DNA of 64,000 nucleotides from positions 1 to 64,000 of the IMG/VR virus record IMGVR_UViG_3300014168_000003; one strand, 5' to 3'. Below the pieces are notes generated by a model. It did no database searches. It had not been told where the DNA came from and saw only the letters and a program-made list of their open reading frames with translations. Made by a program: the position numbers and the translations under genes. Shown piece after piece: positions 1 through 64,000 of this stretch. Positions within the stretch are counted from its first letter, which is position 1; every line of letters starts with the position of its first letter. Source of the DNA: a virus (lineage: Duplodnaviria; Caudoviricetes).

Positions 1-225
1 CATCCACTGACTGCCCAATGCCTCCATGTAATGAAGGAACACATGGTCAGGCAGGAGGACCAGGGTCTGTCCTGACTTGCCAAACCCTCCCTGCCAGCCC
101 ATCAGATGCTGCACGACCTCCGTATAGTCATCTCCGGTTTTCGCACAGAACAGGCGGATGAGGTGCTTGAACGAGACGTAGCGCAGTTCCCTGATGAGCA
201 GGGTTTCTTCAATTGAGAGTCGCAT
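1..225 (-). CDS. Hypothetical protein, runs off the window edge (75 aa visible)
   Basis: Manual translation from ATG at 225 (MRLSIEETLLIRELRYVSF...) is open to base 1 and overlaps the end of the 209-445 ORF. Confidence 0.6.
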   Translation of the reverse strand, partial: MRLSIEETLLIRELRYVSFKHLIRLFCAKTGDDYTEVVQHLMGWQGGFGKSGQTLVLLPDHVFLHYMEALGSQWM

Positions 226-445
226 CACTCCTCCGGTTGATTCCTCGAATGTAGCACTCGTGAAAGACCATGTGGGACAGGAACAGCAGCCCACAAGCCG
301 TGTTATCCAGCTTCGTTTGGATCAGGAATTGGCGCATGAGCGAGTCTTCGGGAGAGATCCCACTCATATAGAAGCTCTCTGACTCCGCCGCGAGAGCAAG
401 GATCTGCTCATCAGACTGAGCGGTCATCGTTTCAATGGCGTTCAT
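209..445 (-). CDS. Hypothetical protein
   Basis: 78-aa ORF preceded by AGGAG, in a tightly packed minus-strand run. Confidence 0.6.
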   Translation of the reverse strand: MNAIETMTAQSDEQILALAAESESFYMSGISPEDSLMRQFLIQTKLDNTACGLLFLSHMVFHECYIRGINRRSDATLN

Positions 446-674
446 CGTTTCTCCTCAGAAGTGAAAGTAGTGCTCGTTGCGGAAAGGCAGTGTTCATCAG
501 CATCATTCCTTGCCGTTCGTCGTATCCCAGACTGACTCGCCACACTTCGAAGAAGTATCTGGCATCAGGCATGATATGGCCGGTTTGCACCAGTTCCTCC
601 ACGGCAGATCTGAGCCGCTTGGCATCATGGTCAGTCAGGTTCTCGAACAGCATGTTTTCTCGATTGACGTTCAT
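432..674 (-). CDS. Hypothetical protein
   Basis: 80-aa ORF with AAGGAG RBS and GGTATCAT (-10-like) upstream. Confidence 0.65.
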   Translation of the reverse strand: MNVNRENMLFENLTDHDAKRLRSAVEELVQTGHIMPDARYFFEVWRVSLGYDERQGMMLMNTAFPQRALLSLLRRNDERH

Positions 675-723
675 TCGTTACTCCTTTGCTCTATGATACC
701 ACAAATTGAGGGAATCCGTATAC

Positions 724-750
724 AAAAACCCCCGCAATTTCTGCGGGGGT
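724..750 (-). terminator. Rho-independent terminator
   Basis: Minus strand ACCCCCGCA-GAAAT-TGCGGGGGT followed by TTTT. Confidence 0.8.
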
Positions 751-836
751 GGGGCAAGGACCAAGTTAAGTCCTTCAAACTACCGGGAGATGGGAGGGAG
801 GGGGAAACCATCCGCACCGGCAAGGCGTGTTGCCTA
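724..836 (-). ncRNA. Candidate small RNA with C-rich loop
   Basis: ORF-free gap bounded by a GAGTAATA motif (842-849) and a terminator; three hairpins, one with loop UUUCCCCCUCCCUC. Confidence 0.45.
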
Positions 837-1085
837 TTACGTATTACTCGGTTTCTGGTCCTGATACTCCATCGAGCCAGAGAAATCCTTATCTGGAACC
901 TCCAACCCAACCAGAGCGTCCGCACCTTCAGCGATAGAGCGGAGCAAGGCATAGAGCCCCTCAATGGACTCCTGGGATTCATTCTTAAACAAGATCTGAA
1001 TGGCCCCCTGTGCGCCGGTAATATCAGTCTTATCGAACATGAGATTGTTCTTTAGCCGATCAGCTACTTCTTGTGTGATGATCAT
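837..1085 (-). CDS. Hypothetical protein
   Basis: 82-aa ORF coupled (TAATG) to the upstream gene. Confidence 0.65.
   Translation of the reverse strand: MIITQEVADRLKNNLMFDKTDITGAQGAIQILFKNESQESIEGLYALLRSIAEGADALVGLEVPDKDFSGSMEYQDQKPSNT
842..849 (-). promoter_or_regulatory. Phage promoter-like motif GAGTAATA
   Basis: The 14-mer CGAGTAATACGTAA is identical to the one at 19221-19234. Confidence 0.6.
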
Positions 1086-1471
1086 TATCTCTCCTGTGAG
1101 TAACGGTTAGGGTAGTGATGTGAAGCAAATTCTTTCTCTTTTTGGGCTCGTTCGGCAGCCCACCGTTGGTTGCGTTCTTTGATTTCTTGGTCTAACAGGA
1201 CTACCCCTTCAAAGAGCCATTGTCGAAGCATGGGGTCTGATACCTTATAGCCTCCATGGGTTTCCCACAGATCCATCCGGATGTCATCTTTCACGACCCA
1301 GGCAGAGGACATGCGAATAGGATGCAGGTCAAAATGAACCCCGTTGCTGACTTCCCATTCTCCTCTATCATAGTTACTGATTTCGTCAAGAGTGTCTTTG
1401 ATGTAGGTCTCTTTTTCCATCTCTTTGAAATAGGCTCGGATGGCCTCCCACTTATCCCTTAGTCGTCCCAT
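1085..1471 (-). CDS. Hypothetical protein
   Basis: 128-aa ORF overlapping the ligase stop codon. Confidence 0.7.
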   Translation of the reverse strand: MGRLRDKWEAIRAYFKEMEKETYIKDTLDEISNYDRGEWEVSNGVHFDLHPIRMSSAWVVKDDIRMDLWETHGGYKVSDPMLRQWLFEGVVLLDQEIKERNQRWAAERAQKEKEFASHHYPNRYSQER

Positions 1472-3633
1472 TCGGCCCCCATTCCACCAATCTCCTTGTC
1501 CATCTTCATGCCGTTCTTCTCCAGCACATCCAATAACCAGACAAGGTTCAATCGGGGGATATTCAACTCCGCAGCCTTAGCCAATTTGGAACGGCCAGGG
1601 GCCTCACCGGTCAGCAGATGAGTCAACTTCTTGGACACACCGGTTTTCATCGTCGCCCCAAGGCTGGCCAACTTCTTCGACAAGGGCTCTCGCTCCTCAT
1701 CAAACTCACCAGTGATACAGATGACGTAACCGGCCAGGGGCTGTTCACCCGCCACGGCTGGCTTCATCAGTGCGGTAGGTCGGACCCCCGCATCATGGAG
1801 ATTCTGCATTTCCTCATCAAAGAAGGTGGCGAAGTAGGTCAAGTAGTTGACCGCATCGGTTTTCTTGATGTCTCCGATCCCGTCAATCTTTTCATCCATC
1901 AGGGCTTTCAACAGAATCGTCCGCAAGTCAGGCAGATCCTCCGGTTGGAGACGGCACTGAGTAGCCAGCACCTTGCTGATAGTGCGACCGATACCAGGGA
2001 TTTCCAGACAGGCCAACCACCGGTCCCAATCTCGGGTCTTCGCACTTTCCAGAGACTTGCACATCTTGATCGTCTGAGCCGCCCCGAAGCCCAGGCCAGC
2101 CAGCTTAGCAGTGACTGCTTCAGGTTTTTCTGCCAGCTTAGTCACGATACCATTGGAGAATAGAATCAGATCGGAGAGAACAGTGACGTAACCCTCATCT
2201 ACCATGAAGGTAGCGAGTTCTGGACCCAACTCATCAATTTCCAAGACAGAACGATCAGCGATGTAGCAGAGCTTAGCCTTCAGTTGTTCGGTGCAGGTAG
2301 GGCTCTCGCACCAGTGGGACTGCACACCCGACTTGGGGTTGGTCTGACTGGTCAGAGGGGCTCCGCAGACGCACTGAGTGGGCTCTGGGATGGGTCGGGG
2401 GTTCTGAGCCTTGTGTGAGATACCGGTGCAGACAGGGATGACTTCCCCACCCCGGTGAATCAGCACTTCATCACCGATCTCAACACCCAAATCCTTGATG
2501 AAGCTGTAGTTATTGAGATTGACCCGTCCGATCATCGCTCCGCTCACATTGATGGGTTCGAGTATTCCGACTGGGGTCATGTTTCCGGTGCGTCCGGTCT
2601 GCCAGATCACATCCTTAAGGATCGTTCCCTTCTTCTCGGAGGGGTATTTCCAGGCGACTCCCCAATTCACATACTTGGAGCCGACTCCTGCTTCTTTACG
2701 GGCCGAAGGATTAACCAGCTTGATCACCACCCCATCGGTCTGCATCCCCAGACCACCCAACCAGACGATTTCCCGCTCTTTGCGGATCTGGTTGTCAATC
2801 GCATCTATGACTTCCTTTGGGCATGTACAGACGCTCAGAATAGACTGAGGAAAGCAGACATTCGTTCGGGTCACATACTGAATTGATTGATGAGCATATT
2901 CCTTTGAAGCTGACCGCTTGCTCAGATACTCTTGAGGGATGCCGCTGGCCTCCCATACGAACATGCGAAGGCCCCTTCGCTTTACAGCTTCCAGGTCCAG
3001 CAGCTTCATCGAACCAGCGGCGAGATTACGAGGAGAGGCATAGGGCTTTTCCCCCTCAGCTTCTAGCTCTTTATTCAGCTTATCGAACTGGGAAATGGTG
3101 ATGAATACTTCGCCCCGAATCTCCACCGGAGACTCAGGGTAGAACTCTTCAGGTAAGCTGAGTGGGACGGCTCCACTTGCAGCCATCTGCTTTGTCACAT
3201 CCTCGCCATACTGCCCGTCACCACGGGTCACAGCTTTGACGAGCTTGCGATTGATATAGAGGAGGGAGCATGAGGCTCCATCTACTTTGGGTTCGATCAC
3301 GAATTGCTGACCGGGGAACTGGTTGAGCCATTCGAGTAACTCATCGAATGCATACTTGTTCTCCAGACTCAGCATGGGAGTCTGGTGCTTGATCCGGCCT
3401 CCGGTATTCACTAAGTCCGAACCAACGGTCGTCAAAACCGTAGCCAGCGATTTGAACTGAGGCAGCCCCTTCACCATATCGTAAAGCTGACGCTCCAGCC
3501 GATCATACTCGGCATCGGTCATGATGGGTCGAGCCAACGCATAATATGCGTGACGAGCGTTAATCAATTCGTTATTCGTATCGATGATGAGACCACGACC
3601 GGCCTCCTCAAACGTCCTTTTATCTTCTGCCAT
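1459..3633 (-). CDS. ligA: NAD-dependent DNA ligase
   Basis: YY...(T)DAEYD N-terminus, KxDG adenylation motif EPKVDG, E-x-RGE, SPRNLAAGS, GRTG, Cys4 Zn finger, HhH repeats, C-terminal BRCT (ICITG...GVSKK). Confidence 0.97.
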   Translation of the reverse strand: MAEDKRTFEEAGRGLIIDTNNELINARHAYYALARPIMTDAEYDRLERQLYDMVKGLPQFKSLATVLTTVGSDLVNTGGRIKHQTPMLSLENKYAFDELLEWLNQFPGQQFVIEPKVDGASCSLLYINRKLVKAVTRGDGQYGEDVTKQMAASGAVPLSLPEEFYPESPVEIRGEVFITISQFDKLNKELEAEGEKPYASPRNLAAGSMKLLDLEAVKRRGLRMFVWEASGIPQEYLSKRSASKEYAHQSIQYVTRTNVCFPQSILSVCTCPKEVIDAIDNQIRKEREIVWLGGLGMQTDGVVIKLVNPSARKEAGVGSKYVNWGVAWKYPSEKKGTILKDVIWQTGRTGNMTPVGILEPINVSGAMIGRVNLNNYSFIKDLGVEIGDEVLIHRGGEVIPVCTGISHKAQNPRPIPEPTQCVCGAPLTSQTNPKSGVQSHWCESPTCTEQLKAKLCYIADRSVLEIDELGPELATFMVDEGYVTVLSDLILFSNGIVTKLAEKPEAVTAKLAGLGFGAAQTIKMCKSLESAKTRDWDRWLACLEIPGIGRTISKVLATQCRLQPEDLPDLRTILLKALMDEKIDGIGDIKKTDAVNYLTYFATFFDEEMQNLHDAGVRPTALMKPAVAGEQPLAGYVICITGEFDEEREPLSKKLASLGATMKTGVSKKLTHLLTGEAPGRSKLAKAAELNIPRLNLVWLLDVLEKNGMKMDKEIGGMGAEWDD

Positions 3634-3663
3634 ACTTCCCTCGGTTACTACCTATTACTGATA

Positions 3664-3861
3664 TTACGAGAACATCGCCTTCAGCGCAGGTACGATCTCA
3701 TGGGAGCGGCACAGGACCGCATAGATGACGTAGAGCCATCCGAAGAAGAAGTGGAGCACACCCCACCAGAAGGAGTGATTCAGGGCCGCACTGAGGATCA
3801 CCGAAACGACCGATCCGACCGTGATACACCCACCACCCGTATTTGCAGAACTATTGCTCAT
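3664..3861 (-). CDS. Small membrane protein
   Basis: 65 aa with two hydrophobic segments; AGGAGG RBS. Confidence 0.7.
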   Translation of the reverse strand: MSNSSANTGGGCITVGSVVSVILSAALNHSFWWGVLHFFFGWLYVIYAVLCRSHEIVPALKAMFS

Positions 3862-3911
3862 CAGAGCCTCCTACCTTATGATACTCGGTCGGAGGACAAT
3901 CTGTATACGTT

Positions 3912-4274
3912 TTACATCACCCAGGCAAGAAAACGTGAGTCCTCTTCAATGAAGTCAAAGCTACCCAACTTGGCATCGGGAGGGACTACCCCTCGATCTT
4001 TGAGGGTTTCAAAGTCTTCCAAAAAAGCCCAGAGAAGATCAAATGTCTTATCTGCTGGTTTTAAGATGGCCACATATTCAAGCACCGGTCCCGGCACATC
4101 AAAAGGGGGGGTTTTAAGGATTCGAGAGGCTAGGGTTCGGGGCTGCTCGGTACTAAACCATAGCAATACCTTGATATAGTTGGGTTTTCTGACCGCCTGC
4201 TCATACTCCGACGAGACAACCAATTGAATCTCAACTGGCGACTGGGTAGCGGGTGGGGCATCCATGACTCTCAT
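3912..4274 (-). CDS. Hypothetical protein
   Basis: 120-aa ORF, AGGAG RBS. Confidence 0.65.
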   Translation of the reverse strand: MRVMDAPPATQSPVEIQLVVSSEYEQAVRKPNYIKVLLWFSTEQPRTLASRILKTPPFDVPGPVLEYVAILKPADKTFDLLWAFLEDFETLKDRGVVPPDAKLGSFDFIEEDSRFLAWVM

Positions 4275-4284
4275 CGGAACTCCT

Positions 4285-4905
4285 TTACTTTAAACGATTC
4301 TTCCAGATCAATTGCTCGATCATCTCAGGACTCAACTTACCCACAATGGGCTTCATAGAGGACTGATGGGGGTGCTGCTGATGTAGGGCTTCCTCTGCCC
4401 CACCATGAGGCTCCTTGGTCGCAGGGGCGGTTCGAGTTACGACACTGGGGTTCTGCTGCTCCGAAACCGCCCCTTCGGCCTGTAAGAAATCTTTGAGCCA
4501 GTAGGAATCGTCAGCCAGGGCCACCTTTGAGAATTGCGAAAATGAAAGCACCGGCTTGGTACTTGTATAAGAAAAACTGCTCTCATGAATCTCCCCGTTC
4601 AGCATATACTGAAAGTCATCATCATCAGAACGATACCCTGAACCAAGGATATACTGCAAAATATCGCTGCTTAGTCGGATTCCAACCGCAGCAGTCTCAA
4701 TATGGAGGTCATTCTCTTTCGCTTCTCCCGCATAGCTATCTTCCCATGCGGCCTCTGTCACATTTGCCAGAACAGGACTCCCTGGTTTTAACAAACCATA
4801 TAAATACAGCGTAGTGGGTACGAGGTCGTGATTAACGTGTGCCAGTAAGTCTAACCCTTGCTGGAGTACGTCCAATTGCTCCTCTGTTACAGTGCTATAT
4901 TTCAT
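4285..4905 (-). CDS. Hypothetical protein
   Basis: 206-aa ORF, GAGG RBS. Confidence 0.7.
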   Translation of the reverse strand: MKYSTVTEEQLDVLQQGLDLLAHVNHDLVPTTLYLYGLLKPGSPVLANVTEAAWEDSYAGEAKENDLHIETAAVGIRLSSDILQYILGSGYRSDDDDFQYMLNGEIHESSFSYTSTKPVLSFSQFSKVALADDSYWLKDFLQAEGAVSEQQNPSVVTRTAPATKEPHGGAEEALHQQHPHQSSMKPIVGKLSPEMIEQLIWKNRLK

Positions 4906-4950
4906 CGGATCCTCTACATAGTGTCAAAAAGTTTGATCCTTACTTGATTA

Positions 4951-5493
4951 TTACTGGACTTCAACCTGCTTAGACCGTTTATACTCGTTTTTGATGCCGG
5001 AGATGTGATCGTCTAGACTAACGGCCCGTTCCACCAGAGGAGTGAAATTCTCTGGGATCCGCATATCATTATTTGTCTTTGACTTGGTAGTGAACGCACA
5101 GATGTTAATCTTGAACGACTCCTGATATTTACGAAGCAAGTCTTCAAATCGAGTATTATGAAACCCCACCAAGCAGACCTGAGATCCGATTGGTAGGGTA
5201 GCAAAAATGTCATGCAAATAGGTGGAAGGCTTGTAAAACTTGTTCCCTGGAATGATTCTCGAATCAATCGGGACCATTCGGACAACTTTTACGCCAGTTC
5301 GTTCTACAGCTTGAACATACTTATCTGCTTGCTGCTCTTTTGTCGAACCGAATAAAACCCAGGTATCGGTAATCGGAGCATCCAAAATTTCTCGTGCGAT
5401 GTAATTAACTACGTCTATGACATAAAGCTGGGAAGAATGAATCTCTCCGGCTCGAAATAAATGTGACGCTTCTACGATAAAATAAGTATCCAT
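4951..5493 (-). CDS. NYN/LabA (PIN-like fold) protein, probably catalytically degenerate
   Basis: Pattern FIVEASHL...GVKVVRM.P...VCLVGFHNTRF..L...INICAF...AVSLD parallels NYN (FIDGSNL...LVSGDGDF...ADEFI). Confidence 0.5.
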   Translation of the reverse strand: MDTYFIVEASHLFRAGEIHSSQLYVIDVVNYIAREILDAPITDTWVLFGSTKEQQADKYVQAVERTGVKVVRMVPIDSRIIPGNKFYKPSTYLHDIFATLPIGSQVCLVGFHNTRFEDLLRKYQESFKINICAFTTKSKTNNDMRIPENFTPLVERAVSLDDHISGIKNEYKRSKQVEVQ

Positions 5494-5536
5494 TAGGGAT
5501 CCCCTTCATACAGAAGAGAATCCGTTATTTCAGACT

Positions 5537-6163
5537 TTAAGAAGCGTAATCTGCAAATATTGTTGGAGCGATACTTACCAGATGCGGTTTAATCATTTCC
5601 ATGATAATTCGAATGTCTGGATGGGCAGCTTTTGCCGATCTTAGGGACATGATATGTATCCACTCACGAAGGTTTGCCGTCCATACGATTTCAGTTGCGA
5701 GACAAGTGGGGAGGACTGAACGAGCGTTCTGGGGAGAAACCTTCAATTCAATGAGTTTCAGATAGGCTTGCTCAGCATGATAGCACCCCTCGTACCATGC
5801 AATATGTTCGCTCGTCCCCTCTTCGATCCCACTTGGACAAATAACAGAGATCTCCCCTCCAAACTTATCCTTCGCATAGCAGCAGTAGCGGGTCGAAGCC
5901 TGTGAATAGGAGGCGATACGATGCCTGACGATCTCATGGCTGATCCCACGGTCACATACGATGCTGAACCCAGCGGAAGCATGTTCCAATACGGATTCAT
6001 GTTTGCGGCTTGGATCCATGATCATTTTGATGAAGGCCACGTGAGAATCCTCCGTGATCTTCTCTTCTGATTTCCAGCAGACTCTTCCAGCACGTTCAAT
6101 GACCTTCTCTGCTTCGGGGGTGTGGTGTAGGAGTGTGACACTCGGTGGTACAATTTTCATCAT
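5537..6163 (-). CDS. thyX: Flavin-dependent thymidylate synthase
   Basis: HESVLEH, RGISHEIVRHRIASYSQASTRY (ThyX RHRx7S motif), ARSVLP, NLREW. Confidence 0.97.
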   Translation of the reverse strand: MMKIVPPSVTLLHHTPEAEKVIERAGRVCWKSEEKITEDSHVAFIKMIMDPSRKHESVLEHASAGFSIVCDRGISHEIVRHRIASYSQASTRYCCYAKDKFGGEISVICPSGIEEGTSEHIAWYEGCYHAEQAYLKLIELKVSPQNARSVLPTCLATEIVWTANLREWIHIMSLRSAKAAHPDIRIIMEMIKPHLVSIAPTIFADYAS

Positions 6164-6411
6164 TCAACCTCATCTAAAATCAAAAGCAAATCCAAATCGT
6201 TTATGTGCTGCTTCTTCTGAAGGATTCGATCCAGGCAGACAACCAGATTATCTGGGGGCCTCCCTTTTGAATCTACGACACCCTGGCCCAGTGCATCACC
6301 AATGATTTCGATGACGCACTGTTGGACATCAGGTTTGCCCTGAATCGTCTCTTTCCACCCACCTTTAGCTGGGGCGCGGAGCTTGTCTTTGACATCAGTC
6401 CTTAAACTCAC
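6160..6411 (-). CDS. Hypothetical protein
   Basis: 83-aa ORF with ATGA coupling to thyX. Confidence 0.65.
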   Translation of the reverse strand: MSLRTDVKDKLRAPAKGGWKETIQGKPDVQQCVIEIIGDALGQGVVDSKGRPPDNLVVCLDRILQKKQHINDLDLLLILDEVE

Positions 6412-7246
6412 TCACGAACTCCTTCAAGCCTTCTGGAAGATCATCCCCAACGGTTAGAAGCGAATCATACTTGGGGACCACATAGATGCGGAATCGTTCA
6501 CTCAAAGCCTGATAGGCGACCCAACGACTCGTAAGAGCACGGAGCAAGATATCCCCACCGCTCTTAGAATAGATGGGGTAAACCAAGCCATCAGCGATGG
6601 TCCCACCATCCTCCTGCTGGCGTACATGGATGAAGTCCTGGATAGCCTTATGATTCAGCATCCAGATCTTCACATCAGAGCCTGCATACTTACCCAACCC
6701 CATAATGGAAAGATTGGATAGGTTGTTCATGTCAGCGAAAGCTGGAGTTGAGCCAATGGGGCTGATTCTGAAGCTGTTAAACCCAACTAGCCCCGCCGAT
6801 AGAATTTTAAGATTACGAACTCCAGCAAGAATAGTGTTAAACTTCTTAGACTTCTCATCCTCCCCCTCCATGAATTTGGCCTTCTTGTCGAATGGAGAGG
6901 CTTCAAAGTTACCATCCCTCTGCCACGCTTGAGTATCGTTGTCGAGCTTAGCGATATCAAATCGCACAGAGCCTTCCTGACAGTTCAACAAAAGCTGAGT
7001 AGCGATATTGAAATCCTGAATATGCTGAAGGATCCAGATCCGCTTGTCATAGTAAAGCGGAGAGCCATTCATCGTCATCATGACTTCGTTATCCACCAGC
7101 CTATTGACCAGCTTACTCGCATCTGTGGTGCGATCAAACTTCGATAGGTGGAGAATCTCCTTATAGGCTTCCGCCATGGATTCCTCAGATTGCCAGATTT
7201 CCTCAATTGATTTCATAGGTTGCACTTCTCCTTTACATGAGCACAT
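6395..7246 (-). CDS. Hypothetical protein (likely start ATG 7216)
   Basis: Long ORF; ATGA overlap with the sbcD stop at 7213-7216. Confidence 0.75.
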   Translation of the reverse strand: MCSCKGEVQPMKSIEEIWQSEESMAEAYKEILHLSKFDRTTDASKLVNRLVDNEVMMTMNGSPLYYDKRIWILQHIQDFNIATQLLLNCQEGSVRFDIAKLDNDTQAWQRDGNFEASPFDKKAKFMEGEDEKSKKFNTILAGVRNLKILSAGLVGFNSFRISPIGSTPAFADMNNLSNLSIMGLGKYAGSDVKIWMLNHKAIQDFIHVRQQEDGGTIADGLVYPIYSKSGGDILLRALTSRWVAYQALSERFRIYVVPKYDSLLTVGDDLPEGLKEFVSEFKD

Positions 7247-8229
7247 AACGTAGGGTCGTTCTTACACAGAGCCTCGATCACAGTGATGGGATCCGAAGAT
7301 TCGATCTCATCCACTGACTCCGATAACTCTGAGAAAAATGCCTTCATGCTTGTGCTGTCCTTCACATCTATTACTCGCTTGTCCTCTGTCCGAAATGCCT
7401 GTTCGAGCGGGACTACATTGAGTGGTATCTCTTTGATCTTAGCCCCTTCAGGGGTGAACCGCAGCAGCACTGCACTGACTGGGCGATCCGCCTCATCCTG
7501 TGATAGGGCTGCACGGGCGATACTGCCTAGGTTGATATGAGTCACGTTGCCGCAACGTTCCGTTTCAGTCCTGGTGTGATCATGCCCCCAGAGCAGGATG
7601 TCATAATCCAGCTTGCGAAGCTGATTGTAGCCGATGAGGCTAACTTGATCTCCAAATATTTTCGTATCCCCACTGCATCCGGATGCGTGGACGATTCCAA
7701 GACGGTAGTCAATGCCTTCTGGACGAGCCCCAGACCGCTTCAGAGCCTCGTACGTATCACCCGGCTCCGCATAGTCCCACGTATCCACCTGGATGGTGAA
7801 TGAGGGGTCCAGCATCGGTTCTTCCCTGGTCTCGATGATCAGAGGCTCTTCGTTCAAGGACCGGTAAACCCCCGCCTCCATCAGAATACCCAAGGGCTGG
7901 TGGGGAAGCGTGTCTATGCGGTCGAACTGAATGTCATGGTTGCCCACGCAGCCGTAAACACAGCCTCCTGGAAACTCACTGAACACCTCAATTGTTTCTC
8001 GGATCAGAGATAGGCTATTCGCGGGGGACTTAGGGGTTTTGATATGAAACACATCCCCACCGACCAAACAGATAGCATGGTTGTCCTCACATATCTTGCG
8101 GACCTGACGGAGCTTATCGAAAATCTGCTCCCTGTAGGCATCCGAACGTCTCCCTGGAGCCCGATCTGAAAGATGGATATCCGTCATCCATACAATGTTT
8201 ACTTCGTCATCTATCCTTTTCAATTTCAT
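7213..8229 (-). CDS. sbcD: Mre11/SbcD-family metallophosphoesterase nuclease
   Basis: DIH, GGDVFH, GNHD, H, GHDH calcineurin-like motifs; acidic C-terminal extension; SbcC-like genes nearby. Confidence 0.9.
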   Translation of the reverse strand: MKLKRIDDEVNIVWMTDIHLSDRAPGRRSDAYREQIFDKLRQVRKICEDNHAICLVGGDVFHIKTPKSPANSLSLIRETIEVFSEFPGGCVYGCVGNHDIQFDRIDTLPHQPLGILMEAGVYRSLNEEPLIIETREEPMLDPSFTIQVDTWDYAEPGDTYEALKRSGARPEGIDYRLGIVHASGCSGDTKIFGDQVSLIGYNQLRKLDYDILLWGHDHTRTETERCGNVTHINLGSIARAALSQDEADRPVSAVLLRFTPEGAKIKEIPLNVVPLEQAFRTEDKRVIDVKDSTSMKAFFSELSESVDEIESSDPITVIEALCKNDPTLCAHVKEKCNL

Positions 8230-8588
8230 AGGGATTCGAGGATCTCCGGGGCGTAAGTGTTGGCATATTGGATGAACTTGGCGTCATCGGCGGAAATATG
8301 GAGAGCCATTCTCTCCTGCACCAAATCAAGTTCTTCCTGTGAATTATTACCCGACACGAGACGAGGTAAGAGTGGAAGAATGAAATCTTGGATGAGGAGA
8401 TGTTCGTTGATATGCCTCTCCCGTTCAGGGTAGTTGCAAACCTTCATCAGACGTTCCTCATCAATGAAGTGGTTGCTCAGGTGGTCAATTAGTTCACCCA
8501 GGAGGACCGGAGAATTTGTCCCTACGTGAAGGTGGGCCAAGAGTTCCAAAATGCTTGTGTGTGTTTGCTCAAACGGGTCTTTTGTCAT
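8226..8588 (-). CDS. Hemerythrin-domain protein
   Basis: H...HFIDEERLM...YPE...H..EH...H...DD matches the di-iron ligand pattern. Confidence 0.88.
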   Translation of the reverse strand: MTKDPFEQTHTSILELLAHLHVGTNSPVLLGELIDHLSNHFIDEERLMKVCNYPERERHINEHLLIQDFILPLLPRLVSGNNSQEELDLVQERMALHISADDAKFIQYANTYAPEILESL

Positions 8589-8850
8589 TGCGCTTTTCGC
8601 TTTCTAAAGCCTTGGCAATCATCTGCTCCATCTGCTCATACGTAGAATCAAGGAGGACGACATTGGTCATAGTCAGGTAATAAAGCAGCTTACCTGTGAT
8701 GTCGGGGATCTGGTCCAGAATCTGCTTGTTCTGCCGCTTATTCGTCTTGACCTCGACATTGACCTGAGACTCAGGTTGACCCATCTCATCTTGAGTGGCT
8801 TCGAACTCAATTTTGACTCGTTTCCTGCGTAGGTCGATAAGAAGTTTCAT
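8569..8850 (-). CDS. Hypothetical protein
   Basis: 93-aa ORF coupled to its neighbours. Confidence 0.65.
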   Translation of the reverse strand: MKLLIDLRRKRVKIEFEATQDEMGQPESQVNVEVKTNKRQNKQILDQIPDITGKLLYYLTMTNVVLLDSTYEQMEQMIAKALESEKRNDKRPV

Positions 8851-9476
8851 TCTGCTGCTCCCATGGTGGCTTTCAAGAAAATAATACCGGACTTTACCGT
8901 CTTAAAACTGATGACCGGTGTGTCTAGTTTCGAAAATTTTCGAGAAGCCAAGTATACAATAATTGATACTCCATGTAGTTCACACAAATTAATGCTGCTC
9001 AAATTTGGTGCCACACTGGAAAACATAATAGAGGGCTTGGCATCAGTGCTCTCTAATCGACTGAGTGCCATAAGTTCAGGTTGAAAAGTAGCCCGACAGA
9101 TCCTTTCTGGATCACATCCCATCGTATCACAATGGGTGAAATATGCGGGTTTACGATTGAAGCCGGATCCAAGGATTCGTAAATCCTCATCCGTAACAAT
9201 TGCTCCTATGTGATTTCTGAGGCACTCAGATTTCAGAGTTTCAGACTGGATCAGGTTGAATAAAAAGGTCAACCGTTGGTTGAGATTAGGGGTCTCCAGC
9301 AACCGCACTACTCGGAGTGCTTTATCACTGGGTAGCGAAACATTACACCAATCAAATCCCTCATCATACATCAGGGCCATGTAATCTGTATCGACCAGCA
9401 CCATGTCCTGGTGTAACTGGCTACTATTCATCAGCTTCCAGGGTATCAGGGCTTGGGGCTCAAGTTTAAACTCCAT
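8847..9476 (-). CDS. dCMP deaminase-like protein lacking Zn ligands
   Basis: SECLRNHIGAIV...GSGFN matches dCMP deaminase; HAE is replaced by QPE and PCxxC by PNLSS. Confidence 0.7.
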   Translation of the reverse strand: MEFKLEPQALIPWKLMNSSQLHQDMVLVDTDYMALMYDEGFDWCNVSLPSDKALRVVRLLETPNLNQRLTFLFNLIQSETLKSECLRNHIGAIVTDEDLRILGSGFNRKPAYFTHCDTMGCDPERICRATFQPELMALSRLESTDAKPSIMFSSVAPNLSSINLCELHGVSIIVYLASRKFSKLDTPVISFKTVKSGIIFLKATMGAAE

Positions 9477-9513
9477 CGGACTCTCCTCATTATGGAACAG
9501 CTAGCCAATTCGG

Positions 9514-9669
9514 TTAGACGTAGACATCAATGAGGGTGCCAACTTGATTGTTTCCAATAGGAGTCCTTTTATCAGGGTTTTGAGGTTGAATCCGTACCAC
9601 CGGCTCTACCCGTCTCATCTGAGGGATGAAGGGGTAATGGGGAGCGGGGAGAAGCGGTTCAGGCCACAT
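9514..9669 (-). CDS. Small Pro-rich protein (51 aa, not in ORF track)
   Basis: Manual translation MWPEPLLPAPHYPFIPQMRRVEPV...TLIDVYV*; AAGGTG RBS; fills the gap. Confidence 0.5.
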   Translation of the reverse strand: MWPEPLLPAPHYPFIPQMRRVEPVVRIQPQNPDKRTPIGNNQVGTLIDVYV

Positions 9670-9677
9670 CGGACACC

Positions 9678-9959
9678 TTAGCGAAGTTCTTGGAACTTCT
9701 CATATTGCTTTTCGGCTTCTCCGATGATTCCCTTGAGTCTTTCCATTTCGGTTTCGATGCTTTCAGACAGCTTATCCATCAGAGCTTCAATCTCCGCATC
9801 TGACATCTTGGAAACATCATACCCTTCTTCCTTGAGTTGGGCCTGAAGTTCAGATAGCTTGTGCTCCTCAACGGCCAAGGTGCGCTTGACTTCTTCTTGC
9901 TTTTTCTCTAGACCAGAGATTCGTTTGTTCAAATCTTGGATTTCTTCAGCTAGGGCCAC
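9678..9959 (-). CDS. Coiled-coil protein, possible middle segment of split Rad50
   Basis: GTG start after AAGGAG, 2 nt after the SbcC-N stop; heptad-rich 93 aa. Confidence 0.7.
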   Translation of the reverse strand: MALAEEIQDLNKRISGLEKKQEEVKRTLAVEEHKLSELQAQLKEEGYDVSKMSDAEIEALMDKLSESIETEMERLKGIIGEAEKQYEKFQELR

Positions 9960-9961
9960 GA

Positions 9962-11194
9962 TTACTCCTTGGTGAATTGATACCCGCATTTCGGGCATGA
10001 GATGGCGTCTTTTGTGAGTTCATGTAGTTGCTGGTGGAGATCAGATAGCTCCGTAGCAATGGTCTGAGTCTTTGTTTTACAGTCTGTCACCAATACCTTC
10101 AATTTGGGGTAAGATGTGACAAGTCGGAGATCCATTATACCCCGCAACAGGTCATCCGTATTCACATCGACCATCGGTGGGGCCGCAGCTAGGCGTTTCT
10201 TTAACGGAGTGTAATCCCGCAAGAGGTTCCATCTTCGAATCAAGAGCCCCCATTTGACCGACCGTGCGGCACTCAGCACCCCAGAACCGATAGCAATGTG
10301 CTCCTGGAGCTTCTGGACCTGTCTGAGGCTTTTGCCTAGGCGAAGGTAGCGGGAAACCAGTTCGGTTGAAGGTAGGACCACCTGGGAGGCTTGACGGAGG
10401 GTTTTGACGCGACTTGAAGTCTGCGTCTTGTGAAGCAAGAGGGTGTGAACCCTGTGGGCCTTAGCCACCTTTTGAGTGGACGGAGGGGTGATACGGTTTA
10501 TGCTCTCCAGGGTCACGACCCTGCTCCACTGCACAATTCTTTGATTCAACAAGATCTGCACGGTCTGAGCCGTAGCAATTTTCTGTCGTGTGTCATCATG
10601 CTTGGGTTTAAGGGACTCGAATACCCCAAGCACTGAGCTAATCTCAGCTATTTTGGTATGACCGGCTTGGACTTCCAGGGCCAACATCTTAGCCTGGGAG
10701 TTAATTTCTGTATTGTTCAGATTGATGGCTTTTTTGCCTTGGTTCAACTGCTCAGTGTTGCTGAACAACCCAAACACGGAGTTCAACTCACTGGGGGACA
10801 GGTTCATCATGAACTGACTGTCAAACTGCCCTGCGAACGTAGGGTCCAGCTTGGCTGAACCGATTGTGATTTCGCCCAGCTTCAAGTCTTTGATTGGCTG
10901 GGGCACATCCCCATTCAGCTTGGCGAAGTCTTCCCCATTGACCCTGTAAGTGGTGGTCTTCCCTCTGGTCAGAACAGCCGTGGAGCCATTCTCTACTTCG
11001 AGCTTAAGCTCCACGGCTCTCTGACCATGACGGATGAAGGCATCCTGCACCTGATTTCGTAGAATACCGCGCAAGGATCTGACAATCGCGGATTTTCCTC
11101 GATTTGAACTGCCAACGATGATAGTAAACCCGTTGACAGTCAAATCGAAATGTTTCCAAGACTGAAAATCCTTACCTACGAGCCGAAATTTCAT
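9962..11194 (-). CDS. sbcC: Rad50/SbcC N-terminal half (Walker A, coiled coil, Zn hook)
   Basis: IIVGSSNRGKSAIVRSL P-loop, Q-loop AGQFD, coiled coil, ends CPKCG; no signature or Walker B motif. Confidence 0.88.
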   Translation of the reverse strand: MKFRLVGKDFQSWKHFDLTVNGFTIIVGSSNRGKSAIVRSLRGILRNQVQDAFIRHGQRAVELKLEVENGSTAVLTRGKTTTYRVNGEDFAKLNGDVPQPIKDLKLGEITIGSAKLDPTFAGQFDSQFMMNLSPSELNSVFGLFSNTEQLNQGKKAINLNNTEINSQAKMLALEVQAGHTKIAEISSVLGVFESLKPKHDDTRQKIATAQTVQILLNQRIVQWSRVVTLESINRITPPSTQKVAKAHRVHTLLLHKTQTSSRVKTLRQASQVVLPSTELVSRYLRLGKSLRQVQKLQEHIAIGSGVLSAARSVKWGLLIRRWNLLRDYTPLKKRLAAAPPMVDVNTDDLLRGIMDLRLVTSYPKLKVLVTDCKTKTQTIATELSDLHQQLHELTKDAISCPKCGYQFTKE

Positions 11195-11754
11195 GATTCC
11201 TCTTCAGGGGGAGTCTTGCAAGAGCAGCCTTCCTTGTCACATTCTTTCGTGGTTTCAGAGGCCATGATGTGGGCGATCAAATATTTGACCGCACTCTCAG
11301 TCATTACTCCCTTGATCGAAAGACGGAGGAAGGCTCTGATGAGATGAAAATTACGAAGGATGCAGAGCACTGTGGTAGCCAGGAGTGAGGCTGAAATGCA
11401 GAGTAAGGCTCCATGTAGCAAGGGCCAGTTGATGAAGAGAGAGGCATAGTAGAAAATGGTGAACCAGAATGCCTTGTTAGCCCATGGGAACGGCTCGGCT
11501 AGCGCATCTACGAACTTCTCCAGTGTGCCCATCTTCCGAAGGGCCTGATCGACCCCTCCGGAGTGGGCCACGGTGTAGGTCAAGACGCCTAGGAATCCAG
11601 TCAGATAGCCAGCCAGGATGATCCCTCCGGCCCACATTCCGTATTGCAGAGTAGCAGGGCTGTAGGTGAGGTTCGAGGCCATGAAGATAGTGGAACCCAA
11701 CAAGGCGAGGAACCAGAAGGTTTTGAGAATGAGGTTGTTAGAATCGATAATCAT
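11191..11754 (-). CDS. Membrane protein
   Basis: About four hydrophobic helices; Cys-rich C-terminus. Confidence 0.7.
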   Translation of the reverse strand: MIIDSNNLILKTFWFLALLGSTIFMASNLTYSPATLQYGMWAGGIILAGYLTGFLGVLTYTVAHSGGVDQALRKMGTLEKFVDALAEPFPWANKAFWFTIFYYASLFINWPLLHGALLCISASLLATTVLCILRNFHLIRAFLRLSIKGVMTESAVKYLIAHIMASETTKECDKEGCSCKTPPEEES

Positions 11755-12995
11755 GATAGATCCTGGTCCTCATCATCGAACGCCACCTTAGCGGTAATCT
11801 TCTGGTAGAAGTCTTCATCCGAAGAGGCCAGATCCTCAAGGGAAGGCTCGATTGCAAACCCGCTCTCGTCATTCTCAATGGCCGCTATGACCAGTTCTCG
11901 CAGCTTTCTCAGAACTTCAGGATTCTGCTCGACTACCAGATCTCGAATCGCGGAATCCTTGGAGTCGTAGACCATGATGGGGTCAGATTCCAAGCCCACG
12001 ATATACTTGCGGCCCACATAGGAAATGAGCTTGTAGTGGTGAGCCAGTTCTCGGATGCTGATATTGTCGTCCAACCCTAGGCCAGGACGTAGGTAGAGCA
12101 CACCCGCCCTGTAACCACCCATCGTGACCTTGTTCTTAAGGACACGAACGTTGATGCGGGTTGCCACATAGTTGTTGCCTTTGTTCTCACCGGGTTCGAT
12201 ATCCCAATCGGATTCGCCCCCACCCGCACGTAGGGCCTTGGCCACATTCACTTCGATGGTCAGAGAGGGAATGAAACGCATGGCGAATCCCCCCGGCAGC
12301 ACGTAGTTGAGGTTGGTGATGGTGCTGTACTTCGCGGCTGATTGGCCCTCACGAGACCCATCAATTCGAGCACGAATCTGGTTGACCATGATCAACACAC
12401 AGTCATAGTGCTGAGCGTAGGGAAGGAGGATATCGAAGAACATGTTCATAGTCTTGGCATGAGCACCAACGGTGTTCTTGAAAGCCTTCCCGTTCATGAT
12501 CTCCTTCTCATCCACCATGGATTTCATGCGAGGAACGGAGTCATAGATGAACACTTTCACTCCAGCCTTCATCAGTACGATGGACTTCTGGATCGCTGCC
12601 TCAACGGAGTTGTTCTTGAAGACGACCAAAGCATCCCGGTCAGTATTGACCCCGTTGGACTTGAAGTATTCAGGAGTGCTGGTTCCTTCGAAGTCGAAGA
12701 TGGCCGCAGCCTTTCCAGTCAGTCGCTGATAGGACTTGACGATGTTGTAGCAGAGGGTGGACTTACCACCGTGTTCCTTGCCGTGGATCTGAATGACCCG
12801 ACCCCCGCCAGGGATACCCTTCAGTTGGAGAACATGATCCAGGATGACCGATCCCATTGGCACGAAGGTCTCCTGAACCTCCATTTTCTGAATCGTTGGA
12901 TCTTCTCCGAAGCCATCTAGGGCTTCAAGGAATGCTGCCTTGGAATCAGGGAGTTCTCCTGCTTCTTTGTTGTGTTTAATGCGCTTTACTGCCAT
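11751..12995 (-). CDS. recA: RecA/UvsX-like recombinase
   Basis: Walker A GKEHGGKST, IFDFE, Walker B FIYDSV, NQIR, PGGFAMRF, KNKV. Confidence 0.93.
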   Translation of the reverse strand: MAVKRIKHNKEAGELPDSKAAFLEALDGFGEDPTIQKMEVQETFVPMGSVILDHVLQLKGIPGGGRVIQIHGKEHGGKSTLCYNIVKSYQRLTGKAAAIFDFEGTSTPEYFKSNGVNTDRDALVVFKNNSVEAAIQKSIVLMKAGVKVFIYDSVPRMKSMVDEKEIMNGKAFKNTVGAHAKTMNMFFDILLPYAQHYDCVLIMVNQIRARIDGSREGQSAAKYSTITNLNYVLPGGFAMRFIPSLTIEVNVAKALRAGGGESDWDIEPGENKGNNYVATRINVRVLKNKVTMGGYRAGVLYLRPGLGLDDNISIRELAHHYKLISYVGRKYIVGLESDPIMVYDSKDSAIRDLVVEQNPEVLRKLRELVIAAIENDESGFAIEPSLEDLASSDEDFYQKITAKVAFDDEDQDLS

Positions 12996-13003
12996 GGCTC
13001 TCC

Positions 13004-13882
13004 TTAGATGGTTATGGTGATCTTTTGCAGCCGCTTTTTCGGAGGAACGGTTGCGTCTTTTAAGCTAATACTGTATTCAGTGGGGGTGTAGGTGTACCAA
13101 TATGCAGGATTGTGGAGGATGCCCTTAGTCACGGTATGGGCTCTCTTACCTTTGCCCTTCACTACTGGAGTATTGTGGAGGATGCCCTTAGTCACGGTAT
13201 GGGCTCTCTTACCTTTGCCCTTCACTACTGGAGTATTATCGCAAAGGCTCAGCAACATTGGGGATTCACCAATGAGGGAGGGTTCTGAACTAAGCAGTTG
13301 AGTGACCATGCGGCCATACTCAGCAAAGAGGATCGCATCGCAAGAATCGGAATCGATGCCTGGGTAAGTTTGAGGGTCTGCAAACTCCTGGCTTTTCCGG
13401 ACGTTCTCCCATTTGTTGTCTCCAGTGGCGGTCAATCCCATGTTGGACCGCATTGTGGCAGCATTTACCTGAAGTACATGCACTTCACTAAACAATTTAC
13501 CAGTCAGAGGAAGTAGATGAGCATGAATGATTTTGGAGAGAATGTTAAGGTAATCATTCCTGGGGGTGGGGACTTCCATACAAATAATCAAGCCATTTGG
13601 TTCCCAGCTACCAGTTGCAACAGTGCTCTGCCAATGCTGCATCATCTCTCCAATCGTACTGGCTATCTGTTGAGATCTAAGCCATGTAGGAAGAGAGGTA
13701 TCATCGGGTTTAAGGGAGCCAATGTTTAACCATTGAAAGGATGTACCCACCACTTTGGCAAAGGCAAAACCGGTGCGACTAAGGGAGGGGTCAAGTCCAA
13801 TTACCAGCCATTTTTTATTATTTGACTTAGGAGGAAATGTGATTTTTTCTGCAAAAGTCTTCTTCGGTTTACGTGGTGCCAC
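13004..13882 (-). CDS. ruvC: RuvC-like Holliday junction resolvase
   Basis: VIGLDPSLSRTGFA, central ICMEVP, DSCDAI acidic triad. Confidence 0.75.
   Translation of the reverse strand: MAPRKPKKTFAEKITFPPKSNNKKWLVIGLDPSLSRTGFAFAKVVGTSFQWLNIGSLKPDDTSLPTWLRSQQIASTIGEMMQHWQSTVATGSWEPNGLIICMEVPTPRNDYLNILSKIIHAHLLPLTGKLFSEVHVLQVNAATMRSNMGLTATGDNKWENVRKSQEFADPQTYPGIDSDSCDAILFAEYGRMVTQLLSSEPSLIGESPMLLSLCDNTPVVKGKGKRAHTVTKGILHNTPVVKGKGKRAHTVTKGILHNPAYWYTYTPTEYSISLKDATVPPKKRLQKITITI
13109..13237. repeat. Perfect 63-bp tandem duplication
   Basis: 13109-13171 is identical to 13172-13234; duplicates TPVVKGKGKRAHTVTKGILHN in frame. Confidence 0.97.
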
Positions 13883-13892
13883 TACTTCTCCA

Positions 13893-13922
13893 AAATAAAA
13901 CGGGGAGCCCCGAGGCTCCCCG
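13893..13922 (-). terminator. Rho-independent terminator after SSB
   Basis: CGGGGAGCC-TCGG-GGCTCCCCG followed by TTTTATTT. Confidence 0.85.
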
Positions 13923-13941
13923 AGTCAAGCTCTTGGGCTAA

Positions 13942-14742
13942 TTACAGATCGCCATTGTCCGAGGCGTCATCATCGTTGGCTCCGGAGATGCCGGAAAGCA
14001 GGGCCTTCCACTCGATGGCGTTGATCTTGCGACCCAGCCTTGCGGTGAGCAGCTTGCCATCCAACAGGGGCTGTACGGCCTCTTCGATAGCCGCGACCAT
14101 CTCTGGATCCTTGCGGTAACGGGGCGTACGGGAGGCACGGGTGAGGGTGTAGCCGATACCAGTGGTCTCGTTGTGGGTCATGATGATGTCGAAGTCATAG
14201 ACGGTCTCCGGATTCCCGTTGGCAGCGTCTTCATCTTCCATCATACGGTTGATGGCCGTGTAGTTGGTGCGACTGAGGTTGACATGACCAATCTCCCAGT
14301 CAGTTTCCACGATCTTTCGACCGTCCTTGTCCAGACCATATTTGCCGGTCTTGGGGTCGCAATTGGTGTATTTGACCACCAGGGCGACGATGGCCAGATT
14401 GGCATTGCCAGCCAGACCGGAAGTGCAGCAGATGCCCTCATTCTCCTCTGTGGAGAGGCAACGGAACGTGCCCTTCTTATCGATGTAGTGATTGAACGCC
14501 TTCTTCGGCTTGATGAAGGGGAGGATGGCGAAGCGAACGGCCTTGCCCTTCTCCGGCTTGACCCGTGGCATCGGATCCTTCTTCTTCATCAGTTCGGTAT
14601 CACCCCAGTCGCAGTCGAGTTCTTCCTCGTTCTCTAGAGTTTTCTTCCCTGCTGCGGGGGCTCCTTTTTGACCCGCACCGGCCTTTGACCCGGCCTTAAG
14701 GTCTAGCTCTTCGTCTTCGTCAAACTTTGGCTTGTTCGCCAT
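13942..14742 (-). CDS. Single-stranded DNA-binding protein (gp32-like)
   Basis: VRFAILP, HY, FRC...CC Zn ligands, acidic termini; next to recA; highly biased codon usage. Confidence 0.7.
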   Translation of the reverse strand: MANKPKFDEDEELDLKAGSKAGAGQKGAPAAGKKTLENEEELDCDWGDTELMKKKDPMPRVKPEKGKAVRFAILPFIKPKKAFNHYIDKKGTFRCLSTEENEGICCTSGLAGNANLAIVALVVKYTNCDPKTGKYGLDKDGRKIVETDWEIGHVNLSRTNYTAINRMMEDEDAANGNPETVYDFDIIMTHNETTGIGYTLTRASRTPRYRKDPEMVAAIEEAVQPLLDGKLLTARLGRKINAIEWKALLSGISGANDDDASDNGDL

Positions 14743-14771
14743 ATGTGTGCTCCTTGCTCTTTAATTGATAC

Positions 14772-16184
14772 TCAGAATGAGTCGTCAAAAGTGATCTTTC
14801 TTCGATCTTTTTTGACCGGTTGAACTTCCGCTGGTACTGCTGGTTTCTCTGGTTCTGGCTCTGGATTTACGGCTGGGGGCTCCGGGGTAGAGGCAGGGAC
14901 AGAGATACCATCTTCATCATCTTCATCGTCATATTTTGGCTTACTCTTAGGTTTGGGCTGGATGGCTTTTTCACCTTTTTCTTTCACCAGGGTGGGGCCA
15001 TCTTCTCCTTGCACTACTTTGACATCTCCGACAAATGGATCGTGGATGATTTCAGCCGGTTGTCTATTCCTGGTTATCTCTACAGCATCCCCTTCGACTT
15101 CATCAAAATCGTGACGCTTTACTACCAATGGAGTCCAAGTTTCTGGATGAGCAGCTACATATTCCGCATCCTCATTCGAGTTCTCCCCATGGGTAACTCC
15201 AGTGTCAGGAAGCTGGGCGAGTAAGTCTTCCATTGAAGTGAGCTTGGGAGAGACCAGCATCTGGAGAAGAGCTTTATCTTCAGCTTCTTGAACCGCATCC
15301 AACTGCTCTTCATGCCATTTTTCTGCTGCCTCTTTGAGTTCCCCACCCAATACAATACCCACTTCTGGCTCTTCTACGGTGCCCTGAACCATCTTCACAA
15401 TTTTGTCACTAAGCGGGTGGCCAGCAAATTCGCGCCTTTCGACGTAATTTGGATCTCCCTCATCAGATGGAAGCCCACTTTCAGACTCTTCCTCATCATC
15501 ATATTTAGGCTTCTGAGGCTCCTCTGTAAGGGAGCCATACCGCTGCTTCAACAGAGGATAGGGGTCTTCGTTCTCCATTAAGCCTTGGCTGGATGGCATC
15601 CGCAGGAGAGAGGCATTGGCCTGTTCGGTGCCCAGCTTATACTTCTCCATGGCCAATTTCTTCGCACTCTTCAGATGCTCAATCAGCATACTGATCGCAT
15701 CCTCCATGCCTTCCAGGACTACCTCTTCACCAATCAAACGGGTGAACTCTGATTCAGCCAGGGCCTTGCAGACAGAAGCCGTGAACTTAAGATCATGGGC
15801 CTTGAGGATTTCAGTGATGGCAATCTGGTACCATACGGTGAATGCCGCCTCCAGTCCATCTTTGTTGTGGATGGCCGCACGGACTTTTCCCAAAAAGAAT
15901 AGGGCTCGACTGTGAATGGATTCGATCTTATCAGTGACCAACTGTAGAGACTGAGTGAGTTGCACCAGATAAGACTGAGCCGTGCCGGGGGCTACAGAGG
16001 ATAGGAGAGTGATTTGCTCGACCCCATCCGCTTCTTTCAACAACCTCAAGTAGTAGTCATCAAAGGAGTAAGCCTCCTCAGATGATTTGTAGGTGAAGGT
16101 CGAGCGGAGCTTTTCCACCTTCTCAAGCAGCCCTGTTCCCTCCAGGACCGTCTCAGCTTTCAGTTGATTCAATATCGGTAACAT
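14772..16184 (-). CDS. Hypothetical protein: helical N-half, acidic disordered C-half
   Basis: 470-aa ORF; repeated KPKYDDE motif. Confidence 0.75.
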   Translation of the reverse strand: MLPILNQLKAETVLEGTGLLEKVEKLRSTFTYKSSEEAYSFDDYYLRLLKEADGVEQITLLSSVAPGTAQSYLVQLTQSLQLVTDKIESIHSRALFFLGKVRAAIHNKDGLEAAFTVWYQIAITEILKAHDLKFTASVCKALAESEFTRLIGEEVVLEGMEDAISMLIEHLKSAKKLAMEKYKLGTEQANASLLRMPSSQGLMENEDPYPLLKQRYGSLTEEPQKPKYDDEEESESGLPSDEGDPNYVERREFAGHPLSDKIVKMVQGTVEEPEVGIVLGGELKEAAEKWHEEQLDAVQEAEDKALLQMLVSPKLTSMEDLLAQLPDTGVTHGENSNEDAEYVAAHPETWTPLVVKRHDFDEVEGDAVEITRNRQPAEIIHDPFVGDVKVVQGEDGPTLVKEKGEKAIQPKPKSKPKYDDEDDEDGISVPASTPEPPAVNPEPEPEKPAVPAEVQPVKKDRRKITFDDSF

Positions 16185-16494
16185 CTACTTCGCCTCTTTC
16201 AGTCAAAAATTGTTTCACTCGTTCGGTGCGTTTCCGGCCCATAGCAATCAGATCCTTGAACAATGGGGCCTTCACGACTCCTCCCACGTACCTGCTGCCC
16301 TGCACTGCTTCCCATGCCTCTAACTGAAGATCCAGAACCCTTTTCAAGATCTCATCATAGTCATTGATGGGGATACCTTCCTGCCCTTCAGGGACTTCAC
16401 CACGCAGCGAGACAAATCGTTCAGACCCTCGTCCATAGTCTACATCCCCGACTTTAAGACTAACCATCACTGCTGTTACGGTCATATTGGTCAA
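16153..16494 (-). CDS. Hypothetical protein
   Basis: 113-aa ORF overlapping its neighbours. Confidence 0.65.
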   Translation of the reverse strand: MTNMTVTAVMVSLKVGDVDYGRGSERFVSLRGEVPEGQEGIPINDYDEILKRVLDLQLEAWEAVQGSRYVGGVVKAPLFKDLIAMGRKRTERVKQFLTERGEVDVTDIESTES

Positions 16495-17260
16495 CGGTCT
16501 TCTCCATCTTGGCTATTCTGGTCTGAACCGGATCATTTGCATCGGTCAGCATCTTTTGATTAATACCCGTTATCCCGATGCCCTGGTGAACGTCCATTTC
16601 AGTTGTTTTTTTCACTTTTGCTCCACTCTCTCCCTTTGATTCTTCCCTAGTTATATGAACAAACCGATCCAGTCCGAGGATGTCTTTAATGAAGTCTTTG
16701 AACGACAGAGGGATAGCTTTATCATCCTTCATCTTGGCAAAGTTAGGATTGACTAGCCATGTCAGATTCTTCTTTCCCATCCGATCCCCGATCAGCATCC
16801 GAACATTATCATAGTGCTGGACGTAAGGGGGCCACATGGCGGCTCTGATAATGAGAAGCTGAGGGGCGGTCAGAAGAGCGAACTTCTCCGCATAAGGCAT
16901 GTTGCCAAACCGGATATCGGTTACTTCCACCATCGTGGTTTCTCTCCACGTAATGGGACGGCGACCCTTGCTGATTGCATCATAGAACTCATCTGTCAGG
17001 GCCTTTCTCAGATGAACTGAGAACGCCTCCATACTCCCATCCAGAGAGTCCACCTCTATGAGTCCATTCCCTCTTCGTTTGAGCAAGAAGGGGGAGAGTT
17101 TTGAGGGCGAACTGATCTCAGGGAATGTAGTCAGAGAGCCTAGTTGAGTCGCCAACTGCCTCTTAAAAAAACAAGTGCAGAACTCCAACATTCCGTTAGC
17201 AAGTCTTATGTACCCGGAGCCGTTGCAGCGAGGGCATTCCGGAGTTTCATTTAGGTCCAC
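16460..17260 (-). CDS. DnaC/helicase-loader-like protein with Zn ribbon, degenerate ATPase
   Basis: N-terminal CPRCNGSG...CTC typical of DnaC/IstB-like loaders; APQLLII and LIGDRM...TWLVN echo the AAA+ core, but there is no intact GKT. Confidence 0.45.
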   Translation of the reverse strand: MDLNETPECPRCNGSGYIRLANGMLEFCTCFFKRQLATQLGSLTTFPEISSPSKLSPFLLKRRGNGLIEVDSLDGSMEAFSVHLRKALTDEFYDAISKGRRPITWRETTMVEVTDIRFGNMPYAEKFALLTAPQLLIIRAAMWPPYVQHYDNVRMLIGDRMGKKNLTWLVNPNFAKMKDDKAIPLSFKDFIKDILGLDRFVHITREESKGESGAKVKKTTEMDVHQGIGITGINQKMLTDANDPVQTRIAKMEKTVDQYDRNSSDG

Positions 17261-17263
17261 TTA

Positions 17264-19219
17264 TCACCATTTCTCAGAAAACTCGAACGATTTCTTCTTG
17301 TTCTTATTACTCTCTTTGGGCTCCTTCTCGAAGCTCATCACATAATCTTCCCCCTCCCCTATTGCTTCTGCGAGAATTTTACCCTTCAGATAGTCCCCCA
17401 TCTTGGTAGTTTTGACATGGGCAGTCAAAAGTTCTCTGAACTCCTTATCGTCATTCAGTGTCTCCATGCCGCTAGATAGGTCTAGATCATTTCCGGTATC
17501 CAACAACCCCGCCGCATGGGACTCTCCGAGGATGATGTCAAACACCCCCTTTTTGCCTCGCAGCGTATCGATCACATATTCATCAATCGTGCCCTTCGCA
17601 CATATCACATGCAGGGTGCAGACTGAGTGGGGACTTGACATGCGGACCATCCGACCCACCAATTGGATCAATGCCCCCCAGCCCCATGGAGCATCCAAAA
17701 GAATCATGTGGGCTGATTGCTGAAGATTAGCTCCTTCCATAATGGCTGTGTTGATGAACAACAGGTTATGGTCAGGATCAGTCTGGAACAACCGTTTATT
17801 GGTATCCCGTTGTTTCTCATCTTCAGCCCCAGTGATACGGAGGAATTTTCGATCAGTGTAATGCCCCTCTTTGCAGAGGTGTTCAAATCGATCAATCCAT
17901 TTCCTGGATTTAGTAAAGACCAGAACCTTCTCTCCTGCAAGTTCTCCGTCTAGAAGCTCAAGCAGGGCCTCTTCCTTGGGGCTGAGAGACCTAGTGAAGA
18001 AGGCTTTCTTATCCGTAGGGTCAATCAGGCAGGGGTGATTCGAGATCAACTGCATGACCGACAACATGGTCATCCGATTATCCGCATCTCGTTCCTTCTC
18101 TATGAGTTCCCCGGCTATCTTGTGGATAGAAGGCGGGAGCACCAGTTTCTTACTCCTGATGTCCTCCAGCATTTTAATCTGCTTAGCATCCAGATCAATC
18201 GGGTGGTAGAGGGTAGTGAGTTTTGGCAACGGCTCCTTTACCTGAGCACAGGAACGACCCAGATAGAAGGGACGCATCCCGATTTTGAACTCTTTAACGT
18301 TCCGATAGCCAACCAGCGAAGGCTTTTGTCTCCCGTTACCGATATAGGACATCTGATACTTACAGAACCGATCCCTGAACTTAGACATCCCTCCGAAGGG
18401 GCGGATTCCGATTGCGCTGGCAATACTATAGAACTCATCCAGACTATTCTGAATGACCGTAGCGGTCATGGCCCACACTCGCCCCACTCGGCTCTGCAAC
18501 TCCAAAATCATCTTGCGAACCTGGGTGGTAGTGGATTTGAATTTCTGAGCCTCATCACAGATCAGGATCAGTTTCTCTCCGTAGGGCTCCACAATCTGGA
18601 TCAGGTCTTTCACTTCCTGGCTCAGTTCTTCTCGTTGGCCCTTCTCAATGGGGTAGCCCTGCTCATCAAACTCACCTTCCAGTGATTTGGTTCTGCCGAT
18701 GAGAGAGGAGTATTTGCATATCATCACATCGCACATGTCATTTTTGAGGAAGTCTTTAATCTGAGCAAGCCTAGCCTGCGATCCTTTTAATCCTTTATAA
18801 GAATCAGTAGCCACATGAGTCCGGAGTGTAGTGAACTCATCAAACCCCTCCGTCTTCCACTGATAGGTGGTTGATTTAGTGCCAAGGACCAGGATTTTAC
18901 AACCGTGCTTCTCATGCAGGTACGCAGCCGCAGCAATGCTCTCTAGGGTCTTACCCAGCCCCGTTCCTTCCCCGTTGATAAATCGATGCATCTTGATCAG
19001 ATGAGCCGTCATCTGGGTCTGAAAATTCTTGAGCTTTACAGGCTTATGCTGAGTCAGAGAGAACTCTCGAAAGCAAGATGGGACGGGCACTGGAATAGGC
19101 CCATCCTCTGGATCGTGCTTTCGGATTCGATACAGTAACTCCAGCATCTTCACTGGGATGCCTTCATTTTCCGTATACGGTGTAACCAGTGGGCACTGTT
19201 CGTCCACGCTTATCCTCAC
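17264..19219 (-). CDS. SNF2-family (SF2) helicase
   Basis: GEGTGLGKT, CDEAQ, AMTATVIQN, KVLVFT, EGANLQ, QLVGRMVR. Confidence 0.92.
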   Translation of the reverse strand: MRISVDEQCPLVTPYTENEGIPVKMLELLYRIRKHDPEDGPIPVPVPSCFREFSLTQHKPVKLKNFQTQMTAHLIKMHRFINGEGTGLGKTLESIAAAAYLHEKHGCKILVLGTKSTTYQWKTEGFDEFTTLRTHVATDSYKGLKGSQARLAQIKDFLKNDMCDVMICKYSSLIGRTKSLEGEFDEQGYPIEKGQREELSQEVKDLIQIVEPYGEKLILICDEAQKFKSTTTQVRKMILELQSRVGRVWAMTATVIQNSLDEFYSIASAIGIRPFGGMSKFRDRFCKYQMSYIGNGRQKPSLVGYRNVKEFKIGMRPFYLGRSCAQVKEPLPKLTTLYHPIDLDAKQIKMLEDIRSKKLVLPPSIHKIAGELIEKERDADNRMTMLSVMQLISNHPCLIDPTDKKAFFTRSLSPKEEALLELLDGELAGEKVLVFTKSRKWIDRFEHLCKEGHYTDRKFLRITGAEDEKQRDTNKRLFQTDPDHNLLFINTAIMEGANLQQSAHMILLDAPWGWGALIQLVGRMVRMSSPHSVCTLHVICAKGTIDEYVIDTLRGKKGVFDIILGESHAAGLLDTGNDLDLSSGMETLNDDKEFRELLTAHVKTTKMGDYLKGKILAEAIGEGEDYVMSFEKEPKESNKNKKKSFEFSEKW

Positions 19220-19225
19220 CTTACG

Positions 19226-19233
19226 TATTACTC
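19226..19233 (-). promoter_or_regulatory. Promoter-like motif GAGTAATA upstream of SNF2
   Basis: Recurrent octamer, 6 nt before the GTG start. Confidence 0.6.
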
Positions 19234-19407
19234 GTATTTCCAGGTTGGGGGCTCTTCCACCGCATCAGAAAGATGTAATTTGACACTTGATTCTGAGTGT
19301 CTGCCGATCCCGTGTCGATGCTTTTTGATTTCTTTATGATCCTTCTGGTCAATCGCCGTGTCCATCAGATCTTCAATATCTTCAACCTTCTTGGGCCTCT
19401 GCGTCAT
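19228..19407 (-). CDS. Small protein (59 aa, not in ORF track)
   Basis: Manual translation MTQRPKKVEDIEDLMD...PPTWKYE*; AAGGAG RBS. Confidence 0.55.
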   Translation of the reverse strand: MTQRPKKVEDIEDLMDTAIDQKDHKEIKKHRHGIGRHSESSVKLHLSDAVEEPPTWKYE

Positions 19408-19696
19408 CGTACGCTCCTTTAGCGAGTAGGTGATTAATCACAAACTGCGGTTTGGTCTGGTACCATCGTCCCTTGGTCTTCCATTCTACTATCATATTAC
19501 TTGATAATTCGAATCTGCCAAAGGTAGGGTCATCAACCATCAAGGCGTATTTCACAGCTTTATCAAATGAATAAATGGCCAGCCACACTTGGGGGAACAA
19601 CCAGCCGTTGACGCGCAATTCCAACTGGTGGATGCGGTAGTCAACGGGAAACATGTCAGTTCCCGGTATGACTGGGGTTGCGCTCCAATTCTGCAA
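19382..19696 (-). CDS. Hypothetical protein
   Basis: 104-aa ORF; true start may lie further downstream. Confidence 0.6.
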   Translation of the reverse strand: MQNWSATPVIPGTDMFPVDYRIHQLELRVNGWLFPQVWLAIYSFDKAVKYALMVDDPTFGRFELSSNMIVEWKTKGRWYQTKPQFVINHLLAKGAYDDAEAQEG

Positions 19697-19898
19697 TACC
19701 CTTATCGGTTATAGCAAAAATACGCTCTCCGCTGTCATACGTGGCCGTGGGCCGGATGAACTTCCTCTGAGTCAGCCTATACATAAGCAGATCGTTATCA
19801 TAGGGAAGCGCAGATTCATCAATCACCCCACCCTGACGTAGGATGCGATCCAACACCTGACAAGACTGTTTCACGGTGTCCATTGTGTCCCCTTTCAA
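19656..19898 (-). CDS. Hypothetical protein, possible winged helix
   Basis: Ends in FAITDKGIAEL, resembling the wHTH Y-x-(I/L)T-x-x-G signature. Confidence 0.55.
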   Translation of the reverse strand: MKGDTMDTVKQSCQVLDRILRQGGVIDESALPYDNDLLMYRLTQRKFIRPTATYDSGERIFAITDKGIAELERNPSHTGN

Positions 19899-19928
19899 GA
19901 GAAGCTCGTAGTGGTAAACTAGCTGGTT

Positions 19929-20714
19929 TCAGTCCTTCGAAACGATTTGCTTTTTACGACTTTTGCGCCTACTCCTCCACCATGTTGAATACGCCAACGC
20001 TGTGATGAGAGCAGCCACAACTCCTAATACTGCTCCCCAGCCAGGGCCGTTGGTGATAGTATGGTTCAGACTGAAGAAAAGAGAAGAGGGAAATTTTGAG
20101 ACAACATCAAGATGAAGGGGCCGGGTTGAAATATCTGTTCCAGCCGTATCATTCTCTGCAAAAATCTTGAGGGTGAAAAGAAGGTCTACTTTACCCTTAC
20201 GGAGTGGGGTAACCTCATACCGCCAAGTGGCCGGATAGCCCTTGGGAGCCCTGTGCTGCCTTTCCTGCTGTCCTGGGGCGGGAGCGATGTCAAACTGCCC
20301 TGGAAGGGCTCCTTGAAGGGCTACGAGGTAATATGCAGATACGGGAACAAGGGTGGCACCGATGCCAATTTCATTCGAATGAGAAGCGTCTGCCACCAGA
20401 TCTGGTTCAGCGATAACTACTGTGATGATTCCGGTCTTCCCCACCGTCCAAACGGAAGTATCGGTCTCCACTTCTAAGGTGTCCATAGCCTCCTTCTCAG
20501 GGGGTTTAGGAGGTGGCTTAGGCGTGGCCGCTACCTTCAGATGTGACTGCTTGACTGCCTTTGCCACAGACTTCGAGATGGCCTGCTCCTCCACCTTAGT
20601 CTGGGCTGTCGTTTCGACCGGAGCAGGCAGAGCTACCCGCACAGGTGGAGGCATCTTCCCACAATTTATCATTAGTAACAATCCCATCATTAGGGTAAAA
20701 CATATGGGTCGCAT
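19929..20714 (-). CDS. Putative lipoprotein/membrane protein
   Basis: Hydrophobic signal ending in LLMINC, Pro-rich linker, Ig-like beta region, C-terminal TM and basic tail. Confidence 0.65.
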   Translation of the reverse strand: MRPICFTLMMGLLLMINCGKMPPPVRVALPAPVETTAQTKVEEQAISKSVAKAVKQSHLKVAATPKPPPKPPEKEAMDTLEVETDTSVWTVGKTGIITVVIAEPDLVADASHSNEIGIGATLVPVSAYYLVALQGALPGQFDIAPAPGQQERQHRAPKGYPATWRYEVTPLRKGKVDLLFTLKIFAENDTAGTDISTRPLHLDVVSKFPSSLFFSLNHTITNGPGWGAVLGVVAALITALAYSTWWRSRRKSRKKQIVSKD

Positions 20715-20750
20715 GGCTACCCCCTCTACAGGAGGAATAAAAAGTCTGGG

Positions 20751-20782
20751 AATAAAAAACCGGGGCTCATCAAAGCCCCGGT
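20751..20782 (-). terminator. Rho-independent terminator
   Basis: ACCGGGGCT-TTGATG-AGCCCCGGT followed by TTTTTATT. Confidence 0.85.
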
Positions 20783-20816
20783 CTACTCATCAACTTGCTT
20801 TTCTCTTGGGATCCGG

Positions 20817-21023
20817 TTAGGACTGCTTGCGGACGTACTTGGATCCGCGCTTGCTGCCCTCCAGGGTGCAGAAGTTCTCGGCAATCAAGGACTTGAATCC
20901 CTTACGGACGAGATTGGCGTTGTCGAGTTCAGTGCTGAGGGCTCTGATCTGCTTGACAGTGAGCGTATCAGTCTTGGCGAACTCTCCTCTGATGACTGAG
21001 GTTACATCGGGTTTGGTGGTCAT
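20817..21023 (-). CDS. Small basic DNA-binding protein (winged-helix-like)
   Basis: 68 aa, ends GSKRGSKYV wing; own motif upstream and terminator downstream. Confidence 0.6.
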   Translation of the reverse strand: MTTKPDVTSVIRGEFAKTDTLTVKQIRALSTELDNANLVRKGFKSLIAENFCTLEGSKRGSKYVRKQS

Positions 21024-21075
21024 ATGACTCTCCTTTGAGTTAACGGGGTGCGGAGGATTCCGCTGGTATGTTATG

Positions 21076-21083
21076 TATTACTC
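21076..21083 (-). promoter_or_regulatory. Promoter-like motif GAGTAATA
   Basis: 13/14 match to the 14-mer at 837 and 19221. Confidence 0.6.
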
Positions 21084-21323
21084 GAAATGGTGGTGCTTTT
21101 GTTCGGAAAGTTTGTTCTCTTCCTTGCAATTTTCACAAATCAAAACTCCGTCCAGGGCATCCATCTGATCTACCATGGACAGTTCAGCCAAGTCGAAGGG
21201 AGCCCTGCACTGGAGGCAGCAAGGAATTGCCTTGGAGCCTGCCGGAGCCCTTTTCTCATATGTCGAGCGTGTCCCACCCTTCGGTTCTATACGGTCTAAC
21301 TTACTAAGGCTCAAGACACCCAC
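21078..21323 (-). CDS. Small Zn-finger protein
   Basis: CLQC...CENC; AAGGAG RBS before TTG. Confidence 0.6.
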   Translation of the reverse strand: MGVLSLSKLDRIEPKGGTRSTYEKRAPAGSKAIPCCLQCRAPFDLAELSMVDQMDALDGVLICENCKEENKLSEQKHHHFE

Positions 21324-21362
21324 CCAAACTCCTTCTACCTGCTCTACTAATACTGCGTTTTG

Positions 21363-21638
21363 TCATGACTGCTGCGAAAGACTTTGAAGGCCGACGAGAG
21401 ATTTCGCCATTGAATCCTTGGCCAATTGTTTTAGGTCTTCCATGGACATTTCATGCCAATCGGCCTCAGCGGGATCCTTCACGAGGATGCTACCGATGGG
21501 GCCGAGTAGAGAATCAAGAGGGATAATTTGGAAAGCTGAATCTCGAAGTTCCACCCTTCCGCTGTAGTCGGTGCTGCCATGCACTGGCTTAAAAAAAGCC
21601 ATGTACTCATGATCTCCGATTTTAGCAAGAAGGCACAC
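21363..21638 (-). CDS. Hypothetical protein (likely start ATG 21602)
   Basis: ORF between neighbours; GGAG upstream of the internal ATG. Confidence 0.55.
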   Translation of the reverse strand: MCLLAKIGDHEYMAFFKPVHGSTDYSGRVELRDSAFQIIPLDSLLGPIGSILVKDPAEADWHEMSMEDLKQLAKDSMAKSLVGLQSLSQQS

Positions 21639-21649
21639 ATTGACCTCGA

Positions 21650-22156
21650 TTAGAGACTTAGACCGAGGATCTTTTCTGCCAGTGCGACCCAGTTAGTGGG
21701 CTGCTGGTCTACCCAGATACTCACTAACATGGAGAGAAGCGCATCCTTGAGATGGTCAGCCAGCACCCCAAAAAGCCCCCCAAAAGTAATGGACTGACCC
21801 ACAATCTGAATAGCCACTGCCAGGACGATTTCATTGTCGATCTTACTTCCCAAGGTTCCGGCAGGATCATACTGTTTCAGAATGGCAGTCTTTGCCAACT
21901 CGCAAGCTGAGGCGACCAAGGCGATCAGGGTTTCCACATCGGCCATGGTGGTCCACAGAGCGGGGGGAACACAGCACTTCGGCCAATCGAGGGACTTGAT
22001 GACAGCCAACTCTGCCTTTGCGGGAGAGAGATTCAGATACTGCTGAACCGCTGCTTCGAACTGTGCCTTGTTGATCTGAATAGTGATGGCTGGGACGGAG
22101 GGAGCAGGTGCTCCGGTTGCTCCAGTGGCTCCGGTAGCGTTGATGGGTGATGCCAT
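21650..22156 (-). CDS. Hypothetical protein with hydrophobic C-terminus
   Basis: 168 aa; AGGAG RBS; N-terminal ATGATGATG collagen-like stub. Confidence 0.7.
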   Translation of the reverse strand: MASPINATGATGATGAPAPSVPAITIQINKAQFEAAVQQYLNLSPAKAELAVIKSLDWPKCCVPPALWTTMADVETLIALVASACELAKTAILKQYDPAGTLGSKIDNEIVLAVAIQIVGQSITFGGLFGVLADHLKDALLSMLVSIWVDQQPTNWVALAEKILGLSL

Positions 22157-22208
22157 GTTGTATCTCCTATGATGTCAAAAAGGGGGAAGTTCCTCACCTA
22201 TTCTAGGT

Positions 22209-22286
22209 ACTGAATATTCAGTTTATTAAGGTCGAAATGGTAATTTTATGTTGTTGAGAAACCTGCATAAAATTACCATTTCGACC
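22209..22286. repeat. 14-bp palindrome plus perfect 21-bp inverted repeat
   Basis: ACTGAATATTCAGT at 22209-22222; arms GGTCGAAATGGTAATTTTATG (22230-22250) and CATAAAATTACCATTTCGACC (22266-22286). Confidence 0.95.
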
Positions 22287-22302
22287 CGTGGTTAAAAACG
22301 CA

Positions 22303-23184
22303 TTATTTTGCACCAAACCTATACGTATAAAGGACTGTCCACCCATTATTCACATAACCAGTGGCGATCCCAGATACTGGAGAGAACTGCTTTCCGATCA
22401 GACCACTCAGACGGGGTTTTCCAGTTTGCATATCATAACTGGATCCGATCATAAACGTATATTTTGGTGTTGGAGCAGTTCTGGCAATATCCGACTGACT
22501 AAAATAGGCATCCCCGTTGATTAAGGGGATTTGCTCAGTTCCAATCTTGACCGATCCGTTGTACACATCCCTAGATAGTGTAAGTGCTGCCCTTGCACCA
22601 TCCCCACTGGTTCTCCACTCTCCATAACTTGCTGTAAATTTTTCGGTGTGGTTGTCCCACTGACTCTTAAGTCCGGAAGAGGCTGGATCATATGTGAGAT
22701 TGAGAGCAGTCAGCGGGGGGGCCGACCCTCTATCCTGGGTCAGAGTCGTGCTAAAGCCCCCAGTCGGAGTTTTCTGCACGGTAGTTTGACCCATAGCGGA
22801 TAATTGCCCCTGGATTTGCCCAACCGCTGTGGCAAGATTTGTGAGAGTCCCATCCTGTTTAGCCACAGCCGCATTAAAGGCAGACCCCATCTGAGCCTTA
22901 ACCTTATCTTCCAAATCTGACTGAGTAACCACATGCCCTGCAAGCTGGTCCACCTTATCAGAAAGAGCCTGGAACTGAGCCATTTGAGTCTGAGCGATTG
23001 CTTGAGTCGGCATATTACGCTTTGTTACCCACCACGTGATCCCAATAGCTAGAATTAGAATCAGAAAATGCCCACCACTGAAATTAATGGTAGGCATTTG
23101 AAATCTGGGAGGGTCCACAGGAAGCGGGGTAATAGCTGGAGATGGGACCAGTGCTGGAGCTGAAGTGAATTGTGTGTCAGGCAT
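22303..23184 (-). CDS. Membrane-anchored protein with coiled coil and beta-rich C-terminus (spanin-like candidate)
   Basis: N-terminal TM FLILILAIGITWW, coiled segment, amphipathic beta strands ending LYTYRFGAK. Confidence 0.6.
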   Translation of the reverse strand: MPDTQFTSAPALVPSPAITPLPVDPPRFQMPTINFSGGHFLILILAIGITWWVTKRNMPTQAIAQTQMAQFQALSDKVDQLAGHVVTQSDLEDKVKAQMGSAFNAAVAKQDGTLTNLATAVGQIQGQLSAMGQTTVQKTPTGGFSTTLTQDRGSAPPLTALNLTYDPASSGLKSQWDNHTEKFTASYGEWRTSGDGARAALTLSRDVYNGSVKIGTEQIPLINGDAYFSQSDIARTAPTPKYTFMIGSSYDMQTGKPRLSGLIGKQFSPVSGIATGYVNNGWTVLYTYRFGAK

Positions 23185-23247
23185 ATAAATTTCCCTTTAA
23201 GCTGCATAAAAGAAAATCAGAACACACTCTTAGGAATTACCTTTGAA

Positions 23248-24036
23248 CTAAGAGGGTTTAGCGGGGTAGCCCTTCTTCTTATAGCCGAACACCCATCCCT
23301 CTGCTAAAAACCCAGGAATATCGATTTCCTGAACTCGTCTAGATTCGTGACTATTGTTCATCCACTTGCCCCTTGGAAGGGCGCGTAGCTTAGCTTTGGT
23401 CTCTTCAGAAGAATGTGTACCTTCGTGTAGCTCAGATAAATGCTGTCGTTGTTCTATCGAAAGGTGCCCACCTTTATTCCAGCCCACCTTCCCAGCATTT
23501 TTTCCTAAATTACTTAACCCTATTTTCTTTTTGGTTTCTTCAGAGGGGAGGTATCCCTCTCTAGTTTTAAGCATTCGCTGTCGTATGGTTGGATCATCTT
23601 GGTGCATTTTCTTCATTCGTTCTGATTGTCGTTGTCGCTGCTCAGGTGTTAGCTTCATGCCCAATGTAGTAGACGGAGTAGGTGAGATGTTATAACCGTT
23701 ATCAATAACATCGTAAACCCCCATCCAGTATTTCTCTCTAGCATTAAGAATTGAAGGAGTCTTTTCACAAACTTCCAAAATACCAAAGACCCAATCTTGA
23801 GGAGAATATTTATCCCAGGCAGCCTGTAATTTTTGATGCTTGTTTTTGTAAGCTCCTCGCATCAAACACTTCCAATGGTTGTACCATCGTCCATATATCC
23901 CTGTCTTTCCAGCAGCTTGTCCGACATAAGATTTTCCAGATTTCTTATTATATATCCTATATACTCCAATAATTACTTCAGAAAACCCATTAGCTGAATG
24001 AAAGTAGTTTCTTTGTTCAATATTTCGGTATGGCAT
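23248..24036 (-). CDS. Free-standing GIY-YIG homing endonuclease with NUMOD3-like repeats
   Basis: IGVYRIYN...YVGQA...RW; repeats such as SEETKKKIG and SEETKAKL; AT-rich relative to its flanks. Confidence 0.9.
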   Translation of the reverse strand: MPYRNIEQRNYFHSANGFSEVIIGVYRIYNKKSGKSYVGQAAGKTGIYGRWYNHWKCLMRGAYKNKHQKLQAAWDKYSPQDWVFGILEVCEKTPSILNAREKYWMGVYDVIDNGYNISPTPSTTLGMKLTPEQRQRQSERMKKMHQDDPTIRQRMLKTREGYLPSEETKKKIGLSNLGKNAGKVGWNKGGHLSIEQRQHLSELHEGTHSSEETKAKLRALPRGKWMNNSHESRRVQEIDIPGFLAEGWVFGYKKKGYPAKPS

Positions 24037-24075
24037 AACTATCTCCCTGTAGCATATCTATACAAGGAGGTAGTT
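24037..24075 (-). promoter_or_regulatory. Hairpin sequestering the RBS of the GIY-YIG gene
   Basis: Minus strand AACTACCTCCTTGTA-TAGATATGC-TACAGGGAGATAGTT directly before the ATG; 14/15 pairs including one G-U. Confidence 0.75.
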
Positions 24076-24096
24076 AGTTGTGTTCTTTTCCAAACC

Positions 24097-25179
24097 TTAT
24101 TTTCTAGAATTTAAAATCCTCACATAATTCAGGCAACCAGAAGCGGTCGCATCAAACGGAGTTGCAGAAAGTCTGGCCTCTGAAACTTTAAATCTCACAT
24201 CAAGGTTTTCCATGAAAATTTTGTTGAAAAGTTTCATAAAATTAGGAGATTTAGTAGTGCCTCCGGCCAAAACAACCGGAATCATCCCAGGAATCTCTAC
24301 CCTATTCTCATTGAAAGCAAAATATTTATTAGTTGCATTGACCAACTTAGTAATTAGGTCAGTATAGGCTACTGAGATAGCTTCAGCTTGCCGTTCAGTC
24401 TGAGTGTCATCAAACTCACCCTGAGCCGTTACCACCCCTGTCATCAAATCAACACCCCGCTCCTTCAACAAGGTGATATGAGAGAGGGTGGAATCAGTTG
24501 CCTTTGCTGCCATATGGTCGATGTAGTCTCCGCCAAATGGAAGGGCAAAGGACTTAACTGGTATTGATTTAAAGGTAAGGGCTAAATTTGATGTGCCAGC
24601 CCCAAAACTAATGGCCAATCCAGTGAGGGGCACTTCATCCTTGTTCTTTGGGGAAACAGTCTCATTGAAACATACAGAGACCGCCTCATTGACCGGACGG
24701 GCTGTATAACCCAGATCAGTGATGAGATTCTTGAAGAAACTAGTATGGAAGGCAAGAGAGGTATCCCCACTAGTCTTAGGGGCAACAGTGGACTCAAGGT
24801 CAAAGATAGGGCCGGGGACTGAGAAGGCCACGAGTTCCCCCGGAACCTGGGGTTTGCCAAGGATCTGTTGAAGGATGAGTTGGAGAATCTCCTTACCATC
24901 CTCTTCTTTAGGACTGATAAAGCCCTTGCTGAGAGGGCGGCGTAGCTCCCCTCCGAGTACACCAATCAGGTTGATCGCATCATTGCCGACCACATAGACT
25001 TCTTCCGCACCCTCAATAAACTCCACTCCAGCGATTTCCAATGCAGGAGATTGGTCGAGAGGAAGAGCCAGGAAGCAATCTCTTACTGAGCTAATTTTGA
25101 CTTTATTGTCGATGTCAGATTTGGCAGAGACGATGTAGGCGGTACCAATATCTAATCCTATTCCGGTGGTGTTTGGCAT
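24097..25179 (-). CDS. Actin-fold ATPase (MreB/ParM/FtsA superfamily)
   Basis: Phosphate-1 IGLDIGTA, RRPL..G, connect-1 NEAVSV, phosphate-2 ISFGAGTSN, FGGDYID, adenosine VVLAGGT. Confidence 0.88.
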   Translation of the reverse strand: MPNTTGIGLDIGTAYIVSAKSDIDNKVKISSVRDCFLALPLDQSPALEIAGVEFIEGAEEVYVVGNDAINLIGVLGGELRRPLSKGFISPKEEDGKEILQLILQQILGKPQVPGELVAFSVPGPIFDLESTVAPKTSGDTSLAFHTSFFKNLITDLGYTARPVNEAVSVCFNETVSPKNKDEVPLTGLAISFGAGTSNLALTFKSIPVKSFALPFGGDYIDHMAAKATDSTLSHITLLKERGVDLMTGVVTAQGEFDDTQTERQAEAISVAYTDLITKLVNATNKYFAFNENRVEIPGMIPVVLAGGTTKSPNFMKLFNKIFMENLDVRFKVSEARLSATPFDATASGCLNYVRILNSRK

Positions 25180-26255
25180 TTTGACTCCTTGGTCAGTTTA
25201 ATTTTTATTACTGTAGAATGTTGATTCGATTTATCCGAGGTTTCACTTTTCGGGGGTAGGATCGAATGTTCATCCAATTCCGCGATCATTTTTGGGGAGA
25301 AACGGTAAGAATCACCGTAATACTTAACCACATCCTTGTAGGTTTTGATCCGACTATCATCTTTGAACAGAGTCTCCATGATGGCCTGTTTAAGGATTGA
25401 ATAGAAGATAAACGCACTCTTTGGTTTTTTGATGTCGCTAGACTCAATGGCCGCTAATGTTTCTTTAATTATAACTTTTGGGTCTTTGATGCCACTGAAT
25501 ATCAACTTCTTTGTCATGGCAGTCACCGTCTTCTGCCGACCATACTTGACTTTTTTCTCATCCGGTTCGTCAGATGGGAGAGGTTCGGTAACCTCTACAA
25601 CAAACTCCAGATCTTTGGCCAAAGTCATGATGGCCTCATCACTGTACTCTTTCACATACTCATCCACCAGATCAGAATAATAGAACACCCTAGAGTGAGG
25701 AGGCACAAAACTCAAATCCTTAAGATTGTGTAGGGGGGTGTCGATGAACATTTGCCTTGTCTTGAGTTCGACTCTGACCAGGGCATAACCCCGATCTATA
25801 CGAGACACATGTCCACAGAACCCTTTGTCCAAACCATCCAGAATACGAACAAAAGAGCCGACCTGAATAGATTCGGGGCTCTTCATGAACTTCTCTTCAG
25901 TCGTCTTGATCAGGTCTTGGACGTAATCGTCTTCCACCATCAGAGCCTTATCGATCCGCTGCTGCTCTCCCTCACAAAGGACTCCCACCACACCCGTGAC
26001 TCCTTTGAATTTCTGCAATTCTTTCTTTCGATCAGAGCGAAGGAACACATAGGAGGAGGTGGATAGGCTGAACAGATTAAGATCTCGGTCTTCAATCGGA
26101 ACAAACACTTCACAAGATCCCCCATCCTTGAAGATGGTGGGCATGGTTTTACCAACACGACGAATCACATTCTCTACCGTTCGCTCCGACCTGACTTCAA
26201 GGATATACCACTTGAGTCCCTTGAGCTTTTTGATATCACCGTATTGAAGAATCAC
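25158..26255 (-). CDS. nusG: NusG/RfaH-like transcription factor with C-terminal extension
   Basis: NGN domain (KWYILEV...EVFVP...SYVFL...GVVG) and KOW (IQVGSFVRILDGLDKGFCGHV); about 175 extra aa. Confidence 0.85.
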   Translation of the reverse strand: MILQYGDIKKLKGLKWYILEVRSERTVENVIRRVGKTMPTIFKDGGSCEVFVPIEDRDLNLFSLSTSSYVFLRSDRKKELQKFKGVTGVVGVLCEGEQQRIDKALMVEDDYVQDLIKTTEEKFMKSPESIQVGSFVRILDGLDKGFCGHVSRIDRGYALVRVELKTRQMFIDTPLHNLKDLSFVPPHSRVFYYSDLVDEYVKEYSDEAIMTLAKDLEFVVEVTEPLPSDEPDEKKVKYGRQKTVTAMTKKLIFSGIKDPKVIIKETLAAIESSDIKKPKSAFIFYSILKQAIMETLFKDDSRIKTYKDVVKYYGDSYRFSPKMIAELDEHSILPPKSETSDKSNQHSTVIKIKLTKESKCQTPPE

Positions 26256-27267
26256 CGATATTACTCGCTTCAGAAATAATTTTGTTCCAACTTTCCTCCG
26301 TGGCGATTGGAGCCCGTTGGACCTCCTTTTTTAGAGAAGGGGAGGAGATGAGGACTGGCAGTTCCACAGCTTTTCTTGAATCCGCCAATTCTTTTATGAG
26401 AATAAACAACGCTGATGGGGGAGGGGTGATAACAGATTTCCATTTGATGAAAATGTCTCCCACCCTTATATAATTACTCAGTTTTTCGGCAATAACTCCA
26501 AGAGATTTTGTACTATCATAAAAAGCCATCGAATATACTTCAAATAAAGTATCGATAAGCTCTTCCATGGGATGCATATCTTTAATCGAGCCAGCCATTT
26601 TCATAATATCCGGATGATCGATGTTAGATAACAGTTTGATGGCCTGTTCCTCAATATTTACTTGAAGTTTACGCACCGTCCCTACCGTTATGTCTCCCAC
26701 TACCGAAGTGGCCTGAAGATCAAGAATAGCCCGTGAGGGAATGTCAGAACTTCTGGCAGCTATGAGATTAAGAGCCTCTAGTTCAAAGTTGAGGTGATGA
26801 CTGGCGCAAATGGAGCCGAGCAGACCGACCATATCTGTTCGACTTGGTTTCAGACAAGGGATTCGCAAAGCCCTGGCCCTGAGTCCCTTATGCACTTTGT
26901 TGTAGCTGACACAGAGGAAGATGGAAACTGTCTTAACGTCTGACCGATCCAGGTATGCACAAAGTTGATCCGCCTGTTCGGTGGATAGCCGCTCCGCATG
27001 ATCCCAGATCAGGCAAGTGTATTCATCCAAATCCTCTTGTTGCAATATTTGTGAGAAAAACTCAGGCTGGACGACTTTGGGTTTGACATCAGGGAACAAA
27101 TCATGGAAAAACAGTTTAGCCATGGTGTTCTTCCCTACCCCATTCAGGCCATCGAACACATAGCAAGAGGGAGCACGATCCCGGTTCTCCAGGATCGCTC
27201 TCAGCAACTCCAGTGATCTAGTGTTGCCCACAATTTGATTCAGCGATACTGGTGCCCAGAAATTCAA
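26236..27267 (-). CDS. Clamp-loader (RFC / DNA Pol III gamma-tau)-like AAA+ protein
   Basis: SLNQIVGN, YVFDGLNGVGKN Walker A, degenerate Walker B WDHAE, ARAL, EALNLIA...RAILDL. Confidence 0.8.
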   Translation of the reverse strand: MNFWAPVSLNQIVGNTRSLELLRAILENRDRAPSCYVFDGLNGVGKNTMAKLFFHDLFPDVKPKVVQPEFFSQILQQEDLDEYTCLIWDHAERLSTEQADQLCAYLDRSDVKTVSIFLCVSYNKVHKGLRARALRIPCLKPSRTDMVGLLGSICASHHLNFELEALNLIAARSSDIPSRAILDLQATSVVGDITVGTVRKLQVNIEEQAIKLLSNIDHPDIMKMAGSIKDMHPMEELIDTLFEVYSMAFYDSTKSLGVIAEKLSNYIRVGDIFIKWKSVITPPPSALFILIKELADSRKAVELPVLISSPSLKKEVQRAPIATEESWNKIISEASNIGDSSIR

Positions 27268-27292
27268 CAGTGCTCCCTCTTCCTACTATCTA

Positions 27293-28600
27293 TTACCTGG
27301 ATTCTTTGATGTCCTTGAGCACGGAGTAGTAGGTGAACACCGATTCCTTCATCGAATCATAGCTCATCTTCCAATACTCTGCAATCGTCGGAGCACTACC
27401 GGTAGCCTTGATATGGGTCTTGATCATTCGCCTGTAGTTGTCGATGTTCAGACCACAGACCCGCAGCCCCGGAAGATCCTTGTGGAACAGCACAGGGGAT
27501 GCCTGAATGCTGAACAACTTCTCCAGGAATTTCCTGGATTCTCCGTTCTTGGCAATGCGGTCAGTGTAGTGGCAGAACGTAAGATCCGCGACCGCGACCC
27601 GAGCCGACTCATGGGAATTGAGAAGCTCCGTCACTTCGTAAGTGCTCCTCGCTGCCGTGGGAGACACGAAGCGGGGGTCCAGGAAGAGGGCCAGGGGTGC
27701 GGACATGCCGACATGAAATCCCTGGATCTCGCTGAACGCACAGTACGCCTTCAGGATCTTCTCCATAACCGCATTGGAGTCTGGTTCCACTCCATCGGCT
27801 CCGTGGAGCTTGAACTCTTCCAGACGCCGCACCACATCATCCTTGATCACCGAAGTGCTGTACAGTGTCTCCAGAGCCCCGGAAACGTCATCTGCGTTGA
27901 TGTCCCCGACCAGATCATCAGGAGTCGTGAAGATCAATCCCATTTCATCCAGAAGGGTCATGATGGGCTCAAGGATCGCCTTCGCACCGCTGCTGATCCA
28001 GATGTAACCCATGTTGAAGTCAATGACCACCTGATGGTGCTTGCGGACGAAGGTGTTGATATCTTCCACCTGTTCGGTGATTTGCTTCTTGATGTCCGCA
28101 GACTGGAACTTGAAGGGGGCTCCGTAGTTGTAGGCCAGATGCTCCTTCTTGCTGTTCACATCCATTGCGTCGATGTATTCGAACATCATTACCCACATGC
28201 CGTACACACCAGGGGAGAACTGCCACTGGTCCAAACTCGGCTCCCAGAAGGGCTCCAGGGGGACATGAATCTTCCCTGAGATAAGCTCATCATCCATCAT
28301 CTCCCATTCACGGAGATTGGTCTGGTTGTTGATGAAACACTCCAGGTCTTCCGATTTGAAGTCCTTTGCCGTCTTGTCCACGTAGAACTCGATCTCTTCC
28401 AGATCACCCATGCGGGGTTGCTGGAAGGGAGCGAGACCGATAGTAGAAGACTTCTCGTGGATCGCCTCGCTAATGGCCACAAGGGGAATGTAGCGAGACC
28501 CAGCGGCTTCGAACGCTGTCTTGAAGGCTTCCAATGGGGCCACACCCCCATCACCCTGCACTAGTTTCAGCAGGGTCCATGTTCCTTTACCAAACATCAT
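27293..28600 (-). CDS. Hypothetical protein, possible RdgC-like DNA-binding protein
   Basis: Segment IKKQITEQVED...FVRKHHQVVIDFNMGYIWISSGAKAILEPIMTLL resembles the RdgC core; remote similarity by eye only. Confidence 0.4.
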   Translation of the reverse strand: MMFGKGTWTLLKLVQGDGGVAPLEAFKTAFEAAGSRYIPLVAISEAIHEKSSTIGLAPFQQPRMGDLEEIEFYVDKTAKDFKSEDLECFINNQTNLREWEMMDDELISGKIHVPLEPFWEPSLDQWQFSPGVYGMWVMMFEYIDAMDVNSKKEHLAYNYGAPFKFQSADIKKQITEQVEDINTFVRKHHQVVIDFNMGYIWISSGAKAILEPIMTLLDEMGLIFTTPDDLVGDINADDVSGALETLYSTSVIKDDVVRRLEEFKLHGADGVEPDSNAVMEKILKAYCAFSEIQGFHVGMSAPLALFLDPRFVSPTAARSTYEVTELLNSHESARVAVADLTFCHYTDRIAKNGESRKFLEKLFSIQASPVLFHKDLPGLRVCGLNIDNYRRMIKTHIKATGSAPTIAEYWKMSYDSMKESVFTYYSVLKDIKESR

Positions 28601-28606
28601 TGTGGT

Positions 28607-28759
28607 TTACCCCTTCATCTTAAGGATGATGTGGGCTCCGATGCAGAGGATCACACCCGCGATAAGACCGTGGATGAGTCCGAAATTGAGGAGCCAGGAA
28701 CCAAGAGTGACGACCGCCACTCCGCCGACTGAGTAGAAAAACTTTGCTACGTTGTTCAT
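28607..28759 (-). CDS. Small two-TM membrane protein (50 aa, not in ORF track)
   Basis: MNNVAKFFYSVGGVAVVTLGSWLLNFGLIHGLIAGVILCIGAHIILKMKG*; ATGA-coupled to the upstream gene. Confidence 0.65.
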   Translation of the reverse strand: MNNVAKFFYSVGGVAVVTLGSWLLNFGLIHGLIAGVILCIGAHIILKMKG

Positions 28760-29121
28760 TGTGCCTCCTTGGGCAGTGAATCAGGCTTGCTAGTATTGAT
28801 ACTGTCTTGCATCAATTTCGCAAGCCTGGATTTTTCATTTTCAAGAACTGCTTTGACTTCTTCAGATAGGGGCCAAGTGGTGATGATCTGGTCCACCGCA
28901 GCCACGAAATCTGCATAGGAGCAGCCGGTATTGAGCCAGCCCCCTCCATCTTGAAGGGAGTAGTCAATAAACGGAGTGACGGTTCCATCCTCCAAAGTGA
29001 GATCGTAAATCCAATAACGCTCACATTCCCCGGAGATAAAAACATCCATCATCTCTGCCGTGTCACGATGCTTGAAGACCTTATATAAGGCTCCTCTGAG
29101 TAGGGGGATAGAGTCAATCAT
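28756..29121 (-). CDS. Hypothetical protein
   Basis: 121-aa ORF; GAGTATTA motif 22 nt upstream. Confidence 0.65.
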   Translation of the reverse strand: MIDSIPLLRGALYKVFKHRDTAEMMDVFISGECERYWIYDLTLEDGTVTPFIDYSLQDGGGWLNTGCSYADFVAAVDQIITTWPLSEEVKAVLENEKSRLAKLMQDSINTSKPDSLPKEAQ

Positions 29122-29842
29122 CGTGTTCCCCTTCTATGGTCTTTAATACTCGACGGAGAGCCAGTTTTGTACCAACTGTCTTCAGCGCACCAGATGGGTC
29201 ATCACCGGGGCAGTCACCGATAGCCTCTACCGGTATGTCCAGGATTTTACTCAGAATGATCTTAGATTTTTCACCCGCTTCATCATGATCGAACAATAGG
29301 TAAAGATGTCGCACTCCAAGGATCTTAAGGTAAGCCACATGTTTCTCTCCAATAGATTTGGTAAGGGAAGACATGATGGGGAGGTTAGGGGCCATGATTT
29401 TTGCAGCTACCAAATCAAACGGCCCCTCAGCCAGTGTGACCGACTTCAATCGTAGGATCTTCTCCAGGGTCTGGTCAGTATTCCCGATCCAGGTAGGGCC
29501 TAGGAAGACCTTTTGGCTCACTCCCAGCGTGTGATATTTACCGGGGCCAAACAGGTCATGGAGGAGGGGCTTTGTCTGGGCACTGGTGGTGTGTCCTGCC
29601 GCATCCACCTTGGGGAACACGAACATAGGGCCAGGGATCATTTTCTTGGGGACATAATAAGCCCCAAGTTCTTGCAAAACTGGAATGACCTCAGACTCCT
29701 TGATTTTCCAGCCTCGAAGTGCGATCATCTTTTCAGCCGTGACTTGCCACATGTCTCGACCTATCTTCTCGTACAGCTTCTCAGTTCTGGACCTCAATTC
29801 GTTAAGGTCATTCCACCATGCATCTTGTAAATATAAACTCAT
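29114..29842 (-). CDS. dnaG: DnaG-type primase catalytic (TOPRIM) domain without Zn-binding domain
   Basis: FVFP.VD..G, GKY, TLAEGPFD, LLFDHDEAG, DDPS motifs; no CHC2. Confidence 0.82.
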   Translation of the reverse strand: MSLYLQDAWWNDLNELRSRTEKLYEKIGRDMWQVTAEKMIALRGWKIKESEVIPVLQELGAYYVPKKMIPGPMFVFPKVDAAGHTTSAQTKPLLHDLFGPGKYHTLGVSQKVFLGPTWIGNTDQTLEKILRLKSVTLAEGPFDLVAAKIMAPNLPIMSSLTKSIGEKHVAYLKILGVRHLYLLFDHDEAGEKSKIILSKILDIPVEAIGDCPGDDPSGALKTVGTKLALRRVLKTIEGEHDD

Positions 29843-29845
29843 AGG

Positions 29846-30025
29846 CTACTCGCTGATTCCCGCACACTCCATACAGACACATGGGCCGTCCCCTAGCGGA
29901 GACATGCAGTACAACTCGTAGTCTACACGCTTCCCGCATTCCATGCAAGTATGTTCGTCAACAAATCGAGCCATGAGTCGATCTATTCGGGCCTCCGATA
30001 GTTCAATAGGGTCAGGAACGTGCAT
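29846..30025 (-). CDS. Small Zn-finger protein (59 aa, not in ORF track)
   Basis: MHVPDP...CMECGK...CVCMECAG*. Confidence 0.6.
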   Translation of the reverse strand: MHVPDPIELSEARIDRLMARFVDEHTCMECGKRVDYELYCMSPLGDGPCVCMECAGISE

Positions 30026-31043
30026 TGGGCCTCACCATGGAATTTCGATCAGCCCAGGCCCAGAAAGCGGCATCACCTTGAGTGCGAAGCTGCCAGTCAT
30101 CCAGCCACTCTGCATCGGGTTTGTCCCGAAGAATGGAGGTTTCAAACAATTCGTCACCCGTGCAGATGAGACGGTCGATGATGTCACCCACCTCACGGTT
30201 TGTCAGTTTGCCATTCCGAATGTCCAGAAGCAATGGGGCTTCAGGTCGAGGGTAAGTGAGGTTGCCAGTGGTGAGGATTTCATTCATCTCACTGGTAATA
30301 CGGACACTGTGATACATGGCCTTCAGGTCAATGCCCTTATCCTCTTTGGCTTGCTGGGAACGACCACCATAGCGACTGCGAAGGTCCATCAGGGGTGTTA
30401 CCCACAGCTTAAGTGGGGTGGTCTCACCAAAGCTCTTACCACAGATTTCGATGTGCCGAACGTCCATGTTGACCGTATGCTCAACCCACAGTCTAGCCCC
30501 CTCAGCATCCTTATAATGCTCCATGAGCCCACAGAAAGCCGATTCATGAAGACGGCCATTGGGAGTAACCTCCTTCTCATCCAAGAACATTTTGATGTCC
30601 TCAATGAAATGATCCAGAGTCCGGAGCCGCTCACCCTTCAGGCTGTATTTCTGAGCCTGGGAACGAGCGTAGCCGACAAAAGGTCGGAGATTCTTGCTCA
30701 CCAATCGAGCCTTGTTCTCCACCAGTTCATCCCATGCATCAGAAGTGCTGACCACCAATTCCTTCGGCGTGAACAACATGCTATAAGCCAGGGTCTGACC
30801 CTGTTTGAGCATACGGCAGAAATTGGAGATGTGATGAGCCTCAAACTCGACTTTATGGCTCCCAGCCCCTTCCACCGTGTTCTCCGCATCAGTCTTGTTG
30901 AAAACCAATTCTTCCATGTCACAGACGAACACGGCTTTCAGGTCCGTGTCAGAAGTGGGGAGAGCGGTACCAAACAGTTTGGAACCATATATCGTTTTGA
31001 CCAGAAGTTTCATATCAGATCCAATGCAGGAAAAAGTGAGCAA
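30012..31043 (-). CDS. Pol-beta-superfamily nucleotidyltransferase (likely start ATG 31013)
   Basis: IYGSKLFG...SDTDLKAVF (GS...DxD); C-terminal DLKAMYH.VR helical domain typical of phage RlaP-like NTases. Confidence 0.85.
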   Translation of the reverse strand: MLTFSCIGSDMKLLVKTIYGSKLFGTALPTSDTDLKAVFVCDMEELVFNKTDAENTVEGAGSHKVEFEAHHISNFCRMLKQGQTLAYSMLFTPKELVVSTSDAWDELVENKARLVSKNLRPFVGYARSQAQKYSLKGERLRTLDHFIEDIKMFLDEKEVTPNGRLHESAFCGLMEHYKDAEGARLWVEHTVNMDVRHIEICGKSFGETTPLKLWVTPLMDLRSRYGGRSQQAKEDKGIDLKAMYHSVRITSEMNEILTTGNLTYPRPEAPLLLDIRNGKLTNREVGDIIDRLICTGDELFETSILRDKPDAEWLDDWQLRTQGDAAFWAWADRNSMVRPNARS

Positions 31044-31115
31044 TCAGAAGAACGGTCACTACAGCTATTATACCCACAACATCGACAATTCGTATAGGCT
31101 CATTCGCTGGTTTGT

Positions 31116-31532
31116 TCATTTTTTTTCCAACGTATCCTGAGTCTGTCGCTGCTCCATCCCGATCAACCCTTCCTTGGTTCGCTCATACTCAGCAGGGTCA
31201 TCAAATTGACTCAAAACCCACAAAAGTGTAGCGATATCCCGATAATCACGAAGCATCCGCTGTGTGTTACAGATATCCTCCCTGAACGCTACGGCCAATT
31301 CCTCTTTTGTGAGTTCAGGCTCGAAACACATAGGGTTCAAGCAGACTTCAGGGTCTCTGGAGCCACAACCTTCGCAGAACCACTCTTTCTTCACATCATC
31401 CCATACTTTATGAGCGCAGTTAGAGCCCTTGGGCTTGAGTCTGGCCTTAACGTATCGTTTACGATGTCGCTGAAGGAGTTCTTTTAGCCTTGCCAGAATC
31501 TCCAGATCGGACTTTACTTTGATTTGAGCCAT
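31116..31532 (-). CDS. Hypothetical Cys-rich protein
   Basis: C..H...CEGC...C..P.C pattern. Confidence 0.65.
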   Translation of the reverse strand: MAQIKVKSDLEILARLKELLQRHRKRYVKARLKPKGSNCAHKVWDDVKKEWFCEGCGSRDPEVCLNPMCFEPELTKEELAVAFREDICNTQRMLRDYRDIATLLWVLSQFDDPAEYERTKEGLIGMEQRQTQDTLEKK

Positions 31533-32145
31533 TTGCCCTCAATTCATCTAGTTCATCAGAGGTAAGCTCCCGCAGGAGCGGCCCCGTCTCTACACTCAAT
31601 ACTCGGTCTGCCGCACAAGCCAGCAGAGGCTGCTGAGTAATTGACAAAATAGTGTAATCGTGGTCATCACAGAGGGATTTGAGCATCTCCGAGACCTTGG
31701 GAAGCCGGTCAGCCGACACATTGTTGAACGCCTCATCCAAAATAATCAGTTTATTCAGTTTGAACCTCTGGATCATGATGACTCTCAGCAGGAAGGAGAT
31801 AACATTGACAACCCCTCCACCCATGGTGTCGATTGGGGGACCGATCACATCACCTTCTTGGACCATAAGGCGGTATGAATCGCCCCTGGCCCCTTCCTTG
31901 CGCTCAATCACAAGTTGAAGATCCTGATCAAAAACCAGCTTCAGTCCATCGGAAACGATGGATTCCACCTTGCCAATACCGTTCGCACTGATGACCTGAA
32001 TGGCCTTATCGATGACACCCAGAGCCTTCGTATTCATGATCTTCTGAGCTTCCAGATCATCAATCTTGACTTGATTTCGTTGGAGAATGGTCTGTTCGGT
32101 GAGCAGGCCGGAGCGCACAGATTCGAATTGAGAGTTGAAGTCCAT
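31459..32145 (-). CDS. sbcC: Rad50/SbcC C-terminal half (signature and Walker B)
   Basis: Short coiled coil then TMGGG signature, SFLLR, LIILDEAF Walker B, SITQ at the H-loop; no Walker A. Confidence 0.88.
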   Translation of the reverse strand: MDFNSQFESVRSGLLTEQTILQRNQVKIDDLEAQKIMNTKALGVIDKAIQVISANGIGKVESIVSDGLKLVFDQDLQLVIERKEGARGDSYRLMVQEGDVIGPPIDTMGGGVVNVISFLLRVIMIQRFKLNKLIILDEAFNNVSADRLPKVSEMLKSLCDDHDYTILSITQQPLLACAADRVLSVETGPLLRELTSDELDELRANGSNQSKVRSGDSGKAKRTPSATS

Positions 32146-32151
32146 CTAACA

Positions 32152-32159
32152 TAATACTC
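32152..32159 (-). promoter_or_regulatory. Promoter-like motif GAGTATTA
   Basis: 6 nt before the SbcC-C ATG. Confidence 0.55.
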
Positions 32160-32193
32160 CAAGGACCACGTGATGCGGCCTTGGAGTCAAGAA

Positions 32194-33708
32194 TTAGGTG
32201 ACGGCAATGGAGGTGTACCAGTACCAAGTACTCTGAACCCAGGCAACGGTCTGCCATGTATTGTTCATTGTGAGGATCATAGTGTCCCCTGCGGTGAGCG
32301 GGACGACTATCTGACCCATCGCCACCGTTGCCCAAGGAGCGTTACCAGAGCTATTGAGCACCATCTGATTCCAATATGGATTGTTTAGAATATAGGAAAT
32401 CGGGAGCCCATCGCTACCGTTTGCATTACTTAACCAAATGGTGATGGTCCCACCAACGCCAGTTCTTTCATTATAAATGGAGCCAATATAACCGCAATGA
32501 CCCCCACCGGGTGCAGAGTTGTCATAGCCCTGAGCCCACAGCCAGCCTCCGATTATAGCTAAACAGTTTTGAGAGGCGTAAAACTGAACCGTATTCCCTG
32601 AGTTGTAAGAGGCAACCAGTTTAGTGGAGGAGCCAGCAATGGAGGCTCCCGCAGGGTTCACTCCAGCCGTAACCATTCCATTTGTTACTACGAAATAACC
32701 AGAGTAAGCATCAACTCCAGCCACACCTTGAACACCTTGTGGACCTTGGCTACCCTGTGGACCCTGAATGCCCTGGATACCCTGAATGCCCTGGATACCT
32801 TGAGGTCCGGTCGGACCCACGATTCCAGTCAGGCCAGTATTGCCATTAATACCAGTCAGACCAGTCGCACCTGTCATTCCAGCCGCTCCGGTCGGCCCCG
32901 TAGACCCAGTGTAGCCGGTGTACCCGCTCTGTCCTGTGAGACCTGTCAATCCAGTCGCACCGGTCAAACCGGTCTTTCCAGTCTGCCCCTGAGCCCCAGT
33001 TGGTCCGGTCGAACCGGTCGCTCCCATCACGCTCGAACCAACGAAGAACTTATTCTGAGCCTTGTCATAAACGAGATCATAGCAGCCACCAGCTACCATG
33101 TCATTGGGATGAGGAGTGGAACCATCTGAACGAACAATAGAAATCGCCCCAATCCCAGTCCCCACATTCAACGTGCAGGCACCCGTAATGGTGTTCTTCA
33201 CCACAACACTGAAACTCATACCGTCATAGAGCTTGGTAACGATAGGCTTGGTGGTGATGACTAAGGCATTAAGTAGCCCCGTATCCTGGACATGCCGCAA
33301 GGCTCCAGAAACCAGCCCACCCCAAGAAGCCCAGTTAGTGCCGTCCGGACCACTCACATTAGGATCTACGGCTGTCCCATCTTCGATGCAAGCAAACTCA
33401 TAACCCAGATCGTTAGTTTTCAGCACCGCACCAATCGGATAACCAATCGTGTCAGCAAAGTTGGAGTCGTACCACCAGTAGCCACCACAGTTGGTCCAGA
33501 CCTGAGATGCAGTTATGAAATTGAAAATCCCATTGAAATCCTGCCCAGTGGGTGGTTGGCCACCAAAAGCAATAGGCTGCATGGTGATCTGGGGGAATCC
33601 ATCATGCGTCGAAGCAGCCGGAGAATTGGATGCGTATGAGATGGCATTCTTCAATCCTGCATAGGCGAATGGATTAGTTTGGATTGCGGGTTTACTAACT
33701 GCGGACAT
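32194..33708 (-). CDS. Tail fibre protein with collagen-like repeat
   Basis: N-terminal PFA..G.KN...GFP.ITM.P...GG.PP.GQDFNGI, typical of a myophage tail-fibre baseplate-attachment region; about 34 G-X-Y triplets; beta-rich tip. Confidence 0.85.
32716..33024 (-). repeat. Collagen-like (Gly-X-Y)n repeat, about 34 triplets
   Basis: GATGSTGPT...[15 protein letters not shown]...GVAG. Confidence 0.95.
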
Positions 33709-34351
33709 TTACAACTCCCTGAGAGAACGTTCCCTGACCGAAGGGCTGGAATCCTGATCCTGCAAAACCAAAAGTTGTTAGGGGGTCAACCTCAAGTGAA
33801 GGTGGGGCCTGGAATGAGTAGTAAGCCCCATTTAAAACCAAACCATCAGAAATCCTGGTAGCCGTAACATCAAACGAAAGTCGGGCTCCATTTGTGAACC
33901 AGCTAGTATAATTATTTGAAAGATAAAATGTCCCGGTAGATGGGTCGAACCATGTCCACTCATAATTGGTAATTTGAGTTGGGGCTGTAGTTGGGGCGGG
34001 GATATTCAAAATCGTGTCGTCAGAGGTATTCGGAGGAAAGTTCAAGATCACGCTCAACATCGTCAACGTAGCGGTCCACGTATAAGAAGTGGGGTCTGAG
34101 CCATCTACCATCGTAACCGGCTGGGTTAGGATTCCCGAGGTGCCGGGGACGGTTTTGAAGAATTTCGGTAAGTAAGTGAAGAGAAGCGGCGGGGCTCCGA
34201 AGGTTACCACGTTTGAGTTAGGGCTTGTTCCGTCACTATTGGTGGAATTGACATAAAATTTATAGGTCATAGTGGGGTCTAACCCGGTCAGTGTGGTTGT
34301 CGTTATGGCTCCACTACCGATTGTTTGCAGAAGATTAAAGGGCGCGGACAT
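33695..34351 (-). CDS. Virion protein starting with the C-terminal half of an Fn3 domain
   Basis: [28 protein letters not shown] corresponds to Fn3 strands E-F-G; own GGAG RBS. Confidence 0.75.
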
Positions 34352-34359
34352 CTTTACTC

Positions 34360-37300
34360 CTAGCTCGTTGCATCAGAAAGTGGAGCTACTGAAACCCCAG
34401 GTGTGGCACTACCAAATACCTGATAGGTCTCAACCAAATCTGGCCTGACCTGAGTCCACGTAAGGGTCACAGAGGTGTCAGTATTTTGAGTGAGAGTGAG
34501 AATGGGGGCCTGGAGGACTCCGGTGTAATTAGACTCAAAATTACTCAGGAACTCACCCGTTACTACGTTTTGATTAATGCGGCTAGTGCGATCCCATACG
34601 TTTACAATAGACCTAAGACTAAGATCGAACACCGTTTCAAAATATTCCAGTGCAGATGTTTGAGTCTTGGGTGCGAGGCTACCCACCAAGACCGTTCCCT
34701 GCCGGAGGTTCTCAACCTGCTGGAATCTAATGAATACGATGTAATCCCCACCATACAGATTGAAGCTGGAAGTAGACAGGAGCAGCACATCTCCGAGGAC
34801 TAGACCTTCTTCGGCTACCTGAATGAAGAAGGCCCCGGCTGAGGTGGCAAAGGCAAAAACTCTAGAGCCATTGAAGGAAGGGGTGGCTGAAAACCACATT
34901 ACCTCTGTGCTAGTCGAGAAATATGAGCTAAGGTCAATGGAGTCCTGATAATAATCAGAAATATTGTAGAGCCCCAGATCAGTGTAGCGAAGAAGTTGAT
35001 GGTCATCTGTCAGGACCATCAGATCATCATCCTCTAAGAGGACTGCATCAACGATCTTTCCACGGTCGTTTCCTAGGAGGAACACTTTTCTATAGTAGAT
35101 GTCTCCAGAACCCTCTTCCCCTATGACTGCAATCGAATACTCTCCGATGTAAGTCTGCCGTCTGGCCCCAGTGGAGGAATTACGAGAAACCTTCATCTGA
35201 ACGAAGTCTGATGTGACGAGCCCCACTTCAATCGACCCCCAAACTGACTGATCAGTCGGGTTATTACGAGTGAGAATTGAAGACAGAGCCGGGGTGGAGT
35301 AGACTGCTCTACTTATGAAATTCTGATCCAAAGTAGCGGTGTTAATGGCCGAAACAGCCACCGCTACGGTTGAAACCACTGGAGTGTTGATACCGTCTGA
35401 TACGGTAACCTGGAAGACTACCGTGCTGCCCAGGACATAAGTCCCACTCAACAATATCCAAAGATAGGAGAGGTTGGTATTGATCAGAATGGGGACCGAA
35501 GTTCCGGAAATCTGAGCCCATGAGTAGGTAAGAGGGTAGCAATTTCCGGTAGTAATGCTTTCCGTTGCGATTGTTCCAACTGTTCCGGAAAGAGAATAGG
35601 TGGACCCAGCTTCGTTTAGCACTCCTGAGAGAAGCCCTGTAATAGTCAGACCAGACAGAGCGTTAGGAGAACCTCCAGAGCCCTGTAACACTTGCCCTAT
35701 TGCAATTGCTCCCTGAGATGGGACAGTTTGAAGAGTCATCACATTGGTAGCAAAGCTGGCTGTAGCCCCATAAGAGCCTACGATGGTTGGAACCAACGCA
35801 ACTGTGCTATTTCGAGGAAGTGGGATATCCCACTGATTCGTCATGGAATTGTAAGTAAAGAGCGAGGGGTTCCAAGTGACAACCGGTGGGGCTGTGGCCG
35901 CAACTGTGAGAGTCGCTGTAGCGGTTACGGGAGAGTGCAATGGGGTGAGGCCATCCTGTGCCAGATCCACCACGGAAACTGTAACGTTTACGGTAAACGC
36001 AGCAGGGCCTATCTGGTTAGGAATGACAACGTTAAGGAGGGCAGGATTTCCTGCAACTGGAATGAGTTGGACCAGTCCCGTCACATCATCACTACTCCAG
36101 GTGAAGCGCATTGGGTCATAATCTGGATCAAAAGTTCCAGTCGCATCCAAAATAGTCGTAGCCCCTCTTTTGACTGTCTCAATCGGAGGAGTGATAATCG
36201 TATGGTTACCCGCATCGATAACCAAATTCACCACAGGGGGGGAATTGTAGAACGAAACAAACAGGGGGATGTAAGAAGGTGGAAGAGTTGGGGTGGCTGG
36301 TGTCTGTTCTCCAATCACAGCCCAAGCGGAGGTCGTATCCACTACACTCTTAGTCCCTCTCAGCCACGTTAGGAGAAGCTGGTCGTAGTGCCCTGGCTGA
36401 AACGTATATTTCAACGTTGTGGGGTCTAACAGATTTGAAACTAGCAACCCACCCGCACCAGAATTGACATTACCCCATAGATAATTCAGGTGGATGTTAT
36501 CTCCTGAATCATAGACGAGTGTAGGCTCCATGTAGGTTTTAGTGGTTGACCCCGTATAAGTAATAAAATGCCAGATCCCATAGGCCCTGGTTCCAACCAG
36601 TAGGGTTGAAGAAAGCTGGTTTCCGGTCTGTGTGTAGTACAGATGGGACATAACCCGATCATAAGTTGGGTCGGTCAGCGGGAGAACTGTGAGTTTTGTG
36701 TCGATGAAGTTACTAGCGTAGAAATACACAACTGTTTCGGCAGACCAAACCCCACTGTGAAATGTCCGCACTCTAATCTGTTGAAGAGCGGAGCCGAACG
36801 TCACCACTTTGAGATGAGCCGTGTAGTAGGCTTCAACGGTGGTGCCATCAGTCGTAAGAGAGACAGCCCCGTAGGTTTCTCCGGTTCTGATCGTCTCTAC
36901 GGCCCAATCTCCTGCCGCTTTATCAGCAGTAAAGGAGGAGCTAGAAGTGTTGGCTTTGATGCAGACGTAACCTACTCCACCATAGGATGCCCGGTTTCCA
37001 ACCACATACATGGTGGAAGCAGCCCAGGCTGGAGCAAGTAGGGGGGTAACACTGCTAACCGTGTTATTTGAGGCCAACACAATCCCCACTAATGTATAAT
37101 CATTTGTAAGAGTGGGATTGGTGGGGTTGGTGACGGCTGTGACGATGACACTTGTCCCATCAGATTGTGAAACAATATCGTATCCGGAATGGATACGATT
37201 ACCAGTGATTACGGTTGAGGGAGCAGAGAGTGTGTCCGTGGATCCTGGGGTGAGAGTGAACGCCACCAAGTCAGTTAGGGTGCTATTTGTAGCGTTGGTG

Positions 37301-37557
37301 ACGGCCCCAATGATGTGAACCAAAGTCCCATCATAGCTGATAGCAGGATCGAACGCAATATCCCCTGCGGTAGGGAATGTATAGGTTACGGTTGCGGTAA
37401 AAGTGTTGCCATAATCCGTTGATTTGAATATCTGGAACGTTCCATTAGATAGACTATTGGAAACAACGTAGAAAGTGCCTGGAGATGTCTCCAGAAATTC
37501 CCCGTTACCGGTGAGGACTTCAGAGGTCCATGACTGGGTTCCAAGTAATGTAATCAT
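34360..37557 (-). CDS. Large beta-rich virion/adhesin protein (CBM5/12-like, PKD/Ig-like and partial Fn3 modules)
   Basis: PAWAASTMYVVG...YGGVGYVC...W carbohydrate-binding motif; ILDATGTFDPDYD...FTW PKD-like; ends in Fn3 strands A-C. Confidence 0.75.
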   Translation of the reverse strand: MITLLGTQSWTSEVLTGNGEFLETSPGTFYVVSNSLSNGTFQIFKSTDYGNTFTATVTYTFPTAGDIAFDPAISYDGTLVHIIGAVTNATNSTLTDLVAFTLTPGSTDTLSAPSTVITGNRIHSGYDIVSQSDGTSVIVTAVTNPTNPTLTNDYTLVGIVLASNNTVSSVTPLLAPAWAASTMYVVGNRASYGGVGYVCIKANTSSSSFTADKAAGDWAVETIRTGETYGAVSLTTDGTTVEAYYTAHLKVVTFGSALQQIRVRTFHSGVWSAETVVYFYASNFIDTKLTVLPLTDPTYDRVMSHLYYTQTGNQLSSTLLVGTRAYGIWHFITYTGSTTKTYMEPTLVYDSGDNIHLNYLWGNVNSGAGGLLVSNLLDPTTLKYTFQPGHYDQLLLTWLRGTKSVVDTTSAWAVIGEQTPATPTLPPSYIPLFVSFYNSPPVVNLVIDAGNHTIITPPIETVKRGATTILDATGTFDPDYDPMRFTWSSDDVTGLVQLIPVAGNPALLNVVIPNQIGPAAFTVNVTVSVVDLAQDGLTPLHSPVTATATLTVAATAPPVVTWNPSLFTYNSMTNQWDIPLPRNSTVALVPTIVGSYGATASFATNVMTLQTVPSQGAIAIGQVLQGSGGSPNALSGLTITGLLSGVLNEAGSTYSLSGTVGTIATESITTGNCYPLTYSWAQISGTSVPILINTNLSYLWILLSGTYVLGSTVVFQVTVSDGINTPVVSTVAVAVSAINTATLDQNFISRAVYSTPALSSILTRNNPTDQSVWGSIEVGLVTSDFVQMKVSRNSSTGARRQTYIGEYSIAVIGEEGSGDIYYRKVFLLGNDRGKIVDAVLLEDDDLMVLTDDHQLLRYTDLGLYNISDYYQDSIDLSSYFSTSTEVMWFSATPSFNGSRVFAFATSAGAFFIQVAEEGLVLGDVLLLSTSSFNLYGGDYIVFIRFQQVENLRQGTVLVGSLAPKTQTSALEYFETVFDLSLRSIVNVWDRTSRINQNVVTGEFLSNFESNYTGVLQAPILTLTQNTDTSVTLTWTQVRPDLVETYQVFGSATPGVSVAPLSDATS

Positions 37558-39872
37558 TAGATGCCCTCGCCAGAACCTTCGATCTCAGACTCATCGATAT
37601 CCTTTTCCTTCAAACCAAGCGCACGTTTGAATTTATCTGCAATGTCAGTCGTAGTAAATGATTCAGAGCCAGCAACATTACTGTAGAGGTTCTCCAAGAA
37701 GGCGTTGAACTTGGAGTCATTGACGGTGAAAAGATCAGCTTCCAAGTTCTTGCGGCAGACTTCTGGGTCCACATCAAGGAGTTCAAGCAGAACACTAACC
37801 GGAACAGAGCCTTTCTGATAGAGATCAAACAACATCTGATAGGTTTCCCCAGCATTGCGGAGAGCCATGCGACCAAACTTTACTTCTGGGTAGAGCCAGC
37901 GAGGTCGGCCATAGCGGTCGATTTCATAGAAGCCCTTTTTCATAGCGATGGGTTTAAAGATCAACTCCTGGACGATATACGCTACGACCGCACGGAATTG
38001 GAGATAAGTGGTACTGAGGATATCCAATTGGGTGCGGGTGTTGCTGTACAGCCCCTCACCATTGAGAATGTCGGGGCTGAAACCCAAACCAATCGCAAGG
38101 TCGTTGCCAGTATGATTCCACTCACCATCCAAGGTGAGGAGCCGACCTTCAGAACCAATCTCGTTCCATGTGCATTCATAATTCACAACTACGGTGTAGT
38201 CGGGATCCGCTTTGGCTTCATCAATATGGCCTCTAAGAGCCATCAACTCACCATTCGCCACACCCGGTGCGACCACCAAAGTCTTGGGCGTCATATTACG
38301 GGAAGCAATGGTTGTCTGAACCTGACGGAGCTTTTCACGATAGATGATGCTTCTCATGCAACGCTGAAGAATACTGCGTCCATGATCCTCGAACGGGGCC
38401 TTCTTACGTGCAAAATGAATCGCATAAGAGCCCTTAAATGGGTTATCATTCAGAGGGATAACTCCGTCCGCTGAAAGGCTATCTCTAACCTCATCAGGGG
38501 TGTCGGGATTGTCAATATAGGACGCTTTTGCATCTTCTGGGGGCTTGTAGAAGATTGTAGGTTCCGATCCAAATGTCGAAGACTTTTTGATTTCCACATT
38601 TTCGGGAGGAAGAAGCTGGATACGGTCGAATCCCATGTAATTTTTATTACACAGATGAGAAAAAAGTTCGAAATCGTTCTTGCGAATCTCATGAAGATCT
38701 TCCAATTCTTCCAGGAGATCTTTCTTTCTTCTCAAGAGCTTGATTACTTCTTCCATCCTGCGGGTCTCTAGATCCTTGGGAGGAACAGGCTGCTCCATGC
38801 CGGTGCCGGTATCATCCAAGCCCATATCCATGCCGCCACCAAAGCCGCCTCCGCCACCTCCCCCACCACTGGAAGGCATGATTCCTCCGCCTCCACCAGC
38901 CGTGTCATCTTCGAAGCCCATATCCGTGTCGCCCCCACCCGCTTCATCACCTGGAGCCGGTAGATCAGTTCCACCGATGGGAGCATCAGTTGATTCCCCG
39001 ATAGCTGCCCCACCACCATCGTCTGCTGCGGGGGGTGCGGCTTGCTTGGCTTCTGCGGTCTTCTCCAAGGTTTTCAGATCACTCATGATCTGGGTGAGAG
39101 CCGCTACCTTCTTACGAATAGCCTTATCCGTTTCGGCCAGAGGGTCGAATCCTAACTGGGCTGCCAACTTAGCCGAAGAGTGCTTGGTAGTCATGCTGAC
39201 TGCCTCAGAGCCCCAAGAGGTGTTATCAGTCTCGAAATAAGAACGAGACTGTCCCTGTTCGGCCATCTTCTGATCATCTTGCTCATCCATGGCCTGAACA
39301 TACTCTTCAGCCGCTTCAGATGGTTTGATGTCCGGATCGTCTTCTACAAACAGGAAGGCTTCACCAATGTTCCAATACTCACGACTGGCGTGAAGAAGGG
39401 TCTCAAACAACCTTGAGTTGGTTACCAAACCCTGATAGAAGTCATAGATATAATCGCCAAAAGCCTCAGATGAGCACTTTGGGCGATCAAGATTGATCTT
39501 ATTCATAGGAATTTCAGTATGCAGATCAATACCCCGTCCGACGATTGGGTCACGATCATATGCTAGACGGTAGAATCGGAGTTCCTGGGCTCTAGATTGC
39601 GGAAGCTCAAGTGCGTCAACAGGGAACTCATAGCTGTAGTACCCAATGTTTTCAGAGTCCGAAATGTTGGCGGGGCCATTCTCTCCGGCCCACAAATCTG
39701 CACTCTTCCGCATCTTGTTAGCCATCCGAACCTTAGCATCAGCGGATGAGGCGTTCCTAATGGGGTCCACAACCGTGCCATTGGTATCGAAACTAGAGTA
39801 TTTCCCTACGGAGAACTGCGGGATATCCCTACTTGCTACTTTGATTCTCGTCTGCTTACGTCTTCCTGCCAT
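37557..39872 (-). CDS. Portal protein
   Basis: DPIVGRGIDLH, YWNIGEAFL, IHFAR...GRSIL..C, GLGFSPDIL; head-module context. Confidence 0.82.
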   Translation of the reverse strand: MAGRRKQTRIKVASRDIPQFSVGKYSSFDTNGTVVDPIRNASSADAKVRMANKMRKSADLWAGENGPANISDSENIGYYSYEFPVDALELPQSRAQELRFYRLAYDRDPIVGRGIDLHTEIPMNKINLDRPKCSSEAFGDYIYDFYQGLVTNSRLFETLLHASREYWNIGEAFLFVEDDPDIKPSEAAEEYVQAMDEQDDQKMAEQGQSRSYFETDNTSWGSEAVSMTTKHSSAKLAAQLGFDPLAETDKAIRKKVAALTQIMSDLKTLEKTAEAKQAAPPAADDGGGAAIGESTDAPIGGTDLPAPGDEAGGGDTDMGFEDDTAGGGGGIMPSSGGGGGGGGFGGGMDMGLDDTGTGMEQPVPPKDLETRRMEEVIKLLRRKKDLLEELEDLHEIRKNDFELFSHLCNKNYMGFDRIQLLPPENVEIKKSSTFGSEPTIFYKPPEDAKASYIDNPDTPDEVRDSLSADGVIPLNDNPFKGSYAIHFARKKAPFEDHGRSILQRCMRSIIYREKLRQVQTTIASRNMTPKTLVVAPGVANGELMALRGHIDEAKADPDYTVVVNYECTWNEIGSEGRLLTLDGEWNHTGNDLAIGLGFSPDILNGEGLYSNTRTQLDILSTTYLQFRAVVAYIVQELIFKPIAMKKGFYEIDRYGRPRWLYPEVKFGRMALRNAGETYQMLFDLYQKGSVPVSVLLELLDVDPEVCRKNLEADLFTVNDSKFNAFLENLYSNVAGSESFTTTDIADKFKRALGLKEKDIDESEIEGSGEGI

Positions 39873-39916
39873 ATACCACCAAACTCCCTACGAAAGGGAG
39901 GAAAAGTCCATTTTTA

Positions 39917-40384
39917 TCAGTTGCCCTTGGACTCTTCTGTGGATTCAGGCAATTCTGGCGACTCTACGGGGGCCGGTAATGCATCGGGGAATGAGGCTGC
40001 GGTAGCTTCTGGAAGCTGAGGCTTAAGTTCTGCCACCTTCTTCTCTTTAGGTTGAGGGGCATTCTTCAGTCTGATAAATGTCTTATCTAATTTGTCAAAT
40101 TCATTCACATACTTCTCAAATTCGCTGTCAGCGATGGTGATACATTCCTGGATATTTGACAGAATCATTTTGACCTGAACCAGATGTTCCAGCTTCTCAC
40201 CCTCTACCTTCGCATACTTTCCCTTATCATCCAACTCCTTGAAAGACTCCAAGACGGTCACGCCAGATCCAAGGCACCCTTGCATCATGTCAATTAACCG
40301 CCTCATATGAGCCATTCGAAGCGTAGCATTTTCAATATCTCGCCCTAAATTGAGATATTTTGGATTTTTAGAGGTCACGAACAT
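39917..40384 (-). CDS. Hypothetical protein
   Basis: 155 aa, helical with a Pro/Glu-rich tail. Confidence 0.65.
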   Translation of the reverse strand: MFVTSKNPKYLNLGRDIENATLRMAHMRRLIDMMQGCLGSGVTVLESFKELDDKGKYAKVEGEKLEHLVQVKMILSNIQECITIADSEFEKYVNEFDKLDKTFIRLKNAPQPKEKKVAELKPQLPEATAASFPDALPAPVESPELPESTEESKGN

Positions 40385-43300
40385 AACAGGTATTCCTTTG
40401 GAATCTCATCAGTAATAGTGTTGGGTATCTTGTAATATCGGCCATCAAATTCATAAATGAACTCAATCTCCTTCTTACCCAGTCCTGCTCCGATCAGAGT
40501 CTTGAATACCTTTTGTTCATCCAGGTCCATATTCCGAATTACTGGGATTTTAGGAGTCGTGTCCACGACTGGCACCACTTCCTTACGGGCTGGCTCTTGA
40601 AAGAATACTTCTTCTTCAGCTTCTCCGGATGCTGCTTCCTCTACGGTATTCTGAACCACTTCAGGGGGCTGCTCAGTAGAGACAGCTTCCTGTACCTCTG
40701 GTTCCACTACCGGTTCGGATTCAGACAGAGCTTCCGGCTCCAACGTAACCTCTGTAGCGATGGGGATATCCTCTGGGGGGACCGAATCTAAGTAGCCGGA
40801 GAGGTTACCCACCAGCGGTTCCTCAGTGATCTTCAAGCCATTCTCCTCTGCGTATTCCAGCAATGTCAACGTATCACTTTCATCTTCGTCAATCTTCCAA
40901 AATTCATGAAGTTGAAGCATTATAATCAGGTAGTGACGAACCGTTTCAGGGTCATCATTAAACTCAGCCAAGTAGCCGTGAACTCTAGGGTGAAGCTGTT
41001 GTAGCCACTTGGTTACTCGCTCCCGGTCGCCCTTCATCCATGTGTCAACAATCCGGTCAACCACATCTTCAGCAAAATCAGGGGGGATGTAAGTCTCCAT
41101 TCCAGAAATTGCTGTCCATCCAGCCGCCTTATGTCCATCGTCTCCAGTGAGATGCTGGTTCACATCCCAGGTCTGTCCATATTCACAATCCGTTTCGATG
41201 GGAACCGGCCACCCTTTAGACTCATGGAGCTTACGGAGCTTCATCAATCGGTTAACTCTGGGCAGCACATAGGGGACGAACTCGTTTTTCACAGAGAAGT
41301 CGATTTCGTCATGCACGGTAAGATGAAGACGAAATACTTTTTCCAGACCAGGGTTGGCCAGAGCCCAAATTCTGATTTTGTTCAAAGCGGAGCGCATCAA
41401 GTCACCAGCAGTCCCCTGAAGAGGGATGTTGATGGCGACTCGCTCTGCTTTACCTAGGAAGCGATTGAACTCTTGAACGTTTCGGACCCCAGATTTAGGA
41501 TTAGCCCAGATCGCTTCCGCAGTTCTTTTGACTGCCAGCGCATCCTCTTTAAGCTCCAGGCGAGTAAGCTCTACCTCACGCTTACACAGTTTCTTCCACT
41601 CCCAGAAGTTATCCTTTTCCCACTGCTCTGGTTTGTGGATACGGAACCCCTTCATAGCTGATTCAAAATTGACGATTCGGCCTGTTGGGGTGCGGCAAAT
41701 CAACTTCGCTCTAGCCACATCACGCTTATTCTGGCACCATGCGGCGAATGTGGGCACTGAATCCCAATACTTTTGAACCAATTCTTCGGCTTCTTCAAAG
41801 CTGATATTGAACCCTGCTTTGTTCATGTTTTCCTTGATCGTATAGGCGGTTCCACCATACAACAGGGCGAAATTGATGATCTTGGCCAGAGCACGAAGCT
41901 CCTTCTTTCTAGCCTTGGGGGTGTTCGGATTAGAAAACTCAGGGAAGAGGGCTGTTGCGGTGAGGGAGTGGAAATCTCCCGTTCCTTCCATGAACTCCTT
42001 AATGAATAGCGGCTCCTTTGAAATGTTTGCCGCCACTCTCATTTCGATGTTACTGTAGTCGGAACTGAACATTGTCCAGCCAGGGTCTGCAACGATCAGA
42101 CCTCTGAAATTAATGATTTCATTGGCATCGATTCGTTCAGGTTTTTGAGCCCGTAGACAGGACTTGCAAGACGGAACCATGCAGTAGCGTCTGCCAAAAT
42201 AAGTAGCAGTATGGTTATTCGGGTCGATGTTAGGGGCGGTCTTCCCATCCTTGATGCACGAGGGTTCAAGCATGGAATTGTCAGGGTATTCAGTAAAGAC
42301 AGATAACGCAGCCATTTCCTCCGGAAGCGTATCCAAGAGCCACCCCTTAACCCACCAGTTTCCACCTACCTTCTTGATGGCCTGGGGATTAAGCTGACAG
42401 CCTCCATCTTTTTCGAACTCACCACCCGCAGCCGCGAGACGACCTCCAGCTACTACGTTCTGCTTGAGGTAGAACCGGATTGTGTGATCAATCGGGTCGT
42501 AACGCATACTGGCTGGATGCAAAGCCGCATACTCACGGAAGTCCATCAGTTTGATCAGGAACTCATCCGTTGGGTACCGCTTGTGAAGCTCCTTCAGCAC
42601 TCCGATAGCCGTAGAGGGGTCATTAGTTTTTTCCGACCGTTCAATTACCTCCATGCCTCTATCTTCAAAGAGAATCTTGGTGATTTGAGGTGTAGAGCCA
42701 GGATTGAAATTTTCGATGCCTGAAATCTGGCCCAACTCTTCAGTGAGTTGCTTAACCCGACTAGCATGGAAATCAATGGTGTTTTGCAGACGGTCTCCGT
42801 CCACACGAGGACGTTGACGCTCAATCCAGGTGATCGTGTCCACTAATAGATGGTCTAACCGATGGACCCCCAACATCTGGGAGAAATCTCGCTCCTGATG
42901 GGATAGTCTCCATAGCAGCCAAGTCGTGATCGCGTCAGATGCGGCATACCAGAGAGCCATTTCAGTTGGAACCCAGGTGAATGGGCAATAGACCATGCGC
43001 TGAGTGTATTTCTCCAGTTCCACATTCCAGACCTTAGCCTTCACCTTGACCAAATCTTCCAATTCAATCTGTTCGAATCCCAGCTTCACCTTGGACAGGT
43101 TCTTCAAGCCCTCTTGAAGGCTTCCAGCCCCCTTGTCATCGACCTTGGCCTTGGGGTCATCCAGGTAGGTCAGGGTCTGAACATCTTCAAAGAAAGGGTA
43201 GTCCCTAAAGGTCAGGCCAAGGCTAAGCCGCAATACCTCACGGTCGAACTTGGCGTTGAAGAACACCAAATGGCACTGATCAAATAGCCTCTGAAGGATC

Positions 43301-43845
43301 GGGGCCAGTTCGGTAGCGGGGATGTTCCGGCCATTCTCGTGCCCGACTGGAATGTAGAGCCCCTCCAGGCCGTCTGCTGACAGACAGACACCAGCCAGTT
43401 TGGTCCGCATCTTCCCATCAACTACACGAATATCCAGACCATCCGTCTCAGTGTCCACCGCAATGACGGGACCGGTGTGGGTGGCCCATGAGTGGGTCTG
43501 GGAGCGTCCAGGATCGCTCATGACCATATCAACCCAGCGTTGAAGCTCTTCAGCCGTGTCGATCAGCCTGAACGACTTGGTGGCCATCCATGGCTTCTTC
43601 AGATTTTCGATATCGATAAGAGCCAACCGCTCCATGAATATTTCACGGAGGGTCTTGATAACTTTGGGAGCCTTGGGCTTTTTCTCAGCCTTTTCTTTCT
43701 TTTTACGAGGCTTCTTCCCTGTTATTACAGGATCTTGTTCATTTATTGCTTCTTCCAGTTCCTTCATTCGAGACTCGTCCTGATAACCTAATACTCTCAA
43801 GCCGCTTTCGTCCAAGAACCCGTGCCAAAAATAGAGGGTCATCAA
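40375..43845 (-). CDS. polA: Family A DNA polymerase with 3'-5' exonuclease (likely start ATG 43767)
   Basis: Exo I AVDTET, Exo II FNAKFD, Exo III YAASDA; motif A SDYSNIEMR, motif B RALAKIINFALLYG, INIPLQGTAGD, motif C TVHDEI. Confidence 0.95.
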   Translation of the reverse strand: MMTLYFWHGFLDESGLRVLGYQDESRMKELEEAINEQDPVITGKKPRKKKEKAEKKPKAPKVIKTLREIFMERLALIDIENLKKPWMATKSFRLIDTAEELQRWVDMVMSDPGRSQTHSWATHTGPVIAVDTETDGLDIRVVDGKMRTKLAGVCLSADGLEGLYIPVGHENGRNIPATELAPILQRLFDQCHLVFFNAKFDREVLRLSLGLTFRDYPFFEDVQTLTYLDDPKAKVDDKGAGSLQEGLKNLSKVKLGFEQIELEDLVKVKAKVWNVELEKYTQRMVYCPFTWVPTEMALWYAASDAITTWLLWRLSHQERDFSQMLGVHRLDHLLVDTITWIERQRPRVDGDRLQNTIDFHASRVKQLTEELGQISGIENFNPGSTPQITKILFEDRGMEVIERSEKTNDPSTAIGVLKELHKRYPTDEFLIKLMDFREYAALHPASMRYDPIDHTIRFYLKQNVVAGGRLAAAGGEFEKDGGCQLNPQAIKKVGGNWWVKGWLLDTLPEEMAALSVFTEYPDNSMLEPSCIKDGKTAPNIDPNNHTATYFGRRYCMVPSCKSCLRAQKPERIDANEIINFRGLIVADPGWTMFSSDYSNIEMRVAANISKEPLFIKEFMEGTGDFHSLTATALFPEFSNPNTPKARKKELRALAKIINFALLYGGTAYTIKENMNKAGFNISFEEAEELVQKYWDSVPTFAAWCQNKRDVARAKLICRTPTGRIVNFESAMKGFRIHKPEQWEKDNFWEWKKLCKREVELTRLELKEDALAVKRTAEAIWANPKSGVRNVQEFNRFLGKAERVAINIPLQGTAGDLMRSALNKIRIWALANPGLEKVFRLHLTVHDEIDFSVKNEFVPYVLPRVNRLMKLRKLHESKGWPVPIETDCEYGQTWDVNQHLTGDDGHKAAGWTAISGMETYIPPDFAEDVVDRIVDTWMKGDRERVTKWLQQLHPRVHGYLAEFNDDPETVRHYLIIMLQLHEFWKIDEDESDTLTLLEYAEENGLKITEEPLVGNLSGYLDSVPPEDIPIATEVTLEPEALSESEPVVEPEVQEAVSTEQPPEVVQNTVEEAASGEAEEEVFFQEPARKEVVPVVDTTPKIPVIRNMDLDEQKVFKTLIGAGLGKKEIEFIYEFDGRYYKIPNTITDEIPKEYLLCS

Positions 43846-44452
43846 GATGCAGAGCTAAGAAGTATTTCTTTATCAGATACTTAGCATCCTCCACCGTTTC
43901 AATCAAGGTAGGGGCTACGGTGAGAAACACGGGGGCCAGATCTTTCACTGTGAATGGGTCTGACTCCTCTTCGTCCTCCTCCTCTTCTTCATCCGGCTCA
44001 ATAGGTTGTCCTGCAATCGGAGGGAGCTTGAAGTGCTTCTCCAGCCATTGCAAGGCGGCTACCTTATTGATGCCAAAGTATTTAGCGATAAAATTCACAT
44101 TATCGTAGAATTGATCCTTGGGGGTGCCGGGACAACCGAAGCAAGAGGCTGAATTGGACTCATCATAGAAGGTGAAGCTGGGGGTAGAGTCTGAACCATG
44201 GAAGGGGCAATTGATCTTGTTCCCTGACATATGCCATAGGTGAGCCCTGCTCAGAATCTCTTCTGCCAGATCCTTGAACACGATCTCATTGCGAACTCGC
44301 TCCCAGCGTTCCGGAGCAATTTCTTGGTCCAGACCTGGGAGCTTGTCTCCAAATTCAAAATCTTCTTCACTCATTCTTAGCCTTTGGTACAATATTACTC
44401 TGTAGGTGCGAAAGGATTCGAACCTTTCCGCAAGCAGGGGATTTAGCCCCAC
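43739..44452 (-). CDS. Stand-alone CHC2 primase Zn-binding domain protein (likely start ATG 44374)
   Basis: CPFHGSDSTPSF.FY...CFGC, then D.V.F..K...I....AL..L; acidic linker; no TOPRIM. Confidence 0.88.
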   Translation of the reverse strand: MGLNPLLAERFESFRTYRVILYQRLRMSEEDFEFGDKLPGLDQEIAPERWERVRNEIVFKDLAEEILSRAHLWHMSGNKINCPFHGSDSTPSFTFYDESNSASCFGCPGTPKDQFYDNVNFIAKYFGINKVAALQWLEKHFKLPPIAGQPIEPDEEEEEDEEESDPFTVKDLAPVFLTVAPTLIETVEDAKYLIKKYFLALHLDDPLFLARVLGRKRLESIRLSGRVSNEGTGRSNK

Positions 44453-44520
44453 CTACTACCCGTGAGATAACTCGCCGCTAAGCATGGGAGCCGTGATCCC
44501 AAGTCATCCACACCTTTACT

Positions 44521-44676
44521 TCAATCCATATGTACCCGTTCAGACTCTTCGACATCCTCACAATCTTTCCAACCATCTCGCCAATCACGAGATTTAGTGG
44601 GATCGTATGGAGCCCTCTCCACTCGCGCATTCCAGCCCTCATCATAATAACCATTGGGTTTAGTAGCCACCTTCAT
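44521..44676 (-). CDS. Small protein resembling the ribosome modulation factor (Rmf) pattern
   Basis: AAGGAG-ATG; YYDEGWNA...PYD...DWRDGW parallels Rmf GY.AG...CPY...W..GW. Confidence 0.45.
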   Translation of the reverse strand: MKVATKPNGYYDEGWNARVERAPYDPTKSRDWRDGWKDCEDVEESERVHMD

Positions 44677-44698
44677 CTCCTTAAAATGTACAATTGTT

Positions 44699-45034
44699 TC
44701 AGTTAGGAAGCACTTCCCGTCCACATTCGACAGGAGCACAATTAATGAACCGCACCGGCAGATCACAGGTCTCAGGATAGCGGCCCTCGAACCAGCGGAT
44801 GATGCTGGGAAGATCCGTCCGATCTACCCACCTGTCATAGTAGATCCAGAAGGCGAGGTGGGGGATGCCATGAGGGCGAACCCAGAAACCTGCGGCTCCA
44901 TAGCTCCGCACTTGCATGTGTGGGGGGTACACCTTCTTCTGCCGATGGGCCTTGGTATGGTTCTGCTCAGGGGGATCCACCCGTTTCTCATCGGCAGCTT
45001 TGGGGATTCCCATGATCTTGTCAGCCTTGCTCAT
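44699..45034 (-). CDS. Hypothetical protein
   Basis: 111-aa ORF, GGAGG RBS. Confidence 0.65.
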   Translation of the reverse strand: MSKADKIMGIPKAADEKRVDPPEQNHTKAHRQKKVYPPHMQVRSYGAAGFWVRPHGIPHLAFWIYYDRWVDRTDLPSIIRWFEGRYPETCDLPVRFINCAPVECGREVLPN

Positions 45035-45076
45035 TTAAACTCCTCCGGATTTGAAGTGGTGCTGGTATTGACGTTG

Positions 45077-45889
45077 TTAGTCTCCTGCTTGGAACGACTT
45101 GGAGAGCCGGATCAGCTTCTTCCGGTCACGAAGGTAGCGATTCTGGTCATAGCCCAGAACCTCCAGGATCTCATCCACCTTGTCCTTGTTCATGATCGCA
45201 TGAACCAGAGGGAGGAGATTCGGATCCTTTCGCTCCACGAAATCTCTGAACTGCTGGACGAACACATCATCCGCAGTAAGGGGGCGGTTTTCGGCCACCT
45301 GATCCCGGTAGAGACTGGAGCGGTCCATCAGCAGGTATTCACGGCTGATCGGCCCGTTGGATTCATCCATGCCCTGAATAGGGGTGGGGGAGTCCAGGCT
45401 AAACAAGGAGTGGCTGGTCGCATCCTTGCCATACTTGGATCGAAGGCTCAGGTACTTGTGGCAGAGGCACGTATTGACGAAGTTGAAGAACCGACGAGCC
45501 GAAGCCCCATATTGAGCCCATGGGTTGAAGGCGTGGATCACATCGGTGAACCCCAGCTTGTGCAGGGTTCCTCCGATCTCACGATCCTCCTCACCCTCAC
45601 CACCTTTGATGGTGCGACCGTGGTGAAGCTGGTACAAGTGCGTCAACAGCGTCTGGGTCCAGTCCTCCACATCTGGGTGGCTGCTGCACTTGCGGAGCTT
45701 CTTCGACACCCAGTTCCGAACGTACACGGGGTAACGTTCGAAGAACTCGATGAAGTTTGCCGGAACGACGAACCCATCCTGGCCGATGAAGTGGGTTCCG
45801 TCTCCAGTGAACGGCTCCCCCTCGTACCCAGGCATGGCATCAGAGCCGTGTCCTAGCATTTTTGAAGAGAAAACAAAAGAGTCTGTCAA
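45077..45889 (-). CDS. Sigma-70/ECF-like factor
   Basis: Region-2-like DVEDWTQTLL...FFNFVNTCLCHKYL and a C-terminal HTH (EILEVLG...LRDRKKL). Confidence 0.55.
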   Translation of the reverse strand: MTDSFVFSSKMLGHGSDAMPGYEGEPFTGDGTHFIGQDGFVVPANFIEFFERYPVYVRNWVSKKLRKCSSHPDVEDWTQTLLTHLYQLHHGRTIKGGEGEEDREIGGTLHKLGFTDVIHAFNPWAQYGASARRFFNFVNTCLCHKYLSLRSKYGKDATSHSLFSLDSPTPIQGMDESNGPISREYLLMDRSSLYRDQVAENRPLTADDVFVQQFRDFVERKDPNLLPLVHAIMNKDKVDEILEVLGYDQNRYLRDRKKLIRLSKSFQAGD

Positions 45890-45958
45890 GAAAACCTCCT
45901 GTGGTCCTGCAACCTATTATACCCATCCTCCGGCGAAAACCTATACGGAAATTTTTGC

Positions 45959-46645
45959 CTAGTGAGAATGTTCTGACGAACGATCACTACTACGCCTGAA
46001 CTTCTGTTCATCCAGGAGCATGTGCTCATCCAGTATGCGTTGGATTTCCTTGTTCTGCAACAAAATTTGTTGGTTCTGCTGCAACAATTGGTCATTTATC
46101 GCTTTCTGGTCGGTGACAATCGTCTTGCTGACGGAGGACATAATCCACGCAGAGATAAGGGTCACTATGACTGATACTCCAATCATCTGGATTGCGGTCA
46201 TCCACCTTCCAAGTTTTTTTATTTTATCAGACTCTTCGGCCAGGGTCTGGGGGTCGATCCCATGGGACTTGAGCGTCTCGTTGGTCGCCCTTTGCACCCG
46301 AAGCCAATCATTATCTATCTTGGCCAGATGGTTGGTGAACACATCTGCCGCAGCTTTAATCTCAGCCAGACGATCCTGGACAGCTTTGCTGTTGGTTTCA
46401 AGATAGAGATTGATATCCTCAAGACCTTCGCTCACTTCTTCTGAATCAGCTTTCTTGCCTAGCGTCTCCTGCACCTGACCGATGAGTTGGTGAAGTTTGA
46501 ACACAGCGGAGCCGATCTGACGCTCTGTGTCGTAGATTTCTTGAAGATCATCCTTTATAGTGGTCTTACTCGGCAGATACCGAGGGCCAGATTTCTTCCC
46601 GTTCTCACTGGAAGTTTCCTCATCGTCAAACAGTTCTTCGCTCAT
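45959..46645 (-). CDS. Coiled-coil protein with one TM helix
   Basis: Heptad-rich; MIGVSVIVTLISAWIM. Confidence 0.7.
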   Translation of the reverse strand: MSEELFDDEETSSENGKKSGPRYLPSKTTIKDDLQEIYDTERQIGSAVFKLHQLIGQVQETLGKKADSEEVSEGLEDINLYLETNSKAVQDRLAEIKAAADVFTNHLAKIDNDWLRVQRATNETLKSHGIDPQTLAEESDKIKKLGRWMTAIQMIGVSVIVTLISAWIMSSVSKTIVTDQKAINDQLLQQNQQILLQNKEIQRILDEHMLLDEQKFRRSSDRSSEHSH

Positions 46646-46839
46646 CCTAATTTCTCTCTCACTCTCAATAAGGCTTCACGCACTTTTAATACAGAAGTCT
46701 GCAAATCATTTAAAGAGTTCAAGATTCGGTCTTGAACCATTACCAGGGAGCCTGTATCTTCTTCTATCTGACCAATTCGCTTAGTCAGATGCTCGATATC
46801 CTGTTGGATTTTGCATAGCAGTTCATCAGAGTCTGACAC
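46642..46839 (-). CDS. Small coiled-coil protein
   Basis: 65-aa heptad repeat. Confidence 0.6.
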   Translation of the reverse strand: MSDSDELLCKIQQDIEHLTKRIGQIEEDTGSLVMVQDRILNSLNDLQTSVLKVREALLRVREKLG

Positions 46840-46879
46840 ACGCTTTCCTCTCTATCATAGCAGGGGAAAGTTTTGATTT

Positions 46880-48733
46880 CTAATGCCTTCTCCATGGGTT
46901 TTGAACTGCACCATAAGGATTTAATTGATGCTGAAGCTGCCGCTCGTAGGATCTGAGATGAGCGAGAGAGCCATTCATATCCCATCCGCCTCTAATAGTG
47001 CCTGGAATCATATTCTGCGGAACACCTTGCATGATATCCCACATAACTCGTTTCCCGTCTCCTATGGCCCATAGCTGAGCCTTATAGGCAGCAAGAGCTA
47101 CCGCATCCGCCATATCATCATGAGCATCCTTCTCAGTCGGAGCCTTAACAATAACCTGATATTTATTGATAAAAGATGCCTCTAAGAGCTTCATTTCCAA
47201 TACAAATGCAGTTACGTTAGGGAATTTTACCTGACGATTTTCCATGAGGGTTTTAAGTGTGAGGTACATCTGCGAGTTCACACCAGAAGTCAAGTGGAGC
47301 AGTTCGATACCGGTGACATGATTTGCGTTCAGCAACTGAACCAGGAGGGAGCCTCCATACTGGTCTGTCACACCCTGGAAGCATGGAAGCATTGCATGGG
47401 CATCCTTTAGCCAATCCAGCACATCGTCCAGCGGAAGCTCAACAACGTCTTTATACTTGCCTAGCCCCACCATTAGCCTATCAATATAGTCGTATACGAG
47501 CCATGCTTTATTTTGACCGCCTTCCCAGTGGCAAACCGCAAGGGCTGTAGCATCGTGCTTCATGCCCAGATCAAGACCCCAGAAGTAGTTGTGCCCTATC
47601 ATGGAGGAGGTTAGGGTAGTCATATTGCCACGATCCTGATCAACACATTCATCAATCGTCAAGCCCTTGACGTAAGTTTCAGAAGCGTCAAGAAACTCCC
47701 CACCATATTCAGCCTTGAACTTCTCAGGGTTGTCCTTGTATTCCTTTTTGAGGAACGGAGTATCAGAACGGGGGTTCATCTCTGCGGTAGAACACTGGAA
47801 GGCTAGGACTGGACTGGAGGGGCCTTCCAGCAAGGCATCTCTGAACAAGGTGTAATACTTACCAATCTTATTCACTGGGGAAGTTATGATGAAAATCATA
47901 CTTTCCCTCAGACCGTCACGGGTTCCCCCGCCCTTAAACTGCATCGTTGCAGGGGCGGCGGCGGAGTACATCTCATCGGAAGTGGAACCAATCTGCTGCC
48001 GATAGTGGGCGAACTCATCCAATGCTAAGAAATAGCTGCTAGGCCCACGCACAGCATTTGTGGTGCAGGGATAGGCAGCAGCCTTGATGGAGGGAGTGAG
48101 TTCCCGTTTGCCACGGTCAGACTCGGAGATGAAGGTCATCTCCTCACCGGTCATGGATTTAATATAAGGAGCAAAGAAGGGGGCTCGGTTGATGTCCTCT
48201 TTAAGCTGATCGTACAAACGGCTGGATCCCTTAGAGTCCTGGGCCATCATGGTCAGATCAATAGGGGAACCGGGAACCAGACCGTAGTATTCCTGGGGGT
48301 CTCGATGACTCAGGAGAAGATAGAGCTTATAGGCGGCGACTGCGGCGACCACAACGCTCTTACCACCACGACGACCAACAATCATGTCAATTTCATTGTA
48401 TCCGAGTGGATTTGCATCCTCCCAGGTGGGAATGTTGATTCGACCCTTTTCGAATACATAACGGATATATTCACGTTCTGTAAAGGTGAAGAGTAACTTT
48501 TCGCAGAATTGGTCGTAAACGGGAACTTCCCGCTCATCCCAATCCATCGGAATGCCAAAGATTAACTTGATCAGAACACGCTGAACTGGATATAAGGTTA
48601 TATTCAATCCACTTGGTGATTCAATGAACTCCAGGGCATTGAGCAGGGTTGTACTGTCTGTGATATGGGTGTCAACCAACCCACCCAACACAGACTCTCT
48701 TGATTTTTGGCTGAATCTCTGTCTACTACTCAC
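46880..48733 (-). CDS. terL: Terminase large subunit
   Basis: VGRRGGKS Walker A, LDEFAH Walker B, ITSP, EYGGEF, GLDLG...DA, HDDMADA nuclease motifs. Confidence 0.95.
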   Translation of the reverse strand: MSSRQRFSQKSRESVLGGLVDTHITDSTTLLNALEFIESPSGLNITLYPVQRVLIKLIFGIPMDWDEREVPVYDQFCEKLLFTFTEREYIRYVFEKGRINIPTWEDANPLGYNEIDMIVGRRGGKSVVVAAVAAYKLYLLLSHRDPQEYYGLVPGSPIDLTMMAQDSKGSSRLYDQLKEDINRAPFFAPYIKSMTGEEMTFISESDRGKRELTPSIKAAAYPCTTNAVRGPSSYFLALDEFAHYRQQIGSTSDEMYSAAAPATMQFKGGGTRDGLRESMIFIITSPVNKIGKYYTLFRDALLEGPSSPVLAFQCSTAEMNPRSDTPFLKKEYKDNPEKFKAEYGGEFLDASETYVKGLTIDECVDQDRGNMTTLTSSMIGHNYFWGLDLGMKHDATALAVCHWEGGQNKAWLVYDYIDRLMVGLGKYKDVVELPLDDVLDWLKDAHAMLPCFQGVTDQYGGSLLVQLLNANHVTGIELLHLTSGVNSQMYLTLKTLMENRQVKFPNVTAFVLEMKLLEASFINKYQVIVKAPTEKDAHDDMADAVALAAYKAQLWAIGDGKRVMWDIMQGVPQNMIPGTIRGGWDMNGSLAHLRSYERQLQHQLNPYGAVQNPWRRH

Positions 48734-48756
48734 ATTACCTTACTTTCTCAGTCAGC

Positions 48757-50031
48757 TTAGAACTCGAAGTTCTCCGCTTCCTTGACAAAGTAAGCCTCCA
48801 ACGAAGGGGGTAGCTCTTTATAACCATTAGAGGCCAGGGCTTCGATATACATAATCATAGCCTGCTCCCCGAACTGGTCCCAAACAGCAGAGAAATCCTT
48901 TGCACCGAACTTGTTATTCTTGGCCACGCAACGGTTGATGATACCAGCCGTCACACCCCTGCCACGATAGCTGGAGTTGGAGTTTAGATCTTTCACTAGT
49001 CCCTCAGCGGGGCAAGAAGCGATAACCTTGTCCAGGGAAGCAGTGTCGGTCTCGTTCAACTGATCAGGAGGAATCAGGCCAGCCAGATAGGGATCAACAG
49101 CCGTGGCAGCACGAAGGATGCCTAGAGCTTCCTGGGGGAGACTAGAAACGGAGCTTGCGTTGAACTCAACTCCTACCTGTTTGGCTGTGGCTTCCAGAGA
49201 TGGGAAGGTTCCACCACCGGACCCACCGGACCCACCGGTCTGCCAGATCACATCATCGGCGGGGTTGTAGACATCAGCCTTGGAACCGTCCGTGGCGATA
49301 GCGTAACGACTGATTCCATCACGAACTAGGAAGTAGAAATCCCCTTCGTTCATATAAGGACGAGTCTTCCATGCTTCACCACTGTAATCGCGGCCCACAC
49401 ACCAACTCACACCCCACCAGCCATTCATTCCCAGCCAGCTTCCAGCTTCCTTGCCCTTCGGATCACCCTGCTCAATCTTGTAGCACTTCCAGGGTCCGTC
49501 CTGAGCAATTACCTTACTACCTTCGGCTACGGCTTGCCGTGGGTTACCGGGCTGTCCACCTTTGGCAGATTCGGCTTCTTCTGGAAGGTTATCGATGGTG
49601 AACTTGGCCTTAACTTTCTGGCCCTTCTCTGTGGCAGCCGCTTCCTGCATGTCTGACAGGGTGGCGTAAGATTCAACGTTGGTTGCCTCTCCGGTCAAAG
49701 TCTGATCCTTGACGGCCTGCTCGAAATTGGCCAGCGTAGAACTGACACGAGGCTTGTCCTCAAAGTCAATCTGACCCTCTGGGGTCATCTTCAAGACGAA
49801 CCCTGGAGGGGTGATACCCCAAAGCTGCTTGGCCAGATACTTCAAATAAACCTTCTGACGGTTTGGTGGGAGACCTGGAGGTAGGGTGGAATCCAAGGCT
49901 GCGAGGACTGCTCCAATCTGAGCTTCATCCTTGGGGAAGGTTGGCTTAGCTTTGTACATTTGTACGATAGTGGCCTTGGTGGACCCAGAGACATCAGCCA
50001 GGAAAAGTCTTGCAGTGAGTGAGAGTTTCAT
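48757..50031 (-). CDS. Hypothetical virion-associated protein
   Basis: 424 aa; SWCVG...Y...FYF core seen in phage head-region proteins. Confidence 0.7.
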   Translation of the reverse strand: MKLSLTARLFLADVSGSTKATIVQMYKAKPTFPKDEAQIGAVLAALDSTLPPGLPPNRQKVYLKYLAKQLWGITPPGFVLKMTPEGQIDFEDKPRVSSTLANFEQAVKDQTLTGEATNVESYATLSDMQEAAATEKGQKVKAKFTIDNLPEEAESAKGGQPGNPRQAVAEGSKVIAQDGPWKCYKIEQGDPKGKEAGSWLGMNGWWGVSWCVGRDYSGEAWKTRPYMNEGDFYFLVRDGISRYAIATDGSKADVYNPADDVIWQTGGSGGSGGGTFPSLEATAKQVGVEFNASSVSSLPQEALGILRAATAVDPYLAGLIPPDQLNETDTASLDKVIASCPAEGLVKDLNSNSSYRGRGVTAGIINRCVAKNNKFGAKDFSAVWDQFGEQAMIMYIEALASNGYKELPPSLEAYFVKEAENFEF

Positions 50032-50043
50032 GTAGTACCTCTA

Positions 50044-50526
50044 TTAAATGTGAGAAAGTTCGGGTTCGTCGCCACTGATAGACTCTTCCCATTGATCAAC
50101 TGCATCCTCTTCCAGAGGAAAGAACTGGCCGGTGACGGAACCGTCCTCAGATTCGTGAATGATAGCACCGTGGTTGCGCTTCAACATCTCGGAATCGGCC
50201 CCACTGGAGACACCAGACCCTTCTGGACTGCCCTCAGAGAGCATACCCAAGTAGAGGCCCCACCAACCATTACCATGGTTAGGGTCGCCAGATTCGAGGT
50301 CTGGTTTCAAACCATACAAGTACTCGGTAGCGGGGGTATCGAAGCTCCTGGGGGCTGCGGCAGCCCTCTTTGCCCCTGTTTTACGCCCCAGGTGAAGAGC
50401 GTTGATCACATTCTTGAGGAGTTCGATGGCCTTGGACTGTGCTTCAGGTTTCTGATCCCGAAGTTCCAAAACCTCACTCATCAGATTTTTCAACTGAGCG
50501 ATAACAATATTCGTATCAGACATCAA
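50044..50526 (-). CDS. Hypothetical protein
   Basis: 160-aa ORF in the head module. Confidence 0.7.
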   Translation of the reverse strand: MMSDTNIVIAQLKNLMSEVLELRDQKPEAQSKAIELLKNVINALHLGRKTGAKRAAAAPRSFDTPATEYLYGLKPDLESGDPNHGNGWWGLYLGMLSEGSPEGSGVSSGADSEMLKRNHGAIIHESEDGSVTGQFFPLEEDAVDQWEESISGDEPELSHI

Positions 50527-53268
50527 TTACTCCTTGGTTCCCGTAATATACTTATACGTGATATCCAGCGTTTCCAGATCAACCTTTTCGATTCTCACAA
50601 AGATTTCGTAGAGGAAGCGACCGTCCGGACCATCATGCCATACTCCACCCTGAGCCCATGCGTTGTTGATTGCTTCGGTAAGCTCCCCGCTGTTAATTGA
50701 GGAAAGCAGGGATTTGAACTGAGCCACATACGGACTCATTCCTCCACTAGTGAGCAGGGGATTCATGGGGCAAATAGTGGATTCGTTTGCCAAATTGATC
50801 ACTGAGTAAGAAGGACTGTTGGTGAAAAGAGGGCGATCCGTTACCACAAAAGCTGCCAACAAGGAAGAAGCAATCTCCCCAGCTAGTTTACGGAGAAATT
50901 CTGCTATAATGGTTGCCTTGGCGGGGGCAGCCGCAGTCTTGTTTTCCAGAGATGACTTCATAGTCAACAGGGCTGGCTCAATGTCAGTGTGGATTCGATA
51001 GAATTGATCTGAGAAGAAGGGTCCACGAATCGAACGCTCATTGGGTTTAAGCGGAACAGAGGAATTGTCCTGCTCGGTCTGGAGCAATCCAGGTTCCCCT
51101 AGAGAGTGCTTCATACCATTGTCACTGTAGTCTTTATCTGTCACCTGGGACTCGCCACCCGGCTCATTCTGTAGCTCCAGGGAGAGGGGAGGGGGAGTAG
51201 AGTTGCGCTCTGGGTAACCGATAGGATAATCAGAGGTATCCTTTAAAATTTCAGGATAGAACTGCTCCAAGGCTTCACCAGGGTGCATATAAGTCAGGGC
51301 CAGCTTGTGTGCGGATGCAGTTTTCACATCACCGGCTGTTTTTTGACTGAAATCAGTCCCACAGTTTCGGCAACGGAAGTGCTCACGCCCACCAAGATTC
51401 CCCATCGAAACTCCGGGGCCAGCACAATTGGGGCAGAACACGCCATCCCCTTGATTATCTTCCTGCTCAGTGCGGGTCATGACTTTGAAGCTATCCTTAC
51501 CATAAGGCTGAAGGAGTCCCTGCTGCGTCAGGAAAGAAAACACAGCCTTGACATTGTTGGTCATGTGAGACAGAAGACTCATAAGATTCTGCTTAGAGAG
51601 ATACTCCCCCTCATGCTGCTCCACTAGCCGATTAGCAGCAGAGCTAACAGCCTGATCGGCTGCCTTCTTATTTGCTGCAATATCCTCTGCGTGATCAGTT
51701 TCTTTGGTGGGCTCATCTTTTGAGGCAAAGTCAGATTTGAAGGTTTCTCGCATCTGCGTATAACCATTCAAAACTTCACCACTTGCTACTTTCTCTAAAA
51801 AAGTGGCCATCCTGGCTGAGCCGAAGTGTACTGGCTCTTCTTCAGTCGGTTGGGAACCTGGATCCTGGAAATCCTCCTGGGCTCGGGTTCCGGTATTTGG
51901 AGAGGTGGGGATCCTTACCGAACCGGCATCCCCAGTGGCGGTTCGATCAGTAAAATTTTCCTTGTTTCCCGTTCCGGCTGAGGAGCACTCACCCTGGCAC
52001 CCTGGACTTCCACAAACGGGGCAATACCCCTCGTATGGGCCTACTTCTCCTTCGGCGGCAGCTTTGCTACCAGCGGTCTTTTTTTTTAATTGTATGGTCA
52101 GTTCGTCAAAAACACTCGACTCTTCGGGAGTAATTTTGTCGGCCAAAATCAATGGAAGAGCGGAGGCATTAAGACGAATCCACTTGGACTCTTTGGGGAG
52201 AATATGACCACTTCCAGGCTGCGGGGTAGGTGCGGGAATCTGACCCCCGGAAAGCTCCAATTCCCCATCATCACTGACGTACATGTCACATTCACCAAAT
52301 GAATGAGCCAACTTGTCAAGAGATTGCTGAGTCTCTGGAGAGAGTGCATCCTCATCCCAGAATCCAGTGCCATGGCCATTACGATTCAACCAAAATAGGT
52401 GCCCCGCTTGCTCTGAACTCAAGGCATCCAATTCAGGACCGGCCATCTCCATGAAAGCTGTGCAATCTTCTTCGGCCTTTCTAAGAGCTTCAGTAGAGAA
52501 ATCCTCAATAGAGAATTTTCCGTCTCTGTCTAGTGGTTCCCCTGTCTCATCTGATCCGGTCCAAATTGCAGCTTCCAGATAGGCCGTAGTAAACTCATCC
52601 GGACTCATCTTCATGATGGCTGCAATCTTTGCCATCTTGTCCAATTTTGGATAAACGTTCTCCTTAGACTGAAACTCATAAGCGGGGCCAAGATGATCAT
52701 GAGTGATGTTCACCGCATCCAGCTTAATTGCATCCTCAGCCAACGTATCAAACAATGCAGAGAGGCTGGGGTTGTAGTAGGCGGAGAACACCAAATGACG
52801 TACCAGGAGGGTCAGTTTCGGAATTTCCTTGGTGAAGCGGAAGGCGTGGAGATCGCGGACATTCCCCCAGGCTGGCTGGAAAATGACAATGCAGCCCAGT
52901 TTTCCCTCTGAATCCTTGAACACTTTATCCTTGTATTCACTGACCTCTTTTGGGGTCAGATTATCGAACTCACTAGTGCTGAGCCGGTGCATTTCCAGAT
53001 AAGAGGCATCTTCTCCATCAAAGAGACGAATCACCGCTCCCTTGAGTAGGGGGTCAGGAATCTTGTCCATTTCATCCATGACAGAAGCGGGAATGACCAT
53101 CAGTTTGCCAACGTAAAGATCCTGTCGGAGCCCACGACGACTAACATCCAGGGACTGGATTTCACGAGAGGAGATAGCCTTCTTCTCGGCATCAATGAGA
53201 CAAGCAACGACACCCTGAAGGATGCCCTCCAAGCCCAACGTTGTGAATGATTTTTCTACTCGTGCCAT
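50527..53268 (-). CDS. Large multidomain head-region protein
   Basis: 913 aa; AGHLFWLNRNGHGTGFWD module, two Cys-rich ribbons, many K-x-A motifs. Confidence 0.75.
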   Translation of the reverse strand: MARVEKSFTTLGLEGILQGVVACLIDAEKKAISSREIQSLDVSRRGLRQDLYVGKLMVIPASVMDEMDKIPDPLLKGAVIRLFDGEDASYLEMHRLSTSEFDNLTPKEVSEYKDKVFKDSEGKLGCIVIFQPAWGNVRDLHAFRFTKEIPKLTLLVRHLVFSAYYNPSLSALFDTLAEDAIKLDAVNITHDHLGPAYEFQSKENVYPKLDKMAKIAAIMKMSPDEFTTAYLEAAIWTGSDETGEPLDRDGKFSIEDFSTEALRKAEEDCTAFMEMAGPELDALSSEQAGHLFWLNRNGHGTGFWDEDALSPETQQSLDKLAHSFGECDMYVSDDGELELSGGQIPAPTPQPGSGHILPKESKWIRLNASALPLILADKITPEESSVFDELTIQLKKKTAGSKAAAEGEVGPYEGYCPVCGSPGCQGECSSAGTGNKENFTDRTATGDAGSVRIPTSPNTGTRAQEDFQDPGSQPTEEEPVHFGSARMATFLEKVASGEVLNGYTQMRETFKSDFASKDEPTKETDHAEDIAANKKAADQAVSSAANRLVEQHEGEYLSKQNLMSLLSHMTNNVKAVFSFLTQQGLLQPYGKDSFKVMTRTEQEDNQGDGVFCPNCAGPGVSMGNLGGREHFRCRNCGTDFSQKTAGDVKTASAHKLALTYMHPGEALEQFYPEILKDTSDYPIGYPERNSTPPPLSLELQNEPGGESQVTDKDYSDNGMKHSLGEPGLLQTEQDNSSVPLKPNERSIRGPFFSDQFYRIHTDIEPALLTMKSSLENKTAAAPAKATIIAEFLRKLAGEIASSLLAAFVVTDRPLFTNSPSYSVINLANESTICPMNPLLTSGGMSPYVAQFKSLLSSINSGELTEAINNAWAQGGVWHDGPDGRFLYEIFVRIEKVDLETLDITYKYITGTKE

Positions 53269-53270
53269 TA

Positions 53271-53768
53271 TTACCTCTGAAGAAAACTGGAATCGATTTT
53301 TTCGGTTTGTTTGCGAAGCTCTGGCTCCATCTGAGTTACCGTGTCTCGGAAATTACGGAGTAGAGTGTTAGTTTGGTCCTCGCTGAATCCGGAATCTTTG
53401 GCTGACTTTCTAACCGCACCGGCAAGCTCTTGGAAAACAAACTGGAATTTAGGGCCATCAAAGTTCAAGAAATCCTTCTTGGAAAGAAGTTCAGACTCAC
53501 TGAGAGTCTTGGATAGATCCCTGAGCGATCTGATTTGCTCTGTGTAGAGCTTTTGCTTGTACATGTTGGCCTGGGAGAGCATACTCATCTCTCCCGTAAC
53601 CACAGCGATCTCACCAGCAATCAGTCGATTAATCTCAGATACGGGCTGATTAGGGTCATTGATTTTACCCAGAATCTCCACCATACGCTTAGACAGTTCC
53701 CCCTCAGAGGGCTTTCCAGCCGCCTCTGTGCTCTGAACCGTGAAAGTGATTAATCCGTCTTTTTCCAT
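53271..53768 (-). CDS. Hypothetical helical protein
   Basis: 165 aa, coupled to its neighbours. Confidence 0.7.
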   Translation of the reverse strand: MEKDGLITFTVQSTEAAGKPSEGELSKRMVEILGKINDPNQPVSEINRLIAGEIAVVTGEMSMLSQANMYKQKLYTEQIRSLRDLSKTLSESELLSKKDFLNFDGPKFQFVFQELAGAVRKSAKDSGFSEDQTNTLLRNFRDTVTQMEPELRKQTEKIDSSFLQR

Positions 53769-55091
53769 TTAGTCCTCGATGTTGATTTCTGACGAACGAG
53801 TCAATTCCACATCAGTATCGGCCTGCTCTGGCACTTCTTTATACTCGATGGGGCTGTCCTCTCCAGTATCAAGGAGATCAAATTCAAATAGGACTTCACG
53901 CCCGTCTTTCACACCCTCATGAGCAATATGCTTCGAGGATACACGATCCATTCCAGGGAACGTCAGAAGAGTTCCACCGGTCAGACCACAATGCATTCCA
54001 TTTCGATAGGTGCAAGAAGCACATTTACCTTCACCTACAATAGCATTGCCAGTTGCCAGCTTGTTCTTCAATAAGGAGCAGTCGATTGCAGCCAGCACAA
54101 CCTTCGCACCACTCTTCTTAAGACCAATAATGTAGCGTTTGATCGCGGCCATCGCAGAAGTCTTACCATATTGAGCCGCAGCGGTCTTATATACATCCTT
54201 AAGGGGGATACCTGAACTGACCATAGTGCCGATCTCTTCAACACTGGCCTCCTTGTGGACCATGGATTGCTTGTCACCAGCGGTTCGGACCACATACTTT
54301 TCAGTATTGCGGCTGTAAGGAAGGGCCTGAGCTTCTTTCTCTCCACCTTCATGCATCTTGACCAATGTGGCCTTCAGAGTTCCAGCGATTTTAATGTCCT
54401 TGGCTTTTAGATTCGCTTTGACCACCGTCTCAAGCTCCTTGGCTGAAGCAACGATGGGGCGACTGTAGAGGGTGCAATTACCGCAGTTGTTATACTTGCA
54501 TCCAGGGCAGGCGGCGATTTTCTTGACTGACATGGCGTTCAGGTGGCCATTCTTTTGAATCTCCTTGGCAGAAGCCACACAGGAGTTCATATAGAAATTA
54601 GGCTCCAAATAGGCTAACCCAGCCTGCCCAGCCTGATCCTTAAGGAACTCGGTTGTAGTCTTCTTGTCATAGACCTTTAGAGCGGATTCAGCCATCTTTT
54701 CCATCATACCTGCAACACGACTAGGTTTATGCCCCAGGCTTAGGAGGTAATTGACTCGATTCTTGATTTCCGCATCTGTGATCACATCAAGTTCATTATG
54801 CTGTTCTACGGCTCCAAGGGCCTTGAACGCATCAGCCAGAGCAGAGTCACCCGTGGTCGCATCTTTGATTGGTTTGGTCTCACGACCTCCAGCGGCGGTT
54901 CGGCCAGCCGGAACAACGGTGTGCTCAGATCTTCCCCCAATTTGATCAAGGAAGGCGTTGTCCACCTGGGACGAGGCGTCAGTGAACTGCTCATCCATCT
55001 TCTGGGGCTTTTTCAAGCCAATGTTCCCGTAGTCGGGCTCTACGTCCTGAAGGAAGGAATCGATAAGAGAAAATTGCTTGTTGTCGTCCAT
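53769..55091 (-). CDS. Head-region protein with two Cys-rich modules
   Basis: CPGCKYNNCGNC and CASCTYRNGMHC; many K-x-A motifs. Confidence 0.75.
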   Translation of the reverse strand: MDDNKQFSLIDSFLQDVEPDYGNIGLKKPQKMDEQFTDASSQVDNAFLDQIGGRSEHTVVPAGRTAAGGRETKPIKDATTGDSALADAFKALGAVEQHNELDVITDAEIKNRVNYLLSLGHKPSRVAGMMEKMAESALKVYDKKTTTEFLKDQAGQAGLAYLEPNFYMNSCVASAKEIQKNGHLNAMSVKKIAACPGCKYNNCGNCTLYSRPIVASAKELETVVKANLKAKDIKIAGTLKATLVKMHEGGEKEAQALPYSRNTEKYVVRTAGDKQSMVHKEASVEEIGTMVSSGIPLKDVYKTAAAQYGKTSAMAAIKRYIIGLKKSGAKVVLAAIDCSLLKNKLATGNAIVGEGKCASCTYRNGMHCGLTGGTLLTFPGMDRVSSKHIAHEGVKDGREVLFEFDLLDTGEDSPIEYKEVPEQADTDVELTRSSEINIED

Positions 55092-55105
55092 TAGGGTTTA
55101 CCTTT

Positions 55106-55420
55106 TTAGAAATCGAGTTGGGCCAGGATATCTTTCAAATATCCATTGGGATCTTCAGGGTCGGCTGCGGAAAGTTTTTCGTTGAAGTCCACTTCTATTG
55201 AAGACACACGTTTCACTTTATCCCCGTCCACTTTCCATAAATCCTTGCTGCTTGGGCATTCGAAAAAGTTTCCAGCGACTCTGATGAGTCCCATCGACGC
55301 AGCCTTCTTCAACCCTTTGTCTGACGCTTGTTTCGAAGACGCCAGCTTCTGGGTCTTGCCAGATAGGTAGTAAACTTGCTGGTTAATATCGGCTTGCATG
55401 GGTGTGCGACTCCATTTCAT
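55106..55420 (-). CDS. Hypothetical head-region protein
   Basis: 104 aa; KLAS, KQAS, KKAAS. Confidence 0.65.
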   Translation of the reverse strand: MKWSRTPMQADINQQVYYLSGKTQKLASSKQASDKGLKKAASMGLIRVAGNFFECPSSKDLWKVDGDKVKRVSSIEVDFNEKLSAADPEDPNGYLKDILAQLDF

Positions 55421-55453
55421 TAATGGGTCAGATAGTCTTTTTTAGCGATGGTC

Positions 55454-56203
55454 TTAATTGTTCGCACGGGACAGAAGGAAATGGTCAAACTCTGGGGCCG
55501 CTACGTTAATTTCAAATTTCCCCAACATGTCTGGATCTCGACGGTAAATGGGGCATATCTTGGCACGTTCTCGTTGGCTCAGTCCTCTCCCCTGTGCGGA
55601 GGCTTTATCTATCAGTCCAAACACATAGGCTCCTAGAGCCAGCGTAGGGGAATCCTTGGTGGCTAGAAGCGTCTTAGAAAGGGTAGAGAGGGCTCTCCTC
55701 ACATCAGGACGTTTTACCCCAAACGCCAATGCTACGGTCTTGAAGGAGCGGGTCTTGGCATAGAGATCGATCATGTCAGAGTAGGGGATGGGAACGGCTC
55801 GTTCCTCTGGGTAGAAGTTAACCATATCAATGGTCTCTAGTGTTCTATCTATTTTCTCTTTGGAGGGGATGCCCATAAGGATATAGGTGCCGAGTCGTTT
55901 CATGGCTAATCTGAGTTTAAAACTGCAAATAGTTTGTGTGGAACCATGAAGTCTGGCTATTGACCATTGGGTTTTACTGAGCAGGTAATAGGATAGGAGC
56001 AATTCTTGGTCCTCAAAACTCAAGAACTTCAAATATTCCATAAATTTGCCAAAATTGTCTTGGATATAAGATATGGTGCTTTGAGATACCATATCTGCCT
56101 GAGTTTCCAACGATAGAGTATGGTCTCCTTGGTAATCGTCTGGATCTAGCAACATAGCTCTTGATGCTACAATTGACTCGAAGTACGGGCTGTTCTCGGC
56201 CAA
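55454..56203 (-). CDS. Sigma region-4-like tandem HTH regulator
   Basis: LSFEDQELLLSYYLLSKTQWSIARLHG...KLRLAMKRL and a second HTH SFKTVALAFGV.RPDVRRAL. Confidence 0.65.
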   Translation of the reverse strand: MAENSPYFESIVASRAMLLDPDDYQGDHTLSLETQADMVSQSTISYIQDNFGKFMEYLKFLSFEDQELLLSYYLLSKTQWSIARLHGSTQTICSFKLRLAMKRLGTYILMGIPSKEKIDRTLETIDMVNFYPEERAVPIPYSDMIDLYAKTRSFKTVALAFGVKRPDVRRALSTLSKTLLATKDSPTLALGAYVFGLIDKASAQGRGLSQRERAKICPIYRRDPDMLGKFEINVAAPEFDHFLLSRANN

Positions 56204-56249
56204 ATCAAGCTCCTTAAGATGTGATTCTTCTGTATATTACTGTATAAAC

Positions 56250-56289
56250 TAAACTGCGTGAGGGTAATTTTTACCTATCACGCAGTTTA
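56250..56289. repeat. Long intergenic hairpin
   Basis: TAAACTGCGTGA-G-GGTAA-TTT-TTACC-TA-TCACGCAGTTTA. Confidence 0.85.
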
Positions 56290-56307
56290 ACTTGATTTTG
56301 TGATGCA

Positions 56308-56790
56308 TTACATCATGCATTTTTCTTCGGCTGGTGCAACTGGGGGCTCACCAAGATGCTCTTCAGCGATCTCAACCTCATCTACTGGACCCTCAACTGG
56401 TTCCTCAGAAGTCTCACCGAGAGAGAAGCCGAGGTTACTGGAAAGATTCTCAATTGCGAGAGCTACTTCATCAACGGCATTATAAATCTCATTGAGAGCT
56501 TCTTCTACTTTTTCAGGAGCTTCCTCAGCCAGTTTCTTCAACATAGTGGCGAACTTCTTACGGGCTGCTACCTTCTCACGAATAGAGGCTTCTTTTGGGG
56601 TTGGGGTTAGATCGAGATTTTCGATCAGTGCTTCCGAAGCCTCTGCCATACTGGAAAATGCTTCTGATAATTCACAAAGAGCATCCGACAGAGCGGCAGG
56701 ATCTTCATTGGCAATTTGCTTGAATCGGGCAAATTTTACAGGCTGTTCAGCGGCAACAACCGGGGTTTCTAGTTCTCTTTTCTCACGCAT
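56308..56790 (-). CDS. Acidic helical protein, scaffold-like candidate
   Basis: Two similar helical repeats, Glu-rich. Confidence 0.6.
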   Translation of the reverse strand: MREKRELETPVVAAEQPVKFARFKQIANEDPAALSDALCELSEAFSSMAEASEALIENLDLTPTPKEASIREKVAARKKFATMLKKLAEEAPEKVEEALNEIYNAVDEVALAIENLSSNLGFSLGETSEEPVEGPVDEVEIAEEHLGEPPVAPAEEKCMM

Positions 56791-56808
56791 GAGGGTTCCT
56801 CCAAAGGA

Positions 56809-57714
56809 TTAGGGATTTGATGGGGCAAGTTCTGGTTCTGGTTCGACCGCAGGCTGTTCGGATTCATGCCTTTCATTTTCAATCTTGGTGCGAATGCGCT
56901 TAGCGAGACTGAAACCTTTTCCTTCCGGGGAACTAGAAAATTGACGTAGGTAGCGGGGCAGTTCATGGTAAAGAAGCTGGCTGGCTCTCGCACGACTAAC
57001 CCCAGAACGAGCGGCGAACTCATCCAGCATTTCTCCTTGACCACCATCAAAGATGATAATCAAGTCAAAAAACTGAGTGATCTGCTTAGCTGTGGCGGGA
57101 CGGAGCTTTCGTGTACACCATTCGTCGAAAGCATGACGAAGTTTACGCATTTCAACATTCTGCACAAGCTCTTCCTCTTCCTTATCGACCACCCCATGCT
57201 GAATTTTATTGAGAATACTCGGAGTATTAGGATCCTCCGTAGTCAGGCCCATGGCGGTCTCCTGCTCAGGATACATCTTCCGGAGATACTTGATTGCATC
57301 CCCCATCATGAAAATAAAGCAGGTTTTCAGATAAGAGGAAACCTGCTCTTCGAGAGGACGTTGCTGAATTTTCTCAGAAAGTCGGGCCGGGTCAAATTTA
57401 TTCAACACATCCGACTTTTCTTCAAACAGGTGGTGGACTAGGACTTCGTGGATTGCCTCATCACGCATTTCTTCGTTATTGGGGGCAACTTTGGTCCGGT
57501 ACACTCTATTGAGCCATTTGGCCCAATCCATTTTAGGATCGATAGGGAGATTATGAGCCTTTAGGGCCTCATGAACATAGATGTTGAAATCCTCGTTGAA
57601 ACTCATAATTCTCACCAGACTTGAAAACACAGAACGGGAAAGGGCGGATGATTTTATCCGTCCTTGTTCTTGTGTTCTCAAACCTGAGAGAACTAGGCCA
57701 GCCGAGAGCTTCAT
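56809..57714 (-). CDS. Sigma-like factor
   Basis: Region-2-like RDEAIHEVL...SYLKTCF..MMGDAIKYLR and HTH LDEFAARSGVSRARASQLL; true start probably an internal ATG (MSFNEDF). Confidence 0.5.
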   Translation of the reverse strand: MKLSAGLVLSGLRTQEQGRIKSSALSRSVFSSLVRIMSFNEDFNIYVHEALKAHNLPIDPKMDWAKWLNRVYRTKVAPNNEEMRDEAIHEVLVHHLFEEKSDVLNKFDPARLSEKIQQRPLEEQVSSYLKTCFIFMMGDAIKYLRKMYPEQETAMGLTTEDPNTPSILNKIQHGVVDKEEEELVQNVEMRKLRHAFDEWCTRKLRPATAKQITQFFDLIIIFDGGQGEMLDEFAARSGVSRARASQLLYHELPRYLRQFSSSPEGKGFSLAKRIRTKIENERHESEQPAVEPEPELAPSNP

Positions 57715-57726
57715 TATTTATCTCGA

Positions 57727-57930
57727 TTAGTCGAGAATCATGTCATTTGGTTCCCACGCATCGCTCTTGTCGTCACTCAAGACGGATTCGAGGGTGGACA
57801 CATATTCCTTGTGATCGTCAAAGCACTGGAGCTTTTCTCCAGCAGCGACCTTAGAACCTGTCTTGGTGAGTTCTTCAGCGAAGAGGTTGTTCATCGCCTC
57901 AGCGTCAGCGGCAGCAATTTTTGTAGTCAT
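57727..57930 (-). CDS. Small hypothetical protein
   Basis: 67 aa; AGGAG RBS; KIAA, KVAA. Confidence 0.65.
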   Translation of the reverse strand: MTTKIAAADAEAMNNLFAEELTKTGSKVAAGEKLQCFDDHKEYVSTLESVLSDDKSDAWEPNDMILD

Positions 57931-57995
57931 AGGGGCTCCTAGTAAAAGTCTACATCCTAAGAATTAGGAAGTCCATTTGTGATGAAGACTTGTCC

Positions 57996-58976
57996 TTACC
58001 GGGCTGTCAGGTAGGAGCGAATAGATGCCTTGCGAACCCAGAAGATGCCTGAAATCTGACCCGTATCGACCTTCTCTTTTTTAAATCCAAAGGATTTTGC
58101 CAGATTATCGTAATACATCTTGATTTTCTGCGGATCTACAGAGGGGTCTCTTGTAGCAATGCTATCAGAGCTATTGATGGCCACATATTTGATTCCATGG
58201 GATCGGGCAATCTCCAGAATCGTAGCCAGTGCATACTCACTCCAGTCTTCGAATAACTGGACCAGCTTGCCTTTGATCTCTTCCAGACTCTCAACCGTAT
58301 ACCCCATCATCTGGAATTGACCCTTTGCCCCATTAAAACGCTGCCTCGCATCAGGAATTGCGTCAATTTGAGTTCTGACTCCCTCGTTCTGAGCGTTGTA
58401 CCATGATTGGTAATTAGGGTGTTTGAGGAATGCCTGGGCCTGCGATACCCCATTCACTAAATCAGATTGAATCTCATCGACAAACAGGTAGTCCTCATCC
58501 ACAAAATCAACTCGAAGCCAGCCCACCGTATCTCGCTTAGCTGGGTGTCCGGAGGGGCCGCTGGCCTGACCTACCATGTCGATAAACTGACCCAGCGGGG
58601 AGTCCTCTTCCAAGATTTTGTTTGCATCGGCTCCTCTATTCAACTGCATGACCAATTGCTCTACATCTCGATAAGAGTGCTCGGGGCTATGATACTTGTC
58701 GTAAGTGATATTATAGTTGCCACGGCTCTGCTGCTTGTCAATCCAACTCTTCAGATCAGACTGCTGAACAGTGGGTTTATTATGACGAATTTCAGTGAAT
58801 AATTGAGGGTACTGCTTTACGGCCTGCTGAAATTTTTGCTGGAACTCTCTCCAACTCAGAGCTTGAATGTTCTCATCCACCATAGCCTGATAGGTGCGGC
58901 GAACCGCATCAAACTCTTTGGACATCGGCTGCTTGGGTAGGTTGGTAGTATCTGGAAGAGCGGCATTTTTCATCAA
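57996..58976 (-). CDS. Hypothetical protein with GWLR...FVDEIQSD motif
   Basis: Motif recalled from phage virion-associated/polyvalent proteins; C-terminal MYYDNL...GF. Confidence 0.65.
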   Translation of the reverse strand: MMKNAALPDTTNLPKQPMSKEFDAVRRTYQAMVDENIQALSWREFQQKFQQAVKQYPQLFTEIRHNKPTVQQSDLKSWIDKQQSRGNYNITYDKYHSPEHSYRDVEQLVMQLNRGADANKILEEDSPLGQFIDMVGQASGPSGHPAKRDTVGWLRVDFVDEDYLFVDEIQSDLVNGVSQAQAFLKHPNYQSWYNAQNEGVRTQIDAIPDARQRFNGAKGQFQMMGYTVESLEEIKGKLVQLFEDWSEYALATILEIARSHGIKYVAINSSDSIATRDPSVDPQKIKMYYDNLAKSFGFKKEKVDTGQISGIFWVRKASIRSYLTAR

Positions 58977-59890
58977 ATAACTCCCTTACGTGTTCGAACC
59001 TTTTGACCGGGTTGGAGTCCCATATCCAGGCCACTCCGTTCAGGCTTTTTGGGCCTTGCTGGCTTACTTGGGTTTTCCTTCATGTCTTCCACAGACTCAG
59101 CCTGTTCGATGGGCTTCATGACAAGATCCATCAAGCGATCTTGTTCTTTTTGAAGAAGATCTTGTCTACGCTGAACTTCCTGTGGGCTCGGACCTTGCAT
59201 TTGAGTGAGAGCCTTCTGCGGAGGAGTTGGCTTCGGAACCTGCGGAGCTTTAGTGGGTCGCGGGGCCACTGGCTTGCCCTTTTCATGGGGCAGAGCTTGC
59301 TGCAATTTCTCATCAGCCTCTTGGTCCAAACGTTCCTGCTCTTCACGAGACTTATTCTCTTGAACCAACAAGTCTCTGGAGATGTTTTTGATAACCTTGC
59401 TGATGGAGGGAATGATTCGATCCGCAACAACTTTCACATGCTTGCAGATCAGATATCCATTTCGTAGATCTAGCCGTTCCTGGGGGGCCTGTAAGAGGGG
59501 CCTTGGCTGCCCTTCTAAGCCGTCCTTCTCATGAAGGTGCCACTGAGCCCCCCAATACAAAAAGGCGGGGCATGTGCAGGAGCAGCGAACCTGGAGGTCA
59601 TTCAGGGTGGTGTCTTTGGTTACCTGAGAGATATCAAACTTGACCCTAACTTCATGGCCAGCCGGATCTGAATCCTCTTTCTGACATTTCACCCTATATT
59701 GCATGGAAAGCTCTTTAGGGAGGGAGCGGATCAATGTGGGTACACAACCCTTAACATACTTCAAGCTGAACTGATTCGTCAGGGTTGTAAGCTCCCTGAT
59801 ATTCAAAGCAATTTTATAACGAGATACAGCCAGATAGGAGAGTGGGATACTCACCCACACTTCATCTGGCTGCTTGGGATTATCGGACAT
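58973..59890 (-). CDS. SWIM zinc-finger protein
   Basis: CSCTCPAF...ICKH (CxCxnCxH). Confidence 0.75.
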   Translation of the reverse strand: MSDNPKQPDEVWVSIPLSYLAVSRYKIALNIRELTTLTNQFSLKYVKGCVPTLIRSLPKELSMQYRVKCQKEDSDPAGHEVRVKFDISQVTKDTTLNDLQVRCSCTCPAFLYWGAQWHLHEKDGLEGQPRPLLQAPQERLDLRNGYLICKHVKVVADRIIPSISKVIKNISRDLLVQENKSREEQERLDQEADEKLQQALPHEKGKPVAPRPTKAPQVPKPTPPQKALTQMQGPSPQEVQRRQDLLQKEQDRLMDLVMKPIEQAESVEDMKENPSKPARPKKPERSGLDMGLQPGQKVRTRKGVI

Positions 59891-59919
59891 TGGTCGCTCT
59901 CATAAGAGAGGGCAATAGT

Positions 59920-60378
59920 CTAAGACTTTTTCGCTTTGCGTGGTTTAGGGATGTCAGCGGTTTCCACTACCCGATCTTCAGGGGTAATGCCAGGGACCAG
60001 AGGAAGCATAGAGTCAGGAATCCCCTTCACTTCTGTGATATCCACAATTTTGATGTCCCCTTCGAGAGTCTGGGTGGCTGTTACGGTTACCGACTTATCT
60101 TCACCGAAACCTAAATCCATCCCTACAATGTAAGAGGACACTGGGGGAACCGGAAGATTAGGAAGAGAGTTGATTTCAGTCGGCTTTTTCACCCAACCAA
60201 GTCTCAAGAACTCTTGAAGACCGCTTCGAGAGAACTGAACCGTCCCCATCAAAACTGAGTTCCGATAAATGGTCAACGCAAAGGTTAGGTCGTTATACAT
60301 TAAAATATCCCCCGGCTTGGTGTAAAGCCTCTGATCAGGGAATTTCAACTCACGATCTGACTGATACTGATGCAGCAT
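59920..60378 (-). CDS. Hypothetical protein
   Basis: 152-aa ORF. Confidence 0.65.
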   Translation of the reverse strand: MLHQYQSDRELKFPDQRLYTKPGDILMYNDLTFALTIYRNSVLMGTVQFSRSGLQEFLRLGWVKKPTEINSLPNLPVPPVSSYIVGMDLGFGEDKSVTVTATQTLEGDIKIVDITEVKGIPDSMLPLVPGITPEDRVVETADIPKPRKAKKS

Positions 60379-60379
60379 T

Positions 60380-61066
60380 TTAACCCTTTGCCGATCCTGC
60401 TGGGGTGCGGGGGCGATTCACCCTCTTAACTCTGGAGAGAACGGCATCAACTGCTTCAGCTTCAGAAAGCTGACCATGACCCTGCGTAGGATCCTCACCC
60501 AGAGCAGACTCAAGGATGGGGGATGTCCGCTCCGGAGCCGCTGGGGCCACAACCTTTCCGATAGGCTTGGGAAGGGGCTTGGGGGCTGGCTTGGGAGTAG
60601 GGGCCGGAACTACTGGTCTTGCTGGAGGTGGGACGGGACGAGGGGCCTGGGGGGTCGGAACGGGCTTGGCGGTAGGGGTATTGGAACGATTTGCAGGACG
60701 CAAGGCCGCAGCCTTGGAGATAGCCTTATTGGCAGTTGCCTGATTGATGGCAGCCTGAGCCTGAGCAATCTGGGCCTGAGCCGCAGCAATGATCTCATAG
60801 GGGTCCGTGGAGGTCTCCTGCTCTTCACCTTCCTCACCCTCAACACCGATCTCTTCAAGCCATCCGTGACCAAGCATGGTCTCAATGCCCTGATCGGTCA
60901 GGGTAAGTTCACGCTCCTTATACCCATCCGAAAACTGATAGGTGGTGTGAGCGATCTGAGTGATCGTATCCCCTGGTAGAGCCGTAAAGCCATTGGGAGT
61001 CTTCCCATCTGGTCCCTTCTGAGGAAAGTTTACGTCTCGGGTGAATTTATAGCATTTTTGAGTCAT
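60380..61066 (-). CDS. Hypothetical protein with Pro-rich tail
   Basis: 228 aa; GGAG RBS; GAGTATTA motif upstream. Confidence 0.7.
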   Translation of the reverse strand: MTQKCYKFTRDVNFPQKGPDGKTPNGFTALPGDTITQIAHTTYQFSDGYKERELTLTDQGIETMLGHGWLEEIGVEGEEGEEQETSTDPYEIIAAAQAQIAQAQAAINQATANKAISKAAALRPANRSNTPTAKPVPTPQAPRPVPPPARPVVPAPTPKPAPKPLPKPIGKVVAPAAPERTSPILESALGEDPTQGHGQLSEAEAVDAVLSRVKRVNRPRTPAGSAKG

Positions 61067-61132
61067 GCGTTCTCCATAGATGAGATCCTTCTATAAGATA
61101 GAGGGGGATATTAAGTTAATACTCGATTTGAG

Positions 61133-61164
61133 AAAAAGAAAGCCCCAATTTCTTGGGGCTTTCT
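61133..61164 (-). terminator. Rho-independent terminator after the major capsid gene
   Basis: GAAAGCCCCAA-GAAA-TTGGGGCTTTC followed by TTTTT. Confidence 0.88.
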
Positions 61165-61189
61165 CATTTTTACCAGACTTATCTGGATT

Positions 61190-62128
61190 TTAGGAGCGGG
61201 TGATCACGATACGTTCAAGTCCTGATGGGTTGAAGATCAGGAATCCGAGGATCTCGAACACGCTGAATCCGATCTGACGAAGGTCAGGGCGGTCAGCACT
61301 TAGAACGGTCAGGGGGACACGCTCAGGGATGACACCAAGGAACTCGGCATCAGCCATGACCCAGACATCACCGTAATTGACTTTTCTGGACTGCAAGATC
61401 GTTGCGCCCCAGAGATAGCCCATAATACCGGTTTTCAGCAAGTGACGCTGAGTCTCACGGTCGATGTTGTCATCAGTCCACTTCAGGATGTCCACATAAT
61501 CACGAGGATTCATGAAGATGTAGGCGACTGAAAGGTCGTGACGCTGCACCATACCGAAGGCATCTGCGAAGGGATCAACGGCGAGGCCGTAAGGTCCGGA
61601 AGCTGAAGAAACGGTATAGGCAAGGCTCTTGTTGTAGACGTAATCAGTGTATCCGGTCGAAGAAGTAGCGGTGGTGGCTGCTGCGTCAATGGCGAGGAAC
61701 ATATTGAAAACGTGGTTGTCTTCGGCGGCTCCGACTTCGGCCTTCGCCAGATTGAGTGCGCGAGAAACGATGTCGAATCTGCGCTCTTTAATCTGGGTGA
61801 TTGGAATCATGGGGTTAGACACGATTTCAAACGTGGGGACCGTGACACGGATAGGATTGGCAACGTTAACAACGTCTCCACCCTGTTCACCGACCACGAA
61901 CGCCTGCACGAAGCTGCGTCCGGTTTCGTCAAATTCCTTGTCGTAAATCGGGAGGGCTCCATCGGGAAGTGTTTCTACCATCAATGCTTTACGGGCGATT
62001 GACATGTAGTCACGGCGACGACGAAGAGAGGGGCCTAGAGCGGCGGCTAGCTTCTGGCGACCGGCTGCGGTCTTCAGAATCTGACCAAGCTGGGCGGTCT
62101 GTGCTTGGGTGCGGGATAGAATAGTCAT
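61190..62128 (-). CDS. Major capsid protein (HK97-like fold)
   Basis: 312 aa, strongest codon bias in the window, followed by a terminator; V.VPTFEI.S.P.I....IKERRFD...RA...A...EDN..F pattern; lies after a decoration-like gene. Confidence 0.8.
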   Translation of the reverse strand: MTILSRTQAQTAQLGQILKTAAGRQKLAAALGPSLRRRRDYMSIARKALMVETLPDGALPIYDKEFDETGRSFVQAFVVGEQGGDVVNVANPIRVTVPTFEIVSNPMIPITQIKERRFDIVSRALNLAKAEVGAAEDNHVFNMFLAIDAAATTATSSTGYTDYVYNKSLAYTVSSASGPYGLAVDPFADAFGMVQRHDLSVAYIFMNPRDYVDILKWTDDNIDRETQRHLLKTGIMGYLWGATILQSRKVNYGDVWVMADAEFLGVIPERVPLTVLSADRPDLRQIGFSVFEILGFLIFNPSGLERIVITRS

Positions 62129-62143
62129 TGTATTTGTCTCCCT

Positions 62144-62951
62144 TTACAAGAACGAAGCAACGCCAAGCCAGGGCTCGGTGGCAGAGATTGGGTGGGTGCA
62201 GATACCCACGACGATGGATCCGGCAGTGTTTGCGGAACCAGGGGTTGCCGTAAACATTCCAGGACCAACCGAACCACCAACGTTAGCAGTGTAGAGACGC
62301 TGACCGTTGAGGGGGGTGCTGCCTGTCACCTGAGAGGCGGGAACCTTGAACTTGGGGAATGCGCGGACCACAGGGGTCTTGCCAGAACCCGAAGGGGTAA
62401 TGGAAGACGAGAACTGGCCAGCACCCAAGAGCAAGAAGCCGTAGGGGACTTCTGGAGCGGCTCCGGTGAGGGAGGTTGCGCCGTCCAGAGGGTGAACGAT
62501 GAGATTGAGAACGCCAGGGGTAGTGGCCCCATTGTAAAGAATGCTAACGATGGCTCCAGAATTATAGCCAGCAGCAGTCAATGCAGCATTATCAGTCCCA
62601 GGATCACCTGTGAGAGTCAGATTGGGGACGCAAGTTCCGTCATTCTGACCGTAATATTCGCATTTGTTTCACTTGTGGTTTTCAGACCCACTAGGAAATT
62701 TTTCTCTACCACTTCAGTTTTCACTGCCACTACCATTAGTGTTTGTGGTCTGGACTATGCCTTCATCTTGTTGAAATTTCTTCAAGTTAGATGGGTTATT
62801 ATAGTCTCTACACGTTCAAATCTCAGCACCGTATGATTTGCTTCGCTCGGCGTTGGCATCAGGGTTACCTGGAAGCGTTCACCGAATTTAAACCTTACGA
62901 ACGTAATGTTTCCACTGCGCCGACCCGATATATATTAAGTTCGAGATACAT
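62144..62951 (-). CDS. Capsid decoration/cement-like protein, spliced join(62938-62951, 62144-62660), 176 aa
   Basis: The reading frame extends 79 nt upstream of the TTG called at 62581. Joining ATGTATCTCGAACT to CGAATATTAC gives MYLELEYYGQNDG... in frame (531 nt), with an AGGAG RBS before ATG 62951. Confidence 0.8.
62661..62937 (-). ncRNA. Group I self-splicing intron (277 nt, no internal ORF)
   Basis: P element AAATTCGGTGAA, Q CAACGCCGAGCGAAG, R GTAGAGACTA, S AAGGCATAGTCC; P7 GACTA/TAGTC; the 5' exon ends in U and the intron ends in G; P1 and P10 can form. Confidence 0.9.
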
Positions 62952-63087
62952 TCTCTACTCTCCTATATATGATTTTTCGCTTCTCCATGGATCAGCCGAG
63001 GTGGCGAGATCGCTACAAGATGGAGTCGCTTGTGCATATGAGGAAGGGATATTAGCAAAACAAAGTTACTTATATAACGTGGTTTTC

Positions 63088-63095
63088 CAGTATTA
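63088..63095 (+). promoter_or_regulatory. Promoter-like motif CAGTATTA
   Basis: On the plus strand, 15 nt before the only plus-strand gene. Confidence 0.6.
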
Positions 63096-63110
63096 GATAT
63101 AGAGGTTAGA

Positions 63111-63773
63111 ATGACAAGACCACTAGGTATTTACCCATTTCCATATGACACCAGGGCAGGGGTGTACCAAATTGAAAATAAACTGAGTGGAGTCGTATAT
63201 ATTGGCTCTGCCATTAATTTCTATCGAAGATGGAGGAGACATCACAATGAACTCACTAGGGGAGTTCACAGCAATCAGCATCTCCAGAGAGCTTGGGATA
63301 AGTATGGGCCTGACTCGTTTATCTGGACTGTGTTGGAAGAAACCAACTGCACCCGTGAAACACTGCTAAGCCGTGAACAGTACTGGATGGATAGAATAAA
63401 AAAAGAGGGGGTATTACTTTACAATACCTGCGTCACTGCTGGTTCCCATCTAGGTGTAAAACGTTCTGAAAAAACCAGGAAATTAATGTCTGAAATTGCT
63501 AAAAAACGAGGAGATAATGGTATTAGACGAGATGAAGAATGGTGCAGGCAAGTGTCAGAAGCAAATAAGAATAATGTAGAAACTAGATGTGATGCGAAGT
63601 TTAGAGAGAAGATGTCAAAACTAAAGATTGGAAATATGTATTGTAAAGGAAAAAAATGGATCAATAAAAATGGGTGCAGCAAAAGAGTGTCTTTAGAGGA
63701 GCTGCCTCTATTCTTGGAGCAGGGTTGGAAGAAGGGGAGAGCCACTATAGTAATTCTGCCACCTGAGAAGTAA
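63111..63773 (+). CDS. Free-standing GIY-YIG homing endonuclease
   Basis: AGVYQIEN...YIGSA...RRW..H; NUMOD3-like KRSEKTRKLMS; C-terminal KWINKNG...GW.KG shared with the 23248 gene; AT-rich. Confidence 0.92.
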   Translation: MTRPLGIYPFPYDTRAGVYQIENKLSGVVYIGSAINFYRRWRRHHNELTRGVHSNQHLQRAWDKYGPDSFIWTVLEETNCTRETLLSREQYWMDRIKKEGVLLYNTCVTAGSHLGVKRSEKTRKLMSEIAKKRGDNGIRRDEEWCRQVSEANKNNVETRCDAKFREKMSKLKIGNMYCKGKKWINKNGCSKRVSLEELPLFLEQGWKKGRATIVILPPEK

Positions 63774-63951
63774 AAGTTACCAGAGGGAATTCTCTAATTA
63801 CCTGTAATTTGGTATCACCCTGATAAAAAAAGGAGTCGTATCTACTGGAAAAAGAATCCATATCATCAAGATTGAGCCCGGTTACTTCTACCCACTTACA
63901 TTCTTCTGGATGTTCCACATCATCCATGAGAACTTTGTACTTCATATTCAT
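63745..63951 (-). CDS. Hypothetical protein
   Basis: 68-aa ORF convergent with the endonuclease. Confidence 0.5.
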   Translation of the reverse strand: MNMKYKVLMDDVEHPEECKWVEVTGLNLDDMDSFSSRYDSFFYQGDTKLQVIREFPLVTFTSQVAELL

Positions 63952-64000
63952 ATAACTAGCAGTAGGATTAGAATAATCAGGATTAGATTTTTTGATCTTA

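Follow-up and report, generated by a model that had tools for sequence, protein, structure and literature searches.

The minus strand of positions 837-724 in the window (the whole 64,000-nt stretch of viral DNA analysed in this study) folds into four adjacent hairpins, the last of which is an intrinsic terminator. The fold is conserved in related phages, the element does not encode a protein, and the octamer motif that precedes it is strand-biased, conserved and typically located before genes. With about even confidence, we interpret this element as the gene for a small non-coding RNA (sRNA) of ~112 nt, its transcription, seed and targeting being deduced from the sequence. Transcription would start 5-6 nt after the octamer, a putative promoter of the SAGTAWTA class, and would end at the intrinsic terminator (SL4); as the same sequence also ends the mRNA of an upstream 82-aa open reading frame (ORF82), processing of a 3' UTR could be a further source of the RNA. 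The working part of the RNA would be the C/U-rich apical loop of the second hairpin (SL2), which comprises 12-14 nt and is held open by a stable stem. This loop might pair with G-rich stretches (GGGAGG or GGAGGGG type) of a single mRNA or a small number of mRNAs, and such pairing would lower the translation or stability of the targets, as with bacterial sRNAs that carry C-rich loops.

The window covers 64 kb from the start of a 74,231-bp IMG/VR record (G000), which is estimated to be 24% complete. Nearly all of its genes are located on the minus strand, and they include those for an NAD-dependent DNA ligase (3633-1459), a DNA polymerase, a helicase, a portal protein and a terminase. Two relatives were found via the ligase: a complete genome of 313,597 bp (G001; 313.6 kb), with a ligase 97% identical to that of the window, and a 106-kb fragment (G002), with a ligase of 75% identity. 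A distant blastn search of the INPHARED cultured phages with 4 kb gave no match, and the stretch was present in the DNA runs of at least 13 studies, covering soil, peat, wetland, pond and lake. The element belongs to a clade of uncultured phages with genomes of roughly 310 kb. The features of the element and its surroundings in the window are as follows.

837..1085, minus strand: ORF82, the upstream 82-aa open reading frame, ending ...CCG AGT AAT ACG TAA, with its stop codon at 839-837
842..849, minus strand: octamer GAGTAATA, one copy of SAGTAWTA, overlapping the last codons of ORF82 in the window
835..837, minus strand: predicted 5' end of the sRNA, placed by the 5-6 nt spacing after an octamer-type promoter
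823..835, minus strand: SL1, stem AGGC/GCCU, loop AACAC (ACAC in relatives), pair probability 0.6-0.84
781..822, minus strand: SL2, basal stem UGCCGG/CCGGUA and apical stem GGAUGG/CCAUCU, pair probability 0.88-1.0
794..807, minus strand: SL2 apical loop, the presumed seed, 14 nt, UUUCCCCCUCCCUC (12-13 nt in relatives, UUCCCCUCCCUC)
756..775, minus strand: SL3, stem AAGGACU/GGUCCUU
724..750, minus strand: SL4, intrinsic terminator, stem 750-728 and U-tail 727-724
693..722, minus strand: second promoter-like motif, TATACRGATT-N13-GTATCAT, directly after the terminator, serving the 80-aa open reading frame and not part of the RNA
674-432, minus strand: next gene, an 80-aa open reading frame (ORF80), downstream of the element

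No credible gene was found in the 162 nt located 3' of ORF82, up to the ATG at 674. The predicted fold of 837-724 has an energy of -50.3 kcal/mol (z = -2.9); two of 200 shuffled sequences folded as well, and the real fold was better than the remaining 198. A preliminary description of this DNA had outlined a four-part hairpin unit with a C-rich loop, which is confirmed by the folding, the loop being unpaired with a probability of at least 0.95. The stem GGATGG/CCATCT that was proposed to close the loop corresponds to the apical stem of SL2 (pair probability 0.88-1.0), the proposed hairpin AAGGAC/GTCCTT corresponds to SL3, the stem of which is invariant among the variants, and the proposed strong terminator is SL4, with a G+C-rich stem of 9-10 bp (scored at 10 pairs, 7 of them G-C), the loop GAAAU and a U-run. 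Its first hairpin, GGCAA/TTGCC, was placed in the wrong register and has an ensemble probability of approximately zero; the ensemble favours AGGC/GCCU, and the TTGCC in question really belongs to SL1 and the base of SL2. SL1 is present in all four variants of the element, with a 1-nt deletion in the loop of some. The mean unpaired probability of the SL2 loop is 0.95-0.98 across all variants, and its exact C-tract occurs once in the window, with looser matches at the level expected by chance. The stem of SL3 and the linker preceding it, GUAGUUUG, are invariant, and the SL3 loop is found as UUAACU, UUAAGU or a longer UGAUGA form.

The upstream ORF82 had no Pfam or PHROG family match, and its homologues in metagenomes form five clusters with 76-100% identity. 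When queried against IMG/VR, ORF82 recovered no relatives, and a neighbouring 128-aa open reading frame located upstream of it, which is absent from G001, gave weak partial matches only. In one low-depth contig, which was left aside in weighing the evidence, position 830 is joined to 1027, such that ORF82 is missing and the element is kept. In a metatranscriptome (one wetland run), a single 262-nt contig with a depth of ~3 was identical to positions 689-950 and crossed both the predicted start and the terminator, which could reflect mRNA read-through or DNA carry-over; the neighbouring open reading frames had no coverage in this run, an absence to which no weight is attached.

With a covariance model (R1), the element was found as a single copy in G000, in the complete genome G001 and in G002, and it was also present in IMG/VR and JGI contigs (L022, L026, L027 and L028). 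Four sequence types (about five distinct variants) were distinguished, all with the same fold. The apical stem of SL2, GGAUGG/CCAUCU, is changed on both strands to GGUGG/CCACC in the relatives, and the substitution G813A in one metagenome contig converts a G.U pair of SL2 into an A-U pair; the SL2 loop comprises 12, 13 or 14 nt in the different variants. Structural conservation in relatives had been named in the preliminary description as a check, and it is borne out by this common fold and by the compensated stem changes. In the 106-kb relative and four contigs, the terminator has a different stem, with the same form and a longer U-run. One variant (L027) consists of a 5' half of the window type and a 3' half of another type; this recombinant indicates that the variants are mosaic, and thus the stem compensations may represent only one or two independent events. 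RNAalifold on four sequences (MAFFT alignment) returned a covariation term of 0, and the folds of the individual variants were used because the MAFFT alignment misplaces the compensated deletions.

A 1-nt deletion and a 2-nt insertion in the loop break every open frame among the four variants, and we rejected a small protein gene on the grounds that these indels cut or shift the frames. The region had initially been called ORF-free, which is correct in that no frame is conserved but is inaccurate in that open frames do cross it (50 codons in the window). The compensated stem of SL2, the terminator that was replaced and not lost, and the broken frames together indicate that this is a conserved non-coding RNA unit rather than a plain spacer. 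The gene downstream of the element differs in all three genomes, and the element is retained in each. Two more distant jumbo phages (G003 and G004) showed no match to the element and no ORF82. Pattern scans of bacterial and archaeal genomes gave no match, and those of IMG/VR and JGI recovered the same clade only, together with chance matches that have no C-rich hairpin.

The octamer was also examined as a class of motif. SAGTAWTA occurs 18 times on the minus strand of the window and five times on the plus strand, compared with ~2.1 expected under a second-order Markov model, and it is ~9-fold enriched on the coding strand. Of the 18 minus-strand copies, 13 precede a start codon by 4-71 nt and two are directly after terminators; the genes preceded by octamers include those for the ligase and the helicase, and at the other copies the usual arrangement is a Shine-Dalgarno sequence 8-12 nt 3' of the octamer. 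Alone among the copies in the window, the one at 849-842 precedes 168 nt that are free of start codons and contain hairpins and a terminator instead. In G001 and G002, the octamer is 3- to 4-fold more frequent than a reversed-pattern control and is co-oriented with the genes; in G001, 33 of 99 sites are located 0-80 nt upstream of a co-oriented start, versus 5% of random positions. Full conservation was observed for 14 of 15 aligned window octamers in G001 and for 12 of 15 in G002 (random octamers, 33% and 20%, respectively). No -35-like partner of the octamer was found, nor was a sigma-70 region 2 in the complete relative G001. The enrichment, strand bias, position before starts and conservation of the octamer are indicative of a promoter-like, functional signal. 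These observations suggest that SAGTAWTA, now on firmer ground, is the candidate promoter of the clade, its promoter activity being deduced from these properties. The late promoters of T4-type phages consist of the 8-bp TATAAATA and have no -35 element. Similarly, SAGTAWTA is found without a -35 partner, shortly before the ribosome site and strictly co-oriented with the genes; it differs from the T4 late promoters in sequence and is a candidate promoter only.

The motif directly after the terminator, TATACRGATT-N13-GTATCAT, was also found at 3878-3907 on the minus strand, before the gene at 3861, and in weaker form at 9363-9392 and 31067-31096, both on the minus strand. These four matches in the window, compared with 0.18 expected, are located directly before ribosome sites. 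This motif is distinct from the octamer and may represent a different temporal class. At the corresponding place in G002, there is a consensus TTGACA-18-TATACT together with another octamer.

Several other loci associated with octamers were observed. In G001, at 25420-25504 on the minus strand (L034), an octamer CAGTATTA is followed by ~70 nt without a credible open reading frame and then by a strong terminator, which could be a second sRNA unit. An intergenic region of the window with the octamer CAGTATTA (21300-21362, minus strand) is 100% and 97% identical to the two relatives, above almost any surrounding coding DNA. The stretch at 44405-44460 (minus strand) of the window resembles the 3' part of a tRNA, with a hairpin that may correspond to an anticodon arm and a T-arm containing GGTTCGAATCC, and is located directly before an octamer GAGTAATA and a small open reading frame; it was called by neither ARAGORN nor Rfam.

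The alternative that survives best is that the element is a structured 3' UTR and terminator of the ORF82 mRNA, which would stabilise or insulate this message. There would then be no separate RNA and no target in trans, and the octamer would be incidental or a weak driver of read-through. The mRNA of ORF82 would indeed carry the element as its 3' UTR, the element is directly 3' of ORF82 in every genome seen, and the initiation regions yielded no specific class of targets. The genome-wide level of conservation is also in keeping with such a 3' UTR: the block from the octamer to SL3 is at only the 72nd and 89.5th percentile, and several other intergenic regions are equal. Locally, however, this block is more conserved than its neighbours, which favours the sRNA gene: it shares 90.6% and 86.7% identity with G001 and G002, respectively (ORF82, 76.5% and 74.4%; 3' end of the ligase gene, 84% and 68%). 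In addition, the other terminators in the window are located ~15-35 nt after their stop codons and have no extra conserved hairpins, and thus the ~85 nt of conserved hairpins before SL4 is unusual. Moreover, GAGTAATA at 849-842 is coding in the window and is located after a TGA stop in the relatives, yet it is invariant in all variants, and the octamers elsewhere are under selection. The protection of a 3' end also requires no 14-nt loop held open by a compensated stem. Given these observations, we regard the 3' UTR interpretation as rather unlikely.

An improbable alternative is a cis-acting leader, in which SL1-SL3, or a protein that binds this C-rich loop region, would set whether transcription stops at SL4 or reads on, as an attenuator or by put/nut-like antitermination. 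The order of promoter-like motif, hairpins, terminator and genes is that of a leader, and inspection of two variants shows that 5 nt in the 5' strand of SL2 are complementary to part of the 5' half of the terminator. Against this, the three genomes have different downstream genes, each with a promoter-like motif of its own right after the terminator, the putative alternative pairing is lost in recombinant variants (L027 and L024), and SL2 is a highly stable hairpin (pair probabilities, 0.9-1.0). A feature acting at the DNA level, either a short-loop G-quadruplex motif at 785-804 of the plus strand or a recombination junction common to mosaic genomes, is highly improbable: the four G-tracts at 785-804 are retained in all variants and the genes flanking it on either side are reshuffled from relative to relative, but G-quadruplex motifs are not rare (27 in the 313-kb relative), the G-tracts follow automatically from the C-rich loop and its stem, and the compensated stem changes and the working terminator point to constraint on an RNA. 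As a separate observation, six of the seven short-loop G-quadruplex motifs in the record are located on the template strand of genes.

The interpretation of the element as an sRNA gene was also considered with respect to known RNA families. A search of Rfam gave nothing at the gathering level, and at E <= 10 only weak, terminator-driven matches were obtained; the ar14 model (RF02344), for example, scored 14.8 bits, well below its gathering score of 58.8 (E = 2.3). Cuckoo RNAs are composed of two to four adjacent hairpins, each with the loop motif CCUCCUCCC, which is C-rich and resembles an anti-Shine-Dalgarno sequence (PMC4615179). The element resembles these alphaproteobacterial RNAs (alpha-r14 / RSs0680 / CcsR1-4, SmelC397 / NfeR1) in its short length, adjacent hairpins, terminator and C-rich loop. 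CcsR1-4 are reported to be encoded immediately 3' of the gene for a small protein (PMC8034643), and the position of the element directly downstream of ORF82 is similar. Unlike in the cuckoo RNAs, the C-rich loop is found in SL2 alone of the three hairpins, with the motif CCCC(C)UCCCUC, the loops of SL1 and SL3 being AACAC and UUAACU. The element is also single-copy, whereas cuckoo RNAs are present in multiple copies per genome, and the protein encoded upstream of it is not a DUF1127 protein.

In the Firmicutes, the unpaired UCCC or CCUCC tracts in the loops of RNAIII, RsaE/RoxS and LhrC are described as seeds against G-rich ribosome-binding regions (as summarised in PMC4615179). The SL2 loop likewise holds UCCC twice in unpaired form. 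The Firmicutes RNAs usually display the motif in at least two unpaired regions, whereas the element does so in one loop; there is no sequence or structural homology to RNAIII, RsaE/RoxS or LhrC (no Rfam match even at E <= 10), and, unlike for these RNAs, pairing with ribosome sites is unsupported for the phage's own genes. Type I 3'-UTR sRNAs such as DapZ and MicL of enterobacteria are transcribed from their own internal promoters; these are Hfq-dependent RNAs of the host, and their transcription starts have been mapped. The element is comparable in that a promoter-like motif lies within the upstream open reading frame or at its end and the terminator is shared with that mRNA, but its promoter, in contrast to those of DapZ and MicL, is a putative one, deduced from the recurrent phage octamer. 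As for the generic hallmarks of sRNA genes, the element has no conserved reading frame and a 3' intrinsic terminator, and its candidate for an own promoter is the conserved, gene-proximal octamer 5-6 nt before the predicted start. The family of the element was not found to be described in Rfam or the literature searched. The element is thus probably a new sRNA family of a known kind, the C-rich-loop sRNAs.

The possible targets of the loop were analysed in the complete relative, G001. Among 381 of its genes, the words that dominate the ribosome sites (AAGGAG, AGGAGA and TAAGGAG) share only GGAG with the complement of the loop. A loop complement of at least 7 nt was present in nine of the 381 initiation regions, a 1.8-fold enrichment over internal windows, and a corresponding complement of the canonical 16S tail was present in 24 (9-fold). 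The duplex energies between the loop and the initiation regions (mean -7.5, best -20.2) were equal to those of shuffled loops. This weak enrichment and the equal performance of shuffled loops leave a general role in decoying or repressing the ribosome sites of the phage unsupported, and with it the general anti-Shine-Dalgarno role that had been proposed for the loop. The wider proposal of a translational-repressor sRNA stands as regards the discrete non-coding unit, with its motif, hairpins, exposed loop and terminator, and finds no support as regards a general ribosome-site decoy or a repressor of host or early mRNAs. An alternative seed in the invariant linker GGUAGUUUGAAGG was also considered and rejected, as it performed worse than shuffled sequences.

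The gene at 20714-19929, which has a GAGGGGG ribosome site, was rejected as a target, because the site is constant despite the change of loop length in the relatives and is already tied up in a local hairpin. In this hairpin (window positions 20715-20760, minus strand), the ribosome site is paired with an upstream UUCCUCCU, an anti-Shine-Dalgarno arrangement in cis that is kept in both relatives.

One specific candidate target was recognised, in a gene for a shortened RF2-like protein that contains the C-terminal part of the PCRF domain and the RF-1 domain. The window's own fragment contains no RF2-like gene; the homologue is located as follows.

G001:212614-213274 = L043:12614-13274; also L180, L181:1402-1520 and L182:1351-1470: class-I release-factor homologue

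The best loop site in G001, GAGGGAGGGGAA at 212640-212651 on the transcribed strand, ranks first among ~104,000 windows (-25 kcal/mol) and is exactly complementary to the 12-nt loop of G001 over its whole length; the chance expectation for an exact 12-mer is ~0.02-0.04, assuming uniform composition. It lies within codons 9-13 of the RF2-like gene. This gene is in two frames, split 65 nt beyond GAGGGAGGGGAA at CGGAGG-GGA-CUU-UGA, an arrangement like that of the bacterial prfB +1 frameshift site. The Shine-Dalgarno-like stimulator of the frameshift site is the 17th-best loop site in G001, and both sites are conserved in G002. The frameshift motif CGGAGG-NNN-CUU-U(GA/AG) is conserved down to relatives at 50% protein identity. 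In G003 and G004, in which the sRNA and ORF82 are absent, the frameshift site is kept, and the first site is spelled GAGGGCGGCGAG or GAAGGCGGCCAA, with GGC codons, and does not pair. The possibility of an RNA complementary to the release-factor site of G003 itself was rejected, both extra matches being inside coding regions. These matches raise a post-hoc and doubtful lead, namely that the sRNA might control the release-factor gene of the phage by masking both sites, thus tuning frameshifting and hence the supply of release factor. We know of no described sRNA that masks a frameshift-stimulating Shine-Dalgarno element, and, if the lead were true, it would raise the importance of the element.

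To our knowledge, hardly any work has explored regulatory RNAs in giant phages. In this context, a unit that runs from a promoter-like motif to a terminator and displays a clear seed candidate, conserved across phages of soil, peat, wetland, pond and lake, provides a concrete object to test.

Follow-up and report, generated by a model that had tools for sequence, protein, structure and literature searches.

A predicted Rad50/SbcC-type ATPase of a giant uncultured phage, divided immediately behind the zinc hook and encoded in pieces

The window analysed here, a stretch of 64,000 nucleotides, belongs to a metagenomic contig with an estimated completeness of 24%, which derives from a giant uncultured phage. 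The gene at positions 9962–11194 (minus strand) encodes a 410-aa SbcC/Rad50-like protein, the N-half, which comprises an N-terminal ATPase lobe, a helical part of about 250 residues and, near its C-terminus, the CPKC motif of a zinc hook. As the original prediction held, its translation contains a Walker A motif, a Q-loop and a coiled coil, and stops right after the hook. Namely, Walker A reads GSSNRGKS (G28–S35), the Q-loop glutamine (Q123 in FAGQFDSQF) is invariant in the family, as are C400, P401 and C403 in the family alignment, and the C-terminus reads ...SCPKCGYQFTKE*, the chain stopping 7 residues past CPKC. Walker A and Q-loop together point to the N-terminal ABC lobe of a Rad50/SbcC-type protein, while the CxxC motif is predicted to bind zinc as the hook at the arm apex. 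The AlphaFold2 (AF2) model of the N-half alone, which is poor (pLDDT 59.5, pTM 0.22), places helices over residues 147–394; the lobe itself was modelled poorly, with pLDDT of 32–52 over residues 1–140.

The N-half matched PHROG 16465 ('exonuclease'; 3.7e-13). Pfam family AAA_23 was matched by 12 of 14 members of the N-half family, the protein of the window itself falling below the Pfam thresholds. The family profile could be aligned to the hook of Pyrococcus furiosus Rad50 (6ZFF/1L8D; E 0.012–0.018). A PDB search with the single N-half sequence gave no match. The best single-profile match was PADLOC LmuB, a CxxC-SMC protein (8e-12 over residues 14–409); weaker PADLOC matches were to Old and GajA.

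The nuclease partner expected for such an ATPase is encoded close by. The gene at 7213–8229 (minus strand) specifies a 338-aa SbcD/Mre11-type nuclease with the metallophosphoesterase motifs DIH, GGD, GNHD and GHDH. It matched Pfam Metallophos above the cut-off (3.9e-7), PHROG 100 ('SbcD-like'; 5.6e-9) and, weakly, the mre11/sbcd models of NCBIfam; a Mre11/SbcD metallophosphoesterase is thus present in the N-half cluster. The gene order is the same in phage Tunturi_5 and in a 305-kb contig. The N-half gene cluster is headed by a UvsX/RecA-like recombinase (11751–12995, minus strand; Pfam RecA 1.2e-21, PHROG 97 2.4e-43), and this linkage recurs in Tunturi_5 and the 305-kb contig.

The profile matches raise the question of whether the N-half belongs to a Lamassu-like or other defence or counter-defence CxxC-SMC system rather than to an SbcCD-type nuclease. 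The kinship with LmuB, which shares the CxxC apex, speaks for this reading, as do the weaker similarities to Old and GajA, but LmuB in turn descends from SbcC (PMC12663957). It is a single chain whose partners are LmuA and LmuC; in the phage, only the LmuB-like similarity of the N-half was found, with no LmuA or LmuC-type effector and no further PADLOC matches among the neighbours, which include UvsX and SbcD. The partner of the phage protein appears to be a true SbcD-type metallophosphoesterase, fused to the N-half in phage 0305phi8-36. The N-half gene sits with UvsX, and in Tunturi_5 also with RuvC and SSB, and no second SbcC candidate is present in this jumbo phage, a member of a group in which SbcCD is near-universal (PMC7824862). 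We regard a defence system as improbable.

Directly downstream of the N-half lies the gene for a 93-aa coiled-coil protein (9678–9959, minus strand), which had been noted as a coiled-coil ORF 2 nt past the N-half. Indeed, its GTG start at 9959 follows the TAA of the N-half by 2 nt, with an AAGGAG ribosome-binding site (RBS) 5 nt upstream of this GTG, and the two genes are translationally coupled. The longest frame extends over 9678–9998. The protein consists of two helices flanking a conserved central turn, L-K/R-E-x-G-Y/V/I-D/E. It could not be assigned to any known family in Pfam, PHROG or a PDB profile search; its only profile matches, which are weak, are to SMC/Rad50 coiled-coil regions. 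Its profile retrieved from the PDB nothing beyond noise from coiled coils and one fortuitous match to a Cpl-7-like repeat. A homologue of 92–99 aa was present directly after every hook-ending ORF examined (five IMG/VR genomes, the 305-kb contig, Tunturi_5 gp180, 0305phi8-36 gp7 and the permuted P0241). This supports the view that the two halves are regularly accompanied by the small coiled-coil gene as a third partner.

The C-half (228 aa; 31459–32145, minus strand) begins with a helix of about 70 residues (3–72), followed by the C-terminal ATPase lobe and a tail that is disordered from residue 208. The composition proposed earlier, a coil of about 70 aa with signature, Walker B and an H-loop changed from H to Q, was recovered in both the translation and the family alignment. 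The motifs are a GGG signature, Walker B LIILDE (D137–E138, invariant) and the H-loop TQQP; the family alignment A1 shows invariant motifs, while a PDB search with the A1 profile was headed by TAL-effector repeat noise and gave no passing stretches. The H-loop reads THQP in most relatives, with Gln in 8 of 22 members including that of the window, and across the whole C-half family the signature is xGGG, not SGG. These two departures, xGGG and Gln in place of His, suggest that ATPase kinetics may differ. The AF2 model (pLDDT 80) retrieved 1xew_Y, 3qkr_B, 1ii8_B and 1f2t_B as top Foldseek matches (E 1e-7 to 3e-6), all of them C-terminal chains of two-chain SMC/Rad50 heads, and the sequence matched PHROG 15167 ('ATPase'; 2e-16). 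Judged by sequence and model, the protein qualifies as the C-terminal lobe of a Rad50/SbcC-type ATPase. Of the elements that define this lobe (signature, Walker B, D-loop and H-loop), the first and last are deviant.

The suggestion that the C-half has its own promoter-like motif did not hold. A sigma-70 scan revealed nothing on that strand, the elements TTGACT and TATTAT upstream of the gene are separated by 28 nt, and the 24 occurrences of the local 9-mer in the window are no enrichment over the 19.5 expected. The 48-nt gap upstream of the gene (32146–32193, minus strand) can form a strong 13-bp hairpin, with the GGAG RBS of the C-half lying in its 3' arm (predicted fold −26.4 kcal/mol, z −5.0). 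This hairpin was dropped as a conserved regulator, as it is missing from a 93%-identical relative. In most relatives the C-half lies within a conserved replication cluster (clamp, C-half, 138-aa protein, primase) rather than in a distinct regulatory unit, and the separate regulation envisaged earlier is doubtful. The 138-aa protein, which is Cys-rich (31116–31532, minus strand), follows the C-half in 19 of 19 related loci and has no family match in Pfam, PHROG, NCBIfam or PADLOC.

Rad50 in its textbook form is a single chain folded back at the hook, so that both ATPase lobes meet. The layout in the window departs from this arrangement: there is no single folded-back polypeptide with an intramolecular antiparallel coiled coil, and the C-lobe gene lies 20 kb from the chain that ends at the hook. 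A natural division of Rad50/SbcC into two halves 20 kb apart had been predicted, and its main points are present in the window. Relatives retain the same split, a test that the prediction itself had proposed: all ten large related phage records with a C-half contain exactly one N-half. The distance between the halves in these records is 17–131 kb, and in two of them the genes are on opposite strands. Stand-alone C-halves form more than 2000 clusters. On these sequence comparisons, the split is natural, conserved and common to thousands of phages.

Other relatives have the pieces side by side or fused. N-half and C-half loci gave no megablast match among GenBank phages, but tblastn aligned the N-half to gp8 of 0305phi8-36 (1e-8, 98% of the query covered). 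In that phage, gp8 is SbcD fused to an N-half that ends at CPTC, and is followed by gp7 (a 92-aa coil), gp6 and gp5, the last being a C-half (hhalign 98.9%). In phBC6A51, an N-half ending at CPLC, the C-half and SbcD are all in one operon. Both are Bacillus phages. In P0241, C-half and N-half form one chain in permuted order that stops at CPTC; SbcD lies upstream of this chain, and a coil of 96 aa follows it. These Rosetta-stone fusions and operons argue for a single enzyme.

The origin of the window from an incomplete metagenomic contig might suggest that the split arose during assembly or marks a broken gene in decay. However, the layout is repeated in independent assemblies of other samples and in sequenced cultured phages, and the pieces lack internal stops. 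Their dN/dS values lie between 0.02 and 0.13 (0.13 for the N-half, 0.05 for the C-half and 0.019 for the small protein), and the C-half differs from its counterpart in G001 by 63 synonymous and 0 non-synonymous substitutions. Tens to thousands of homologues of each piece, together with strong purifying selection on each, exceed what chance would produce. We consider gene decay, as well as the artefact that the original prediction had named among its possible refutations, practically out of the question.

Joining of the pieces at the RNA or protein level, whether by splicing, trans-splicing, a split intein, frameshifting or readthrough, is also very improbable. Read from an upstream ATG, the frame of the small ORF does overlap the N-half end by 37 nt, but none of the pieces lacks a start codon and an RBS of its own, and two relatives carry the halves on opposite strands. 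The tail of 7–12 residues after CxxC is too short for an intein. The junctions between N-half and small gene vary (−14, −8, −4, +2, +9, +13 and +206 nt) and show no conserved slippery site.

Another idea is that the halves are not one enzyme, the C-half serving another Walker A protein or the N-half alone acting as a non-catalytic scaffold. The halves do belong to different gene clusters far apart, and the neighbourhood of the C-half is itself conserved. Yet a C-lobe by itself is unable to bind ATP, and a near-identical phage, whose genome of 313.6 kb is complete, contains no other AAA_23/SMC_N gene that could supply an SMC/ABC N-lobe. This absence and the strict one-to-one co-occurrence argue against separate partners, as do the permuted single-chain fusion and operon adjacency in Bacillus phages, and we hold this idea to be unlikely. 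The evidence instead supports the halves as complementary parts of one Rad50/SbcC-type ATPase working with the neighbouring SbcD.

This single-enzyme reading is favoured since the motif sets are complementary with nothing duplicated, the C-half model falls on chain B or Y of two-chain heads, the hook is invariant and SbcD lies in the N-half cluster. We therefore propose, with good though not full confidence, that SbcD, the N-half, the 93-aa coil and the C-half, four separately translated proteins, form a Mre11–Rad50 (SbcCD)-type machine that would process DNA ends and hairpins. The N-half and the 93-aa coil would be synthesised jointly, with the C-half supplied from its locus 20 kb away. The N-lobe (N-half residues 1–146) and C-lobe (C-half residues about 73–200) would associate non-covalently into one ABC-ATPase head, in the manner of the laboratory two-chain Rad50 heads. 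The 70-residue helix of the C-half would pack antiparallel on the first part of the N-half helix, giving a head-proximal stub on which SbcD could dock. Two N-halves would be joined at their tips by zinc held between the terminal CPKC motifs, and the small protein may bind the hook-proximal part of the arm. Physical assembly, zinc binding, the position of the small protein and nuclease activity are what we infer here from the genes.

An antiparallel arm assembled in trans from two or three polypeptides had been envisaged. Complementary halves, a natural split and a small coil as constant third partner agree with it; a simple full-length antiparallel arm does not fit. The outgoing helical part comprises about 250 residues in the window and about 227–339 among relatives, whereas the candidate return strands, about 70 residues of the C-half helix and 92–99 of the small protein, add up to about 165 in the window and stay constant while the outgoing part varies by more than 100.

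The small protein may be an adaptor or regulator and not a piece of the Rad50 arm; it could, for instance, clamp two parallel N-half arms or be a detached SbcD C-terminal or LmuC-like module that binds coils. This is quite possible, if somewhat doubtful. Its length is constant against the varying outgoing strand, and its conserved central turn is at odds with one continuous helix. It remains separate even where both ATPase lobes are fused (P0241), and a search among 8000 candidates, though weak, revealed no fused longer form. There is also a precedent in Lamassu, where LmuC arose by separation of the SbcD C-terminal domain (PMC12663957). On the other hand, its gene always follows the hook directly, at the place where a return strand should start, and its start codon often overlaps the preceding stop; it is kept in 0305phi8-36 despite the covalent tether of SbcD to the N-half, and its weak matches are to SMC/Rad50 coils only. 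A bolder and rather unlikely arrangement is that the arm beyond the 70-residue stub consists of helices of the N-half alone, which either fold on themselves or run parallel to those of a second N-half, with a shared zinc capping the chain ends. The 93-aa protein would then be an obligatory arm clamp, and there would be no intramolecular antiparallel coil at all. If so, this would be a distinct SMC-arm topology, and Mre11–Rad50 function would not require a chain that runs covalently through the hook.

Models of Rad50/SbcC assume that ATP-driven head movements reach the zinc hook along an uninterrupted coiled coil that folds back on itself. A phage lineage whose chain is cut at the hook, whose C-lobe retains hardly any return strand and whose genes are dispersed, an arrangement conserved by strong selection, offers a test of which covalent connections are needed. 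In the annotation of jumbo phages, a gene that stands alone and is called 'ATPase', 'chromosome segregation ATPase', 'RecN' or 'EcfA2' is often the missing SbcC half.

The phage proteins resemble canonical Mre11–Rad50/SbcCD (P. furiosus Rad50–Mre11, Escherichia coli SbcCD, phage T4 gp46/gp47) in ABC head lobes, helical arm, CxxC hook, nuclease partner and RecA/UvsX link. They differ in the cut 7–12 residues after the hook, in a C-lobe with a return helix of only about 70 residues encoded 17–131 kb away, in the separate 93-aa coil, in the xGGG signature and, in this clade, in the Gln H-loop. We found no paper describing a split, bipartite or fragmented Rad50/SbcC of this kind, PMC8066314 being a false lead. 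The laboratory two-chain Rad50/SMC heads (1F2T/1F2U, 1II8, 3QKR and 1XEW) are alike in that separate N and C chains form a working head, and the C-half model fits their C-terminal chains best. Those are engineered truncations without arm or hook, whereas the phage split is natural and its N-half keeps the whole outgoing arm and hook.

Yoshida, Claverie and Ogata (2011; PMC3175470) described Mre11/Rad50 fusions of the Mimivirus R555 type and listed 0305phi8-36 gp8 as one of them, remarking on a segment of the P-loop NTPase that 'was not observed' in this Bacillus phage. By its sequence, the missing segment is evidently the separate gene gp5; SbcD is fused in that type and unfused in the phage of the window. 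Like the naturally split T4 topoisomerase gp39/gp60 and NrdA of Aeromonas phage Aeh1 (PMC3045599), essential enzymes made of separate reassembling polypeptides, the ATPase is divided among genes. The pieces of those enzymes are adjacent and their splits often stem from mobile elements, whereas the Rad50 pieces lie far apart and their split is ancient and widespread.

Both halves of SbcC/Rad50 and the 93-aa coiled-coil gene were found in the window as described in the original prediction, with the motifs and chain ends in the same places. The N-half (9962-11194, minus strand; 410 aa) contains the Walker A motif GSSNRGKS and the invariant Gln within FAGQFDSQF, and terminates in SCPKCGYQFTKE directly before the stop codon. 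Residues 147-394 form a helical region in the AlphaFold2 model. Alone, this protein matches Pfam weakly; AAA_23 was matched by 12 of 14 members of the N-half family. It also hit PHROG 16465 'exonuclease' (3.7e-13) and, over almost its full length, PADLOC LmuB (8e-12), a CxxC-SMC protein that originated from SbcC (PMC12663957). As much as 98% of its length could be aligned to gp8 of Bacillus phage 0305phi8-36, the matching part of which scores 58 bits on AAA_23. The family-level sequence evidence for the identity of the N-half is thus good. The hook residues C400, P401, and C403 are invariant in the 14-member alignment, and all of these chains end 7-12 residues past the hook. Profile alignment of the C-terminal end with the Pyrococcus furiosus Rad50 zinc-hook structures 6ZFF and 1L8D gave E-values of 0.012-0.018, a marginal match, but at the correct location.

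The C-half (31459-32145, minus strand; 228 aa) possesses a GGG signature, a Walker B motif LIILDE, and an H-loop TQQP. Its AlphaFold2 model (mean pLDDT 80), in which a single helix of 70 residues leads into an alpha/beta lobe, was matched by Foldseek to 1xew_Y, 3kta_D, 3qkr_B, 1ii8_B, and 1f2t_B (E 1e-7 to 3e-6). In these two-chain crystal structures of SMC/Rad50 heads, the C-terminal chains are the counterpart of the C-half; the phage protein corresponds to the same half that structural biologists have expressed separately. Gln takes the place of the H-loop His (residue about 171) in 8 of the 22 C-halves aligned, that of the window among them, and xGGG replaces the SGG signature throughout the family. 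These substitutions suggest altered ATPase kinetics.

The same split is retained in relatives. In a 305-kb JGI contig, 2 nt separate the N-half from a 94-aa gene, after which come further genes and a Metallophos gene; the C-half is located approximately 22 kb away. In Tunturiibacter phage Tunturi_5, UvsX, the N-half gp181 (ending CGKC), the 97-aa coil gp180, and SbcD (gp177) are clustered, and the C-half, gp14, lies 108 kb from this cluster; the halves in Microbacterium phage Magritte are gp155 and gp2. Each of ten large IMG/VR records with a C-half encodes exactly one N-half, at a distance of 17-131 kb and, in two of them (G003 and G008), on the opposite strand. The record G001 (313.6 kb, rated 100% complete) encodes a C-half protein identical to that of the window, with 63 synonymous and no non-synonymous differences between the genes; its halves are 19.4 kb apart, and no further AAA_23 or SMC_N match was present in this complete genome. 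The window itself covers 64 kb of a 74-kb IMG/VR viral contig; as CheckV estimates this contig to be 24% complete, the whole phage should measure about 300 kb. The dN/dS values against close relatives were 0.13 (N-half), 0.019 (small protein), and 0.05 (C-half). An exhaustive C-half profile search retrieved 3720 clusters (50% identity) at E<=1e-3 and 2039 at E<=1e-10; only two of the top 150 fall outside a length of 85-266 aa, which matches a stand-alone C-half or part of one. The split thus recurs in independent assemblies and sequenced cultured phages. Selection, independent records, co-occurrence, and breadth together exclude the assembly artefact considered in the original prediction, as well as decay and any joining of the pieces in cis.

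Three natural gene arrangements argue that the halves belong together. In 0305phi8-36 (L010:3966-8002), gp8 is a fusion of SbcD (Metallophos) with an N-half ending in CPTC, followed by the 92-aa coil gp7, by gp6 (238 aa, no family match), and by the C-half gp5 (hhalign 98.9%, E 2e-17), annotated as 'chromosome segregation ATPase'. The Bacillus cereus prophage phBC6A51 carries in one operon BC1852 'SbcC', which ends CPLC, the C-half BC1855 (98.3%), and SbcD (BC1857). Finally, P0241 (L042:1692-3635; 647 aa) has the C-half ahead of the N-half in a single chain ending at CPTC, and is a circular permutation of the SbcC halves with a C-terminal hook; SbcD is encoded upstream of it, and downstream a gene for a 96-aa coil overlaps with its end. 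This comparative evidence for a partnership is strong. Since SbcCD is also near-universal among jumbo phages (PMC7824862) and the complete genome offers no other candidate, the best reading is that SbcC is probably assembled in trans from separate pieces, a physical assembly that we infer.

The split phage system shares the defining motifs, the hook, and the nuclease partner with Mre11-Rad50/SbcCD, and presumably works like it, but departs from it in one defining structural feature, as it is not a single chain folded back on itself. Yoshida et al. (2011; PMC3175470) counted 0305phi8-36 gp8 among the Mre11/Rad50 fusions and noted an NTPase segment that 'was not observed'; this segment is gp5. 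A literature search for a natural Rad50/SbcC split retrieved no paper. The split system is a real and conserved variant, apparently undescribed, in the architecture of a familiar enzyme.

The small coil gene (9678-9959, minus strand) encodes a wholly helical protein and begins with a GTG preceded by AAGGAG, 2 nt past the TAA of the N-half. A 92-99-aa protein directly follows every hook-ending ORF examined. The junctions measure -14, -8, -4, +2, +9, +13, and +206 nt, a variation that leaves no conserved frameshift site. Judged by dN/dS, the small gene is under tighter constraint than either half, and the sequence around its central L-K/R-E-x-G-Y/V/I-D/E turn is kept in very distant phages; no known family was matched. 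In nine systems compared, the outgoing part of the arm (the N-half minus its lobe of ~146 residues) varies from about 227 to 339 residues through large indels, while the two candidate return strands are constant (~70 and 92-99 residues). Such lengths are hard to reconcile with a simple antiparallel arm. Of the original prediction of such an arm assembled in trans, the mutual belonging of complementary halves is thus borne out by the gene arrangements in relatives, and the simple antiparallel geometry is not. Because the outgoing strand is longer, part of the arm has to be self-folded, single, or paired with the other N-half. We infer the topology of the arm as well as the way its pieces assemble, and the small protein is somewhat more likely to be a return strand than a clamp or adaptor.

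The C-half belongs to a conserved cluster of its own, apart from the recombination cluster of the N-half. With gene names taken from Tunturi_5, 16 of the 19 related loci encode a TOPRIM primase downstream of the C-half, and 14 have a clamp-like gene ahead of the C-half; tail-fibre-like genes take the latter position in the clade of the window. After the C-half, and usually ahead of the primase, lies in 19/19 loci a gene for a 138-aa Cys-rich protein (31116-31532, minus strand), which matched no family and may be an accessory factor of the primase or the C-half. A TOPRIM-only primase is encoded nearby (29114-29842, minus strand). The 48 nt that separate the C-half from the tail-fibre gene hold a hairpin (32146-32193, minus strand; 13 bp, -26.4 kcal/mol, z -5.0), which buries the GGAG ribosome-binding site of the C-half in its 3' arm and could serve to attenuate transcription or to occlude translation. 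This hairpin is absent from L015, a 93%-identical relative, and the promoter-like motif originally ascribed to the C-half was not recovered, as no sigma-70-like promoter was found on the minus strand. A distinct regulatory design for the C-half is therefore not supported.

The N-half cluster opens with a UvsX-like recombinase (11751-12995) and a 187-aa protein; the N-half and the small coil come next, and then three small genes and SbcD (7213-8229), a metallophosphoesterase with the full set of Mre11/SbcD motifs. A dCMP-deaminase-like gene with a weak PHROG match is located within it (8847-9476, minus strand). The 187-aa protein (11191-11754, minus strand), whose gene overlaps at its start and stop codons with those of the UvsX-like protein and the N-half, has about four hydrophobic segments and a conserved 184-aa counterpart in the 305-kb contig. 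It is reminiscent of the membrane anchoring proposed for T4 gp46/47 and of the small transmembrane gene adjoining SPN3US SbcC (PMC5105663).

Follow-up and report, generated by a model that had tools for sequence, protein, structure and literature searches.

Where does the conserved virion gene that lies beside the major head protein gene of this soil jumbo phage begin, and what separates its start codon from the rest of its coding sequence? In the window, which is the whole 64,000-nt stretch of DNA analysed here, gene callers start this minus-strand gene at a TTG (62581). This start is wrong, as a sequence-only reading of the locus had proposed, because homology to gp333 of the phage Tunturi_5 extends across the 26 codons upstream of it. 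The stretch encoded by these codons is better conserved than any other part of the protein, the motif EYYGQNDG being unchanged in 11 of 11 sequences. From 62668 the downstream frame is open, the TTG is the first ATG, GTG or TTG within it, and it falls inside the segment that we define as exon 2 (62660–62144), which displays 171 codons plus a stop and homology up to its first codon. Further upstream on the same strand, a Shine-Dalgarno sequence AGGAG (62964–62960, read directly) stands 8 nt before an ATG (62951–62949), and the frame opened by this ATG closes after 18 codons at a UAA (62897–62895). The gene is thus ordered on the minus strand as AGGAG, ATG, a 14-nt exon 1 (ATG TAT CTC GAA CT, 62951–62938), a 277-nt intron lacking an open reading frame (62937–62661) and exon 2; the coordinates first proposed, with a frame open to 62660, a terminal G before it and an AGGAG ribosome-binding site before the ATG, were recovered as such. 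The major head protein gene (61190–62128, minus strand; phrog_2522, E 3e-42), with 68% nucleotide identity to its Tunturi_5 counterpart, follows 16 nt downstream of exon 2. Besides, a conserved hairpin in the leader or promoter region (GAUC..GCC..GGC..GAUC, 62990–63011, minus strand) is seen by eye in all alleles, with the compensatory variants GAAC/GUUC, GAGC/GCUC and GUCA/UGAC. We consider it very probable that a mobile, IC3-like group I intron interrupts the putative cement/decoration gene of this Tunturi_5-like jumbo phage 14 nt after its start codon.

Intron-less alleles were looked for in relatives and were found, and they begin exactly MYLELEYYGQNDG, as does the predicted 176-aa spliced product of the window, whose predicted N-terminal peptide is (M)YLELEYYGQNDG. 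The residues M-Y-L-E-L-E-Y-Y-G-Q-N-D-G come right after an AGGAG-type ribosome-binding site at seven IMG/VR loci (L011, L012, L014-16, L022 and L025) and at two metagenome loci (L034 and L035). The DNA of L022 across the site is the same as the predicted junction of exon 1 and exon 2 in the window, and when L022 is compared by BLAST with the intron-bearing L033 the alignment is interrupted precisely where splicing is predicted. Concomitantly, the ATG and ribosome-binding site before exon 1 are preserved in all five intron lineages, and the AGGAG is kept in intron-containing and intron-less alleles alike. The predicted boundaries of a 14-nt exon and a 277-nt intron are strongly supported by this comparison of empty and filled sites together with covariation, and these lines of evidence concur with the initial proposal of a group I intron after a 14-nt first exon.

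The anatomy of the intron was defined from the Rfam group I model RF00028, from covariation and from a core model, R1, built from the phage introns. The internal guide sequence (62928–62920) is made of two parts: 62925–62920 would form P1 with the last 7 nt of exon 1, which places a U.G wobble at the 5' splice site (U62938, the end of exon 1, with G62925), while the three bases 5' of it (62928–62926) would pair with the beginning of exon 2 as P10. The P2 hairpin carries a GAAA tetraloop (62919–62902; 6 of 7 pairs compensatory, independently found by RNAalifold) and is followed by the P3 5' strand (62894–62891; 3 of 4 P3 pairs compensatory), the P4-P5-P6 domain (62886–62813), P7 (62806–62802 with 62757–62753), the P3 3' strand (62797–62794) and P8 (62793–62764), the last three on the basis of RF00028 and covariation. 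A P9 three-way junction, with CCAC/GUGG, P9a and a GAAA-looped P9b, and a P9.1 hairpin (62691–62675) complete the structure (62748–62675), and the terminal G (omega-G, 62661), directly before exon 2, would mark the 3' splice site. Ligation of the exons would yield an mRNA for the 176-aa protein, whereas unspliced RNA would give an 18-aa peptide only.

Covariation was evaluated on 72 proposed pairs in five diverged versions of the intron, 62–97% identical and inserted at the same site. Across the five versions 94.9% of the cells are paired, as compared to 27–42% when partners are slid, and compensatory change affects 25 pairs versus 1–5 in the slid controls; none of 500 shuffles attains the observed values. 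Pairing is complete (100%) in P3, P5, P6, P7 and P8, and reaches 97% in P4 and 90% in P1, which contains one bulged A; P4, P6 and P6a also show compensatory changes. The U62938.G62925 wobble is invariant in five of five versions, a terminal G (G62661 or its equivalent) is found in all of them, and the first pair of P10, which in the window has 3 contiguous pairs only, covaries between versions as C-G, U.G or U-A. RNAalifold alone retrieves P2 and P4–P9. Altogether, the P1, P2 (with its GAAA loop), P4, P5, P6, P7, P8 and P10 of the sequence-only reading are present and backed by covariation, while its P9, CAGACC/GGTCTG, was rejected because L009, the closest relative, does not keep it; a P9 of CCAC/GUGG (62748–62745 with 62712–62709) is conserved instead and heads the three-way junction with the GAAA-capped arm. 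Stops in the exon 1 frame within the intron vary between versions and are not conserved. An antisense ORF of 101 aa (62791–63096, plus strand) is not conserved either and was treated as spurious.

These data also bear on a different placement of the 5' splice site, in which the same intron follows a first exon of 8 nt (ATGTATCT), giving the junction ATGTATCT-CGAATATT and a product MYLEYYGQNDG. This exon is likewise in frame and ends with U, the terminal G is the same, and CTCGAA lies near both junction choices, which are exactly two codons apart. We rejected this placement and attach almost no probability to it: the shorter N-terminus is found in none of the intron-less alleles, and near relatives all display M-[YF]-L-E-L-[EQ]-Y-Y; U62944 pairs with the guide in some versions only, being broken in L003 and L017, whereas the wobble at U62938 never varies; the covarying P10 register is compatible with the 14-nt exon only; and the break in the alignment of L022 with L033 falls after nucleotide 14.

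Could the likeness to a group I intron be due to chance, the gene being a pseudogene or a truncated gene that does start at the TTG? The TTG-started form is the one reported by gene callers and the sole form of this protein in the ESM Atlas, and at the Rfam gathering threshold (50 bits) RF00028 has no match in the whole window. The expectation that RF00028 would recognise the intron was borne out in part, since a search of the region alone gives a match over the full model (62730–62953, minus strand, model positions 1–253 of 253; 32.1 bits, E 3e-6) that falls below this cut-off; in a further search the same place scored E 6.5e-8 per genome. Genuine bacterial tRNA introns of this class themselves score no more than 52–54 bits on this model. 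Rfam E-value scans of 13 and 12 loci together were uninformative, as they overlooked even the near-identical intron of L009, because filters tighten as the amount of sequence grows. The invariance of the EYYGQNDG region upstream of the TTG, the covariation, the exact empty-site alleles and the ATG and ribosome-binding site kept in all five intron lineages contradict a gene without an intron, which we regard as highly improbable.

The subgroup of the intron was approached through R1, which matches 71 bacterial introns with 40–102 bits; the bacterial introns sampled had been selected with a 16-nt motif, Acidobacteriota weighed more heavily in the first model search, and no enrichment is claimed. 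The flanks of these introns read as halves of tRNA-Leu(UAA) and tRNA-Ile(CAU), with a T-arm motif downstream in 57 of the 71; this reading was made by eye and with motifs, as ARAGORN makes no call on intron-split tRNAs. Such bacterial tRNA introns have been classed as subgroup IC3 (PMC3984707 ref. 38; PMC11835236). The class comprises tRNA-Leu(UAA) introns, in cyanobacteria as well as in other bacteria, and the tRNA-Ile(CAU) intron of the Azoarcus type. Like them, the phage intron is compact, without P5abc and without P7.1/7.2, has GAAA loops on P2 and P9, and has near-identical J6/7-P7 (GUGUAGAGACUA) and J8/7-P7' (GAAGGCAUAGUCCAG) segments. It differs in its location, a protein-coding gene instead of the anticodon loop, and in an extra P9 three-way junction and P9.1 hairpin. 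By its compact core and its kinship in sequence and structure with the tRNA-Leu and tRNA-Ile introns, it resembles the IC3 subgroup. In the Azoarcus intron, GAAA tetraloops dock into 11-nt receptors, L2 to P8 and L9 to P5. Among the five phage versions the GAAA loops of P2 and P9b do not vary; the receptor motif in P8 is canonical (CCUAA..UAUGG) in L003 and L032, and only a variant (UCUAA..AAGA) in the window.

An origin from a host tRNA intron was also tried. In a tree of 130 columns the phage introns, all five versions, group together in a clade of their own (SH-aLRT 95), and this tree picks out no bacterial donor for them. Searches with R1 found a single copy in the present 74-kb record and a single copy in a 100%-complete relative of 313.6 kb, none in Tunturi_5 and none in two partial relatives. 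Three loci (L042, L043 and L045) carry a different insertion, which is recognised by neither R1 nor RF00028, and where the AGAGACTA motif matches in L014, L023 and L024 it is part of ordinary coding sequence.

The identity of the interrupted gene was assessed from structure, the protein having no match to Pfam (Phage_cement families) or PHROG at E 0.01. With a predicted model of pLDDT 69.5, the top 15 rows of the VIA-align comparison are all capsid decoration or cement chains, the best being phiCD508 (Z 8.3, rmsd 3.3, 85 aligned) and XM1 (Z 7.4, rmsd 3.0, 108 aligned). Foldseek matches to capsid decoration proteins all have E-values of at least 0.007, and the nearest ESM Atlas clusters are labelled 'phage cement' at 0.95. 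We refer to the gene as cement/decoration-like on this basis.

A free-standing gene for a GIY-YIG homing endonuclease of 220 aa (63111–63773, plus strand) lies 159 nt upstream of the intron-bearing gene and is divergent from it. It matches PF01541 with 44.5 bits (cut-off 22.6), its translation shows the GVY..VYIG motif and the Arg, His, Glu and Asn positions, and it matches a PHROG homing endonuclease (E 1e-25) and the I-TevI catalytic domain (1LN0/1MK0, E 9e-17); NUMOD3, at E 1.5, was not significant and was not accepted. An ORF of 108 aa (63419–63745, minus strand) lies wholly antisense within this gene and was treated as spurious. The locus shares with T4 td/I-TevI the homologous catalytic domain and a group I intron in a phage protein gene. 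I-TevI is encoded within the td intron, which belongs to subgroup IA2, while here the endonuclease gene is outside an intron of another subgroup. The gene is found upstream of the interrupted gene in five of five intron lineages; among the intron-less lineages it occurs in one only (L011, L012, L025, L034), and a 21-aa remnant is left in another. Comparison of the insertion site between intron-less alleles with the endonuclease gene (L011) and without it (e.g. L014) revealed no telling difference, and no endonuclease target site could be read from the alleles.

The relatives of the window differ according to which part of the locus is compared. With L009, the window shares 96.8% nucleotide identity in the intron and 79.8% in exon 2, while with L003 the values are 74.4% and 93.8%; exon 2 and the capsid gene match L003 (94%) and the intron matches L009 (97%). 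Informative sites, sliding identity and pairwise identity place a recombination breakpoint at 62654–62648 (minus strand), 7–13 nt into exon 2, upstream of which the window follows L009 and downstream of which it follows L003. Again, L003 and L006 have introns that are 100% identical and exons 2 that are 92.8% identical. Judged by these identities, the window is a mosaic and the intron has passed from one related phage to another. The tract of near identity with L009 (about 63100–62654; 92–99% identity) covers the intergenic region and the intron; the endonuclease gene, only 65–81% identical, is outside it, and the last transfer would therefore have moved the intron without the endonuclease gene.

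The adjacent free-standing GIY-YIG gene and the breakpoints hugging the intron lead us to read it as a selfish mobile element, probably spread by trans ("collaborative") homing, a mechanism for which there is precedent (PMC3984707, sections 8 and 12). In mixed infection, the endonuclease would cut intron-less or endonuclease-less relatives at or near the site, and repair from the intron-bearing genome would introduce the intron, either alone or together with the endonuclease gene. It is possible, though rather unlikely in our view, that a real intron spread independently of the endonuclease. The GIY-YIG gene would then be a separate selfish insert with its own target, lying between the scaffold-like and cement genes, and the intron would have arrived by homologous recombination, reverse splicing or inheritance. 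The latest exchange with L009, the lineage that has the endonuclease gene without an intron and the lack of a readable target in the allele comparison are consistent with such independence. The presence of the gene in all five intron lineages and its absence from most intron-less ones argue for a link, as do breakpoints that lie at most 13 nt from the splice site, and exactly there in L022 versus L033, a pattern expected from the repair of a double-strand break at the insertion site; enzymes of the I-TevI type are known to act where introns insert (PMC3984707).

Selection for a regulatory role is another way to account for the intron, which would be kept since splicing gates or times output of the cement protein and perhaps of the downstream capsid gene. 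The sequence-only reading had suggested a gate of this kind on head-protein output. The protein would be producible from spliced RNA only, the start codon is 7 nt upstream of the exon strand of P1, and the head protein gene is close by; given a 14-nt exon and the size of the ribosome footprint, an initiating ribosome and P1 should exclude each other. We found nothing in support of the proposed gate, and consider a regulatory role improbable: close relatives, including the cultured Tunturi_5, manage without the intron, the capsid gene is equipped with a start and a ribosome-binding site region of its own, no conserved regulatory feature was found inside the intron, whose exon-frame stops vary, and the mosaic ancestry and adjacent endonuclease gene are signatures of a selfish element.

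Selfish pairs of this kind have been described. Introns without an ORF accompanied by an outside endonuclease gene are exemplified by the psbA intron and F-CphI of cyanophage S-PM2 and by the nrdB intron and mobE of T4 (PMC3984707, PMC2790892, PMC6083498). These cases share with ours the endonuclease gene placed outside the intron beside the interrupted gene, the co-occurrence of intron and endonuclease across lineages and the recombination signatures at the site. The endonuclease is of a different type in each, I-TevI-like GIY-YIG here, Endo VII-like for F-CphI and HNH for mobE, and the present case further differs in concerning a virion gene with a predicted IC3-like intron 14 nt from the start codon. 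The location in a virion gene had been called unusual, which is overstated, as group I introns are documented in the capsid gene of the Cluster J mycobacteriophage LittleE, the tail gene of BAKA and the capsid gene of Tuc2009 (PMC3706429). Those introns also interrupt highly expressed structural genes, were spotted through intron-less relatives and have an exon 1 ending with U and an intron ending with G, and that of BAKA likewise has no ORF. They were confirmed by RT-PCR and N-terminal sequencing, whereas splicing of the present one is predicted from its sequence; it differs again in lying in a cement/decoration-like gene, nearly at the start codon, and in a jumbo phage, the only cultured relative of which infects an acidobacterium. 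We regard the locus as a clear additional case of a familiar type of selfish element, and not as a new mechanism.

The finding changes how a conserved virion gene should be annotated: its TTG-started version, passed from gene callers to the ESM Atlas, is without the first 31 residues, including the most conserved motif. It extends IC3-like introns, and the arrangement of an ORF-less intron with a free-standing endonuclease gene, to jumbo phages with a relative that infects Acidobacteriota. The natural alleles, with the empty site, the endonuclease gene only and five diverged versions of intron and endonuclease gene, represent a ready system for the study of collaborative homing and co-conversion, and at this locus one could test how a ribozyme manages to fold when a start codon is 14 nt away. 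Tentatively, with a confidence somewhat short of even, we propose that an IC3-like ribozyme colonised a virion gene of jumbo soil phages and forms a working collaborative-homing pair with an I-TevI-like endonuclease, which would recognise the first ~30 bases of the cement gene. Splicing would have to precede ribosome loading, because with a 14-nt exon 1 the formation of P1 and translation initiation would compete for the same bases. If true, this would be a natural case of a group I intron that must fold just where ribosomes initiate on a late gene of very high expression.

The window comes from a 74-kb IMG/VR virus record with an estimated completeness of 24%. Only 16 nt separate the gene studied here from the major head protein gene, which follows downstream on the same strand (61190-62128, minus strand; phrog_2522 at E 3e-42); the head protein gene shares 68% DNA identity with its counterpart in Tunturi_5, a 309-kb jumbo Tunturiibacter phage (PMC11924767). 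An AGGAG ribosome-binding site (62964-62960, minus strand) is followed after 8 nt by an ATG at 62951, and the frame from this ATG ends after 18 codons at a UAA (62897-62895). The downstream minus-strand frame is open from 62668 to a stop at 62144, and its earliest ATG, GTG or TTG is the TTG at 62581, where ORF callers begin the gene. The 26 codons ahead of this TTG are homologous to the N terminus of Tunturi_5 gp333 (E 2e-32; YGQN[DE]G..LTGDPGTDN) and include EYYGQNDG, the family's best-conserved motif, invariant in all 11 sequences. The DNA thus offers no in-frame start where the gene requires one, as an intron would predict.

With the exon-2 protein as query, IMG/VR and the JGI metagenomes yielded 43 related loci, nine of which have the gene uninterrupted (L011, L012, L014-16, L022, L025, L034 and L035). 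All nine start M-Y-L-E-L-E-Y-Y-G-Q-N-D-G with an AGGAG-type ribosome-binding site directly before, thus encoding the spliced product that the sequence-only reading had predicted. Over the insertion site, the DNA of L022 is identical to exon 1 of the window (62951-62938, 14 nt) followed directly by the beginning of exon 2 (62660-62144). When L022 is aligned with the intron-bearing L033, the match stops exactly after nucleotide 14 of exon 1 and restarts at nucleotide 1 of exon 2, leaving 250 nt unmatched. A first exon of 8 nt was considered and rejected: the shorter N terminus occurs in no allele, the splice-site U it needs is unpaired in two intron versions while the U.G pair at nucleotide 14 is invariant, and the P10 register suits the 14-nt exon only. 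As read from the DNA, the boundaries of the 277-nt intron (62937-62661, minus strand) are fixed by natural empty sites, and the transcript would be spliced there.

With the Rfam group I intron model RF00028, whose use had been proposed as a check, the outcome is divided: no match reaches the gathering score over the whole window, while a local search aligns 62730-62953 (minus strand) to model positions 1-253 end to end (32.1 bits, E 3e-6; E 6.5e-8 in a per-genome search). Four further intron versions, 62-97% identical to that of the window, occupy the same site in relatives (L009/L010/L031; L003-8/L018/L027/L028/L030; L017; L032/L033). Pairs were counted on the alignment of the five versions for P1-P5, P6/6a, P7, P8/8a, P9/9a/9b, P9.1 and P10. 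The proposed helices pair in 94.9% of cells, against 27-42% when partners are slid by 1-3 columns, with 25 compensatory pairs in which both sides changed (1-5 when slid) and a covariation score of 0.365 (0.05-0.10 when slid); none of 500 shuffles matched the observed pairing values. Because the hand-made structure derives from the same sequences, RNAalifold was run blind, and its prediction, which has 22 compensatory pairs, includes P2, P4, P5, P6/6a, P7, P8 and the P9 junction. The helices first proposed are thus confirmed except for P9 CAGACC/GGTCTG, which is lost in the 97%-identical intron of L009; the P9 that is conserved, CCAC/GUGG, leads into a three-way junction that includes an arm capped by GAAA. 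P1 has one bulged A, and P10 has three contiguous pairs in the window and five in L003, its first pair being C-G, U.G or U-A across versions. Together with the empty sites and the L022/L033 break, this covariation bears out the proposed intron after a 14-nt exon, and we hold it very probable that the intron is real. No ORF inside the intron is conserved among its versions. The plus-strand ORF at 62791-63096, antisense to the 5' half of the intron, exon 1 and the leader, is broken in the L009 intron and is probably spurious.

The architecture is compact, without P5abc or P7.1/7.2 and with GAAA loops on P2 and P9b; putative tetraloop receptors were compared with those of the Azoarcus intron. At least 120 bacterial genome stretches contain the intron's 16-nt J6/7-P7 motif. 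A core model of 149 positions, made from the five phage versions only, matches 71 of these full-length (40-102 bits), and 4 of 18 tested pass the RF00028 threshold itself (52-54 bits). The flanks read are split tRNA-Leu(UAA) and tRNA-Ile(CAU) genes, with a T-arm motif at most 260 nt downstream in 57 of the 71; such tRNA introns are classed as IC3 (PMC3984707; PMC11835236). In a tree of 130 columns the five versions from phages group as a single clade among the bacterial introns (SH-aLRT 95), and it resolves no donor lineage for them. Many Acidobacteriota MAGs (Terriglobales, Acidobacteriaceae, Bryobacteraceae, Pyrinomonadaceae), as well as Proteobacteria and others, carry tRNA-Leu(UAA) genes split by group I introns of this core type; ARAGORN does not call the intron-split tRNAs at these loci (L047-L166). 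Separately, stretches of about 60 nt match P7'-P9 at 77-84% in two crAss-like phages (OQ198718.1, 76482-76541; MT774387.1/NC_055880.1, both phage cr111_1, 66789-66843) and in a 595-kb uncultured phage (LR756511.1, 409217-409273); all fall in DNA that carries no annotation and may belong to related, unannotated group I introns.

The protein of the interrupted gene has no match in Pfam or PHROGs. Its AlphaFold model, built with 11 sequences (pLDDT 69.5, pTM 0.70), gave only weak Foldseek matches (E >=0.007), almost all to capsid decoration or head-fibre-base proteins, and such chains make up all of the best 15 rows from VIA-align (phiCD508, Z 8.3, rmsd 3.3, 85 aligned; XM1, Z 7.4, rmsd 3.0, 108 aligned). 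Among ESM Atlas clusters, 'phage cement' families come nearest, at 0.95. Predicted fold, Atlas neighbours and position before the capsid gene point to a likely cement or decoration role. The intron-less homologue in the cultured phage, Tunturi_5 gp333 (L001:3468-3965), is annotated 'tail fiber protein', a label that the same evidence makes doubtful. A real peculiarity is that exon 1, being only 14 nt long, puts the P1 exon strand 7 nt downstream of the start codon, so that an initiating ribosome and P1 should exclude each other. The earlier suggestion that splicing gates head-protein output is unsupported: the intron is missing from close relatives and contains no conserved regulatory feature. 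Nor is a virion-gene location as unusual as had been supposed: there are known cases of phage capsid and tail genes with introns (PMC3706429), so that the position is noteworthy with precedent. About 40-60 nt upstream of the ATG, a hairpin (62990-63011, minus strand), accompanied by TTGTAG at 63013-63018, is kept in every allele with or without the intron, with compensatory changes in its outer (GAUC/GAUC, GAAC/GUUC or GAGC/GCUC) and inner stems (GCC/GGC, GCCA/UGGC or GUCA/UGAC); it probably serves the stability or processing of the 5' leader, or belongs to the late promoter of the cement/capsid operon.

More distant metagenomic homologues (L042:80-350, L043:1328-1600 and L045) carry a different insertion of about 270 nt, at most a few bases from the same position; the intron-less form, L044, reads MLKLDYYGQNDG. 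The insertion shows P3/P7/P8/P9-like pairings (GACUA..UAGUC, CCUCUC/GAGAGG), is recognised by neither RF00028 nor our core model, has no endonuclease gene within 1.6 kb, and allows no confident in-frame placement of canonical U and terminal-G splice sites.

A GIY-YIG endonuclease gene (63111-63773, plus strand) begins at a distance of 159 nt from exon 1 and runs divergently from it. Its product matches PF01541 (44.5 bits, cut-off 22.6), the I-TevI catalytic domain (E 9e-17) and a PHROG homing endonuclease (E 1e-25); NUMOD3 was not confirmed (E 1.5). The minus-strand ORF at 63419-63745, entirely antisense within this gene, is probably spurious. The octamer CAGTATTA (63086-63093, plus strand), a copy of the promoter-like SAGTAWTA, stands 17 nt (18 positions) ahead of the endonuclease ATG, so this gene, in contrast to the late cement gene, may be driven by the motif that precedes the early and replication genes. 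All five intron lineages have a homologue identically placed and oriented (36-69% amino acid identity, full-length matches). Among intron-less lineages one alone has the gene (L011/L012/L025/L034); it is absent from the others, Tunturi_5 included, bar a remnant in L036. This 21-aa piece of the endonuclease N terminus (L036:1319-1381), upstream of an intron-less allele with a TTG start (MFLELQYYGQNDG) and on its strand, suggests decay or rearrangement of an earlier insert.

Intron and exon differ in ancestry. The window is 96.8% identical to L009 in the intron and 79.8% in exon 2, against 74.4% and 93.8% for L003; L003 and L006 are 100% and 92.8% identical to each other. In sliding 100-nt comparisons the window tracks L009 between about 63100 and 62612, with 92-99% identity, and beyond that L003 at 84-100% (mostly >90%) in exon 2 and the capsid gene. 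By the informative sites, this change of partner falls between 62654 and 62648, in the stretch 7-13 nt past the 3' splice site. The insertion site is also the exact point at which identity between L022 and L033 falls from 93% to 66%. Such switch points are the footprint expected of break repair there. The endonuclease gene is only 65-81% identical to that of L009, so the latest event moved intron and leader without it; that this enzyme actually targets the insertion site we consider slightly favoured. The 74-kb record has the intron once, as does a complete relative of 313.6 kb. Its presence is most economically explained by selfish movement through trans or collaborative homing, as described for two other phage systems (PMC3984707).
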